From assembly GCA_002269645.1 (NCBI GenBank), contig NIVC01000708.1, forward strand, positions 372,001-436,000: DNA of 64,000 bases, in the 5' to 3' direction. The DNA is from Macrostomum lignano (Eukaryota). Made by a program: the position numbers and the translations under genes. The notes below the pieces were generated by a model. It did no database searches, was not told the origin of the DNA, and was given only the letters and a program-made list of their open reading frames with translations. Shown here one piece after another: positions 1-64,000 of the stretch (positions are counted from its first letter, which is position 1; each line of letters opens with the position of its first letter).

Positions 1-157
1 GCAGATTCTAAGATATGGTTTTTTCCAATTAGCGGGCTTTTCCCCGTATGGCCCGGGGCTGCGAAACTATGTGAGTATGAATGCCTTGAAATTTATTGAA
101 ACAATGCGTGAATAGAGAATTGCGCTACACAGACTGAGAATGAGAGCATGAGGTCTG

Positions 158-900
<743 letters not shown>

Positions 901-1511
901 ACAGAGACAAAGGGAGAGCTGGCGGGATGAGGCAGCGCAGGTTGCGTGACAAGAATCCTGGCATGCAGACGCCACAGCGGGAACTCCCTCCAGCCAGTCT
1001 TCTCCTAGTAGCAATAAGTTCTGGAGAGCCCTGATTTCACAAGGGAGAAATTCAAGCAACTGTGACTCGCAATTTAAGAGCAGACTGCAGCTCGTGTGCG
1101 TGTGAATTCCAAGAAACCCGAAAAAGCGAGCTTATCACTGGCATTCGAGCTCCATCAGCGCCCCCCCAAAGCCACTTATTTGATAATGAGAAGGCGGAAC
1201 AGGCTGGGAACAAGTGAAGCGAGACGGGAATTCAAATTCCTGGGTGCAAGGAATGCATTTGTTAGAAACCCGAAAGAGAATCTTGAGTGAAGAGCATTGT
1301 GCCCTGTAATTTAGCCCAGCTGAATTGCTGCCCAACTTTCCTTGAATGTATCTCTTTGCCAGGGCTTCTCTGTGTCCCGATTTGAGTCCATTAAATTATG
1401 TGTATTTTCCTGAATAAATTCTCTTTATCTGAAGGCTACAGGCTTGACTTGAGCTCAAGTGTCACTGCTATAGGGATTCAGTTCTGAATGCCGAGTCTGG
1501 GGGCGCTTTTT

Positions 1512-1831
1512 TAAGCGCCTACTGAACATAAGCACACACTGTCATAAGCGCTTACTGAACATAAGCGCACACTGTCATAAGCGCTTACTGAACATAAGCG
1601 CACACTGTCATAAGCGCTTACTGAACATAAGCGCACACTGTCATAAGCGCTTACTGAACATAAGCGCACACTGTCATAAGCCCTTATTGAACATAAGCGC
1701 ACACTGTCATAAGTGCTTACTGAGCATAAGCGCACACTGTCATAAGCGCCTACTGAACATAAGCGCACACTGTCATAAGCTCTTACTGAGCATAAGCGCA
1801 CACTGTCATAAGCGCGCACTGTCATAAGCGC
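1512..1831. repeat. 33-bp minisatellite, about 9.5 copies
   Basis: Unit ACTGAACATAAGCGCACACTGTCATAAGCGCTT, with CATAAGCGC twice per unit. Ends about 40 nt before the acceptor at 1870. Confidence 0.95.
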
Positions 1832-1870
1832 GCAATATATAAATGAAACCCTCAACTCCAACTCAAGCAG

Positions 1871-4800
1871 CTCAAGCGGCCAGCGGCAGCGGCGGGCTCA
1901 GCCTGAGCATCAGCCAGTCCCAGGCCTCAGTGCAGCCGGGAGACCCTGTGGCCATCAGCTGCAGTTTCTTCCCGGCAGCGACCTACATTTTCTGGCGCTT
2001 CTCCCCCGACGAGGGGCGCACGTGGACCCGGCTGGGCATCTGCCACTCGGATTCGGCCAGGTGCAACCAGCTGGGCGCCTCGCCTGCCGACCGTGCAGTC
2101 CGGCTGAGCACGAACGGCAGCCTGACCATCGGGAACGTCAGCAGAGCCAGCGACGGGGCGTACGAGTGCGAAGGAATTCGAAATACGGACTCGGCCAAGG
2201 GCAACGCCAGCGTAACTGTGGCCAGTGAGTAGGGTGAGAGGTAGACCATAGTGTGCAGTGGAGTAGGGTGAGAGGTAGACCATAGTGTGCATTGGAGTAG
2301 GGTGAGAGGTAGACCATAGTGTGCAGTGGAGTAGGGTGAGAGGTAGACCATAGTGTGCATTGGAGTAGGGTGAGAGGTAGACCATAGTGTGCAGTGGAGA
2401 AGGGTGAGAGGTAGACCATAGTGTGCAGTGGAGTAGGGCATGTGACTGAGAGGCATAGAGTGCGGGGAAGATGCAGTCTAGTGCTAATTCTAGGTTCAGA
2501 GAGTGTGGATCTGTGAGTGAGCAGGTTCACCCCCAACAGTGTAAAACATTCAAGACGGCCGGAAATGAGTTACTGAGGTAACAGGCTGGATAATTAGAAA
2601 AAAGCAAAAAAATTCCCTCCGCCAGAGACTGAGCAGCCGCGGCGGCAGTCTCGCTAGCAGACAGCAGTAGATCACGCCTGCCATCCCACTATAGCCAGCC
2701 GTTACCGGAGAACCCCAAGGGGGATGTCTTCCTCCGCCAGTTGCCATCCCTCATAGTTGCTGAGCATTCTTTACTGCTTTGCTCAAAAAGCTACTCAAGA
2801 AAAAATTTTTCGGAGCGGAAAAATCGCAGAACAAGGAGGGGCAGCGGGGAAAGGGGGACTCCAAATGCGACTCCGTCAGGGACTTCGAGACGGGCACAGA
2901 GCGCCTTGAGTGTCCCAGCCAGCAGACGCTCAGTAAAATAATAGGGCGCGGGGATAAAACTCCTCTTCAACTTGACTTTGCTGGAAGGTCGCTTCCTCCT
3001 CAAAAATCCACTCAGTCGCCACTCCAGCCGGGCCTCAACTGCTTTCCCTGAGTTCTCCCTGCTCAATTTCTCTCCACGGCACTGAGCACTGTGAGCAGAG
3101 AAAGCGGTCGCTACCCCCGGCGGGGGGAAGCGCCGAGAAAAAAACCTGAGCAAACTGAGCCTGCCACGCCTGGGGGTGACGCAATTTCACCTGTCAAATT
3201 GACGGCTCTCATCCGTGATGCGACAATTCTTTGTCCCCCACTATTTGTTACCTGGTGAACAAACAGCTCCTCTGTGAATGGACAGTCTAAAGCAGCTTGT
3301 CATCTGTATTCACAGAGAGTTGGCTGCGGAGTTGGCTGCGGTCACCCCCTGATGCAGCCCCTTCACCCTCCCGCAGCCAACGCTGAGGCAATTCTGCCCA
3401 CCCTGAGCACAGACAAGCGCGCCAATACTGCACGCAGGCACAGCACTCACACACGATCACACAGGGTGTACAGCGGCCCTGACTTTGTATACTCTATGCA
3501 TGTACACTCTGTCTGTGTTGTGCACAGGTACATTTTTATTCATTCCACTGATCCCAAATGATCTGAACCTGCAGCTCCGCCGGGGTCGCCGACATTGTGG
3601 GGCCCGGCACGTCCGACAGCCGAAGGCCGGCGAGTCCGGCTGAGCTGCACCAGCCTCGGCGGTAACCCGCCACCCCGACTCATCTGGCTGCGTCGAAGAT
3701 TCGGCCAGTCGGAGTTCGAACCCCTGACCTCGGATGCCAATTACTCGTCAAGGTCTTCGTCCGTTGAAATTCGCCGCCAACCTCCGGAGAGAAAGTTCGG
3801 CGCCCAGCGGAGCGAGCTGCTGATGGTGGCCAGGGCCGCGGACCACCGGGCGCTGATCCGCTGCCGGGCGCTGCACCGCATGGGAAACTCCAGCAGCGAG
3901 AGCCTGCAGCTAGGGGTGCTGTGTGAGTGGGGCAGCTGGGGTTGGATTCCAGTTGAGTTTGGAGGGATTCTATTCTATACTCGATATTGTTTGCATCGGG
4001 CAGCCATCAATACATATAATAATTAATTCCCTGCAAACTAATTCCCTGCAAACTAATTCCCTACAAACTAGTTCCCCACAAACTAATTCCCTACAAACTA
4101 GTTCCCCACAAACTAATTCCCTACATACTAATTTCATACATACTAATTCCCTACAAACTAATTCCCTACAAGCTAATTCCCTACAAGCTAATTTCCTACA
4201 AACTAATTCCCTACAAACTAATTCCCCATAAACTAATTCCCCAAGAAATAATTCCCTACTGACTAATTCCCTACAAACTAATTCCCTACAAACTAATTCC
4301 CTACAAACTAACTCCCTACAAACTAATTCAGTACAGACTAATTCCTTACAGACTAATTCCCTATAAAATAATTCCCCCAGACCCCCCGCGAGTCCGATGG
4401 TCGCGGTTGCAAGCGGCCTCCGTCCGCCTGGGCGACGCCGTCTGGTTGAACTGCACCGCGGATGCAAATCCGACCGCCAAAGTGTCGCTGTGGAAGGACG
4501 GCTCGGCCGTGTCAGGTGAGTGCGGTACTGGCTACTGAAGCTATCAGACTTAAGTAGTCAGTTACGGTTGTAGGATAAAGTGTTAATTTAGTTATTTCAC
4601 ATTTTTATTTAAATTTCTGTACATTTGCTATTGATTTTCTTGTCGCAACTTGTTGCTTCTATTGCCTGCTTTTTTTGCTTTTTCTTTTGTTCGGATGCCT
4701 CTTTTTTCTGTTTGCCTCTGTTATTTTTTTCTACGAGTCCTTACGGTTCATGAGCCGGTCTTAGCCTGGTATATTAATTAATCAGAGATTCGCTTTACAT

Positions 4801-7800
4801 TCCTTTCTTGCTACTCATTCATTAGTAGGCGATCTCTTCTATTTATTGTTTTACAACTGTGGCTGCAGACACCGCCATAAAAGCAGCCTCTTCCCCGCCA
4901 CCGCAGGCGCAGAGAACTCCAGCGTCAGTCACAGAGTCCCCGCCGCGTCCCTGGAAGACGCCGGCACCTACGAGTGCCGCGCGGCGAACTCGATGACGAA
5001 CTCCTCGGCCTCCGCGGCAAACTTCACGCTGGAGGTGCAGCACCCGCCAGTGGTTTCCGTGCCTTCGTCCGTGGTTGTCCGCGAGTTCGCGCCCCTCCGC
5101 CTCAGCTGCCGCGTGCGTGCCAATCCGCCAGCCAGCTGGATTCGCTGGCGCCGTCAGGATGCGGCTCAGCAGCTGCCGAAGCCTCCGTCGGGAAATTCTA
5201 CAGAGCCGCCGCCGTCGCAGCCGCTGCTGCTTGAGCTGGCCTCGGCCACTAGCTCCGACGCCGGTCGCTGGCTGTGCGAGGCGGGCAACAGCCTGGCAAC
5301 GGCGTCCGCGGCGACCGCGGTGGCAGTCGAGTACCCGCCCGGCATGCCTGACGCTTCGGCCGCTGTCGACAGCAGCGTCGTGTCCGCAGTCAGCGCCCTG
5401 GCTGGAGACAACCTGACGCTGGTCTGCTCGCCCAACCGGCTCAGCCCGGGCTTCCCGCGGCCCCGCCTGGCCTGGTTGAGAGTCTCCGCGCGAGATTCTC
5501 CCGGGGGCAACGACGATGGAGACAGCGACGATTCGAACTCAGGGAGCCCATCGAATCGGCCCGTCCTCCAGCTGGTCAACGTCAGCCTCTCGGACACTGG
5601 CCGGTATCGCTGCCGCGCCAGCAACAGAGTCGGCCAGTCCGCGCCGGCCACCCTGCGGGTCAGCGTGGAATCGGCGCCAGCTTGGCGCCACGGCAGCGCG
5701 CCCAATGTGACGGCGCCGGCTGGCCGGGCCGAATTCGAGCTCGTCTGCGAATTTCAGGCGCGGCCCAGAGCGAAGATCGTCTGGCGGAGGATCGACGAAG
5801 ACGGCGGGGGCAGCGGCGGCGGCGGCAGCGCGACCGTCGGACTGGCCGGCTCCGGGGCGAGGTTCAGCGTGGTGGAGACGGCGGACGATAGGGACTCGTG
5901 AGGATTCGGGGATTCGGGGACTGGAGACTCGGGGGTTTGGGGATTGGGGATTGGGGATTGGGGATTGGGGATTGGGGATTGGGGATTTGGGGATTGGGGA
6001 TTGGGGATTCAAGGATTGGGGATTCGAGGATTGGGGATTCGGGGATTGGAGATTCGAGGATTGGATTCGGGGATTGGAGATTCGGGGATTTGGGATTCGG
6101 GGATTGGAGATTCGGGGATTGGGGATTCGGGGATTGGAGATTCGGGGATTGGGGATTCGGGGATTGGAGATTCGGGGATTGGGGATTAGGGAATTGGGGA
6201 TTGGGGATTGGGGATTCGGGGATTGGGGATTCGGGAATTGGGGATTCGGGGATTGGAGATTCGGGGATTTGGGATTCGGGGATTGGGGATTGGGGATTCG
6301 GGATTGGGGATTGGGGATTCGATCTCCGATTTGGAATTTGGGATTCGGGGATTGGGGATTCGGGGATTGGGGATTCGGGGATTGGGGATTCGGGGATTGG
6401 AGATTCGGGGATTGGGGATTCAAGGATTGGGGATTCGGGGATTGGGGATTCGGGGATTGGAGATTCGGGGATTGGGGATTCAAGGATTGGAGATTCGGGG
6501 ATTTGGGATTCGGGGATTGGGGATTCGGTATTGGAGATTCGGGGATTGGGAATTCGGAGATTGGGGATTCGGGAATTGGGGATTCGGGGATTGGAGATTC
6601 GGGGATTTGGGATTCGGGGATTGGAGATTCGGGGATTGGGGATTCGGGGATTGGGGATTCGGGGATAGGGGATTGGGGATTGGGGATTTGGGATTCGGGG
6701 ATTGGGGATTGGGGATTCGGGAATTGGGGATTGAGGATTCGGGGATTGGGGATTCGGGGATTGGGGATTCGGAGATTGGGGATTCAAGGAATGGGGATTC
6801 GGGGATTGGAGATTCGGGGATTGGGGACTCGGGGATTGGGGACTCTGGAATTGGGAATTCGGGGATTGGGGATTGGGGATTGGGGATTCAAGATTGGGGA
6901 TTCGCGGATTGGGGTTTTGGGGTTTCGGGGATTGGGGTTTTGGGGTTTCGGGGATTCTGGATTGGGGATTCTTCTTTATGACTCAGATAAATGATTCCTT
7001 ATAACCCAACCCCACGCTGCCCCACTCCTAGCTTCACCACAAAGAGCCGTCTGATCTTTGTCGGCAGCCAGAGGACCGAGTTGGAACCGGAAGACGCGGG
7101 GCTGTACCGCTGCTCGGCTGAAAATATCCGTGGAGAGGCTGCGCACTCCATCAGGCTGACAGTCGAATGTGAGTTACGGTTAATTTCTTTTTATACCCCT
7201 AACAAGCTTTCCATGACTTCGCCTAATGATAATCTTATTGATTAGCCTCTATATTTAAAGTAAGGTAGCATCATGATCCCCTGTGACGTCTGTTAATTTT
7301 GATGACCCCATGATGACGCATGTTGACCCACGATGACCCCATGATGACCCTGTGATGACCCCATGGACCGACCCCTTAACAACCCCTCAGTCGCCCCAAT
7401 CATCGAGCCGAGTCCCAGTCTCGTGGCGCTGGACGGCCAGGCCTCACTGGAGTGCTCAGTACTTGCCAAGCCCAGCCCAACTGTCACCTGGGAGTTCGCC
7501 AATGGCAGCCACGTGGGCCTGACTCTGCCGGACCCTAGACATCGCGGCCGAGTTCGGAGCACCCTGCATGGGGCTCGAACCCTGGGCCTCTACGCCTGCG
7601 TTGCTCGAAATCGACTTGGCGTGGCTAGGCGCGAGTTCCGTCTGGTTCCATCCGGACCGCCGTCACCGCCAGAGGACGTTCAAGTGGTCGCAACTGGCTG
7701 GGACCGGCTCGAACTGATCTGGCGGCCCGGCTTCGACGGTGGACAACCGGCAACTCCCATTGTGAACTGTCGGCGACTGGCGGTGCCAACCGAGTCGACA

Positions 7801-10800
7801 ATAAAAGTGGCACAGACAGCAGCGAATTTGGCGGTGTCCACTAGGTGAGTTCGACTTATTTAAGCTTGCATTTGCAGTTGATTCCGCTAACTGCGGGTTA
7901 CTAGCCAGCTTTAAATAGTTTACACCGCCTCTTAGGATGGGGTAGAAAATTAGGATGATGGGGTAAAGTGAAGACCAGCCAATCGCAGGTGGTCACGTGC
8001 GCATGTGGGTGGTGGACTCTGGATAGAAATGAAAAGGGTTAGTGTGACATAGTGATACGATGGACTTTCAAATAGTTTGTGTGTACTCGTACTGAAGTGT
8101 TGACTCACTAGCAGTGGCGATTGTTATTGACCGGCTTAGAGATTTGTTTGGTATTGTATTCAACCCCCACCCCCTGCGCGCGTGATTGAATCTGTCTGCA
8201 CCCACCACCTCATTGTTAACTAATAAACATTGTCAGCCTAGCTCTCAAGCGAGCACCTTTTCTCACTCCTACAATTCAACACTATTGCCTCAGTTAACAA
8301 AGTTATCACAGCTAGACTGGTAGGCTAGCCAATCACAGGGCGTCACGTGTTGGTATGGGTGGTGGACTCTGAATAGAAAGTAAGAAGGGGTAGAGTGGTA
8401 GGCTAGCCAATCGCAGGGCGTCACGTGTTGGTATGGGTGGTGGACTCTGAATAGAAAGTAAGAAGGGGTAGAGTGGTAGGCTAGCCAATCGCAGGGCGTC
8501 ACGTGTTGGTATGGGGGGTGGACTCTGAATAGAAAGTCAGAAGGGGTAGAGTGGTAGGCTAGCCAATCGCAGGGCGTCACGTGTTGGTATGGGGGGTGGA
8601 CTCTGAATAGAAAGTCAGAAGGGGTAGAGTGGTAGGCTAGCCAATCGCAGGGCGTCACGTGTTGGTATGGGTTGGTGGACTCTGAATAGAAAGTCAGAAG
8701 GGGTAGAGTGGTAGGCTAGCCAATCGCGGACGGTCACGTGCTGGTGTGAGATGGTGGACTCTGGATAGAAAGTGAGAAGGCGTAGAATGTCTCGACTACA
8801 GTGCTCTAAAACTTGCTACTGTCCTTATTAGATAAGCTAGATTAGCCGCTTTTAAATATTACATTTCAAAGCGTTTCGGCAACACAATCTGCGGCGAACT
8901 TGACTGGTCTCCGGCCGGACACTGAGTACGCATGCTCGGTGCGAGCTGTCAATCGACTTGGCCAGGGCCCGGCCGCGCCCGAGGTCCTGGCTGTCACCCG
9001 ATCCCTGCCGGTGCCGCCGCCTCGACGAATTCGCTGGCTTTGGCCGACGGGATCAAAGGGAGCACCAAATAATCCAAAGGAGCCTAACAAGAATTTTCCG
9101 CAGTCAGAATCAACGGCGGCTGAGCTAGCCTTCGACGCGCCGGTTGGTCTTTGTCTGCGAGTTGAAGCGACAAAGACTGCGGATAGTGCCGCAGGCGGCG
9201 GAGGCGATAAGCCAGCAGCAGGAGACTGGACTCTTCATCGACTGTGCGAGCCGTCCGAGCAGGGTCGAGTGGCGGGTCTGGACCCGAGCCGGCGCTACCG
9301 CTTGGCCCTGTGCCTGCCTGACCGACCCGACTTGTGCGGACCGGCTGTTGTTACCCCTGCTACTGACAGTAGTGAGTTAGGGATTGGCTTGGAAAACATT
9401 TCCGGGTTGGGACGGCAGCATTTGTTGAAGGGAAAATGACGAGTAAGGTGCAAAAAGGAAAATCTAGCGATCCCTGAAATACAGAAAGGATATTGTTCTT
9501 ACTGAAATACCTGGCCTGAAAGGACAGCATAACCAGCTGAAGGATCCGACATGAAGGGACAGCATATCCAGCTGAAGGGTCTGACATGAAGGGACAGCAT
9601 ATCCAGCTGAAGGGTCTGACATGAAGGGACAGCATAACCAGCTAAAGGGTCTGACATGAAGGGACAGCATGTCCAGCTGAAGGGTCTGACATGAAGGGAC
9701 AGCATAACCAGCCGAAGAGAGAAGCCTCTAAGGCCTCTATTTTTAGAAAGGCGATGCCATACAGTCAGGCAGTCAGAAAGTACACAGCCATTGAACAGCC
9801 ATCGCATTGATCACGGATCGTTAAACGCAGTTGATTGACTTACTGTTGTTTATCGAGTAGCTGGAGGAGAGTACAGGGCAGCGACCTCCTTTCAGGGGGT
9901 TAGGAATCAGAAGTAGATCATTGAGATCACTCTGGGGGGGGGGAAGAGGACCAACGGAAACTCCAATCTGGGCTGCGATCCCTATAAGCCAATTTTCCTT
10001 CATATATACAGCATCATCGAATACTCGCTTCTCCATCTCGGCTTCCCATTCCCCATCATCCCTTTCCTGCCGCATTAGATAGCCCAGGGAAGAGCTCCGC
10101 GGAGGATGGCAGTGAATTCGCGCTAATTCATTGTTGCTACGCTAGATTACGAGTATGCTGTTTATGGATGCACTGCCCTGCGCGGGACGAAATCTGATAA
10201 GCAACAGAAATCCCCCCGCTAGGGCTCGAGGCGACACTTCTTGAGTTCGTCTTCTCTCATCCAGTTTTTCTATTCCCATTCCCAACTCCGTGGACCAATC
10301 ACGGCTGCCCCAATACTGAAGCAGTGCAAAGCTTTTAGTATAAAAAGACTTAGCAATTTAGTTGATCTTTCTAACTGTTTTTATTTGCTGAAAAAAAGAA
10401 ATGGACCAGAATGCAACGAACTTGCTGGTTGATGCCAGAGAGACCGAGGCCAATACGCTCGTACGACAGAAAAATGGAGCGCTGGCCTGAATCTCGTATT
10501 GCAGGAGATCAGTAAGCTGTTGAGTTTCTGGTTGCGAATTGGCGAAACTGGCCAATGCATTCGTGAGAGTTGGTTAGACTAGCAATCCATTCCATTGCTC
10601 CATTCGTGATTGGCTAGACTAGCAATCCATTCCATTTCTCCATCCGTGATTGGCTAGACTAGCAATCCATTCCATTTCTCCATCCGTGATTGGCTAGACT
10701 AGCAATCCATTCCATTTCTCCATCCGTGATTGGCTAGACTAGCAGTCCATCCCATTTCTCCATCCGTGATTGGCTAGACTAGCAGTCCATCCCATTTCTC

Positions 10801-12184
10801 CATCCGTGATTGGCTAGACTAGCAATCCACCCCACCCGCCGCAGTGTCAAATCTTCCCCAAGTCAGCGGCCCGACAATCATAGCCGTCGCCTCTATCTGC
10901 ACCGGCCTGATCTTGCTGCTCATCTGCGTGCTGGCGTTCTTCTGCTGTCGACGGCGAGGCGGCGGCAGCGGCAGCAGATGCGGATGCGAGTACGTCGACG
11001 ACAACGGGAACGAAGACGGTCGGCACAGGCGGAGAAAGGAATCCCGGCGAAGCAAAGGCAAGCAGCTGCCGTCGCCCCTGTCGCCGATTTCGCCGATGCC
11101 ATCGCCTGGACGCGACGATCTGTGAGCGAAGTTGTTTGCGCACTACTAACTTGGGATCGGTTTTGGGACGCGTGGGACTCTCAGTTTTGAAAATATTGAT
11201 AAAATTTACAACAAATGATTCGGGAAATAAGTGCACTGAGCATAGAGAAGATGCAGGAAAGAAGTCAGATGTAAAATAAATGGATTGAGAGATTGCGACA
11301 CTAAGTGTCAGTTGAAAACGATATAAAGAAGAAAAATATTGGGTTGTCGACTGGGTATTGAGAGTCTGAGACTGTGGATTGAGCATTGGGACTGTGGATT
11401 GGGTATTGAAACTGTGGATTGAATATCGAAAATGTGTTTTGGGTATTGGGACTGCAAGTTGGGTATCGGGACAGTGGACCTAAAATTAAAATTATAATCT
11501 GGGTGTAATGGTTATAAACTGGGTATCGAGGGTATCGGGGGTTATAAACTGGGTAACGGGGGTCATAGACTGGGTGTTGGGGGTCATAGACTGGGTGTCG
11601 GGAGTTATAAACTGAGTATCGGGGGTCATAGACTGGGTGTCGGGGGTCATAGACTGGGTGTTGGGGGTCATAGACTGGGTGTCGGGTCGGGGGTCATAGA
11701 CTGGGTGTCGGGGGTTATAAACTGGGTATCGGGGTCACAGACTGGGTGTCGGGGGTCATAGACTGGGTGTCGGGGGTTATAAACTGGATATCGGGGGTCA
11801 TAGACTGGGTGTCGGGGGTCAGAGACTGGATGTCGGGTCGGGGGTCATAGACTGGGTGTCGGGGGTTATAAACTGGATATCGGGGGCCATAGACTGTGTG
11901 TCAGGGATTATAAATTGTGCTATAGGCTGGGTAGTTGACATTGTGGACTGAGGCTGTAACGGGTATTTGATTTGGAATCGGACACATCCCTGCCGTGAAC
12001 CTGACCGCATGCAGGTGCCAGCACGAGATGCATCCAGAGGCCGGGCTGACCCCGACCTATCAATACTACGGCACAAGTCTCAAGCCATTCGCGATGGTTT
12101 CGCCTCATCCCAGTCTGTCAGGCACGGACGAGACCTCGGTGCATGCTGACCCCAAAGTGTTCGCAACCCTACTCAGCGCTAACA
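1871..12184 (+). CDS. Ig-superfamily single-pass adhesion receptor (7 Ig domains, FN3, degenerate second FN3, TM); echinoid/nephrin-like; 5' and 3' ends unresolved
   Basis: Exons 1871-2224, 3575-3922, 4381-4515, 4907-5897, 7032-7168, 7391-7844, 8872-9371, 10845-11121 and 12015-12184 all have AG/GT boundaries and consistent phases. Ig motifs include DGAYEC, LSCTSLGGNPPPRLIW, LNCTADANP, DAGTYECRA, DAGRWLCEAGN, DTGRYRCRASN, DAGLYRCSAEN and GLYACVARN. FN3 motifs are WRPGFDGG and GLRPDTEYACSVRAVN. The TM segment is IIAVASICTGLILLLICVLAFFCC followed by RRR. No signal-peptide exon was identified, and the last exon may read through to a stop at 12318. Confidence 0.85.
2227..2440. repeat. 34-bp minisatellite starting at the splice donor, about 6 copies
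   Basis: Unit GAGTAGGGTGAGAGGTAGACCATAGTGTGCAGTG. The first unit overlaps the GTGAGT donor at 2225. Confidence 0.95.
4021..4375. repeat. 15-bp minisatellite abutting the splice acceptor
   Basis: Unit AAACTAATTCCCTAC with variants. It runs into AAATAATTCCCCCAG, the acceptor at 4380. Confidence 0.95.
5898..6970. repeat. G-rich GGGGATT/GGGGATTC satellite filling most of an intron
   Basis: Mixed 7-8-mer units (GGGGATT, GGGGATTC, GGAGATTC) beginning immediately at the donor at 5898. Confidence 0.95.
7293..7365. repeat. Short ATGACCCCATG-type repeat before an acceptor
   Basis: About 6 degenerate copies of GATGACCCCAT just upstream of the acceptor at 7390. Confidence 0.7.
8315..8780. repeat. 78-bp minisatellite, about 6 copies, plus a solo related copy near 7975-8040
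   Basis: Unit contains CTAGCCAATCGCAGGGCGTCACGTGTTGGTATGGGGGGTGGACTCTGAATAGAAAG. The 26-aa periodicity of the minus-strand ORF confirms the 78-nt unit. Confidence 0.95.
9520..9712. repeat. 35-bp minisatellite, about 5.5 copies
   Basis: Unit GAAGGGTCTGACATGAAGGGACAGCATATCCAGCT. Confidence 0.9.
10563..10829. repeat. 40-bp minisatellite ending at the polypyrimidine tract, about 6.5 copies
   Basis: Unit GTGATTGGCTAGACTAGCAATCCATTCCATTTCTCCATCC. Ends 15 nt before the acceptor at 10844. Confidence 0.95.
11370..11900. repeat. Degenerate ~21-bp G-rich minisatellite
   Basis: Units GGGGGTCATAGACTGGGTGTC / GGGGGTTATAAACTGGGTATC within intron 11122-12014. Confidence 0.85.
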
Positions 12185-12421
12185 GTGAGGATTCGTTCGT
12201 ATTCTGCTTTTTACATCTTATTTTTAGCACTCATCTGTGGGGAGCTGGCTGTATGGTAAATTCCCTCATCTTCATACCTTCATTAGTAGAACTATTGGCG
12301 TTATTAGCTAAATTATGATTTTCTTGGATAATGCAATCACCAGCCACTTATGGAGATAAAAAATACGAGTTTTTAAGTAGGCCTCCCATCATGTGAATAA
12401 TGTATGCACTATAGCTATAAC

Positions 12422-12581
12422 TAGGGATTCCAATCCCGGGATCCCGGGATTTCCTAAAGTTTGCAAGCGGAATCCCCGGATTACTCTAGTCCGGGATTTT
12501 CCGGGATTTAAGAGTAACAAGATTTCGAGACTTTTAATCCCGGGGCCGGGATTGTCAATTGTCGGAATTTTGGAATCCTTA
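12422..12581. mobile_element. hAT-like MITE (160 bp)
   Basis: TIRs TAGGGATTCCAA ... TTGGAATCCTTA (1 mismatch). The 8-bp flanks GCTATAAC / GCTATACC match 7/8. Internal ATCCCGGGAT subterminal repeats. Same family as 57077-58017. Confidence 0.85.
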
Positions 12582-14580
12582 GCTATACCAGAGAGTGCTA
12601 CATCGGTCATGGTTCAAGTACAACACATTCCACTTAACCTGTCTTGTTTAGTCTAAAATACGTATGGAATATAAGTACACATAAGTTATAGGTTAATCCA
12701 ATTACGCTTGTACACAATTGCAACAGCAACTGCACAATCGACCAAAAATATTTCAGACCCAAATCTCATTTCAATCTCATTTCAGACCCAAAGGATGGAT
12801 CGGGTTCAGATCACAGCAGTAGTACATTTTTGCATCCTTCAAGGCATCGCAAAGTTATTTACGAAGTTGTGGTGTAAAAAAAACAATGGCGGATCTTCTC
12901 CAGAAGCTATTGCCTACTGCAGCTTTATTTCATGTATGTGGCTTGAATAGGTAACAGAAACAGAAGCCCTCAACCTAATGTATATATGGATCATGGATGT
13001 ACTTTTAAGAGCATTTAAAAGCTAATGCCTAGTACATAATATTTTACATTTTATTTGATGTTATAAACATTTGGAGGGAAATGAAATAGTAAAAGTGCTG
13101 GGCCGAAAAGCGAGAGTGCAAAATTGGCATCAACAACCACAAACTATGTTTAATAATTTAGAAATTTGAAAGTCCTTCCATATCACTCTTATTTTGATTT
13201 TTGACATCTGGCACCGCTGAGCTGTATTTATTTGTATTCAGTATGCTTAGCGAGATAGTAGTGATAATTACAATCAAATCAATCGCTCATTGGTCTTTCA
13301 GTACAACAGTGGCAGAATCGCGCTTAAAGTACTCGCACTACTAAATACTACTCTAATTAAAAAGTTATTAATGTAAAGATCAAAGATCTGTTCTTGCATG
13401 TTGATTTTAGTGTAACATTGTACTGCTTTTTGAGTTTAATGTCAAGCTTTAAAAATGTAAATTGCTGAAACCAATGATTTCTAATGAGACAACATTGCAA
13501 CCCCAGTTTATCGTATGTGTCCATGTATATTGACATTGATCAGTCCCTCTTCCTCGTATGGCTCTTGCTTTGTAATCTCAAGAAATGGCAAAGTAAATAG
13601 TACTTAATTTTAATGCCTCTTTGGGTTTCAGTTGAACCAATATTTGAAGCTCACTAGAGTCATGTCCAAACTCCTAGTTACTCCTAGTTACCTTACCTAG
13701 TTACTTGCTTTTCATATAATACGCTTGCACTTGCATATTTCTTTTGAATGTACTTGCCATCGTTGTCTTGTGCCGTCTGTTCGACAATAGAAACAATATA
13801 TTTTGCTATAGCTACCTTATTTCTTCTTGACTTGTATAGTCAAATATCGATCTTCTTTTCATCTGTGCCCCGCGAACCACAGTTGTTTTTTGTAATTAAC
13901 TTACTACGCTTCTGCACCAAGCTTTGCAGCAAATTAAAACAAAAGTAACTGCAACTGAAACACTGAAAAAATTCAGTGCATTCATTCATGCCCATGGTTT
14001 GTTTCAGAACTAAACTTTTGAATAGAATCGTTTTTAATCAGTTTAGTTTCAATTTTTTTAATTTACAGAGTCAGAGTTCTGCATGCATTCAATCGCAATT
14101 TAAGATTAATTTTAACACACTACGAGAGCAGAAGTTGCTTATTACTATACTCGATTAGCACTAAGGCCTAAGGGAGGTTTGCTGATGCCTGATACTTAAT
14201 TCGATAGCCTTCGATCAACCAGCCATAGAGGACTGACCGAAATTTTATGACAAGTTCACTTCAACCCCCGTCTAATTTGGCTCCAAACAAGTGTCAAGCT
14301 GCATTGGTGGTTTAGCTTTGAACCATTTTATCGATCCATAGACGAAGTTGCAAAAGGCTAGAGTAGAATGGGAGCTTGCGATTGGCTGGAATGGTTCAGC
14401 CAGGCTTCAAGAGTTTCGGAATAGTGGCCTTCATTTGTGGCTCCACCGAGTCTTTCACAAGCTAGCGAAACATTAACGATGCAACGGACATGTCTAGGTG
14501 CCTGACCTGGGGCTTTTCATGGCCTTAATCTACAACTGCAACAAATTCACTGTAAAAGCTTTGTCTATACGTATACGCTC

Positions 14581-15096
14581 CAAGGACCACTAGAAGAAGG
14601 ACGGGATACTTCGTTTCTTGGAAAATTTATTAAAGGCTGATTTTCACGGAAAATGCACTAGCGAGATAGGAGCTTTTCACATTTTTCACTTTAAAATGGT
14701 GATAACTTTTTATTGGAAGCAGATACAAAGCTCTTCTTTTGATATAACTTACAAAACCAGTGGCGTAGCCAGGGTCGATTTCCTTCTGGGGGGGGTCACA
14801 GTCAGTCAGAGGCTCACAGCGGCAACCGGGGGCAGGGGGTGCTAGGCCTCTGCGACGGGGGAGGGGGCCTGAAAATTTGGCCTGGATCAGCCGGCTGGGG
14901 GGGGTCAAGACCCCCATGACCCCCCTTGGCTACGCCCCTGTACAAAACATGTTGCTTCGACGGATTTTATAAACAATAATACGAGTAATAAAGAATATAA
15001 AGAATTTTCCTAACTCGCTAGTGCATTTTTCCGTGAAAATCAGCCTTTAATAAATTTTCCAAGAAACGAAGTGTCCCGTCCTTCTAGTGGTCCTTG
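14581..15096. mobile_element. MITE with ~80-bp TIRs and 8-bp TSD (P- or hAT-type)
   Basis: TIR begins CAAGGACCACTAGAAG...GCACTAGCGAG at both ends. Perfect TSD ATACGCTC at 14573-14580 and 15097-15104. Confidence 0.92.
14758..14940. mobile_element. hAT-like MITE (183 bp) nested in the 14581-15096 element
   Basis: Ends CAGTGGCGTAGCCA ... TGGCTACGCCCCTG. Perfect TSD TACAAAAC at 14750-14757 and 14941-14948. Confidence 0.92.
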
Positions 15097-16617
15097 ATAC
15101 GCTCGTACAAATACTAACAGATTTTATTTGTTTATTAACCAAAAGGGGGTTCACAAACTCTAAATTTCTTCCTTCCTTCAGCACCTTCCCACAAAGTCGA
15201 AGCTTCACAACGTCGAAAACTCGAATAGCAGCCACTTTCACAAAGCTCAAAATTTCACAACGTGGAAAGCTATACATAACAAGGGACGTGGACGTCATAT
15301 ACCGAACATTCGTACCTGATTATGATAAGAGTACCGTTTCAAAAAGTGTATCTAAAGCATACATGTCCAATAAATTACCAAGTTGAACTGCAACTCAAAG
15401 CTTTCGATACATAAGCACGTTACGGCCTCCGTTCCATGCTGAAAATGGAAGCAAAAAAGTCTTGCCATACAGTTCTCAACCTTGTGAAGTTACAACCATA
15501 TGGAATAATTTGCTTTTCGACTTTGTGAAATTCCGAGCTTGCGAAAGAAACCCCAGCCAAAATATGCATATTGGTCATGACCAATTTTATCCGGATGCAC
15601 AAGAATAGAAGTTGAAGTCACTTAATTGTTACAATAAGCGCTTGGCAAAAAGTAAATGTAGAGCCAACGACAAGCAACAATCTTCAATTTTGTGAAAAAA
15701 AAACAGAAACAAATAATAAAGAAGCCTTAATTTATTTTTCGATTTTGGTAATAGCACAAAACAATAGAGCAGCTCAAAATACTACAGCAGCACAATTTCA
15801 ATAAACTTAGCAACAGTAATTTTTTAACGAGGGTAGCAATTTGCTAGCAAAGACGCTTTCTCCTAAAAAATAAACGACCAAAATAAAAGAGGAACAGAAA
15901 AAAAACAAAAACGATGCAAAAAAACATTCTGGCCAACTGTGTATTACCATACACACTTTCTCAATCGCTTTCGCTGTATAGTAAAAGCTATACCATTTTG
16001 GTTCAAAAGTTCTTAAAATGCTACTGACATAAGTAGAAAGTATTGTACAATGTGGAATTCATTAACAATAAATTATGCATAAACTTGCAATCAGTAGTTT
16101 TTGGCCATCGGTTGTTACTTTTCATACTAATAAATTTAAATTTTTACTTTGTACATTGTTTTTAAATTCCTAGCATTACCCTGATTGCAAGCAGACACAC
16201 AAAAATGCTGAGAAATAAACAAAAACTTAACATAACAAAAACTGCAGAACGGTAGCTCGTAACAGCAATACTCTTGAAAGCGTAAACTTTTACGACTTCA
16301 GTGATAAGTAATTAGAAGTTAGCAATAAAAAGAACTGTGGCTTTTTTGTTAGCCGTTTTTTAGAAAAGAAATTGAAAAAAGCAAATTGCAAGAGCAACAA
16401 TATCAATATGATACTTAAGATAATAGAATAGCTAGATTAGATTAATAACATGGCTTACTTAATCCGCAGAATCAGATGAAGAATGAATTAATCAGAATGT
16501 ATAGTATTTAATCATTCAAATTTCAAAATCAATCAAAAGCTATTTCCGTAACTTTTAATTAACATAAACCAGTGAGATAATTCGTTATTTATCATTGATG
16601 AAGTGAATTTATAGAAA

Positions 16618-19195
16618 TTACTTGCTCGGCATGGCAGTAGTTGTATCTGGCGGCGTCAAATTGGTCGGCTCGGAAGTTCCCGACGCTGTACGATTCCAGA
16701 AATTCGACTCCGGCGAAGAGCCGAAGATGTCACTCGACGAAGCGTCCCTGGACCGCTCGGCGCTCGACGGGGTGGCCTGCCACGACTGCCACTGCCAGGC
16801 TAGGTTCTCATTTGATGGTAACCATGGCATGAATTCGCGCACCAATAAAGTTCTAGGCTCGTTGCTTGAACCGGTGTTGACTTGTGGCTCTGGCGATGAG
16901 GCTACGAGAGAGGCGGTTGTTGGCTCAAGCGTTGGGGCGACTAAGGTCACAGGCTCGAGTGCGCTGGCACCGGAGGCAAATCTCGGCTCGGTCGTCCGCG
17001 TTAGCACAGAAGAAGCAAAATGTTCAGCATTTAGAGCCGCGGCAGCTCTTAGCTCGTGAATTGGAGCAGCGGTAGCCAACGGTTCGAAATGTTGAGTAGC
17101 GGTAGTTCTTGGCTCGAGCATTGGAGCAGCAGCAGAGATAGGTTCGAACATTCCGGCTGCAGAAGCCATGGGCATGGACACAGATTCGAAAATACGAGCA
17201 GCTGCAGCTCTGGGATCAAGCATCATGGTGAATTCGGATTCAGGCCGCTGTTGACGCCTTGGATAGCCTGCAGCAGATGAAGCTACAGCAGTCATTGGCT
17301 CAAAGGAAGCCACTGGTCTTGGTTGATGACGCTGACGTTGGTCGGAAAGCCGATGTGTGTTTGGGCCTGCATAGAAAATTTGCAATAGCATGATCTCAGT
17401 TGCATAAAAGCACTCACTTATGATTTGATTTTTTGATCGGAGGATGGTGAAATAAACACTACCACTATATAGCACCTGTCACCTACGTTCTACAACCCAT
17501 GCAATTGCAAACCCGTGGCAACCACTCCGGCACTTCGTCACGTCACCCCTTGTATCTCTTTGTATGTACTAAAAATGAGTTGTCGGTATCTAAGTTATAA
17601 GTTATGCGATTGATTTAATTAAGGAAAAACGGTTAAACCGATTTTCATGAAACATACACTGTTGTGTTAGATCAGAAATAAGGATCCTGCGAATGACAAG
17701 ATCCTCGTTTTCCACTCCCGAGTGGCCAAGCTGCCAAGGTATACCTGCAGATACAGATTAAGTCTATTTGCTATACTAGTATATAGTATGTTGAACGCAA
17801 GATGACTTAAATCGAAGAAAATCTTCGCTCAGTTTTTATAGTTTGCTACGATATTTTTAAATCACTAAAAAACTTACCTGTAGGAACTGTAGCAGAAGCA
17901 CGAGAGCCGGATGCACTGTTATAGCGGCCAATTCTGGGAGGCCGGACTTCCGGTGCAGAAAAATTGCTGAAGGGTACCGGCGTTGCTGAGGGGATTGTCA
18001 AAACCTGATTGCTACGATATTCCATCTGAATGAAGTTCTTAGGTGATTGCAGACACGCTGGATAATCCATTTTCGGGTAGGTTATCTCCCATAACTTTCG
18101 CATCTTGCACCAAGTGGTTAAAAAGAATGACAGACTCGACTGAGACAGAAGCCACTTCACCTCAAGCATTGAAGCAACGGTTCCTTCATTGCTCTCCAAA
18201 GCCATCTTCTGGCCAACGAAAAATCGCTTGGCTGAAGCGCCGAAAAACGTGGTAGTCGAGTCACCGAAAGAATTCCCAAAGTTACTACCAATCTTGACCG
18301 AGTAAAAAGTTTCTAAGGTGCTAACCGTTTCGGCATCGAGCTTGCAAGCAACCGTATTTGAAGCGATCAAAATGTTAATTGGCAGTGCATTTATAAGCAT
18401 AGTCTTGACTTCCAGAATATGACCTGGATCATGCGCAGAAATGGTAACCAGAGACTTTCCGTCATATTTGACATCTGTTTCGATTGACTGCAGGTACATG
18501 TCCAGAGCGCAGCTTAAAGAAAGCTGTCCCTCTTTGTTGAGTTTTTGACTCTTTCGAATGTTGTCTGATAACTTAGCAATCACATCGTTCCACTTCGTGC
18601 TGGGAATCCGAGTCGTCGAAGTCAGCTTTAGCACAGGAAGCTTGAGTCGATCAGATAGGCATTCTGTGATCTGGTTTGTCACAGAAATGACCAACTTTGA
18701 GTTGCTCACCGTTCCTCGAACCACAACATTTCGATGGTGCTCTTCTGGGAGTCCTGGATACGGACTCGATAGGTAGATACTGATCGCGTTCTTTTTGGCA
18801 GAGTCAATGGTTTTCTGAATCTCGTTCTGAACTGTAGAAAAAAGTGCAGGAGGGCACTGAAAAGGAATCGTAAAGATAAGTAGCTGATTCATACGAATAC
18901 ATTGCAGTGAGGACGAGAAGACTTCAAGAAGTCGATCTTCAATCTCTGGTACACACGGTTCCTTCTTCAGTTCGAGCTCAGTGGGTGTTACAAGCACCTC
19001 ATCCTCTCCTTGAAAGGGCGATGATACAAAAGACTCATTTGGATTCGAGTGAGAACTTCTTTCAGGAAAGTGAATCAGCGTTTTTGAAAAGGCCTGCAGA
19101 TTCTTATGGCTAGCACCCTTCCTTCCGATTAGGTGGCTGTGGTCGTCGAATGATACGCTCAAACGCAGAATAGGCCCTTTTAACAAATGATACAT
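16618..19195 (-). CDS. Divergent Bicaudal-C/GLD-3-like KH-domain RNA-binding protein, about 688 aa, no SAM domain seen
   Basis: Exons 19195-17878 (donor ACAG|GTAAGT) and 17366-16618 (acceptor TATGCAG|GC) join in phase, 2067 nt total. LRLSVSFDDHSHLIGRKG...IHFPE resembles the BicC KH motif VSHTEHSHVIGKGG...IHFPD. The true start may lie further upstream. Confidence 0.6.
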
Positions 19196-19627
19196 TGTTA
19201 AAAAGAAAGCTTAGGCCGATTAAGAGAAGAGCCGAGAAAGCGAATGCTAAACAAATAAAGAAGCTCTAGTCTAGACAAGTTCATTTAACGGTTTATCGAC
19301 CGATCCCCTCTCAATCCTCTCCAATTCAACCTCTTAGCCATAGCTCTCCCTGATTGGCTGAGAGAAGTTTAACCAACCAGCGAGCGTCTGGGGCCATGGG
19401 GGTCGCCTTCGTCTAAGCATTCCTAAACTTCACATTCTTTAAAATTTGGTCCTTTTTCATTCCCTAATTTTCAACTACTAAATACAATCTGTGACTGTTA
19501 ATGCACACGAGTGTGCACCCCCTTTACAAATACCATAAAATTAAATGAAAAATTATATTATAAAAGCTAAAGTTAGGACAGTGTGATGTGTAATTAGGGT
19601 TTGTACGAGTAAAAACAGCGCAATTAT

Positions 19628-19740
19628 CTACTTATCTTCACGATTCCCTTTCAGTGCCCTCCTGCACTTTTTTCTACAGTTCAGAACGAGATTCAGAAAA
19701 CCATTGACTCTGCCAAAAAGAACGCGATCAGTATCTACCT
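19628..19740 (+). repeat. 113-bp inverted duplicate of coding segment 18771-18883
   Basis: 19628-19740 is the reverse complement of 18771-18883 with 2 mismatches by manual alignment. Confidence 0.9.
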
Positions 19741-22700
19741 TATGAACGATAATCTTTGATCATAAAGTGGGGTTGTATTTGTGGAATTGAAAGACGCTGC
19801 AATCATTGGCGTTTAAAAGAAAGTGATGAGAAGCATTACAGAGATTGGAATTCGGATGTATAAAATAATGCCTTCGGGGTTGCGAAAGTTACCATGTCCA
19901 AGTATTGCACCAGAGGTAGGAACATTAAGTTGCTAACTAACTATACCCAATTGATAAGCCTTCAACATTTGGCCTTAAAATTCTGCGTTCGTATTCTGGG
20001 TCTATAAAATATAATTTCAGATCCCCACAAAGCACCTCAGAATAATCTAAATAAATACCAACGAAAGCTGCCGACTGATGTTGGCACACAGCTAATTTTT
20101 TGGATTTTGATACAATACTGATTACAGAAGTGCATGGTTTGTGGCGAGCGCCAGATCTAAAACTCGGCAAATAAGGGAATCAAAAATGAAGTTTTTCTTG
20201 ACAGACGAAGTAAAAATGCTATTTAATTATACTAAAAATACAGGTGCCAGAATAATTTAACTAGTCTTCAGAGTCCATGCCGTGTAGTTGAAAGTAGCTA
20301 ATAATTAGCTTGTATTGCAACACTGTACGGAGAATTGATAAGAAAAACTAAGAAACTAATTAGGGACAGTCGATATATCGGTTATAAAATTGGTTATAAA
20401 ATTGTAGCAAGGGTTTTAACAGCTTTCATCGGTATCAATTAAATTATTTTTAAAATTCAAACAATTATCTGCCTGAGAAAAAGGTGATGCTGCGATTTCT
20501 GCGAGTGAAGCGCGGAAAACAACAAACATTTTTACAGAGTAATTGCTTCGGCAGTTGCGCATTCGCAAGATAAGACGTCAAGTTGTGTTCGATTAATTAC
20601 ATCCCTCCCTGTTAAATGCCGACAGTCAATTAAAAATCAGTTTTAAACCAATTAACTTTAATTTCTTACCTATGCACAAGGCTATCGTTGTATGCCATAA
20701 ACTATAGCCCTGCAGAGCTTAAATTTTAGATTGGAAGTGAGAGCTAAATCCTTAATTGAACTCTGTTAATGATACAGTTATAACATAAAAATAAAGAACG
20801 CTTTTATGATATCGACTTCATGAAATTTTCTGCTTAAATCGATAAGTCGAGAAATTGGCAATTTTCATAGCTAAGCTAGTATTGCAGCAAAAACTTGACA
20901 AAAACTAAATTTGTATATTATTGCGAAAATTGCACGATAGTCAGATTTAATCAGAGTCCGAATGATCAAGCATTTAAATACGCTCGTAATAGATCAGGAA
21001 TCCCAGAGCAATAAATAGGCTCTTATAAAAGGAATAAAAACTTATTTCAAACAAGCAGTGAAAACATATATACTCGTACTCGTAGTCGTATAGCAGGAGT
21101 GAAATCCGATAAAAAGCTTTTTTTCGCATTGGTCCACAATCAGAAAAATACAAGTGATAAAATGTGGCGTTTATACTAAATTTGCGAAATTCATTTAAAT
21201 TCTATAACAGACGACGTAGCGTTGAGTATTGTAGTGTTGACAGTGTCAGTATTTGGTTAACAGAAAGAGATGAGGTATGGCAATAAAAGTATACTCATTC
21301 CAATTCACACTACAAAATATCAAAGCATGAATGGACAATAAATTGAGAAGCAGAGAACCACAAAGTTAAATAAAATCGTAGCACCTGAAAAAAGATTACA
21401 AAAAAAGATAAGCAGCACGGAGTTACTGTTAATTAATGCCTATATTTTTTAAGCAAAGTTCATGCTTAATATAAAAAAATCAAGCATCATAATATAAAGC
21501 GCACTAAGCACTAGCAAGCAAACACATAAGCACTGTCATCGACGAGGTGAAAGGTTTACTATTTTATATCTTATATACTAAACAGCTAAATCCTAACTAT
21601 AACTTATAGTAAACAGACTTAAACAAACAACTAAAGTTAAAACAAGTACCCCTAAAGCTTAGGCAGGGCACAAAAACACCAATACCATACCACCAAAGTA
21701 TAAAACCGTTTTATCGATTTAACTGAATAACAGCGCCAACCCAAACCTAACCCCTTCCGTACCACCTCCAGTAAATTCCTCCCGCTAAGAATTTAGTTAA
21801 GACTGATGAGTCATCAAAACGGATCGGATTGAAATGCAAACTGATTTGGGATTGCCCAAGTTTCCTTCACATACGGACAAGAGATAAGATAAGGTCTTTT
21901 CCTAGTGGCTAAAATTTCGAATCACTTGATCCGAAGTCCGAATATACTTCTTACTTAGACCTTACGTATAATAAGTGTAGGACAGCCAAAACACTATATA
22001 CCGATGTAAAATAATAGCTCGTACGAGTATAAAGCAGTAGATAACAAACGCTTATGAGCTACAACTTTAGAAATTAAATTAGTTAGTCAACAAGGCAAGA
22101 AATTATATAAAAAATCTTGACACAGGTTTCCTATACTTGTATAAGTAAAACTAAAAACCTACTTTAGATGTAGCAAGCCGTCAAAGTTCATTTCCTTGTT
22201 TGCGTTTCTTTTATTCATCAGTAGCTAAGTAAAGCTAATAAGCTCGGTTCGAACATTGATTGATAAGTTGCTTACAATCTTACCCGAATGCGAATGGAAT
22301 ATAAGGTAGTCGATAGAATAACAGTAGGAAGTTGCGCCGATGACTGCAGAGTGCTTAAGCGTAGCAAAAATTAGTATAGAAAGGCACTGTAGCTTTTTGT
22401 TACAAGATAATTGAATCAACATGCATTAAAATCCAAGGCTTCTCTCAACTATGCACGTGACTGCAATGAGCTACAGTTAATAAAAAATTCGATAAGTCGC
22501 CGTCGGCTAGTAATTCATTAATTAGAAGTAGAAAAATTCTGAGTTTGTATGAATAAATACCATATTCAAAATCCGCAACTGAAGCGCGCTTCATCAAAGA
22601 AATAAGTGAACTGGCTGCATCCAAACTGTGCTATTATGGAATGGATTGGGTCAGAAAAAAGCGAATAAAAAATAAATAGTAAATAAACAAGCAAAGCGCC

Positions 22701-23071
22701 GAATCGATCCATGGCTAGCTGGGACTGATCGGTCAGTCCGTAGTCTATAAAAATCAATAGCGCAAGGCTCTACAAGTATCAGATAAAGCACAGCTAATCG
22801 TCTGAAAATATATGAACTCACATTTTTAGCAAAGACAAGATAGATAATATTTATATTTACAGACACAGATTTCAATAGCTTGACAAACCCAATATGAACT
22901 CAAAAATGTTGCTACCAAAACATGATTTGATCCACGAAACAATCAATAGATTAAGCTGCGAGATGATCAGTCAGATAATCATAAGATTGATATGGGAGAT
23001 TAACCGGCGAGAAGATAAAGAATTCCCATTTCCCCACCTTGTATTCATATTGATACTGTATTTTGCATATT

Positions 23072-25386
23072 TCAGGTGAAGCTGACCCAGTTGTTTCCCA
23101 TACCCGTAGCCGCAGAGCCAATCGGAAACGAGGCCGGCCGTGAAACTCCGGTCCCGTAGCGACTCAAAATCTGAGCTTTGAACGGCGAGCTGAACTGCAA
23201 CAGGTCCGTCTCGGAACTGCTCTCTGGTGCCGGTGCTGGTACCGAGTCGCCGATTAGAGCTGACCAATCCTCGATGCTGTCAGTCTGCGCCTGCTGGGGC
23301 CGCGGAGGCAAAGTCGACGGAGGCGACACGAAATGGACGTGGGCGGGGCCGCCAATGCTGTGCGAAGACGAGGCAGCTGAGTGCAGCGAAGCGGCATCAT
23401 TATTGTTGCTGCCGCTGTCCGAGTCGTCGATGCTGATCAGTACACCTTCACGACTGCCCTCGCTAACGTCACCGCCGACTCCGCTGTTCAGCATGACGGT
23501 TGGAGCCAAACTATCGTTCAGAGACTTAACTACTCCATCGGCTTCTTCAAAGCCTTCTTCAGCTTCGTCTTCTTCAGCATCATCATCGCTTTCTAATTTC
23601 TCTCCGATTAGCTCCGGTTTCTGTGGAAGCTGCTGAGCAGCCGAGTGGGCCGAAGCCAACCGTTTGGAGAGCAGGTTAGAGCGCACCCTGCGACCAATGT
23701 TGCGCGGCAGGTTGACGATGGCTCGCTTGCGCTGGTGGCTCGCCAGCAGCCGATCAGCGGCCCGATTGAACGCGTCGTAATGAGACTCGGATGGGCCGGC
23801 GGCTAGGTAGCGGTCGGCAAACTCGTGGAACAGCTGCGAGCCGGACAGGCGGCGCAGGAACGGCCGGTGCGACTCAGGACTGGCGGCTAGGAAGGCGTCC
23901 AGGTTGAACTCCGAGCCGGCCGGCTGCTGTCGAATCGGCGCCAGCAGTTCCACGGTGACTCGCAGCAGGGCCTGGGAAAAGGCGTCGCCTGGGGCGCTGG
24001 AGGATCGAGAGCGGCTTAGAGAACGCTTGGCGGCGCGCACGAGTCCTTAGAAAATGAATGTGTAGATACTGGCTGTTAAGAAAGAGGCTTACGTGGAATC
24101 TGGGAGGCTAGTCTTAGAATCGGGGATGTCGGCGGTGGCGCAGCAATTAAGGATTGGGAGGGGGGCTGGCAAGCGGTTCAGCAACTGAGGATCTGGGAGA
24201 GTGGCGAGATGCGGTCACAAAGAATGACCGCTTCAGACAGGAAAGGCTAAAGGACTCACTCTTGGGTAGCCCGAGCTGCTCAGCAGAGACCTCGGCGCCA
24301 TCAGCCACAAACAGATCTCCACTATCCAGATTTACCAGAGCAAAATCTCGGTCGGCAAAATTGGCGTCAATTTTGGCCCGGTTAGTAACGTAGAGAGCCT
24401 CAACTAAGCCGAAAACGCAGGGCACAAGACAGCCGATGTGGTCAATATTGGCAGCGGAGAGGCTGGGCGCGAACACGTGCTCCCAGCTGAACGGGTACAG
24501 CATAGAAACGCAGCCGAAGGCGCACAGAGTCAAGCGATCCAAGCGTCTTTGAAAAAAACGCGATGGAAATAATTTATGGAAACGATACGAAAAATGAGTA
24601 CGATAGGTACTCATAGGTAGGTACTACGATAGCTGCACCATCTAGCTCAGTAGGAAGCTCGAGGACTAATATCCCTGTTGGAGGATAATAAGACTAGCAT
24701 ATTTACCTGGCAACCAGAAGCAGTTTTCGCTCAGTAAGCATAGCGGTCAGCAGGTACAGCAAGGTGTCCGAACTGCGGCCAAGCCGGTCGGACAGTTCAC
24801 GCACCGGACCCCACCGGCCAGTGTCCGGCAACTGGCTGTCCCGGTGTCCGGTCGGCTGTCCCATGGTGGCCGAGGCGGCCAGTTGCTGAGAAATGGCCAG
24901 CACCGGGTCGACCGGCCACTGGCTGCTGAGCTGTCGCAGCAAGGCCGGAAAGATGTCGAACCCTGGCCGTCTAGTGACCAACGCCAAGCACTCGACGATG
25001 CAGTCCGCCTCTACATGCAGTCGGGTGAACACAGCAAACAAGAAGGTGAACCGAGAGTTGATGTCGGTGAAGGCAGTGCAGAGGGTGTCACCATCCTCAG
25101 GCTGCCAGTTGGAGCCGCGGCTGTCGCAGCAGTCTGGCAGCGCGTATTCAACAACTCGAATACGCCAGTCGTCCACGGCGGAAAAGGCCGCCACAACGGA
25201 GGTTGGACCGCCGCATAGGCGTCGGCGCAGACGGTAGAGAGCCTCAAATGCTGAAGCGCAGGATTCTGGCGGCAGTAGCCGACTGTGAATGCCCTGCTTC
25301 ATCGGACTAGCAGACTTTGCTGTCCCAGCTGATGCCGCTGCGGGAGGCAAGCAACCAAACAGGTTTAGCACAGCTGGCATACACAT
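23072..25386 (-). CDS. DENND1: DENN-domain Rab GEF, connecdenn/DENND1-like, about 646 aa
   Basis: Exons 25386-24707, 24546-24260 and 24045-23072 join in phase. Core DENN motif LTERKLLLVARRLDRLT...MLYPFSWEHVFAPSL and dDENN motif FLRRLSGSQLFHEF are present. The tail has a clathrin box (LISID) and a C-terminal WVSF(T) AP-2-binding-type motif, which favours DENND1 over DENND2. Confidence 0.8.
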
Positions 25387-28300
25387 GCTAGCATCTACTC
25401 ATATCTAGGCAGACTAAATATATGACCATGCCACGCAGTTCATTGATGATCCACTGCTTATATAGTACTTAGCCAACAAATCCAGAACAGAGTCTAAAGT
25501 GACGCTATACCTATGTAGCAGGTTTGGAGAATGTAAACAGAGAAGATATACATTATATGTATCTGTTTCAGGGGCCTAGATTTCAATATTACAATAAATG
25601 TATGCAGGAAATCACTGTGAAAAAGTCTGAATGAAGTGTGAACAATTGCTTCAATTATTTAATCTTGTATTGCATTTCTTTGGCTCCCAAAAAGGGGGCG
25701 TAGATTGCTTGTGCTTTACTATAATGATTTTACTAGTATGAAGGGTATTGCAAAAGTTTTTGTACTGTGTTCACCATGTACCTGCCAAAAATTAGCATTT
25801 TAAAATTGTATCCAAGAAATTACTAACATGATTTTGAAGTTTGCAGAGAGGTCTATGGCTTTTGTTTATAGTCCAAGTATATGCATTTAATATTCTATTG
25901 AAAAGCAGTAAAATTGCAAAAATATTGATTCAACAATTGATTCAATTATTAGCTGATTAGCTTATAAATACTATTCATCAAGATATATAAGTACCCAGGA
26001 TGCTTTTTGATATCAATATGAGGATATACCATTTTTCTTGCATTAAAAAGTGCAAACTTCAAAATTGCATTATAAATTTACTACTAAGCTACACTATTTA
26101 TATGTATTAATATAAAGGAAATAGTCTGATATACTTAGCAGCATCAGCCTATATAATACTGGATAAGTTTAAGCTATATAAGGCAATTATTAAAGCTCAT
26201 ATTAATCAGTTATATAAAGATTTAAATGTTAAAGAACAAGTGTTTAAAGGTTTTTATAGACTATTAGGCATTGCTAAATAAGTCTTATTATATATAATAA
26301 ACTTTTCTAAGAAATTAATTATTTATATATTAAATTATAAATGTTGGCTTATTATATATAGGCCTGCATTTTAGCACCGCAGGCACTCATTTTAGCACCA
26401 TAGGCCTGCATTTTAGCACCGCAGGCACTCATTTTGGCACTGCAGGCGCTACGTTTGTTGCCCTGTAGCAAAATGGATTCAAGCAAAGCAGCAAAAAGCA
26501 AAAATAAGCAAGAAGTCTGACATTTTACATTTAAAATGTGGAAGGGCCAGATACCATTACTGCCCCACCATTTTAAAAAGTGAGGATGGGCATGGCCACA
26601 CTGGCCCCCCGTTTTTACGCCTATGTAAATATAACGATATTTATCGCAATTCGCAACTTCGCAAGTATTTTTATTCTTTCACTCCGGTGATCCAGAACGT
26701 CCGAACCAAGAGTCTGCAGACTGCAGGCAATGGCACAGTCCGAGGACGCACCAATGCTATAAATTGCATTATACACTAAACGATGAAACATATGTACTTT
26801 TATAATAGGATAATTCGTTTACGACAAGTCCTTAGACAAGTTAGAGTGAGTGAACTGATTGCTCTGAAAATGCCGAACGAAGGATTCACTTGCTTTCCTA
26901 GAAAGAAGAAAGATTGAAATTGTGTCTTTTGGGCCACGGGATGTCGTAACGTTTATAACAATTATTTAGTCCGATTATTTATCTTTTCAACTCATTGCAG
27001 CTCCAGAGCTGACAGCCAAAGTCAAGTAGGGCATCTTTGCTAGTATATTATTATTATTATTATTATTAAGTATTATTATTAGTTTCAGTTCTCCGCATAT
27101 AACGTACGGTTTGGTTGGGTCAAAGTTAGAAGCGTCAGACTGTATTTTCGAGATCCTAATCCCAATGCATGGTAGTCAGTTTTTTATATTTTGACGCCTT
27201 TAGCTTCTTGGTTTGTTATTGGATTTGGGGCGCTACAAATGTTGAATTCGGGAGTACGACACTAGCAAGCAGAATATTTCCTCATGGGAAGTGAGCCCGG
27301 GAACGTTTGCCCTCAGATATTCGGCTGTCTAATTAAAGTAAAAGCATTAGTCCAAGACAGAATTACTAGATTACTAGTATTTAAAGACTTGGTACTAGAT
27401 AATAAGTCAATGAAAGTGTAAAACAACCGTTAAAGCACATAGTGCGTTCATAGCCAATCTGCAGTTTTTTCAACGGATAGTAGCAGCGATAGTAGCAGCG
27501 TAGTGTATTAGCCGACAGAAATTTCTGAGAGCATAGAAAGATCCTTGCTCACATATTTTGTCTAACATTTGTTACACTAAGCTTCTGTCGTCATTGTTAA
27601 AAGCAAATGCTTTTACTAACGAGAAGTTCCGTTGATTGACTAAATTGACTGCCTAATTGCCTGGAATGGATTAGGGTTTTTTTAACCTGCTACTGCTATA
27701 ATTCATTTTTAGCAGACAAACAAACTTTGATCTATACAAGAATGGACCATTAAAATTTGCTTTCGATTTTAATATAGAGTGGTAAACCAGTTATACGAGT
27801 AATAATGTAATTTGACAGTCAAATGTCTTCGGGCAAACTTCCCGCGTGCTAATGTCGTAGACCGGTTGAATTCTATTAATTTTACAGTCATATATTCCAA
27901 CAATAGAAGGCCTGAAAGTTTTTAAATAATAATCAGTTAAAAGATGTTCGTTTAAATGATAAGCTTACGATACGGAATTATGTAAGATAATGGCTCGGTT
28001 AAAAAGTGTCACGAAGAACAAGCAGTGAATTAAAAATATATATTTTTTGTATAATAATGTGCCCCCATTGGCATTATAATAATAAACAGCGAAGCGAGCA
28101 TACGACAGGTAAAAACGATGCACTATATGTACAGGAGGGGGAGTGCGTAAAAGTTGATATAAGCATTCGCAACATGCAGCAAAGAGATTAAAATGAAGCT
28201 GCAATATACAATGAAATAAACAAATTTACAACACCCAAGGGATAAATAGAAGCGATCGTGCGGCATGCGAAAAATCTGAACCCCAAAGCGGAAAGTTCAA

Positions 28301-28855
28301 TCACATGCGTAAAAACAAAAAAAGAAAATTATAAATAAAAGTGAAGCAATTCAATTGATTAAAAAAAGCCGCGAAATTAGCAATTCCGATTTGAATAAAG
28401 TTAGGCAATTAAAAACCCGCAGCTCTGTACACGGGGGGGGGTGGGTAAGCGGTGCATGCATTGTAAATATACTCGTATAATCGACATTGACAGTACGAAC
28501 TATAATAAATGTGTATAAAAATACATCAATGATGAGTGCGGGTGCACGCGAAATTTAGCAGTAATTACACAGGCTGCCTCCAGGCGAAAAAAGGCGCTAA
28601 AGACTGCGCCAAAAATGATCAATTACGAGTTAAAAAAAGGCTGTTTCAGGCTGATTCCAAAATTATCGTAATTATCGCAATTATCGTAATGATAGGTACT
28701 AATGTAGAGGCTAACAAGAAGTACAGAACAAAATTATGTGCAATAGAAAATTTACGCTAAACAAATGCTATAAGTTTGCCGCAACACGCCGGAATATGCC
28801 ACACACGTCCCAACGATAATTAGACATAAGTAGTTATTGCCGATCCTGATTTTGT

Positions 28856-29203
28856 GGAGGTGGGGTGGGTGTCATTAGGGCCCGAGCCCGATGCTGCGGA
28901 GGTGGGGTGGGTGTCATTAGGTCCTGAGTCCGATGCTGCGGAGGTGGGGTGGGTCATTAGGGCCTGAGCCCGATGCTGCGGAGGTGGGGTGGGTGTCATT
29001 AGGGCCCGAGTCCGATGCTGCGGAGGTGGGTGGGTGTCATTCAGGGCCCGAGCCCGATGCTGCGGAGATGGTGTGGGTGTCATTAGGTCCTGAGTCCGAT
29101 GCTGCGGAGGTGGGGTGGGTCATTAGGGCCTGAGCCCGATGCTGCGGAGGTGGGGTGGGTGTCATTAGGGCCCGAGCCCAATGCTGCGGAGGTGGGGTGG
29201 GTA
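28856..29203. repeat. 42-bp G-rich minisatellite, about 8.5 copies, just 3' of the RAD21 stop
   Basis: Unit GGAGGTGGGGTGGGTGTCATTAGGGCCCGAGCCCGATGCTGC; some units are 40 bp. Confidence 0.95.
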
Positions 29204-29379
29204 ACAATTTACGCTCGTAGGCTCAGAGCCATAAAGATAAGAAGCTCCCCAGTGGGAACGTACATTGTGGTTATAGAAGTTAATTAAACTATTTAAAAGC
29301 AATGTGCAGTTAGTATGCTCATATACGAGTACCATAATAGTATAGAATTTCGAGCCACTGAATCCTAGCAACCGGTGAT

Positions 29380-32231
29380 TCATGCGGAACTGAGCAGAGA
29401 CGCGAAGCGCGCACCTTTTTGCACGTAGATATTCGCATAGGGGCCGTCATTCTGCTGCATCTCAACGCCGCGCACCTTGCACAGAGTGAGCAGAGTGTAG
29501 AATTTGGCGGCTGCCGCCTTTCGCCCATTGCCGATAGTGAGCTCGGACACGGTGCACGGCTCGGCCGCTGACCGGCCTTCCAGACGCAGCTGTAGAACCT
29601 TCAGCATGGCCGCGCCGCGTCGTTCGGTGCGCGCCTCCTCGGTGGCCTCTTCAACATCCTCGCAAGTGATCTGGCGGTCGAGATCCTCTTCGGCAGACAG
29701 GCCGGTGGGGTTGAAGACGCTAGGCGGGCCGCCAACTTGGTCAACAATGTCGGTGTCGCCGTGGTGGAAGGGGAACGGCGTGTGGACGCTGCCGTGCAGC
29801 GGCACGGAGGCCGGGATGAGCGGCTGGTCAGCCGGAGCGGAGGAGGCGATCAGCGGGTCCGTGTTGGTGCTGATGAGGCCGTGGCTAAGCTCCTCGCGGA
29901 TCGGTGTCATGGCGACGCTCTCGTGATGCTGATGATGGTGATGATGCGGCGTCTCGCTAGTGATGAGCTCTTGAAGGTCGCGCATGTCAGCGTCCTCGTC
30001 TTCGGCGGCGGCGGCGGCAGCAGCAGCCGCAGCGTCGGCACCACTGGCGGCCGGGCGGGTGCGCGCGTTCTGAGCAAAGAGGCGCAGTAGGCGGTCGCTG
30101 AGATGGAGGCGGGCCGTGTGCGACAGAAGCCGGTCAACGCTGCCGGTCTCCTTCCACTGCATGAGCTTCTTAGTTGGCGGGGCCAAGTCCAGCACGGTGA
30201 CGATCTCGGACGTGTCCTGCATGTGAGCCTTCATCAGCTCGGACGGGATCGATTTCTGGTCGTCAATAATGAGGCGACGCCGGCGTGCCCGACGAGCGGT
30301 CACGTGGCTGCGCACGCTGGGCTCGGACGGGCCGCTGGCTCCTTGCTGGTGATGCTGACCGGCCTGCTGGTGCTGCTGGTGCTGATGGCTGCCGACAGCC
30401 GACGCAGATGAAATGTCCGGCAGCGGCGGCAGGGCGTACCGGGACTCCTGCTCGCCAACGACGCTACTGGGAGCCGTTGGCTGAGGCTGAGGCTGCAGGT
30501 CGATTTCGGACAGCACGTTTTCGAAGTGCCGCTTAGTGGTCAGATCGTCGAATAGGTCGGTTGGCTCGAAGTCGCCGCCGAAGCCGTCCTCGTCGTCGTC
30601 ATCGTCTCCGGCGGGGCCGGCCAGCAGGCCGATTTCGTCGGCGGCGTTCTCCATGTCCACCAGGGTGCTGTCCTGGTGCTGCTGGTTAGAGTGCCGGCCG
30701 CGGCCGATGCTGCCGATGTCGTCAGCCTGGCCGGTGCTGTTGGCGCCCTGCCAGATTTTTAAGGGCGGTGCGGATTAGCGAATAGAGACATGGATAAGTC
30801 AGGATTATGGGGAACTCCTGGAGACTGATTGCTAAGGCTTATAGCAGAGGCCACGTCTTCTTTCCAGGCGTCAGATGGGGATCAAAGGATAATTATTTTC
30901 AGGGGTAAGAGGGAGGTTCGCAATGGGGCCAGAGGGCAATTTCTAATGAGGTCAGAGGGCGATTTCTAATGAGGTCAGAGGGCGATTTCTAATGAGGTCA
31001 GAAGGCGGTTCCTAATTGGGTCAGAGGACGGTTCCTAATTGGGTCAGAGGGCGGTTCCTAATGGGGTCAGAGGACGGTTCCTAATTTGGTCAGAGGGCGG
31101 TTCCTAATGGGGTCAGAGGGCGATTCCTAATGGGATCAGAGGGCGGTTCCTAATGGGATCAGAGGACAGTTTCTAATGGGATCAGATGACAGTTTCTAAT
31201 GGGATCAGAGGACAGTTTCTAATGGGATCAGAGGACTGTTCCTAATGGGGCAGAGGGCGGTTCCTAATGGGATCAGAGGACTGTTCCTAATGGGGCAGAG
31301 GGCGATTCCTAATGGGGCAGAGGGTGATTCCTAATGGAGTCAGAGGGTGATTCCTAATGGGGTCAGAGGGCGGTTCCTAATGAGGTCAGAGGGGGGTTCC
31401 TAATGGGGTCAGAGGGCGGTTCCTGATGAGGTCAGAGGGCGGTTCCTAATGAGGTCAGAGGGCGGTTCCTAATAGGATCAGAGGACGGTTCCTAATGTGG
31501 CAGAGGGTGATTCCTAATGGAGTCAGAGGACGGTTCCTAATGGGGTCAGAGGGCGGGGGTTCATGCTATAGAAGATAGGAGTAATGAAGAAGCCAATCGG
31601 CGATAATGAGGCAGAACTGTCAAACTGAGTGCCAAAACAGTTACTAATTAGTGCTCTGGCCCCATCATAGCTACAAATAAAGTACCTGAGAGTACAGGCT
31701 CTCTGCGCCGGCGTCTCGCATAGTTTCCAGGGCCGCCTCGCCGAAATCGTCGTCAGGCCGGCCCAGATTGATCTCGGCCTCGCCGGCGTCCAGCTCCTTC
31801 ATGGTGATGTCCTCGGGCCGGCTGGTGTGCACCACCGGCACGCTGAGCTGGTCGGCAATGTGGGTCAGATCCTCGGACTCGAAGTCCTGCAGATTGTCTG
31901 GCAGGGTGATGGCGGCGGCGGCAGCCTCTCGACTCTTCTCTGGCAGGTCGACGGCGCCCGGCCGGAAGGCCATCTTGATCTTGACGTAGGCCTCGTTACA
32001 GTCGGCCAGGAGGTACTTGGCCTTGCGATTGTAGATTTTCACAACGCCAAGCAGCAGATGGCCGGATGTGCGCAGAGCCATTTTCACCTTGGGCTCGAGG
32101 ATGGCCTCAACGCTAGACGAGATGTTAGTCTCAAACACGTGAGCCTTGGTGAGCTTTTTGTCCCAGTGGGCGGCCAGCCAGATTTTGGCCAGCGGGCCCT
32201 TCTTAGTCAGCACGAAATGCGCGTAGAACAT
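29380..32231 (-). CDS. RAD21: Cohesin kleisin subunit RAD21/SCC1, about 637 aa
   Basis: Exons 32231-31686 and 30747-29380 (phase 0). The N-terminus [36 protein letters not shown] is canonical. Also present: an ExxR separase-type site (ETMR), the central [14 protein letters not shown] and [10 protein letters not shown] motifs, and a C-terminal winged helix [13 protein letters not shown]...[12 protein letters not shown]. Confidence 0.97.
30921..31558. repeat. 23-bp minisatellite in the RAD21 intron, about 27 copies
   Basis: Unit AATGGGGTCAGAGGGCGGTTCCT with variants. Confidence 0.95.
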
Positions 32232-35171
32232 GGCGGCGCCGACTCAATGAAGCTGCAAGTGGGCCATTTTTAAAGGCGTTTCAGAGCTGCCATTAGTGAT
32301 GAAACAATTAATAAATGAAAGAAATAATCAAGTTCCTAAGCTAGTTTTTTGCTAGAACCATGGTTACAGTATTGCAAGCACACTCCTAAGTGTCAGCGCA
32401 ATTAATAATGAATGAGCAGTCTGGGGTCCAACTTCAGGGTATCAAAATTAAAGTTAACGAGTCATGGCAAAAACTAGCAGAAAAACCTATTATTAGCTAA
32501 ACATAGGATAGGGATGCCCCTAGTGCTGATGTGCAGCTTTAATCTACCCAGGTGCTGCCTGGAAAAATCTAGCTCTCAAAATAGTTCATAATTAGCCCAA
32601 AACATGTCATCTACATGTAGCATGTATTATTAATGACATTATTGATATACATTTTACAAGATAATAATATATATATGCAAATTAGTAATGTTTTAGTAAA
32701 TTAAAGAAATACTTAAAATTCAAAAGGCACTTTTTTCCTAAAAAGTTTTGACTGATACAATGGAAAGTGGCAACACAATGGTTGGCTATGGTCAACTTCT
32801 TGTGTGTAAAAAGGGAATGTGTGAACTGGAAAATGTGACCAAGGGATAAAGGCTCATTAGATTGATTACCTTGTTGGGTTAAATAATAATCTTAGAGAAA
32901 AAATGCTATTTTTACAAAAAGAAATATTTATCATCACTGTTATATGAAAGTTTTTATTATAATTATTCCATATAGAACTTTAAAGAGAATATTTAGGGAA
33001 ATTTTCTGCCATAGCCTTGTTGACCATATGCAGTGGGGATTGCCCAAAGATGTTATTACCTATGCCACTCTCAATGCCACAAATGTGATTATCATGCTGG
33101 CCTTTGGCAATGTCATTTACCAGGTTGGGATAAAAACACAATGGCAGAATCTAGCAAGGAGCTTATAATTGGCTAGCAGCTTTGACCATCTGCGGGACCC
33201 CTAGACCTAGCTTTGCTGCAGGTCTACATTGCATCAAGATTAATGGTAGTGGTAGGATTACTTTATGACAATCTATAAGGTAGCTTGAATTTGAGTTTAA
33301 CAAATCTGTATTTATATAGGAACATAACATTTTACCTATCAAAGGTCATGCTAATAGGCAATAGCTAGACTAGCTAGCTTAAGCTAGAGGTTGCCAGAAA
33401 GATTACTAGCCTGAAGTTGGTTTCATTGTCCAAGCTAGCTAATCTCATGCTATATATATGTTATGACCAACCCTGGAAACCAATTTGTTGCCACTATCAA
33501 TGAGGTTGCAATTTACTAGTCATTTTATTATTACCCTAGGTTTATAACCTAGTAGGAAAGGAGACCTATGCCTTTTTTATATTGCTTTACAATACAGTGT
33601 TATAGGTATAAGGATGCATATATAGCTTTTGCATATATAGCTTATGTTTCCATAGGGTACTACTATTTTTACCCTCAGTCTAAGGCAATGTAGTATACTA
33701 TTAGTAAGGTAGTTAATAAGTTAGTTTACAAATTAGGTAGTAAGTTAGAACAAAGGAAAAACACCAGTAAACTTCATATCTCATATTTTATACTCTAAAT
33801 CTAATACACTGATATGCCATTGTATTGGCAATGCCATTCAGAATCAGACCAGCAAGAGACAAGCACTGAGATGTTGATCTTGACAATAATAACAATGTTG
33901 AGCCACAAGCAATGAATGAAGCAAGTACCATTACAAAGAAAACTTTTAAAGAAAAAGTCTTCTCAATAACTTTCTAGAAAAAATAAACCTTTCATTTTTA
34001 ATAAGACATTGAGGCCAAGATCAAGGAGCTAGCAGCTTCCCTACATTGCTCTTTTGTTATCCAGATCAGGTGGTGAATATACCCATGCCTTGTTGACTAC
34101 TGTCTGGATGCTAAGCATGATGTAGGTCTTCTGTCAGTCTTATTAGGCACACATAGGTTGGATGTGGCATAGTTTGAGCAAGAGGCCCTAAATCTGACAT
34201 AAACAGCTGCTAAGCAAAAGCATCTATAAACTTGATCTAATTATGTCAAGTAAGCTTGTCTAGGGCTTTGTCAAGACTCAAAGTTTAAACACCAAGTGAA
34301 TAGAATTTCTTTGGGAAGGAGAGGGATAAATTCTTTATAGTCTTATTGTTAAAAGTCAATTCACTAAATAAGCTAAGGTGCTAACTACTTTCACATACCC
34401 AAAACTAAATATCTTAGAAACTTCAAAGTCTAAAAACTTTATATCTATTATATTTTGGGATTGTAAAAGCAGTTTCTTTCCATATAAATATAAAGGTATA
34501 TTAGACACTTTTTTGGAGATATAAAAGCTATTTATTTGTTGTGCCAATTATGTGACTCTTTCTTAGCCCCATTGTTTGTTATAACATTTAAAAAACAACA
34601 CAAATGTAACCATTTCTAGGTGCTTCTTTTGAGCAAAGGGTGCCAAACCTGGCTGCAACTGCCTATCATTAGCTGCATTGTGCATATTTTGATTGCAATA
34701 CCATAATATCTTGCTAACCTGACACTATGGGTTACAGGCACCATATATCTAGCATCAATTTCATAGCAACAATAGACAAGACAACACTTTACTAGTTGTT
34801 CTATATGGAACCTGCCATTTAATAGCATGCTTTCTTAATTAGATAATTAAATTTAATTGTATGGATTATTTTAGAGGCTGAATATACATTAGTTAAAAAG
34901 TCTATCAATGCTTGACCAGTGCTCTTAGAAAGTATTAACAATCAGAAATAAACTTCTAATGAGATTAGAAAGAATATCATCTCTATCACAGCAGCAGGAA
35001 ATCAATTCCATAGGGACAAAAATTCTAGTGATGGACATGGATGGCTTTATATAAAATTGTTTTTGAAGTTTGTATGAAGTTTGTATGACTATGAAATGTC
35101 TATAAAATTAAAAAAATATCCTTTATAAACTGCTATTTGTACTGTTTTTAGAGCTGCTTTATTATATACTA

Positions 35172-37796
35172 CAAGCTATTGAAACCCGTGGATTTTGAAC
35201 CCAAGGAACTCCAATTCCCAGAAATATTTGTGCATGTGCTCTAAGATCTGAGGCCATACTCAAACAAAAACTTTTTAATAGTAGGATAGAGGTAAACAAA
35301 ATGGAGTACATTTGTGTAAAATAAGGATTTGAGGCAAACATTGATATTGTTGGCTGGGGTGCTTTTTACTTTAAATAGGCAATTGTCTGTCTGACTCTAA
35401 AACATGTATTGGCAAACTCTGGCCTCTGCCTCTGACTCTCCCTATGTCCCTTGGATCCTTTGAAACTTCTATCTTCTCTTCTGTTTCCTCTTCTCTCTTG
35501 TCCCTTGTCTCTCCTCTCTGCTCTCTCTCCTCTCCTCTTTTCTCTCTTTCCTCTCTCTCCTTTCTCTTGTATCTTCCCTCATTTCTCTTCTTTTTCATCT
35601 CTCTTATCTCATCTCTTTTCTCTTCTTTTCTCTTTCCTCTCCTCCTACTCTTCTCTTATCTTTTCCTTCACCTCTCTTCTTTTGTCTTTATTTGCTCTCT
35701 GATCTCTCTTTTCTCTTCTTTCTCTTCTCTTTTATCTCTTTTCATTTCTCTCTGCTTCCCCCCCTCTCTCTCTGCTTCCCCCCCCTTTTTCTCTGCTTCA
35801 CCCTCTCTCTTATCTCTCCTCTCCCATCTTTCTTCTCCTCTCTACTCTCTCCCCTCCATTCTCCTCTTTTCTCTCCTCTTGCCTCACTCACTTCTCTTTC
35901 CCCTTGTCTCTCCTCTTGTCTTTGTAATCTCTTTTCTCTCCTCTGTTCTCTCAACTCTCCCATCTCTTGTCTATTCATTTTTGTCTCTGCTCTCAGCTCA
36001 TCCCCTTCTTTTATCCGTCATCTTAACTGTCTTATATGTTCTTTCATTCTGTCATCTGTACTCTTTTCTTTCAACTCTTTTGTCTCCTCACTTTCCTTTC
36101 TCCTTTCTTCTCTTCTCCTCTCTTCCCTTATCTATATACTCTTTCCCTCTCTTGTCTCGTCTCTTCTCTCTCCACTCTCCTTTATCTCTCATCTCTCATT
36201 TCTCATCTCTCCTTACACCTCTCTCATATGTACAACCTTATCTATTCTCTCTTCCATTTACTCTCTCATCTCTCCTTTCTCTTCTTTACTAATTCCTCTC
36301 TGCTCTCCCCTCATCTGCAGCTCTCTGCTCTCTCTTCTCTCTCTTCTCCACTTGCTACTCTACCCTCTCCTCTCTACTTGCTCCTCTACTCTCTCCTCTC
36401 TACTTGCTCCTCTCTACTCTCTCCTCGACTCTCTTCTTTACTCGCTCCTCTACTCTCTCCTCTCTACTCTCTCCTATCATTATCCTCACTCTTTTATCTC
36501 TCCTATTATCCTTTATCTTTTCTCTTATTCCCTTTCTCACCTTTCCTCTCTTTTCGAATAGTCTATTCCTTATTCTCTCCACTCCGAACTGCCCCTCAGC
36601 CATGAGCTGGATTCTTTATCTGGCCTTTGAGGTAAAAGTCTGTCTTTTCCTGCTTGGAAATCCAGTTTGTAGGATGTAGTACTCTCATGGCTATTCTCAT
36701 GATTTGATCATGTTATCTTTCTTGCCAATTTGCAAGCCCTGAAAAGAATTTGTGTATCTTCAACTCAACTGCAGTCTGCATTAGTCTAACAACCAAGGAA
36801 ATATGCATTTCTTAGGAGGCCATTTAAATTTTAAAGTACCTTTAGGAGAAACCTTGAATTTCCATAGTGACTAATTTAATAGGGTTGTATATTGTATTGC
36901 TTTGCATTGTTTTTTCATAAACCTTTTGCTTTTACAAAGGATGCTAGATTGTCTTGTTTGCCAATTGCCATCCACCATTAAACTGCTGCAGAATTTGCCT
37001 ATACAAAGGACAGTGGTTAGAATTTCTCACTAAACTGTTATTCATGGCTAAACGTAGCCTCTTTACTCTCAGGGTGCAAAGAAGGCTTTAAAAAAGTTAT
37101 TCTAAAACACTGTACATTGCCATGTACATTCAGCCTTATCGCCTGACCCTTGGTCTGGCTCTGGGGGAATGAGTGAGTTGAGTGGCACAAACCACAGAAA
37201 AAGCAGACAAAATTCACTTGCTTATAGTTTCTGTTCTAATTTGTTACAGAGTTAAAACTTTATATTTTGATAGAGAATGAGTAAATAAAGAACTGTGTCA
37301 AGTTTAAAGTCAATTGCTTCATGTGGAGCAAACTTATGGCAGCAGAAAGTTAGTCAATTTTGAAACCCCTTTTACATATCTGGGCCCAGATCGGGAAAGA
37401 GAGGCAGGCAGGGAGTTTGGGGTGGCTGCCTTGCTGAAAAAAACAGCCTAACTTTAAAAGTGCACAGCACCATTTAGGATTAACTTTGAGACTCAAAATG
37501 ATTGTGCCAAAATAGTTGAAGATTGTCTGTGTCAAATTTGAAGAGAATTGGTAGAAATGGAGTGGCACTATGGAGGATTTAATGAAAAAATTGTGCATTT
37601 TGAGCAGTTTTTTATACTATTAGGTAGAAAGACTTGAGTCTAGGAAATTTAAAGGTAGCCTAAGACATTCTCTGTAGTAAGTTTAGGGTAGGTGTAAAGT
37701 TCGGTGTAATTTGGTTTAGCAGTTTGGGAGTCCATAGCAATCAAAATTGTATATACACAGACACATAGACAGATTTTTGATTTTTATATATAGAGA
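35172..37796 (-). mobile_element. Non-autonomous Helitron-like element, copy 1, with internal CT-rich microsatellite
   Basis: Collinear with 55714-58824 and shares both termini. The minus-strand 5' end is A|TCTCTATATATAAAAATCAAAAATCTGTCT... and the 3' end is ...GCTTG|T. Inserted between A and T with no TSD. The 3' end is CTTG rather than canonical CTRR. Confidence 0.7.
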
Positions 37797-39899
37797 TAAG
37801 GCACAATTGCTAACAAGCCTTAGGTTCTAAATGATTTATTTAGTTTTTATAATAGTATAGTACATTCATAACACTTTAGCTATTTTAAAAGGGACTGACT
37901 ACATGCTAATATAAATGCTAATCCTAAATTATTGAATTTCTTATTATTCTCAAAAAGGATTTTTCTAAAACGTTTTAAAGGATATAAATGAAAAACAAAT
38001 GGATAAAAAGGCAAGATCTTTTGCCAGTAGTATAATATGTGTATATACCAATAGCAGTTCTACTAATCCTATATTTATAAAATAAAAACTTTGCACAATA
38101 AGCTCATTATAAATAGAGCTTTGCTACATTTTGGAGAAAAAAAATTTTTTTGCTTACTTGCAATTTTATTATATCCTCAAATATATGATTCTCATAAACT
38201 TTTATTATTATTATTTTATCCTTTTTAGTAAATTCTCTATCTAATGAAGATAAAAGAATATGGAAAAAGGTGATTTTATAGATTCTATTATTCAAGTCAA
38301 TTCTAAAATGAAATAAAAAATATATAACATATCAAGAGTCTGTCATATCTTAAATATGTTAAGAATAAATCAAAAAAAAATTATTCTAAATATTTGAGGT
38401 AAGAAATATTATGTCAAATAAGGCTAAAACCTTGTTTATAGTTGTATTATATAATAAAAAGATGATATATGCTAGCAAAAACTAGCAAAAGCAATGGATA
38501 AATAGTTGTATTTACCAGACAATTCTTATATATTATAAGTACTAGGCCTAATTGTTTGTTTTACATTGTTTAATTATTTGATATTGTTATAAATAAATTG
38601 TTTAAAATATATACATCTAATGTGTATATAAATAGTTTAATAAGTTTAATATGGAAAATTTCATATTGACTCCCATATTAAATTTCATATTGAAATGTGC
38701 AATGTATATTAATGTGGAACTTAATATAGTTTTATCTTGTAGAACCAAAGTTATAACATGTATACTATAGAAGTGGTTAATAGTTTCTAGGAATGTAATA
38801 GTTTGAATCTGTGCTATTAATTTGTTTTACTCTACAAAATATTCTATATATTCTGTATATTCTTAATATTTGATATTTGTTAAAAATACACACATTTGGA
38901 CAATATAAATAGGAGCAGGCTAAGAGAGAGAAGAGACAACTTGTGCACTTGTATAACTTGTAAGTTCACTTGTTTGAAAGCTATAACTTATAACTTATAG
39001 TATAAGCTTAAACCTTGTTTAAATACTTATTCTCAGATCATAGCTTATTTTATTCTAAGAAGTATTGAGTGTTAGAATTAGAAATCAGGGATTCATATAA
39101 AGAGAGTACTAAGAATAATTGCTATGACCCTATAATCTTGGTAATGCCCAGACTGGAGAAAGAAAGTACATATACCAGTAAGACCACTCAGGCCACATAC
39201 TAAGAACATATACTAAGAATGCTATCAGAATGCTACCAAGAATGCTAGGCCTACCTAGAAATATATAAGATTCTAAGAAATGGTTAGAAACATTAAATCA
39301 AGATTTATTGTTAGCAGTAAAAGTTTAATAGAGGGAAATTAAAGCCTTGTTACAACTTTGGTAGGATAATTGGAGGACAGAAGTAAGCCCTACGACAACT
39401 TTGGTGGCTAATTAGTAAGATATTAATAGAGAAGCTCACCCCTAGCACAATACTAATAATGCAAAATTAAAAAAAATAATTATCATTCTAGAATATGCTT
39501 ACTATGGTCTACTTAGACTAGCATTTGATTGCTTTAGATTATAAAAAATCTAAATAAATAGGCCTAATTAATTAGAAAATTGCAATATTAGGCCTACCTA
39601 TTTTAGTATGATCTAAGTAGGCCTAACTAAAAAACATTTACATAAATAGCTTATACCATGCACCTAGCTATAGTATAGAAAGATAGATATACAACTGAAA
39701 TTTCTATTGTATACTGAGACTGAGACTAGCTATTGTACATATTATTAATACATCATTCATTTTTGCAAGGGCCCTTTGTTGTAGGCCTAAGCTAATATTT
39801 ATGACAATACAGTATGAGAAAAAATAAAATAACATACTTAACAAAAGCTATTTTACTAGGCTTATTAACAATATCAATCTAAGTAAAAATCTAACCAAG

Positions 39900-40660
39900 G
39901 CCTAACATTTCGTTATTTGTATTTCTGGGCCTGTGCTGTGAAGTATTTTTACCACGTAAAAAATAGAACTAAATCATTTTGATGAAAACACCCTTGATGA
40001 TGTGTCACACAGCTGCATAATGTTGCGTGTAAAAAATAGTTCGATTAGTTTTTGGCCCGTCGAAGACAAACTAGACAAAGTCGTCAAAAATCAAAATAAT
40101 CGATAATTTTTCTTTTTCAAAATATATATATTTCGTTTTCTAAAAAATTGTGAACTGAAAATACTCTGGTCAAAAACGTTTCAAGGTACGCACTTAAACA
40201 CACACTAAGAATTTTAATCGTATTTTTTAGTACTATTAACATTGTTGAAAATATTTAAAGCATAAAAAATATGATTGCAGTTAGACAGATGTAAAACATG
40301 ACAAAAAAATTGTGGCTTGGGCAACTTTTTTTAAATACAAGGAAATGCGTAGCATTTTTTTCCGAGTTCGAGTCTCAAAGTAGAGGATAATATATAAATT
40401 AACTATCTTAATCTCACTGTCACTGGCTTACTGCCCAGTGATAAAAAAACTGGAATGAAATTACAAATTCTTTTTTTGGCAATATAATTTTAAGTATTAG
40501 GCCCTACTCACAGTATCGCTTTAAATTCGTCAGTTTATTAGTTATTTTATTTATGATAGACTGATAGTTAAAATTGAAATGATGGATGGATCGGATGCGG
40601 GATGTCGAATTACTGAATTTTTGCTTTGAACTTTGACCCTTTTAGATTAAGATCAAAATG
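39900..40660. promoter_or_regulatory. CpG-retaining island between divergent RAD21 and FERM genes; candidate shared promoter
   Basis: Many CpGs in about 750 bp flanked by nearly CpG-free AT-rich DNA. Possible donors: plus AAG|GTACGC at 40186 and minus G|GTAAAA near 39951. Inference only. Confidence 0.35.
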
Positions 40661-41866
40661 TTAGTAGTTTTGTTTCTTTTACATTTAATTAAAATATTTT
40701 CATTGTATTTTTTAACTAGTTAAAACATTATAATATTTTTTAAACTTTAGTCTCTAGTGGTAGTAGTACTAGCAGTACAGTAGTAGTAGCAGTAGTTAGG
40801 CCTAGGATTGGCTTAGTAAAAACACAAAACAGCCTGGTTAGCCAATATAAAAATTATATTTAAGTATTTTTAGAAGTAATAAAAGTTAGTAATACAAATG
40901 GATATTTTCTATAAATTGTTATTGCATTTGCAATTGTTTTATAATTGCATTTATATAAAAATTTAGATTTTGAGACAAATAAGTATGATTATGATTAGCA
41001 GTAAAAAATGAAATTTAGTATAATAAAATCTATCAATATCAATTTGGTTTTCATTTATAGTTAAAAAATAAAAAAGGTAAATTAATATTTTGAGACTATC
41101 AAGATAATATTAAAAAGACAACTTATACAATATAAATTTTTATAAAATCATATATATATATATAACTTTTTAATAGTAGCACAAATTAATAATACATGGA
41201 AATAATGCTAATTTTATATTAATATATCAATGCCTTATGAAATTTGGATGTTTGCATCAAATAAAAATATGAATTAATAAAATTGTAATTATAAGTATAA
41301 ATTAATATTATATGTATATTGAATATAAAAAGCAACATAAGCCAAAAATAGCACAAAATTTAATGGGTTGCAGAATATAAGAAAAAATACAAAATTGTAT
41401 AGCCAATAGTAGTTATAAGCAACAAATAAAAAAGAAAAAAGAAGAAGTCTATATTAGAGGTCAATAGTTTAAAATATTTAGCTTTGAGCATATTGCAAAC
41501 TATTAAGAAGTTTAAACACTTGAAGTTCAAACTTTTAAACTATGAATAGCAGTTGTATTGATTATAGTATTCTGTTATTCTAGATTAAGTCAATTGCTCC
41601 TAAGCTCAAAGTGACTAAAAAATCTATATATATATATTGTATATTTATAGTGACCTATTCCTAGTATGAGAAATAAAAATAATGCAAAAACCAAATATTT
41701 TATAGCTAGTGCAAAAAGTTCTGCATTGTTGTAAGATAAATATAAGTCGATTGTCTTGGATCTTAGCAAGGTCCTAGTTTAGTGGGTATAGAAAAGCTTT
41801 ATTCTTTATCCTCTGTGTAGTCCAGTACCCATAGACTGCCAGGCCGCCACAACCTTTGCATGTCTA

Positions 41867-44800
41867 ATGGCCGAAGTCGCGGTCGGCATTGACATTTCCT
41901 CCGGTGGCGAGGCTCGCAAGAAGAAGCGCTCATCAAGACGGGCCGAGGCTGGCGATGAGGCCGGCGAGAGGCGGCACCGGCGGAAGAAGTCCACCCAGCA
42001 GCCCGGCGACGCCGATGGAGGCGGCGATGGCGATGGTGAGCGGCGCAAGAAGAAGAAGAAAAACAGAGAGGACGAGACGCCCGAGGAAAAAGAAGAGCGA
42101 AGGCGTCGACGAAGGGAGAAGAAGCAGGCGAAGGCGGAGGCGGAGGCGGCTGCTGCCGCCACTGCTGCTGCGGCCGCGGCTGGCGTGGCGCCGACTGCAG
42201 ACGAAAGCGATGAAGATGGGGAGGCCAATTTTCTACCTGCCGCTCGCCCACCGCCCCCGCCTGTGCCGCAGCAGCGGGCTCCGGCGGCTGCCTCCGACAC
42301 TGCATCGGACGAGGATGCCAGAGGATTCGGCGAGGAGCCACCGAGGCGTCAGCAGCCGCCGCCGCCTGCACCGAAGCCGAAACCAAAGCCGAAGCCGGCA
42401 GCCAGGCCGCAAGTTCCGCCGCCGGCGTCCCCCTCGCCGCCGCCGCCCCCTCCGCCGCCGCCGCCGCAACCCCAGCAGCAGTTCTACCCGGCTGAGAGCG
42501 ACGAGGACGATGTTGAAGCTCACGATGCCAGGGTGGCAACTCCGCCGCCGCCGACGCCTCCGCCGCCCCCGCCTACGTCGGACCCGCGAGCGCAGCAAGC
42601 CGACAGCGAGGCGGATGAGGACGACCAGGATGACGACCAGTTCCGACCGCCGCAGTGGAACCGGCCGAGCACTCCGACGCCCCCGACCACGCCTCCGCCA
42701 CCGCCGACAACGACGAAACCGGCGCTGCCGAATCCGGCCAACCCAACCGACCTGCATCGCTATCTTGCCGCTACCCTGGATGACGAGGGCAGCGACGTCG
42801 GCGGGATGGAGCCGGAACCGCCAGCACGCCAGCAGCAGCCGCAGCACCAGCAGCAGCCACCATACCAGCAGCAACCATACCAGCAGCAGCCGCAGCAGCC
42901 ACCGTACCAGCAGCAGCCGCCGTACCAGCAGCAGCCTCCAGTATCTCCCGATGCTGAGTTCGATCGGCCCGACCGGCCGATATCGGCGTTTGGCGGCGGC
43001 GGCGTGCCCGGCGACCGCCAATCGGCTGCGCTGTCGTTATCGCGCGGCGAGGATCCGAACATGGAGCAGCCGCCGATTCCGGAGGGCAAAAAGCCGGGTG
43101 GCGGCCTCCTGGGCCGACTGTTTGCCTCGTTTCGTCGGGGCGGCTCCACGAAGCGCAAAGGCTCCACCGCCTCAGCTAAGAAGGCTCCGGGCACGGCGAT
43201 GGCATCACCGGGGGCTGGCGGAGCTCCTTCTACGTCGGCGGAATCGGCCGGTCTAGGCGAGCACGACAGGTGGAATTCGAACCCGGGACTATTCAACGCC
43301 AACGACACGCCGGGCAATACGTTTGACCAGAGACTGCAGCAGCCGCCTCAGCAGCCCGTGGCGCTCAGACAGCCAGTGCCAGGTGTGAGACCCCTGGCTG
43401 ACACCGAGGTTCGTGTCATTCTGCTGGACGGCGAAGAAATTGGCGTGCCAATACCGCGCAAAGCTACTGGCAGCGAGCTGATGGCTCGCGTCTGTGAGCA
43501 CATCGACCTACAGGAGATTGATTACTTTGGTCTAACCTACGTCGACGGAAAAGAACGCATGTGGTTCTGGTTGGACTGCGAGAAGCGAGTTCTGAAACAA
43601 CTGAAGCACTGCGAGAATCGAATGCTCAATTTCCAGGTAAGTCATAACTGCTGATTTTTAATTTAACTATGTTTCTGTTTCTACTTATGTAAGTAGGCTA
43701 CCGCGAACATGAGTTTAAAAATCTACCACGTAGAGTTGTGGTAGTGAGGCTCTCTACGTGCTCTCTAGTAAAAATTTCTTTAAATTCGGCTCTGGGTTTT
43801 GTCCGGAAAAGCGCATTTTCATTAAAAGACAACATTTGCCTCTTTCAACCTTAATATATGATACACTCACTTATTCAAAAGACATTTTTTACAAAAAAAT
43901 AATGAAATTGTAGCAATTTTTCTTTTGCGTCTTCAATTTCTACACAGTCGTGCTTTAGTTTTTTGCTCATGTCTCTTGAATCCACTTGACATGCGTGTAT
44001 TGGTAATCACTCGAAATTTTCCAGTAAAAATGCAGTTTAACTTGGCTTTAAAATTGTTATTATACTTCAAATTTTCCCATGCGATTGCCAACTTGATTGT
44101 TCCTGTGTTGATTTGTTCGGTTTTTCCAGCTTGATAAAAAATACTTGCTGCTAAAAGTATTAAGAGTGCGAGAGTGGCACGTTGCTGCTGTAAAAGCTGA
44201 AGAATGTTGTGGTCGTGAGCCTTCGAGGCTCTTTAAACAGAAACCTTTAGTTAGACTGTCTCTCCTAGTCCTATTCCTACATCTTCGCTTGTACTCAACA
44301 CCCACTAGGTGAAGTTCTACCCACCGGAGCCCAACATGCTAATGGCTGACGTGACACGCTATCAGCTGTGTCTACAGGTTAGACAGGACATCTACACAGG
44401 CAAGCTGCCCTGCACCTGGGTAACTCAAGCCCTGCTCGGCTCGTTCCAAGTTCAATCGGAGCTCGGTGACTTTGACCAAGCTGAGCACGGTGACATCGGC
44501 ACACTTGACTATCTGCAGAACTTCGAATTCGTGCACAACCAGACTCCGGAGCTTGTGAATAAGATTGCCGAGCTGCACCGCGGGCACAAGGGCATCACGC
44601 CCGAGGTCGCCGACCTGCGCTACTTGGAGACTGCCCGCCGGCTGGAGTTCTACGGAGTCGACCTACACCCGGCCCGGGATCTGGACGATGTTGACATCAC
44701 CATCGGGGTGTGCTTCGGCGGCGTGCTGGTGTACAAAGATCGCATGCGAATTTCGCGCTTCGCTTGGCCAAAAATTTTGCGCATCTCCTACAGGAAGAAC

Positions 44801-45546
44801 CTCTTCTACTTGAAGATCCGATCCGACCTGTATGAGAATGTCGAGGCTGTGGTCGGCTTCAAGATGATGAACCACCGGTGGGTTTTCCTTACAGCTTCCT
44901 AATTTAGATTCTCTATGGTTTCAAATGAGCATCAATAGCAGCCCTCGAGTTTTAGCTCTCACAGATCCTCGCATTCCGAATATCGAATCCCTAAATATCC
45001 ATAAAAAGTCCTTAAAAGCCACAAGCTGAATCACAGATTTATCTCGCAGAGAGCCACAATGCCAAGCTCCAGTCACTATCAATCGATAAGCTTGTCAATT
45101 CGTGTCTCCCACCCCGCAGCTGGGCCAAGCGCCTATGGAAGATCGCCATCGAGAACCACTCGTTCTTCCGCCTAAAAGAGGTGCAGATGGAGAAGTCCAG
45201 CAGCAAGCTGTCGCTGAACTTTATCCGCGGTAGCAGCAGCCACCGCTTCTCGGGCCGCACAATGCACCAGTACCGCGCCGAGGGCGGCACCATGCGCCAG
45301 TCGGGGACCTTCGATCGGTCGCTCAGCAAGCGAATGTCGGCCAGCCTGCCCAGCCTGAAGGGCTCGCAGTACGGCTCCTTTCACAGCCTCAACCGGCTGC
45401 ACCCAAGAGACATGCGACCGCAGGCTAGCGGTGGCGGCGGCGGCGGCGGCGGCCGCGCCAGCATGCAGGGACCGCCGAGAACAGCCGGCCGGACCGCCAG
45501 CGTCAGCGTGCTTCCAACGGCTGCATTTAGTCGCGACAGGCCGTCT
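41867..45546 (+). CDS. EPB41L: Protein 4.1/coracle-type FERM + FA domain protein with a ~500-aa disordered N-terminus
   Basis: Exons 41867-43636, 44309-44877 and 45120-45546 join in phase. FERM motifs include LQEIDYFGLTY, VKFYPPEP, RYQLCLQVRQDI, YGVDLHPA and RISRFAWPKILRISY; FA motifs are HSFFRL...HRFSGRT...FDRSLS. Probable further exons 46116-46150 and 49909-49999 are also phase-consistent and end in TAA (about 963 aa total, lower confidence). Confidence 0.9.
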
Positions 45547-45664
45547 GTGAGTTGCTTGAGAACTGCTAATTCACCTATTGGGGATCATCGACTCCCTGAG
45601 GGTTTTTATTCCATAGCTTAGGCTTTCATATTCATATTAATAGAGATTTTATGCCCATGTGATT

Positions 45665-45965
45665 TTTATCCCTGTTGGGATTTATCCCTACTGGGATTTA
45701 TCCCTACTGGGATTTATCCCTACTGGGATTTATCCCTACTGGGATTTATCCCTACTGGGATTTATCCCTACTGGGATTTATCCCTACTGGGATTTATCCC
45801 TACTGGGATTTATCCCTACTGGGATTTATCCCTACTGGGATTTATCCCTACTGGGATTTATCCCTACTGGGATTCACCCGGTTGGGATTCACCCGGTTGG
45901 GATTCACCCTGTTGGGATTTATCCCTATTGGGATTCACCCGGTTGGGATTCACCCTATTGGGATT
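45665..45965. repeat. 16-bp minisatellite with internal palindrome
   Basis: Unit TACTGGGATTTATCCC (GGGAT-TT-ATCCC), shifting to GGGATTCACCC variants at the 3' end. Intronic. Confidence 0.95.
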
Positions 45966-46462
45966 CATCCCTTAATGGAACTTATCCATTAATGTATACA
46001 TTAACTTATACATACATTAGGTTGCCAGCTATCGAAGTATAGCTACAGAAAAATGCACTTTTAAGAGATTTTAATTTATTACTAATTAACAAATCATTCT
46101 TGCCTGGCCTTGCAGACTCGCTCTTCATCTACAGCCAATGACGACATTCTGTGAGCGCTGAACTTCATTGTTTCCTATAGTTTTCTTTAAGTAGGTACGC
46201 TGGAACTGGGAGGCCTGCTACGATTCAGCCCCGTTCACTGTGTAAAGCTGAGCAAATTTCGAACAAACTAACGATTCATTAAACTTGTGAGCCAATCGCC
46301 AATCATTTTTACACATTTTTCCCAGGTGCCCTTTTTTGCTTGCTCGTTTGCCAAACAGTTATTAATACTATGCAAATAATAGTTTTAGCCCCATTGTCAA
46401 TACAAAGTATATCACAACCTTTGACTGAATCGATTGATGATCTAGCTGCCTCACTTATAATA

Positions 46463-47677
46463 TTGCAGTGGAAAATTCCATTGATAAGTTGCAGTGGAAA
46501 ATTCCATTGATAAGTTGCAGTGGAAAATTCCATTGATAAGTTGCAGTGGAAAATTCCATTGATAAGTTGCAGTGGAAAATTCCATTGATAAGTTGCAGTG
46601 GAAAATTCCATTGATAAGTTGCAGTGGAAAATTCCATTGATAAGTTGCAGTGGAAAATTCCATTGATAAGTTGCAGTGGAAAATTCCATTGATAAGTTGC
46701 AGTGGAAAATTCCATTGATAAGTTGCAGTGGAAAATTCCATTGATAAGTTGCAGTGGAAAATTCCATTGATAAGTTGCAGTGGAAAATTCCATTGATAAG
46801 TTGCAGTGGAAAATTCCATTGATAAGTTGCAGTGGAAAATTCCATTGATAAGTTGCAGTGGAAAATTCCATTGATAAGTTGCAGTGGAAAATTCCATTGA
46901 TAAGTTGCAGTGGAAAATTCCATTGATAAGTTGCAGTGGAAAATTCCATTGATAAGTTGCAGTGGAAAATTCCATTGATAAGTTGCAGTGGAAAATTCCA
47001 TTGATAAGTTGCAGTGGAAAATTCCATTGATAAGTTGCAGTGGAAAATTCCATTGATAAGTTGCAGTGGAAAATTCCATTGATAAGTTGCAGTGGAAAAT
47101 TCCATTGATAAGTTGCAGTGGAAAATTCCATTGATAAGTTGCAGTGGAAAATTCCATTGATAAGTTGCAGTGGAAAATTCCATTGATAAGTTGCAGTGGA
47201 AAATTCCATTGATAAGTTGCAGTGGAAAATTCCATTGATAAGTTGCAGTGGAAAATTCCATTGATAAGTTGCAGTGGAAAATTCCATTGATAAGTTGCAG
47301 TGGAAAATTCCATTGATAAGTTGCAGTGGAAAATTCCATTGATAAGTTGCAGTGGAAAATTCCATTGATAAGTTGCAGTGGAAAATTCCATTGATAAGTT
47401 GCAGTGGAAAATTCCATTGATAAGTTGCAGTGGAAAATTCCATTGATAAGTTGCAGTGGAAAATTCCATTGATAAGTTGCAGTGGAAAATTCCATTGATA
47501 AGTTGCAGTGGAAAATTCCATTGATAAGTTGCAGTGGAAAATTCCATTGATAAGTTGCAGTGGAAAATTCCATTGATAAGTTGCAGTGGAAAATTCCATT
47601 GATAAGTTGCAGTGGAAAATTCCATTGATAAGTTGCAGTGGAAAATTCCATTGATAAGTTGCAGTGGAAAATTCCAT
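46463..47677. repeat. Homogeneous 26-bp tandem array, about 46.7 copies
   Basis: Unit TTGCAGTGGAAAATTCCATTGATAAG, with no variant unit seen. Confidence 0.97.
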
Positions 47678-48054
47678 CGGCGGCTAGATTAGCAATCGAT
47701 TCTCATTTCGAAATTGCTGTTGCCTTAAAGTGGTTGCTACGCCCAATTTCCTAAAGTTTTTTAGCATGTTCGATCTGCTCAATCGTTTTGTTGCGTCCCA
47801 CTTTTTCCTCTCAACCCAGCTGGCTGTTCAGAGGTTTTTGTCGTCAGAATAGTTTTGTTTTACTTACGAGCTCGTTTCAACGTGTTTTTTGTCCAAAGAT
47901 ACCATTTGAAAAGTGTCTTATAATAACCTTTTGTCTTCCACCAAACATTCCGGAATGGCCTCATTTTTTACTGTTACGAGCTACGTGTAGTTCTGTTTAC
48001 TTCAGATGCTGTGTCGGTAAAGTTTGCTCATTGGCATCAAATCACAATTTGTGT

Positions 48055-48635
48055 GTGAGTGGGTGAGGGAGAGTGGGTGAGGGAGAGTGACTGAGGGAGA
48101 GTGAGAGAGGGAGAATGACTGAGGGAGAATGACTGAGGGAGAGTGACTGAGGGAGAGTGAGAGAGGGAGAATGACTGAGGGAGAATGACTGAGGGAGAGT
48201 GACTGAGGGAGAGTGAGAGAGGGAGAATGACTGAGGGAGAATGACTGAGGGAGAGTGACTGAGGGAGAGTGAGAGAGGGAGAATGACTGAGGGAGAGTGA
48301 CTGAGGGAGAGTGACTGAGGGAGAGTGACTGAGGGAGAGTGAGAGAGGGAGAATGACTGAGGGAGAATGACTGAGGGAGAGTGACTGAGGGAGAGTGAGA
48401 GAGGGAGAATGACTGAGGGAGAATGACTGAGGGAGAGTGACTGAGGGAGAGTGAGAGAGGGAGAATGACTGAGGGAGAATGACTGAGGGAGAGTGACTGA
48501 GGGAGAGTGAGAGAGGGAGAATGACTGAGGGAGAATGACTGAGGGAGAGTGACTGAGGGAGATTGGATTGGGGAGAGTTGGTGAGGGAGAGTGGGTAGGA
48601 GAGGGTGGGTGAGGAAGAGTGACTGAGGGAGAGAG
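48055..48635. repeat. 14-bp purine-rich minisatellite with ~56-bp higher-order pattern
   Basis: Units GAGGGAGAGTGACT / GAGGGAGAGTGAGA / GAGGGAGAATGACT in recurring order. Confidence 0.9.
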
Positions 48636-49389
48636 AAGGGATGCTACAGAATCAATCATTTACAGACTTAACCAGCATCGCCCACATATCCTCGAATGTG
48701 TTTTCCCAGTTTTTATAAAACCTCTCGCTAATAACGCGCCCATATCTACGTGTGATGTACTTTTACCAAACGTGTGATAACTGATATAGGCTTATATACA
48801 TATTTATTTATATTTTTACCTTTGATTTTAGTACACTAGCCAGCTATCTGCTGTGATGTCCCTGCATTCTCCTTTCATTTTGTTTGACAGTTTGACCACC
48901 AACTGAATCGAGCTGGACCTCTGCCCGCTGATGGAACCAAATTTCCATATTTCATATTTTTGCAGTTTTGATTGCTGTTCCTTCTGCTTCGCAACGTTTT
49001 TTCATTTAAATTTTCTCCATTAATAAATAAACATTCCTAATGCTACTGGCTAAGCTCTGTTTGCTGCTGTGATCACCTGTTTATCAACACCTGTGCTGCT
49101 GCTGCGTCGCGCACTCGAATTCCTGAGCCCCTCCTATACGCCTTACTCAACTGTAATCAATCCCATTTATTTGGCAGATCAACGAACGAACTGTCTGCAA
49201 ATTTACACTAAACAGGTAGTTCAATCAGTAAATAAGCGAGTGAACTTTGCGGGAATAAAAAATGATTGTATTCAAATCGCCAAAACACTGCTGGCTGATG
49301 TTTGAGATTTAATCGCACTCCACTAACCGCAGGTGATGCTTTCTTGTTCATTGTTTTTTAACGCTTCCACAGCTTGCAAGACATGAAGC

Positions 49390-49920
49390 TGTCGAGATCA
49401 AAGGGACCGCCGTCATTCCTACCGCTTCCTCTCATCGAGATCAAAGGGACCGCCGTCATTCCTACCGCATCCTCTCATCGAGATCGAAGGGACCACCGTC
49501 ATTCCTACCGCTTCCTCTCATCGAGATCGAAGGGACCACCGTCATTCCTACCGCTTCCTCTCATCGAGATCAAAGGGACCGCCGTCATTCCTACCGCTTC
49601 CTCTGATCCAGATCAAAGGGACCGCAGTCATTCCTACCGCTTCCTCTTATCCAGATCAAAGGGACCGCAGTCATTCCTACCGCTTCCTCTTATCCAGATC
49701 AAAGGGACCGCAGTCATTCCTACCGCTTCCTCTTATCCAGATCAAAGGGACCGCAGTCATTCCTACCGCTTCCTCTTATCCAGATCAAAGGGACCGCAGT
49801 CATTCCTACCGCTTCCTCTTATCCAGATCAAAGGGACCGCAGTCATTCCTACCGCTTCCTCTTATCCAGATCAAATGGACCGCCGTCATTCCTACCGCTT
49901 CCTCTTAGAGATCAAAGGAA
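49390..49920 (+). repeat. 43-bp tandem array spanning a putative acceptor/exon junction, about 12 copies
   Basis: Unit ATCCAGATCAAAGGGACCGCAGTCATTCCTACCGCTTCCTCTT. The last unit reads ...CTTCCTCTTAG|AGATCAAAGGAAG, the putative terminal FERM exon. Confidence 0.9.
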
Positions 49921-50782
49921 GCCTTCTCTCATACTCGTAGACATCAAAGAGTCCGCATTCCTAAAAATCTTCGCCAAAAGCAAGACAAAAACGGAATAAT
50001 TTTTGCTTTGAAGCCATGATTCTTATATTTTTAATTAGAACTCAATAAATGCTGGTTTATAGCTGCAGCATACATGTCGCAGTGACAAAATTAGTACTTG
50101 AACCTAAAGCATAAGCCAGCTTTTGTCTGCGTTGTAAAGCCCAGACTGAAAATTACGGTCTGCAACAACAATTGCGTATAAAATAAGTTCCCTGCGGCTC
50201 GAAAGAGCAACTCTTACCAGTACAGACACTATAAAACCATATGCAAACACTCGCGGTAAAAAACTTGTCGAACTCAATGCGAGGGGATAAAAGTGTGGCT
50301 GCTCACCTCCCGCAGAAGCCACGGGAGGCGGTGGCGCAGTAAAACTTTCTAGGAAATAAAACTCAAAACAAGACAATAGCGGACATTGATCACCATTGAA
50401 TTATTAAAACAAAATAATTTTTGCTCTATACAGTGATGGTCACAAAGATGCGACACAAGGCTAAAAATACCTGCTTGGACTTGTAATGAGAACAGGGAAA
50501 TCTTTGATTACCTATTTCGGGTGTTGGTTTAGCACTGTACGTTGGATCCCCTGTTCTCGTTATTATTATTATTTTAAACAAAAACAATTCCACAAATTTG
50601 TGCAGTCTATTAAAATTTGTGCTTGGCTATAACAATGAATTTGTGCTGCACTCAGGCGAAGCTCACAGACAGCCAAATATCGCACCATTTAACTGAATTT
50701 CACTGTCAATTTGCTTTTTGCAAAAATTTGCTTTTCTGACAGTATCGGAAATTCTATGTAAATTTAAACAAAACGATTCGTA

Positions 50783-51111
50783 TTACGGCATGCGCGACTG
50801 CATCATCGGCGTGCTGCTGTTGTTCTCGGCGATGAAGTCGGCGATGTAGCGAACTCTTGGCTGATGCTGCTGCTGCTGCTGAGACTGCGAAGACTGGTGC
50901 GGCAGCGGCCACTCGCCGGAAGCCAGACACGCGGAATTCTGGTTGCTGAAAGGCGCTAAAAACGATGCAGCTGGCGCCAAATTGGAAGGACTCGCTGTGG
51001 GAAATTCCGGCGTTGGCGGACTGGCAAACATTCCTGGTTGCTGGTGCAGATAGCTGCTGCCGGGAGGCTGAGGATTCTGGAACGATGTCGAACCGTAGTA
51101 GGAAAAATACG

Positions 51112-51142
<31 letters not shown>

Positions 51143-52212
51143 ATGTTGATGTTGTTGCTGGTAGTGCTGCTGCAGTTGCATTGGACTTTTAGGACTCTGG
51201 AAGTACGATGGCCCTGAAGCTGCTGCGGCAGCGGCTGCGGCAGCGGCGGAAGCAGCGGAGCTGGCAATGAAATCGTGGGGCCCGTAGTCCACCTTGCGCA
51301 CGCGGCGGTCCTTGGCCCGTCGGTTTTTAAACCAGATCTGGAGATTGCATGGTGATTGGTTTGATGATTGAACATTGCTTTCATGGAAATCCTTCTGATT
51401 CCTGATCACTCAAAACGTCTTTATTGAAGGTCTTGAATCTGACATCCCAATCAGACTCCATGGCAAGCACTGGATTCACAAGGTAGACATTGATCCTGAT
51501 CACTTGCTGAGCTCAACTCTCTAATCTCCTCTGATCTCCCCTTTCATTACTCCCTCTCTCTGACCTCTCATATCTGACCTTAGCTTTGGTTTCCAACTAA
51601 CCCTTGTTTGATTGAACCCTCTACCTCTTTTGCAAGCTAGCTACTCTTTTTCACTTTTCCTTCTAATCAAATAAAATATCAGACTCAAACTCCCATCTCG
51701 CAGAATTTAAATTTACCGTCAATCCTGAGCTTTAAACATTTAAACTGATTGCTTCGATCGGCTTACCCTCTCTGAACATTCCCACTTTTCCGGCCTCTCC
51801 TTGTCTGATAACTTCTACTTTGTCGCAAAACCGCCATTCAACCCACATCTGTCTTGCCCCCGATTCCAATGCTAAGAGCAAGACGTAATAATTAAACTAC
51901 AGTTCTATCAAGGTGGCACGAATAGTCACGTACCAACACCTTCCTGTAGGGAATGCCAATCGTTCTGCTAAGCAACTCCAGTTCTCGATAATCGGGGTAC
52001 TTTTGCAACTCAAACATGCGCTCAAGTTCACGCCTCTGTACAGCCGTGAGATTGGCCCTTCGTCTCGGTAGCGTTGCCTTTGGCGTCTCTTGCAGTGCCA
52101 GTACAGGCGCAGACGCAGTGGCAGATGTTGATGCAATCGAACTAGAAGCTGGTGCAGCATCAGCATAGTGGAATGGACGGTTGAATTGCACAAAACTTGG
52201 AGTGCCTTCCAT
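50783..52212 (-). CDS. Divergent PRD-class K50 homeodomain transcription factor (goosecoid/Otx/Pitx-like), about 277 aa
   Basis: Exons 52212-51934 and 51337-50783. The homeodomain RRRANLTAVQRRELERMFELQKYPDYRELELLSRTIGIPYRKVL|IWFKNRRAKDRR has its intron at the PRD-typical position 46/47. Poly-Ala and poly-Gln tail. Confidence 0.85.
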
Positions 52213-52566
52213 CACTGATTTTATCGGAAATAGAGTCTCTTTTCTGATTTGATATTTGTATTTGTTGCAGCCAACTCAGTCCAAGGAGTCCATTTCTGCC
52301 TAGCCTCCAATGCAGTCAGTTCATTTTATATTACTGGACAAAACTATTGTCGATCGCTATCGACCTCGCTATCGTTGCATCAGTCCATCAGCCAATCAGG
52401 GGAGCGGTTGGGGGGTAGAAAATATAATTGCTACGATTGCCCACCCCACCTCCGCGGCCACTGTATTATTCAGTACGCGTGTATAAGTACATTGCAAAAT
52501 GGGGGGGTGGCAAATTAATAGGCTCGCGCAATACCACAAAATGTACATGCACGATTGAGTTCAAAG

Positions 52567-52771
52567 GGCCTGTCAACTTAAGCTCATAAAGTGGAGCCCG
52601 AGTAACCTATGTACACAAATGCTACGTCATTCTGCTCACGGTGACACTAGGAAGCTGGGTTTGGCAAAAAAACGACGAATACGAGCATATTGGACTTGGG
52701 ATAGCCGGATAGGGGAGGAGAAGCATGGGAATAATTATGGACTCGACTTTATGAGCTTAAGTTGACAGGCC
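52567..52771. mobile_element. MITE-like element with ~30-bp terminal inverted repeats
   Basis: GGCCTGTCAACTTAAGCTCATAAAGTGGAG ... CTCGACTTTATGAGCTTAAGTTGACAGGCC. No clean TSD found. Confidence 0.7.
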
Positions 52772-52834
52772 TTTTAAAACTGAGCCTTCAAGTGTAACTC
52801 GATGGGTGGGTGATGCGTTTTCATTGTTGGGTGA

Positions 52835-52993
52835 CAATGCGCAACCAGAAATTTTTTGAGGATGGGGGGGCGGATTCTGGAGGGTAAAGACCCAAGGGAA
52901 ACGGAGGGGGTGGCTCTGTATTTTGGCTAAAATTTGCTTGGTCTCCGCCTAAGATGGGGGCGACCGCCCTCCCCCCTCCTGGTTGCGCCACTG
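52835..52993. mobile_element. Degenerate hAT-like MITE
   Basis: Right end CTGGTTGCGCCACTG and degenerate left end CAATGCGCAACCAG, with G/C runs inside. No TSD match. A similar orphan end lies near 53360-53393. Confidence 0.45.
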
Positions 52994-54020
52994 GACAATA
53001 GCTACATCAATGAGTTGTGTGGTCTCTGAACTACTCGTAACTTTTCTTGTGCCCTTGATGAGCACCAGAAATTGGGGATTCAACTGCATTATTGGCTGGA
53101 GAACCGAACAAAGATTTCTTACAGTGGTGACCGACGTCAAGTCAGGTGGGGCACCAAAGGCCAAAGCTGAGAGATTCTTGCCTCCTCCTAGCTTAACTGT
53201 AAAAGATTTGCACCATGGAGGTCCCACTCCGTAAGGTAAAAATCTCTAAAGAGATCTTATATTATCAGGTCTTGCAGGACAAAAATACGGGGGCTGGAAT
53301 TTTTCGCTGGCCTTCTTGACATGGACGGATCGAGAAAATTTTTGCATGGCATGCAAGAGGGGGGCCATGCCCCCCCCCTCGGGTCCGCCCCTGCTTCTTG
53401 ATTTCTGATTGAATAGCTAATATACTCGTACATCGACTTTTAGCTTCTAGGTCAATTTGAAATCATTTTAATCATTGCATTCAAGCGAAATCATACGCGA
53501 TATCGATGAGTTCTCGCAATTTCCATGTAGAATTTGTGGAACTATTACTATCCCAAATTCTAAATGCAAAATGGTTTGCTTTCCAATCCGATCTCGCAAA
53601 TAACGTTACCTTTTGAGATTCAATACATTTCTTTCAATAGAGACGATAATGATTCGATTCTTGATTTATTAGAGTGATTACAAGTAGCATATATGTAAGT
53701 AGCCGAAAGCGGGGTGGTTCAAAAAATAATGCTCGCTAATCTTGTCCACCACCAAGAATTCAGCGAGTAGTAGTGAACTTTAGCTTGATAAAAGCCTTTT
53801 TAATAGACAAAATAAATTTGAAGAAGCAAATTCTTAAATGGTACTGATTTTTTAACTAATTTGTCAATATTGGTATCAACTAAATCTTTGTTGTGGGGCT
53901 AAGTTTGGCCCACCCCTCTTGTGTAGGTTGGCGTTACTTTAAGTCAGACTCTAGTATAAAACAGCCTCATTACTAGAGGGACAGAATTGAAAACTATTGC
54001 TATATCCGAGGAACAGTCTG

Positions 54021-54030
54021 GTCACGTGAC
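54021..54030. promoter_or_regulatory. Palindromic E-box GTCACGTGAC upstream of MTA1
   Basis: Perfect USF/TFE (CLEAR-type) palindrome about 155 nt upstream of the MTA1 ATG. Confidence 0.35.
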
Positions 54031-54185
54031 TTCGAGGAAGACCGGCCAAAGGAGTCTGAATTTTCTCAAAAAGACGATATATGAGAACTTCTGGTCATCA
54101 ATTGGATAGTTGACTATTATATTTTACATTTTTTCTTGCATTTTTAGTAAATATCAGCAATAAAAAGAGTTAATTCATCATCAGG

Positions 54186-56225
54186 ATGGCCGCTAACATG
54201 TACCGCGTCGGAGGTAAGAGCCTCATTTCTTTATGCACGCTTACTAACCCATGTTTTTGCGTTCTATTGAATCTGCTAGCACAATTTCATATTAGTAAAG
54301 TTTCAAGCACAAGTTTAAGAGTTTCCTGCTCTTCTTTCTAATAGATATTCTATAATCTACTTTTTATTTAAAAAATACACTTCAAATCATTGGATTTTTC
54401 TCATCTGATGAGCGCACGTAGAGAGCCTCAAAGTCTACCCTTGCAGCTTTTTCTGCCCTGCTTCAGCGCTACGACGGAGCAAAACGAGTGCGAGGGCTAG
54501 ATAGAATAGGCTTAATGCTGCAAGGTGTTAGTTGAGAATGAGAAAGAATGTGTTAGACTAACATTAAGAACTCTTGGCAGATAATAAGATTTATTTATTC
54601 ACCATAGGCTAAACATTTTAAAAAATAAGTCTCACTCACAAAATGATTTAGGAATCAAAGGCATATCATATCTCTAGAACCTATGGCCTATGCCTATGGG
54701 CTATGGCTATGCCTTAGATAAATAGAACCTGCTGTATATGATAGCTAAATTCTAAAGTGTTAAAAAATACAATTTATATTAAACCTATACATTATTATAA
54801 AAATTAGAAAAAATAAAAATTAAAGTAGTATTAAAAATATAATATGCCTATCTATCAGACCTTATAAAGTTATATACAATTTTGTAACCTAACCTATTAT
54901 AGCTAGGCCTATTAGGCCTTAAGCTAAGGCTAAATTTGAAAAAATATATATAGATATGATATTTCAACAAATTATAAATTAGGTCTAAAAGTAAGGCAAA
55001 TACTGAAATAGGTAATTTAAAAGTAACTTTTTCCTTTTTAATAAATATAAATCTTAATTGAAGTCTGTTTTTATAATATATTCCTTTTTCTTTCCTAAGG
55101 ATAGCTTATACCTTTCAACCCTCTAGGAATATAAGTGCATATTAGGATTAATATTGTGGGGGGAGATATTAATCTATATCCAATGTTAGCAATAGAAGCA
55201 AAATACAGAAGCAAAAAAAATTGTCCCCATTTTAAGGGCCAAGGGGGGCATGTCTTTAGTGTCCCCCTATGGCTATATGTATAAATAAAGACTATCTTAA
55301 ACGAAAGCTATAATCAAAGATTTATATACTATAAATTAGGCTAAAAAGAATCATTTTTTATAAACATTTCAAATTCTATTGGCTGCTTTCTATAGTTATT
55401 TATCACTTTTTTAAATTGCTTTTTGATGTAAAAATAATCAATAAAGGCTTTTTGTATTTTTTAGAAATCATAAACCAATGCAATTTTGGCTGAAATTGTA
55501 CATAACTCTTTACCTTCAACTCTTTATCCTCTTTATAATACCAAATCCCAAAGGCCACAATCTTTGCTTTTTATATACCTAACAAAAAAATGGTTTCTTA
55601 TAACCTAGCTCATGATAAGCCTATCACAGTCTACAAAACTTCCTTGAAATAAATCTTTAGCTCCATATTTTATATAATCCATATAGATTTAAAGTAATTC
55701 TTTTATATTGGGACAAGCTGTTGAAACCTGCGGATTTTGAACCTGGGGAATTCCAATACCTGGAACTACTTTTGCATGTATTCTGAAATCTAAGGCCATA
55801 CACAAACAAATTAATGATAGTAGGATAGAGGTAGAAATAAAATGGAGCACATTCGTGTAAAATTAGGGTTTGAGGCAAATGTTGATATTGTTTGCTGGGG
55901 TACTCCACAGAATGCCAGGCAATGTCTGTCTGACTCTAAAACATGTATTGGCAAACTCTGGCCTCTCCCTGACTCTCCCTACGTCCCTTGGATCCTTTAA
56001 AATTTCTATCGTCTCTCTGTTTCCTTTCTTCTCTCTCATCCCTCGTCTCTCCTCTCTCTTCTCTCTTCTCTTCTCTCGTATCTTCCCTCATCTCTCTTCT
56101 CTTTCATCTCTCTTATCTCATCTCTTCCCTATTCTTTTCTCTCTCCTCTCCTCTCTCCTTTCTACTTTTCGTTTTCTCTCTGCTCTCCTCTCTCCTATCT
56201 ACTCTTTCGTTTTCTCTCTCCTCTC

Positions 56226-56275
<50 letters not shown>

Positions 56276-59200
56276 GTCTTTCTCTCTTATCTCTCCTCCT
56301 CTCTCTACTCTCTCCCCTCTCAATTCTCCTCTTTCCTCTCCTCTCTCCTCACTCACTTCTCTACCTTTGTCTCTCCTCTCTCCTCTCGTCTCTGTAACCT
56401 CTCCTCTGTTCTCTCTACTCTCCCATCTCATCTCTGCTCTCTCCTCTCTACTCGCTCCTCTACTCTCTCCTCTTTACTCGCTCTTCTACTCTCTCCTCTT
56501 TACTTGCTCCTCTCTACTCTCTCCTCTCATAGTCCTCTCTCCCTCATCTCTCCTATTATCTTTTATCTTTTCTTTTATCCCCTCTGTCGCTTCTCCTCTC
56601 TTCGAATCGTCTATTCCTTCTTTCCACTCTCATCTGCCCCTCAGCTATGAGCTGGATTCTTTATCTGGCCTTTGAGGTAAAAGTCTGCCCATCCCTGCTT
56701 GGAAAGCCAGTTTGTGGAACGTAGTACTCTCATGGTTGTTCTCATGCTTTGATCACGTCATCTTTCTTGCCAATTTGCAGCCCTGAAAGGAATTTGTGTA
56801 TCTTCAGCTCCACTGCAGTCTGCATCAGTCTAACAACCAAGGAAATACGCATTTCTTAGAAGGCCATTTAATATTTACACAGTACCTTTAAAAGAAACCT
56901 AAAATTTCCATGGTGTGCCTAATTTAGTAGGGTTGTATTGCATTGCATCGCATCGCCTTTTCATAAATCTTTCGCTTTTACAAACCATGCTGGATAGTGG
57001 ATTCCCTCGATTTGCCAATTGCCAATTGCCATCCACTGTTAAACTGCTGCAGAGTTTGCCAATACAGAGGGGAGGGTAGGGATTCCAATCCCGGGATCCC
57101 GGGATCCCGGGATCCCGGGATTGGGGCCAAAAATCCGGGATTTGAATCCCGGGATTTTTTTGGGAATCGAATCCCGGGATTTTTAATCCCGGGATTGCAA
57201 AAGACCGGGATCGGGATCCCGGGATTTCAAGGCCTTAATCCCGGGATTGGTCCGGGATTAGAACGACCTTTCAATGCCTAAATTAGATAATTTAAAGTCT
57301 AAACGTTTATTTGAATAATAAAACATTTATTTGTTTTTGCTGTTTCTCAATGAAACGTTAAACATTTGCAAAGCTCCTGTCCTAATTGAGCTAAAAATTG
57401 TTAATGTGAACTGTAAATTATAGATAATTTTAACTTTTTTTTCGTTTTCTACCACGAGACGAGACTGAGGGCCTTTTCATATTGCTTGCTCTGGTTCCAT
57501 AACAAGAACCAATTTGTGAAGTATAAACTTTTTGTCTCCATAACTAGAGGGAGATACGTGCTATAAAGTTTTTATTATTGAATGACAGTCGCCAAGAAGA
57601 AAGTGAAAAATTGTGCTAAGTGAGGCTGTTAAGGCAGTCAAATATTAACAGAGTTTAATAGTTATACTGCTGTTTTTCTTCGAATTCCGAACCGATTCTG
57701 GTTCTGGAATTGGTAATATGAAAAGGCCCTGAGACTCTGAGAGTCGCGAGACCATGACTACTGCACGCGGCACGCCGCACAGTCCGTCTAGCAATTTAGG
57801 GATTCCAATCCCGGGATCCCGGGATCCCGGGATTGGGGCCAAAAATCCGGGATTTGAATCCCGGGATTTTTTTGGGAATCGAATCCCGGGATTTTTAATC
57901 CCGGGATTGCAAAAGCACCGGGATTCCGGGATTTTGAATCCCGGGATTTCAACAGCATCGGGATTTCGGGACTATTCAATCCCGGGATTGTAAAATGTCG
58001 GGATTTTGGAATCCCTAGGGGAGGGCAGTGGTTAGAATTTCTCACTAAACTGTTATGGCTAAACGTAGCCTCTCCACTCTCGGGGTGCAGAGAAGGTTAT
58101 AAATAAAGTTATTCCAAAACACTGTACATTCGCTATGTACATTCAGTCCTATCGCCTGACCCTTCGTCTGGCTCTGGGGGAATGAGTGAGTGAGTGGCAC
58201 AAACAACAGAAAAAGCAGACAAACTTCACATGCTTACAGTTTCTTTTTTGGTTGAGTTACAGAGTTGAAACTTTACATTTAGACAGAGAATGAGTCAATG
58301 AAGAATTGTGTCAAGTTTGAAGTCAATCGCTTTACGTGGAGCAAACTTATGGCAGTCGAAAGTTAGTCAATTTTGAAACCCATTTTGCACATCTGGGCCC
58401 AGATCGGTATCGGGAAAGAGAGGCAGGCGGGCGGAGGTTGGGGTGGTTGCTACGCTGAAAAAAACAGCCTAACTTTAAAAGTGCACAGCACCGCTCAGGA
58501 TTAACTTTGATACTCGAAATTTTACATGATTGTGCCAAAATAGTTAAAGATTATCTGTGTCAAATTTGAAGAGAATCGGTAGAAGTGGAGCGGCGCTATG
58601 GAGGATTAAGTGAAAAAATCGCGCATTTTGAGCAGTTTTTTGTACTTTTAGGTAGGAAGACTCAAATTTAGGAAATTTTAAGGTAGCCTAAGACATTCTC
58701 CGTAGTAAGTTTAGGGTGGGTGTAAAGTTTGGTGTCATTTGGTTGAGCGGTTTGGGAGTCCATAGCGAAGTAATTTGTCCACAGACAGACAGACAGACAG
58801 AGTTTTGATTTTTATATGTAGAGATTCTTGGGATTTCAAGACTTATATCCATGGTAAATTAATAAATTTTGAGTAATCTGTAAATATGGAGTCTGCAAAG
58901 GCTTAGATTTGACTAAGATTAAGAACTCTTGAGAAGTCAAAGGCCCAACCATGTAAAGGGTATGGTTAGTATTTTATTTGGTTATAAACTTTTGACTAAT
59001 GCTAGCTGGCATCCCAAATTTTGATTTGGCTTGTTAGCCAACTTTAGAATTTGGACCTAGGATGCCAAATGGCACTGCGACTCTGATTATTGAATAAAAT
59101 ATCCAAGTTGTCACTGCTTCCTGAATTTTAAATATAGCATTTTTAAATACAAGCAATCCATGCAATGCGCAGTCACCAATTGATACAGAAGCAACGCCAT

Positions 59201-62200
59201 TCAATTGCAGACTATGTGTACTTCGAGACCTCAGCCTCCGGACCATATCAGATTCGGCGTATTGAGGAGCTTACAAAGACCCCAACTGGCAATGTGGAAG
59301 CCAAGGTTATGTGCTTCTTTAGGCGGCGCGACATTTCTAATAATCTCATTAGCCAAGCTGACAAGCATCTGAGTAAGCGGCGTTGCTTTTCATTTTTTTT
59401 CGACTATCCTATCATTTCATTTAGATCAGAAAATGTAGACAAACTGCAACAGGAATAGTAGAGAGCCTCATTTTGCCTATTTTAACCCTCTTGGGTCTAT
59501 CTGAATGCTGTGTACTCCGGAATAAAGGTAGTAAACGTAGAGAGCCTCATCGTAGCGCCCGAGTGCGTGTGTTAGAGAAAAATTCGCATTAGACGAGATT
59601 TCGATTTTCGTCCAGCGCTGATGGGAAACTCCGATTGAATGGGAAAGTTTCAGCAGCTAGCGAAAGCAATTATTCCTGCTCCAAAAAAAGAACTGGCTTG
59701 TCAAAAGATGAGACAGACTGCTCCAAAGAAAGAACTGGCTTGTCAAGAGATACAGACAGCCTGTCATAGACAAACTGTGAGAAGAGACAGACGATCCACA
59801 GCCGACTTGTTTATTTTATCGTAATTTCGCACGGTTCAAAATCCAGCTTAAGGCTGGTTAATCTCGCTGGACCCTGTCAGTGAGACTGGCAAACAGACAA
59901 GGTGAGACTGGCAAATAGACAGTGAGACTGGCAAACACACAGTGACACTGGCAAACACACAGTGAGACTGGAAAATAGACAGTGAGACTGGCAAATAGAC
60001 AGTGTGAGACTGGCAAACACACAGTGAGACTGGCAAATAGGCAGTGTGAGACTGGCAAATAGGCAGTGTGAGACTGGCAAATAGACAGTGTGAGACTGGC
60101 AAACACACAGTGAGACTGGCAAATAGGCAGTGTGAGACTGGCAAATAGACAGTGTGAGACTGGCAGGCATCACATTAAACCTCGACCGACCGACTGACAG
60201 CAGACGAAAGCACCTCTCGGGGAGCATCTCTCCGCCAGAAAAGCTTCCTACAGACGAGCCGTGCCTAATAGAGTCTTCCCTCCTCCCCTAGGCCTGGACG
60301 ATGAGCCATCGGCAGCTGGCGAAGCCGAGGCGGCCAGCTCCGAGCCCAGCGGCGGAGGCCTCACGGAAGTTCAGCGGCACCAGCTGCGCCATCGAGAGCT
60401 GTTCCTATCCCGCCAGGTGGAGACCCTACCGGCCACAACCATCCGGGGAAAGTGCGCCGTGACCCTGCTGAACGAGACCGAGGCCCTGACCTCCTATCTG
60501 GCCAGGGACGACGCCTTTTATTACACCCTGACCTACGACACCGCGCAGAAGAGTTTACTGGCCGATCGCGGCGAAATCCGGGTCGGCGGCCGCTACCAGG
60601 CCGAGGTTCAACCGTTGCTAGGCGACGGAGAATCCGACGGCCGCGACCTGGCCCAGCTGGAGGAGCTGGTCTGGCGGCCAGATCACGGCCTGTCCGATGC
60701 CGACATTGACAAGTACCTGCTGGTGGCTCGGTCGGTAGGCTGCCTGGCCCGAGCTGTGGACGCCTGCAGCTCGGTGCGTCAGCCCGGACTGGCGGCTGCT
60801 GCGGCCGCGGCTAGTCGCGACTACACCCAGGTTTGTGGCAGGCTTACTTGGGCTTCCGGCGCTCTAGAGATATGAAATTCAATAAATAGGGATTTGGGTC
60901 CTCGGGACATTAATAATTCGGGATATAGGATGCGAGGAATCACTGGGATTCGGAAATTAAGATTCAATAGGGGATTCCGGGATTAGAATTCGAGATCTGG
61001 GGTTCGGGGATTAGGATTCGGAACCTGGGATTCGGGATCTGGGATTTGGGATTAGGATTCGGAACCTGGGATTAGGGGATTTTGATTCGGGATCTGGGAT
61101 TTGGGATTAGGATTCGGAACCTGGGATTCGGGATCTGGGATTTGGGATTAGAATTCGGAACCTGGGATTCGGGATCTGAGATTTGGGATTAGGATTCGGA
61201 ACCTGGGATTCGGGATCTGAGATTTGGGATTAGGATTCGGGATTAGGATTCGGAACCTGGGATCCCGGATCTGAGATTTGGGATTAGGATTCGGAACCTG
61301 GGATCCCGGATCTGAGATTTGGGATTAGGATTCGGGATTATGGATTAAAATTCGGGATTTGGGATTAGGATTCGGAACCTGGGATCCCGGATCTGAGATT
61401 TGGGATTAGGATTCGGGATTTGGGATTAGGATTCGGAACCTGGGATTTGGGATTAGGATTTGGAACCTGGGATTTGGGATTAGGATTCGGAACCTGGGAT
61501 TCGGGATCTGAGATTTTGAATTAGGATTCGGGATTTGGGATTAGGATTCGGAACCTGGGATTCCGGATCTGAGATTTGGGATTAGGATTCGGGATTTGAG
61601 ATTAGGATTCGGAACCTGGGATTTGGGATTAGGATTCGGAACCTGGGATTCGGGGATTTGGATTCGGGATTTGGGATTAGGATTCGGAACCTGGGATTTG
61701 GGATTAGGATTCGGAACCTGGGATTCGGGGATTTGGATTCGGGATTTGGGATTAGGATTCGGAACCTGGGATTTGGGATTATGATTCGGAACCTGGGATT
61801 CGGGGATTTGGATTCGGGATTTGGGATTAGGATTTGGGATTAGGATTTGGGATTAGGATTCGGATTCTGGGATTTGGGATTAGGATTCGGGATCTGGGAT
61901 TAAGGGATTGGGATTCGGAATCTGGGGTTCGGGATTTTGATTCGGGATCTGGGATTAGGGAATTAGGATTCGGAATCCGAGACTTGAAGAAGAGGCTTGG
62001 TGAGTTCGTAGTTTTAGATTAGCATCCCTGTATTTGTTAGTGACTTTATGACTTCTACAGCACAAAAGCATCAAACCGCCTCAAACTCGGCATTTCCAGG
62101 CCCACGCCTACCGAATGCTGCACTCGTCCAAGTACGATCTGGGCCGGGCCTTCTGCCGGCTGGTGACCGACTCTGGGCCCGTGCTGTGCCGCGACCAGCT

Positions 62201-64000
62201 GGAGGACTGGTCAGCTAGCGAGTGCAACCTGTTCGAGGAGGCCATGAACAAGTTCGGAAAGGACTTTAACGAAATTCGGCGCGACTATCTTTCTTGGAAA
62301 TCTATGCGCTCGATAGTGGAGTACTTCTACATGTGGAAGACCACGGATAGATACGTGCAGCAGAAGCGCTTGAAGGCCTCGGAAGCTGAGAAGAAACTGA
62401 AGCAGGTTTGTTTGTTTACTTTTAGTTTTTTGGCATTAAAATGCTTCAATTATTCAGTCGGCGCCAATTCTATTTATCTTTTGGCGTGAATTCTACCCAG
62501 CAAGAACCCCAATGCCCATCCCCAGGTGTACATTCCCAACTACACGAAGCCCAACTCCCATCCCCAGGTGTACATTCCCAACTACACGAAGCCCAACTCC
62601 CATCCCCAGGTGTACATTCCCAACTGCACAAAGCTTAACTCCCATCCCCAGGTGTACATTCCCAACTGCACAAAGCCAACTCCCATCCTCAGGTGTACAT
62701 TCCCAACTGCACGAAGCCCAACCCCATCCCCAGGTGTACATTCCCAACTATACGAAGCGCAACCCCATCCCCAGGTGTACATTCCCAACTATACGAAGCC
62801 CAGGTGAAAATTCCCAACTGCACGAAGCCAACCCCCCTTCTCCTGGTGTACATTCCCAACTATACAAAGCCCAGATGAAAATTCCCAACTGCACGAAGCC
62901 AACCCCCTTTCTCCAGGTGTACATTCCCAACTATACGAAGCCCAGATGTAAATTCCCAACTGCACGAAGCCCAACCCCATCCCCAGGTGTACATTCCCAA
63001 CTATACGAAGCCCAGATGTAAATTCCCAACTGCACGAAGCCCAACCCCATCCCCAGGTGTACATTCCCAACTATACGAAGCCAAATCCCGGCGTGCTGTA
63101 CAATCGGCCGGAGCTGCCGGGCTCCAGCCGCTGCTGCGAGAGCTGCTCAGGTACTGCCACCTCCAACGGTCAGTGGTTCGCCTGGGGCCCCCCGCACCTG
63201 TCCTGCCGCCTGTGCTCATCCTGCTGGAACTATTGGAAACGGTACGGCGGATTGAAGAATCCAACACGAGCGGAGAAGTCGCCCAGCCCGGCCCCGTCAG
63301 CTGCTAGCGGCGCCGGCAGCTCCGGCCGGGTGTTCCGCTGCCCGGTGGTGGACTGCGACAAAGAGTTCCGCCTGCGGCCGCAGCTGGTGCGGCACGCGGC
63401 ATCGGCGCACGGCCTTGACGAGGCCAGCCTGCAGAGCATGCAGGCGGGCAAGGTGAAGGCGGTGAAGAGCATGCTGATGCGGGCCAATGCCACCGCCCAG
63501 CTGGCCAGTCTGCTCTGCTCCGACCTGCTGCGCGTTCGCCGACTCGCCCGCCGCCCGTTCAACGCGGCCTTCGACGCCAAGCCGGCGCTGCTGGATCTGC
63601 CGAAGCGCTGCCAGGCCGACGGTCGGGGTGTTCAACAGCTGCTCGACGCGGCGGCCGCCAGGCGGGCCGAGCTGAGACGGCGCCGATGCAGCCGGCTGCC
63701 GCCTGGGCAGCTCGATGCCCGACTGCGCATCGCCTGTCCCTCGTTGGACACGGACGCGAAGCCGGACATCCTGCTCGAGCCCAGGTCGAGAGCCGCCGGG
63801 GAGGACGCGGCAACAAAGCACCGCGCGTTTGCTCCGGTCAGCTCGGCTCAGCTGGCCGAGTTCTTTCTGCAGCTGGACGAGCGCAGGGCCGCCGCCGCCG
63901 CAGCCCCGTCACCGGCTGCTCCGGCCGCCAACGGCAACTCGCTGATGCCTTCAGCGGCAACCGCCCGCAAGCGCAGCCAGCCGGAGCCGCAGCAGAACTG
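54186..64000 (+). CDS. MTA1: Metastasis-associated protein (NuRD subunit) with BAH, ELM2, SANT and GATA-type zinc finger; 3' end outside the window
   Basis: Exons 54186-54213 (MAANMYRVG), 59211-59372 (DYVYFE...RRIEEL), 60292-60830 ([21 protein letters not shown]; [13 protein letters not shown]), 62100-62405 ([18 protein letters not shown]...[17 protein letters not shown]) and 63057-64000+ ([11 protein letters not shown]; CESC...[15 protein letters not shown]). All phases are consistent. Confidence 0.97.
55714..58824 (-). mobile_element. Non-autonomous Helitron-like element, copy 2, in MTA1 intron 1
   Basis: Same termini as 35172-37796, with 5' A|TCTCTACATATAAAAATCAAAACTCTGTCTGTCTG. Has a shorter CT tract and carries the hAT insertion at 57077-58017. 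Confidence 0.7.
57077..58017. mobile_element. Composite non-autonomous hAT-like element (941 bp)
   Basis: Perfect 12-bp TIRs TAGGGATTCCAA / TTGGAATCCCTA. Perfect 8-bp TSD GGGGAGGG at 57069-57076 and 58018-58025. The insertion is absent from the paralogous site in Helitron copy 1 (about 37005). A second copy of the left end starts at 57797. Confidence 0.93.
59875..60165. repeat. 20-22-bp minisatellite in MTA1 intron 2
   Basis: Unit GTGAGACTGGCAAATAGACA(GT). Confidence 0.9.
60890..61980. repeat. GGGATT-rich satellite in MTA1 intron 3
   Basis: Recurring GGGATTAGGATTCGGAACCTGGGATTC(GGGATCTGAGATTT) units. Confidence 0.93.
62515..63056 (+). repeat. Tandem array of the MTA1 acceptor plus exon start (~42-bp and ~29-bp units)
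   Basis: Unit CCCCAG|GTGTACATTCCCAACTACACGAAGCCCAACTCCCAT matches the real exon start at 63057, which encodes [10 protein letters not shown]. Confidence 0.95.

What the first reader, a model, noticed from the sequence alone, without database searches (positions are those of the whole stretch)
24390..59549. Exact 13-mer GTAGAGAGCCTCA recurs six times, in three different genes
Seen at 24390-24402 and 25234-25246 (both inside DENN exons, read EALY on the coding strand), 43745-43757 (reverse complement, FERM intron 1), 54418-54430 (MTA1 intron 1), and 59458-59470 and 59537-59549 (MTA1 intron 2). A near copy GTAAGAGCCTCA forms the MTA1 intron-1 donor at 54214. Four copies extend to (A/C)ACGTAGAGAGCCTCA. 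For a pre-specified 13-mer, uniform chance gives about 0.002 hits per 64 kb on both strands; this one was spotted post hoc. Flanks are unrelated, so it is not a TE remnant. It occurs in both orientations relative to transcription, and the intronic copies lie within about 210 nt of a donor. Inference: a long DNA-level binding site (multi-zinc-finger, insulator or recruitment element) marking housekeeping gene bodies; I recognise no known motif.
Basis: partly seen in the sequence, partly recalled or inferred. Interest (0 to 1): 0.72.

Follow-up and report, generated by a model that had tools for sequence, protein, structure and literature searches.

The report
Exact 13-base word in flatworm genes
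An exact 13-base DNA word occurs six times in the 5' parts of three neighbouring genes of the flatworm Macrostomum lignano, far more often than chance allows and not as transposon debris; it is most likely an undescribed protein-binding site, but its function is untested.

Summary
GTAGAGAGCCTCA occurs exactly six times at the stated coordinates, against 0.01 expected. No 13-mer reached six copies in 100 Markov-simulated windows. There is no halo of decayed copies: six at edit distance 0, one at distance 1 (the MTA1 intron-1 donor), two at distance 2.

The window is Macrostomum lignano (Mlig_3_7, contig NIVC01000708.1). All six copies lie in transcribed regions, and the four intronic ones lie 84-204 nt from a donor.

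The two exonic copies sit in ancestral DENND1-like coding sequence. Relatives show no gap there, and one paralogue reads EALF with 11/13 bases, so these copies are not insertions or transposon remnants.

Flanks are unrelated beyond a soft (A/C)AC extension. No Rfam family or shared RNA fold was found, and the word lies on either strand relative to the host gene.

Two homeologous contigs keep 11 of 12 copies, which is no more than neutral drift predicts (p about 0.17). An independent 26.7-kb locus and four other window genes have none, so "marks housekeeping gene bodies" is unsupported.

Best reading, with modest confidence: a near-invariant double-stranded DNA recognition site acting in promoter-proximal transcribed DNA. 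Main rival: local short-patch copying. Counting the word across the whole genome is the decisive next step.

The parts
24390..24402 (+). Copy 1 (extends to AACGTAGAGAGCCTCA from 24387). It lies in the second coding exon of the DENND1-like gene, which runs on the minus strand, and reads V-EALY-V. It is about 1.0 kb from the inferred transcription start.
   Evidence: The paralogue P0122 reads SEALF here with 11/13 bases identical and no gap. The copy is intact in both homeologous contigs.
25234..25246 (+). Copy 2 (preceded by GACG). It lies in the first coding exon of the DENND1-like gene and reads F-EALY-R. It is about 0.2 kb downstream of a TATA-like box at about 25462.
   Evidence: The relatives read FEVFY and FEFFY, and the paralogue DNA matches only 7/13 bases. 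The copy is intact in contig NIVC01003415.1. In NIVC01000666.1 a synonymous GAG to GAA change breaks it.
43745..43757 (-). Copy 3 (extends to CACGTAGAGAGCCTCA on the minus strand, up to 43760). It lies in FERM intron 1, 108 nt downstream of the donor, antisense to the gene. It is flanked by a local hairpin (CTACCAC...GTGGTAG) and an inverted partial copy, CACGTAGAG, at 43727-43735.
   Evidence: (fold z = -2.5 for this copy only). It is intact in both homeologs.
54418..54430 (+). Copy 4 (extends to CACGTAGAGAGCCTCA from 54415). It lies in MTA1 intron 1, 204 nt downstream of the donor, sense to the gene, at the start of a G+C-richer patch of about 110 nt in an A+T-rich intron.
   Evidence: It is intact in both homeologs.
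59458..59470 (+). Copy 5 (preceded by ATA, so it lacks the ACG extension). It lies in MTA1 intron 2, 84 nt downstream of the donor.
   Evidence: It is intact in both homeologs.
59537..59549 (+). Copy 6 (extends to AACGTAGAGAGCCTCA from 59534). It lies in MTA1 intron 2, 163 nt downstream of the donor and 79 nt after copy 5.
   Evidence: It is intact in both homeologs. The surrounding 500 nt of the intron are as conserved as the exons among the three genome copies.
54214..54225 (+). Near copy GTAAGAGCCTCA (one base deleted relative to the word). It is the 5' splice site of MTA1 intron 1. Whether it belongs to the set is uncertain.
   Evidence: It is the only hit at edit distance 1 in the window. 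It is conserved in both homeologs.

Best explanation
The word (core GTAGAGAGCCTCA, usually preceded by (A/C)AC, about 15-16 bp in all) is a cis-element read as double-stranded DNA by a highly sequence-specific factor. A protein with about five DNA-reading modules, such as a multi-zinc-finger protein, would fit that length. It sits in the promoter-proximal transcribed part of a subset of genes, here DENND1-like, a FERM-domain gene and MTA1.

Shown:
- The word is exact, non-random and independent of orientation.
- It lies only in transcribed DNA, close to 5' exon ends.
- In exons it is written into pre-existing coding sequence through codon choice and, at copy 2, two amino-acid replacements.

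Inferred:
- That a protein binds it.
- That binding acts on the host gene, as an intragenic enhancer of the intron-mediated-enhancement type, a pausing or architectural site, or a recruitment site.

The identity of the factor and the direction of any effect are unknown.
For: - Six exact copies against 0.01 expected. No 13-mer reaches six copies in 100 simulated windows.
- Sharp sequence specificity: edit-distance spectrum of 6/1/2 copies at distance 0/1/2.
- A softer 5' extension (AAC, CAC, CAC, AAC, gACGg, ATA), as at the edge of a binding motif.
- Both orientations relative to the host transcript, no shared RNA fold, and no Rfam or tRNA match. These point to DNA-level reading.
- The exonic copies lie in ancestral coding sequence without indels. 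At copy 2 the paralogue has only 7/13 bases and different residues (FEVFY), so the word was created there by substitutions.
- All copies lie in gene bodies, which make up 43% of the window by my rough gene bounds (p about 0.015). The intronic copies lie 84-204 nt from donors (p about 0.0015 to 0.004).
- A precedent exists for a short DNA motif that works from promoter-proximal introns, 5' UTR and coding sequence without splicing: TTNGATYTG in Arabidopsis (bioRxiv 10.1101/269852).
Against: - Real binding motifs normally show degenerate variants, and none is seen here.
- Only three adjacent genes carry the word. Four other genes in the window and an independent 26.7-kb locus have none. This fits a local history as well as it fits a function.
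- Conservation among the three homeologous genome copies is no better than neutral (joint p about 0.17). Copy 2 has a synonymous change in one homeolog.
- No binding, accessibility or expression data were available.
- The position statistics are post hoc and rest on six sites.
Confidence: 0.4

Rival explanations
1. Local short-patch copying without function. A 13-16-nt stretch, possibly originating in the DENN exon where it is ancestral coding sequence, was written into nearby sites. The process would be micro gene conversion or templated break repair. The result is identical words in one 35-kb neighbourhood.
For: - The copies are exact with no degenerate halo.
- All copies lie within 35 kb. 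There are none in the rest of the window or in an independent 26.7-kb locus.
- Copy 1 looks ancestral, with 11/13 bases in an old paralogue. Copy 2 is now identical to it over 14 nt although the paralogue has 7/13 there.
- Weak pairwise flank similarities exist: copies 1 and 6 share TAGTAA(A)C upstream (p = 0.023); copies 3 and 4 share GAG[A/C]GCAC (p = 0.011); copies 2 and 4 share a downstream 12-mer, TGCCCTGCTTCA.
- The copy 3 site shows local direct and inverted partial repeats typical of templated repair.
Against: - The flank similarities are not significant after correction for 30 tests.
- No known mechanism moves patches of 13-16 nt between different genes 10-35 kb apart.
- Copying does not explain why the intronic copies all lie within about 200 nt of a donor, or why none is intergenic.
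- All copies predate the split of the three homeologous contigs, so no event can be caught in progress.
Confidence: 0.22
2. An RNA-level or transcription-unit element. Possibilities are a splicing enhancer, a small-RNA target, or the core promoter or 5' end of short unannotated transcripts that start at the word. For DENN and FERM such transcripts would be antisense.
For: - The intronic copies lie near donors.
- One near copy is itself a donor.
- Copies 4 and 6 open G+C-richer patches inside A+T-rich introns.
- Copies 3, 4 and 5 are followed by runs of T.
Against: - The word lies on the antisense strand of DENN and FERM but the sense strand of MTA1.
- No common secondary structure was found.
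- No Rfam match lies near any copy, even at E <= 5.
- No C/D or H/ACA box arrangement appears in the flanks on reading the sequence.
Confidence: 0.1
3. Remnants of a mobile element: the terminal 13-21 nt of a transposon, LTR or MITE, or an excision footprint.
For: - The 3' boundary is sharp, ending in ...CA, and the 5' boundary is ragged.
- M. lignano is rich in transposons (PMC5730564).
Against: - The two exonic copies are not insertions. Relatives align without a gap and share the residues.
- There are no target-site duplications and no terminal inverted repeats (sequence read).
- There is no flank homology and there are no decayed copies.
- No longer parent element is present in the window. 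The one dispersed repeat in the window carries only an unrelated look-alike, AAACGTAGCCTC.
Confidence: 0.04
4. Chance, codon usage or an assembly artefact.
For: The word was noticed post hoc. EALY is an ordinary peptide.
Against: - Shuffles expect 0.01 copies.
- The maximum count for any 13-mer in 100 simulations is 4.
- The same copies are present in three separately assembled contigs.
Confidence: 0.01

Closest known systems
Intron-mediated-enhancement motif TTNGATYTG of Arabidopsis (Gallegos and Rose, bioRxiv 10.1101/269852)
   Same: A short DNA word found in promoter-proximal introns that also acts from 5' UTR and coding sequence, only downstream of and near the transcription start, and without needing splicing. 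The word here likewise lies in first or second introns and in 5' coding exons.
   Different: The word here is 13-16 bp and invariant, against 9 bp and degenerate. The organism is an animal, not a plant. Copies lie up to about 2 kb from the start (5.4 kb in this contig because of a transposon insertion). No expression effect has been tested, and genome-wide enrichment is unknown.
Long sites of multi-zinc-finger architectural proteins (CTCF-type sites, about 15-20 bp)
   Same: The length and information content are similar. An intragenic or intronic location is common for such sites, and function is at the DNA level. From memory, the core TAGAGAGC resembles the YAGRKGGC part of the CTCF consensus at 7 of 8 positions.
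   Different: The flanking consensus positions do not match, and an invariant G of the CTCF core is an A here. CTCF sites are degenerate. Whether M. lignano has a CTCF gene was not examined, and no boundary or loop data exist. The resemblance is a lead recalled from memory, not a test.
Over-represented genomic words maintained by a molecular drive in bacteria (DNA uptake sequences, Chi)
   Same: These are exact 8-12-mers found in both orientations, written into coding sequence through codon and residue choice, with few degenerate variants.
   Different: Those are bacterial systems with known machinery (uptake receptors, RecBCD) and genome-wide density. No eukaryotic counterpart is known. Here only six copies in one 35-kb region were seen.

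Membership tests
Transposon, MITE or LTR remnant | The copy is an insertion relative to the empty site or to orthologous sequence | tested here: not met
   The relatives P0122 and P0123 align without a gap at both exonic copies and share the residues (SEALF / AQPLY; FEVFY / FEFFY). Paralogue DNA matches 11/13 bases at copy 1. The intronic copies could not be tested because all three homeologs carry them.
Transposon, MITE or LTR remnant | Homologous flanks, target-site duplications or terminal inverted repeats, and a spectrum of decayed copies | tested here: not met
   No shared flank k-mers beyond random. Extension alignments are not significant after multiple testing. The edit-distance spectrum is 6/1/2 at distance 0/1/2. 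No parent element is present in the window.
Structured non-coding RNA gene (snoRNA, miRNA, snRNA, tRNA) | Match to a covariance model, or a shared stable secondary structure | tested here: not met
   Rfam at gathering thresholds found 0 hits. At E <= 5 nothing lies near any copy. ARAGORN found 0 genes. Fold z-scores are -0.63, -0.63, -2.51, +0.35, 0.00 and +0.69, with no common structure.
5' splice site | The word lies at an exon-intron junction used by the host gene | tested here: not met
   Only the one-deletion variant at 54214 is a donor. The six exact copies are inside exons or 84-204 nt inside introns, and three are antisense to the host gene.
Intron-mediated-enhancement-type element | Located in transcribed DNA near the transcription start (promoter-proximal introns, 5' UTR, 5' coding sequence) | tested here: inconclusive
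   All six copies are in gene bodies, in exons 1-2 or introns 1-2. The starts are inferred from TATA-like boxes, not measured. Distances range from about 0.2 to about 5.4 kb, or about 2.4 kb in the homeologs that lack the transposon insertion.
Intron-mediated-enhancement-type element | Raises mRNA output in a position-dependent, splicing-independent way | not testable with these tools
   This needs reporter assays. A transgenesis method exists for M. lignano (PMC5730564).
CTCF-type insulator site | Match to the CTCF consensus and presence of the factor in the genome | not tested
   Only a by-eye comparison with the consensus as I remember it: the core fits at 7/8 positions and the flanks do not. 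No motif library was available, and no search for a CTCF gene in M. lignano was made.
Genome-wide over-represented word | Enrichment across the whole genome over a background model | not testable with these tools
   Only about 91 kb of independent M. lignano DNA could be read: the window plus L131. There are 6 copies in the window and 0 in the 26.7-kb L131. The metagenome scan with the 15-mer gave only single chance hits.

The most novel reading that the evidence does not exclude
M. lignano has a lineage-specific, nearly invariant 15-16-bp word that is written into the promoter-proximal transcribed DNA of a set of genes, introns and coding exons alike. Either an unknown high-specificity factor reads it, as an animal counterpart of plant intron-mediated-enhancement signals or as a new architectural site, or a molecular drive spreads it, as a eukaryotic analogue of bacterial uptake or Chi words. 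In either case it shapes codon and even residue choice in exons, as at DENN copy 2.
Probability: 0.2. Interest if true: 0.8.

Novelty: new member of a known kind. Interest (0 to 1): 0.5.

Why it matters
If the word is a real recognition site, it would be one of the longest and most invariant cis-elements described in a flatworm. It would give an entry point to gene-body or first-intron regulation in a regenerative model animal that has transgenesis and single-nucleus ATAC data.

The exonic copies would then be an example of a DNA signal constraining protein-coding sequence.

If instead the word spread by local copying, it would document an unusual short-patch templated process acting over tens of kilobases.

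Either outcome can be reached cheaply, because the genome assembly and accessibility data are public.

Tried and rejected
1. In-frame 15-nt insertion at copy 1. This was suggested by a 5-residue excess relative to human DENND1A/B. It was rejected because closer relatives carry the same extra residues with no gap and the paralogue DNA is 11/13 identical.
2. Secondary motifs in the flanks. None was found beyond random.
3. Sub-families from flank extension. The three best pairs have p = 0.011-0.033, which is not significant over 30 tests.
4. A parent element in the window. There is none. The dispersed repeat at 35171-37797 / 55713-58825 contains only the look-alike AAACGTAGCCTC.
5. RNA families and tRNAs. 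None was found. No shared fold was found.
6. Literature search for the string and its reverse complement. It returned only two unrelated papers, on plant mRNA export and on hepatitis C liver fibrosis. M. lignano genome and ATAC papers do not mention such a motif.
7. Metagenome scan with the 15-mer. It returned 120 contigs with one hit each, consistent with chance.
8. Protein word-index searches. The DENN query found nothing and the Rad21 query found only distant relatives. Every listed Rad21 hit was at most 326 aa, against 637 aa for the M. lignano Rad21.
9. An exact look-up of the FERM exon-1 ORF and my 946-aa FERM reconstruction both failed. GenBank annotates only a 63-aa fragment at the FERM 5' end on this contig.
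10. Homeolog conservation as a test of constraint. Eleven of 12 copies are kept, but the neutral expectation for the four intronic copies is already about 0.17, so the test is uninformative.
Full report
**Observation.**
The 13-mer GTAGAGAGCCTCA occurs exactly six times, at 24390+, 25234+, 43745-, 54418+, 59458+ and 59537+. Dinucleotide-preserving shuffles expect 0.01 copies. Because the word was noticed post hoc, I also asked how often any 13-mer recurs. In 100 order-3 Markov windows the commonest 13-mer reached 2-4 copies and never 6. In the real window it is the only dispersed, non-tandem 11-13-mer present at four or more loci.

The edit-distance spectrum is abrupt: six copies at distance 0, one at distance 1, two at distance 2 and 57 at distance 3. 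The single distance-1 hit is GTAAGAGCCTCA at 54214, which is the donor of MTA1 intron 1. Four copies extend 5' to (A/C)ACGTAGAGAGCCTCA, one has GACG-G and one has ATA. The 3' edge is sharp.

**Source and genes.**
A profile search returned a 626-aa protein that proved to be the window's own DENN product. Looking it up placed the window on contig NIVC01000708.1 of GCA_002269645.1, the Mlig_3_7 assembly of the free-living flatworm Macrostomum lignano. Pfam and sequence reading give the following genes:

| Gene | Strand | Position |
|---|---|---|
| Ig/FN3 gene | + | about 4.8-9.5 kb |
| KH-domain gene | - | 16618-19195 |
| DENND1-like gene | - | 23072 to about 25430 |
| Rad21 | - | 29380-32231 |
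| FERM-domain gene | + | exon 1 41867-43636, exon 2 from 44309 |
| Homeobox gene | - | 50783-52212 |
| MTA1 | + | exon 1 54187-54213, exon 2 59211-59373, exon 3 from about 60290 |

I rebuilt Rad21 and the homeobox protein by splicing. Both matched GenBank entries exactly, PAA78097.1 and PAA78099.1.

**Position of the copies.**
All six copies lie in transcribed DNA.
- Copies 1 and 2 are in the first two coding exons of the DENN gene, on its antisense strand, and both read EALY.
- Copy 3 is in FERM intron 1, antisense to the gene, 108 nt from the donor.
- Copy 4 is in MTA1 intron 1, sense to the gene, 204 nt from the donor.
- Copies 5 and 6 are in MTA1 intron 2, sense to the gene, 84 and 163 nt from the donor.

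Gene bodies cover about 43% of the window by my rough gene bounds. The chance that five independent sites are all genic is about 0.015. The chance that one copy per intron lies as close to its donor as observed is about 0.0015, or about 0.004 using the shorter intron 1 of the homeologs. These numbers are post hoc and rest on few sites.

**Is it a mobile-element remnant or an insertion?**
An alignment with human DENND1A/B shows five extra residues exactly at copy 1. That suggested an in-frame 15-nt insertion, but the idea failed. Two closer relatives (about 52% identity; the one I could look up, P0122, is an M. lignano paralogue) align without a gap at both sites. They read SEALF and AQPLY at copy 1, and FEVFY and FEFFY at copy 2.

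In the paralogue on contig NIVC01002106.1 the DNA at site 1 is TGAGGCTCTTTTC (11/13 bases). At site 2 it is TGAAGTGTTTTAT (7/13 bases). The exonic copies are therefore ancestral coding sequence. At copy 2 the word arose by substitutions, including two residue changes.

Further points against a mobile origin:
- Flanks of 150 nt on each side share no k-mers beyond random.
- No longer parent element is present in the window.
- Neither target-site duplications nor terminal inverted repeats are visible in the flanks.
- There is no halo of decayed copies.

Extension alignments from the motif edges give three nominal hits: copies 1 and 6 upstream (p = 0.023), copies 3 and 4 upstream (p = 0.011), and copies 1 and 2 downstream (p = 0.033). 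Over 30 tests this is not significant.

**Is it RNA?**
Rfam finds nothing at gathering thresholds and nothing near any copy at E <= 5. There are no tRNAs. Folds of 81 nt around each copy share no structure. Only copy 3 has a notable local hairpin, with z = -2.5. The word is antisense to two host genes and sense to the third. A DNA-level reading is therefore favoured.

**Homeologs.**
M. lignano is a recent polyploid (PMC5730564; PMC10733133, listed). The 90% protein clusters led to two further contigs that carry the same gene order, NIVC01000666.1 and NIVC01003415.1. Copies 1, 3, 4, 5 and 6 and the donor variant are intact in both. Copy 2 is intact in one and carries a synonymous GAG to GAA change in the other. 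No extra, non-orthologous copy exists in either.

This shows that the copies predate the divergence of the three contigs and are not assembly artefacts. As evidence of constraint it is weak. The fraction of intronic 13-mers unchanged in all three contigs is 0.56 (FERM intron 1), 0.37 (MTA1 intron 1) and 0.90 (MTA1 intron 2). The joint neutral probability for the four intronic copies is therefore about 0.17.

Difference profiles show somewhat fewer changes around copies 3 and 4 than deeper in the introns. The first 500 nt of MTA1 intron 2 are as conserved as the exons. Gene conversion between homeologs could explain this as well as selection could.

**Distribution beyond the window.**
The only independent M. 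lignano DNA I could obtain is 26.7 kb around the DENN paralogue. It contains no copy at edit distance 0 or 1. Within the window, four of seven genes and all intergenic DNA have none. A scan of metagenome contigs with the 15-mer returned only single hits of the kind chance would give. The data therefore show a cluster in three adjacent genes. Whether the word is a genome-wide feature is unknown.

**Interpretation.**
The best-supported reading is a high-specificity double-stranded DNA recognition site of about 15-16 bp in promoter-proximal transcribed DNA (confidence about 0.4). The closest functional precedent I could document is the Arabidopsis motif TTNGATYTG. That motif is enriched in promoter-proximal introns and stimulates expression from introns, 5' UTR and coding sequence without splicing (bioRxiv 10.1101/269852). 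The length also fits a multi-zinc-finger site. The resemblance of TAGAGAGC to part of the CTCF consensus is only a recollection and was not tested.

The main rival is functionless local short-patch copying (about 0.22). It explains the exactness and the regional clustering better, but it has no known mechanism and does not explain the positional bias. RNA-level roles (about 0.1), mobile-element remnants (about 0.04) and chance or artefact (about 0.01) are less likely.

**Verdict.**
The finding is real, statistically overwhelming and unexplained by any known family. Interest is moderate: the decisive test, a whole-genome count with positions, is trivial for anyone holding the assembly, and its outcome could move this from a curiosity to a new regulatory word.

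Noticed in passing
window 55713-58825 and 35171-37797: A dispersed repeat of about 3 kb, 77-87% identical between its two copies. The copy inside MTA1 intron 1 has no counterpart in either homeologous contig, so it is a contig-specific insertion that lengthens that intron from about 1.9 to 5.0 kb.
   Followed up: partly
window 46463-47677: A perfect 26-nt tandem array (46.7 copies, 100% matches) downstream of the FERM gene. The arrays in the two homeologous contigs differ in length. About 19% of the window is minisatellite-like tandem repeat, often inside introns.
   Followed up: partly
window 41864-42052; L130 15301-19486: GenBank annotates only a 63-aa fragment at the 5' end of the FERM gene on this contig (62 aa on NIVC01000666.1), whereas NIVC01003415.1 has a 929-aa product. 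My three-exon reconstruction (946 aa, 41867-45618, stop at 45619) is not in the protein collection. The FERM gene model on this contig looks broken.
   Followed up: partly
window 59374-59880: The first 500 nt of MTA1 intron 2 show 0-1 differences per 50 nt among the three homeologous contigs. This is as conserved as the flanking exons and more conserved than the end of intron 1. It could be a conserved non-coding element or a recent conversion tract.
   Followed up: partly
window 18771-18848 and 19649-19726; also 14581-14651 and 15015-15082: Two pairs of long, near-perfect inverted repeats (about 78 and 70 nt). The first pair straddles the 5' end of the KH-domain gene. They could be MITE-like elements or hairpin-forming structures.
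   Followed up: no
window 54019-54032: The palindromic E-box-like sequence GGTCACGTGACT lies about 160 nt upstream of the MTA1 start codon, in the gap shared with the divergently oriented homeobox gene. It is a possible shared promoter element.
   Followed up: no
L131 (NIVC01002106.1, 69260-95967): This is a second DENND1-like gene of M. lignano, 53% identical to the window's. Its annotated product (439 aa) ends in a stretch that aligns with none of the relatives. That suggests a frameshifted or read-through gene model.
   Followed up: no
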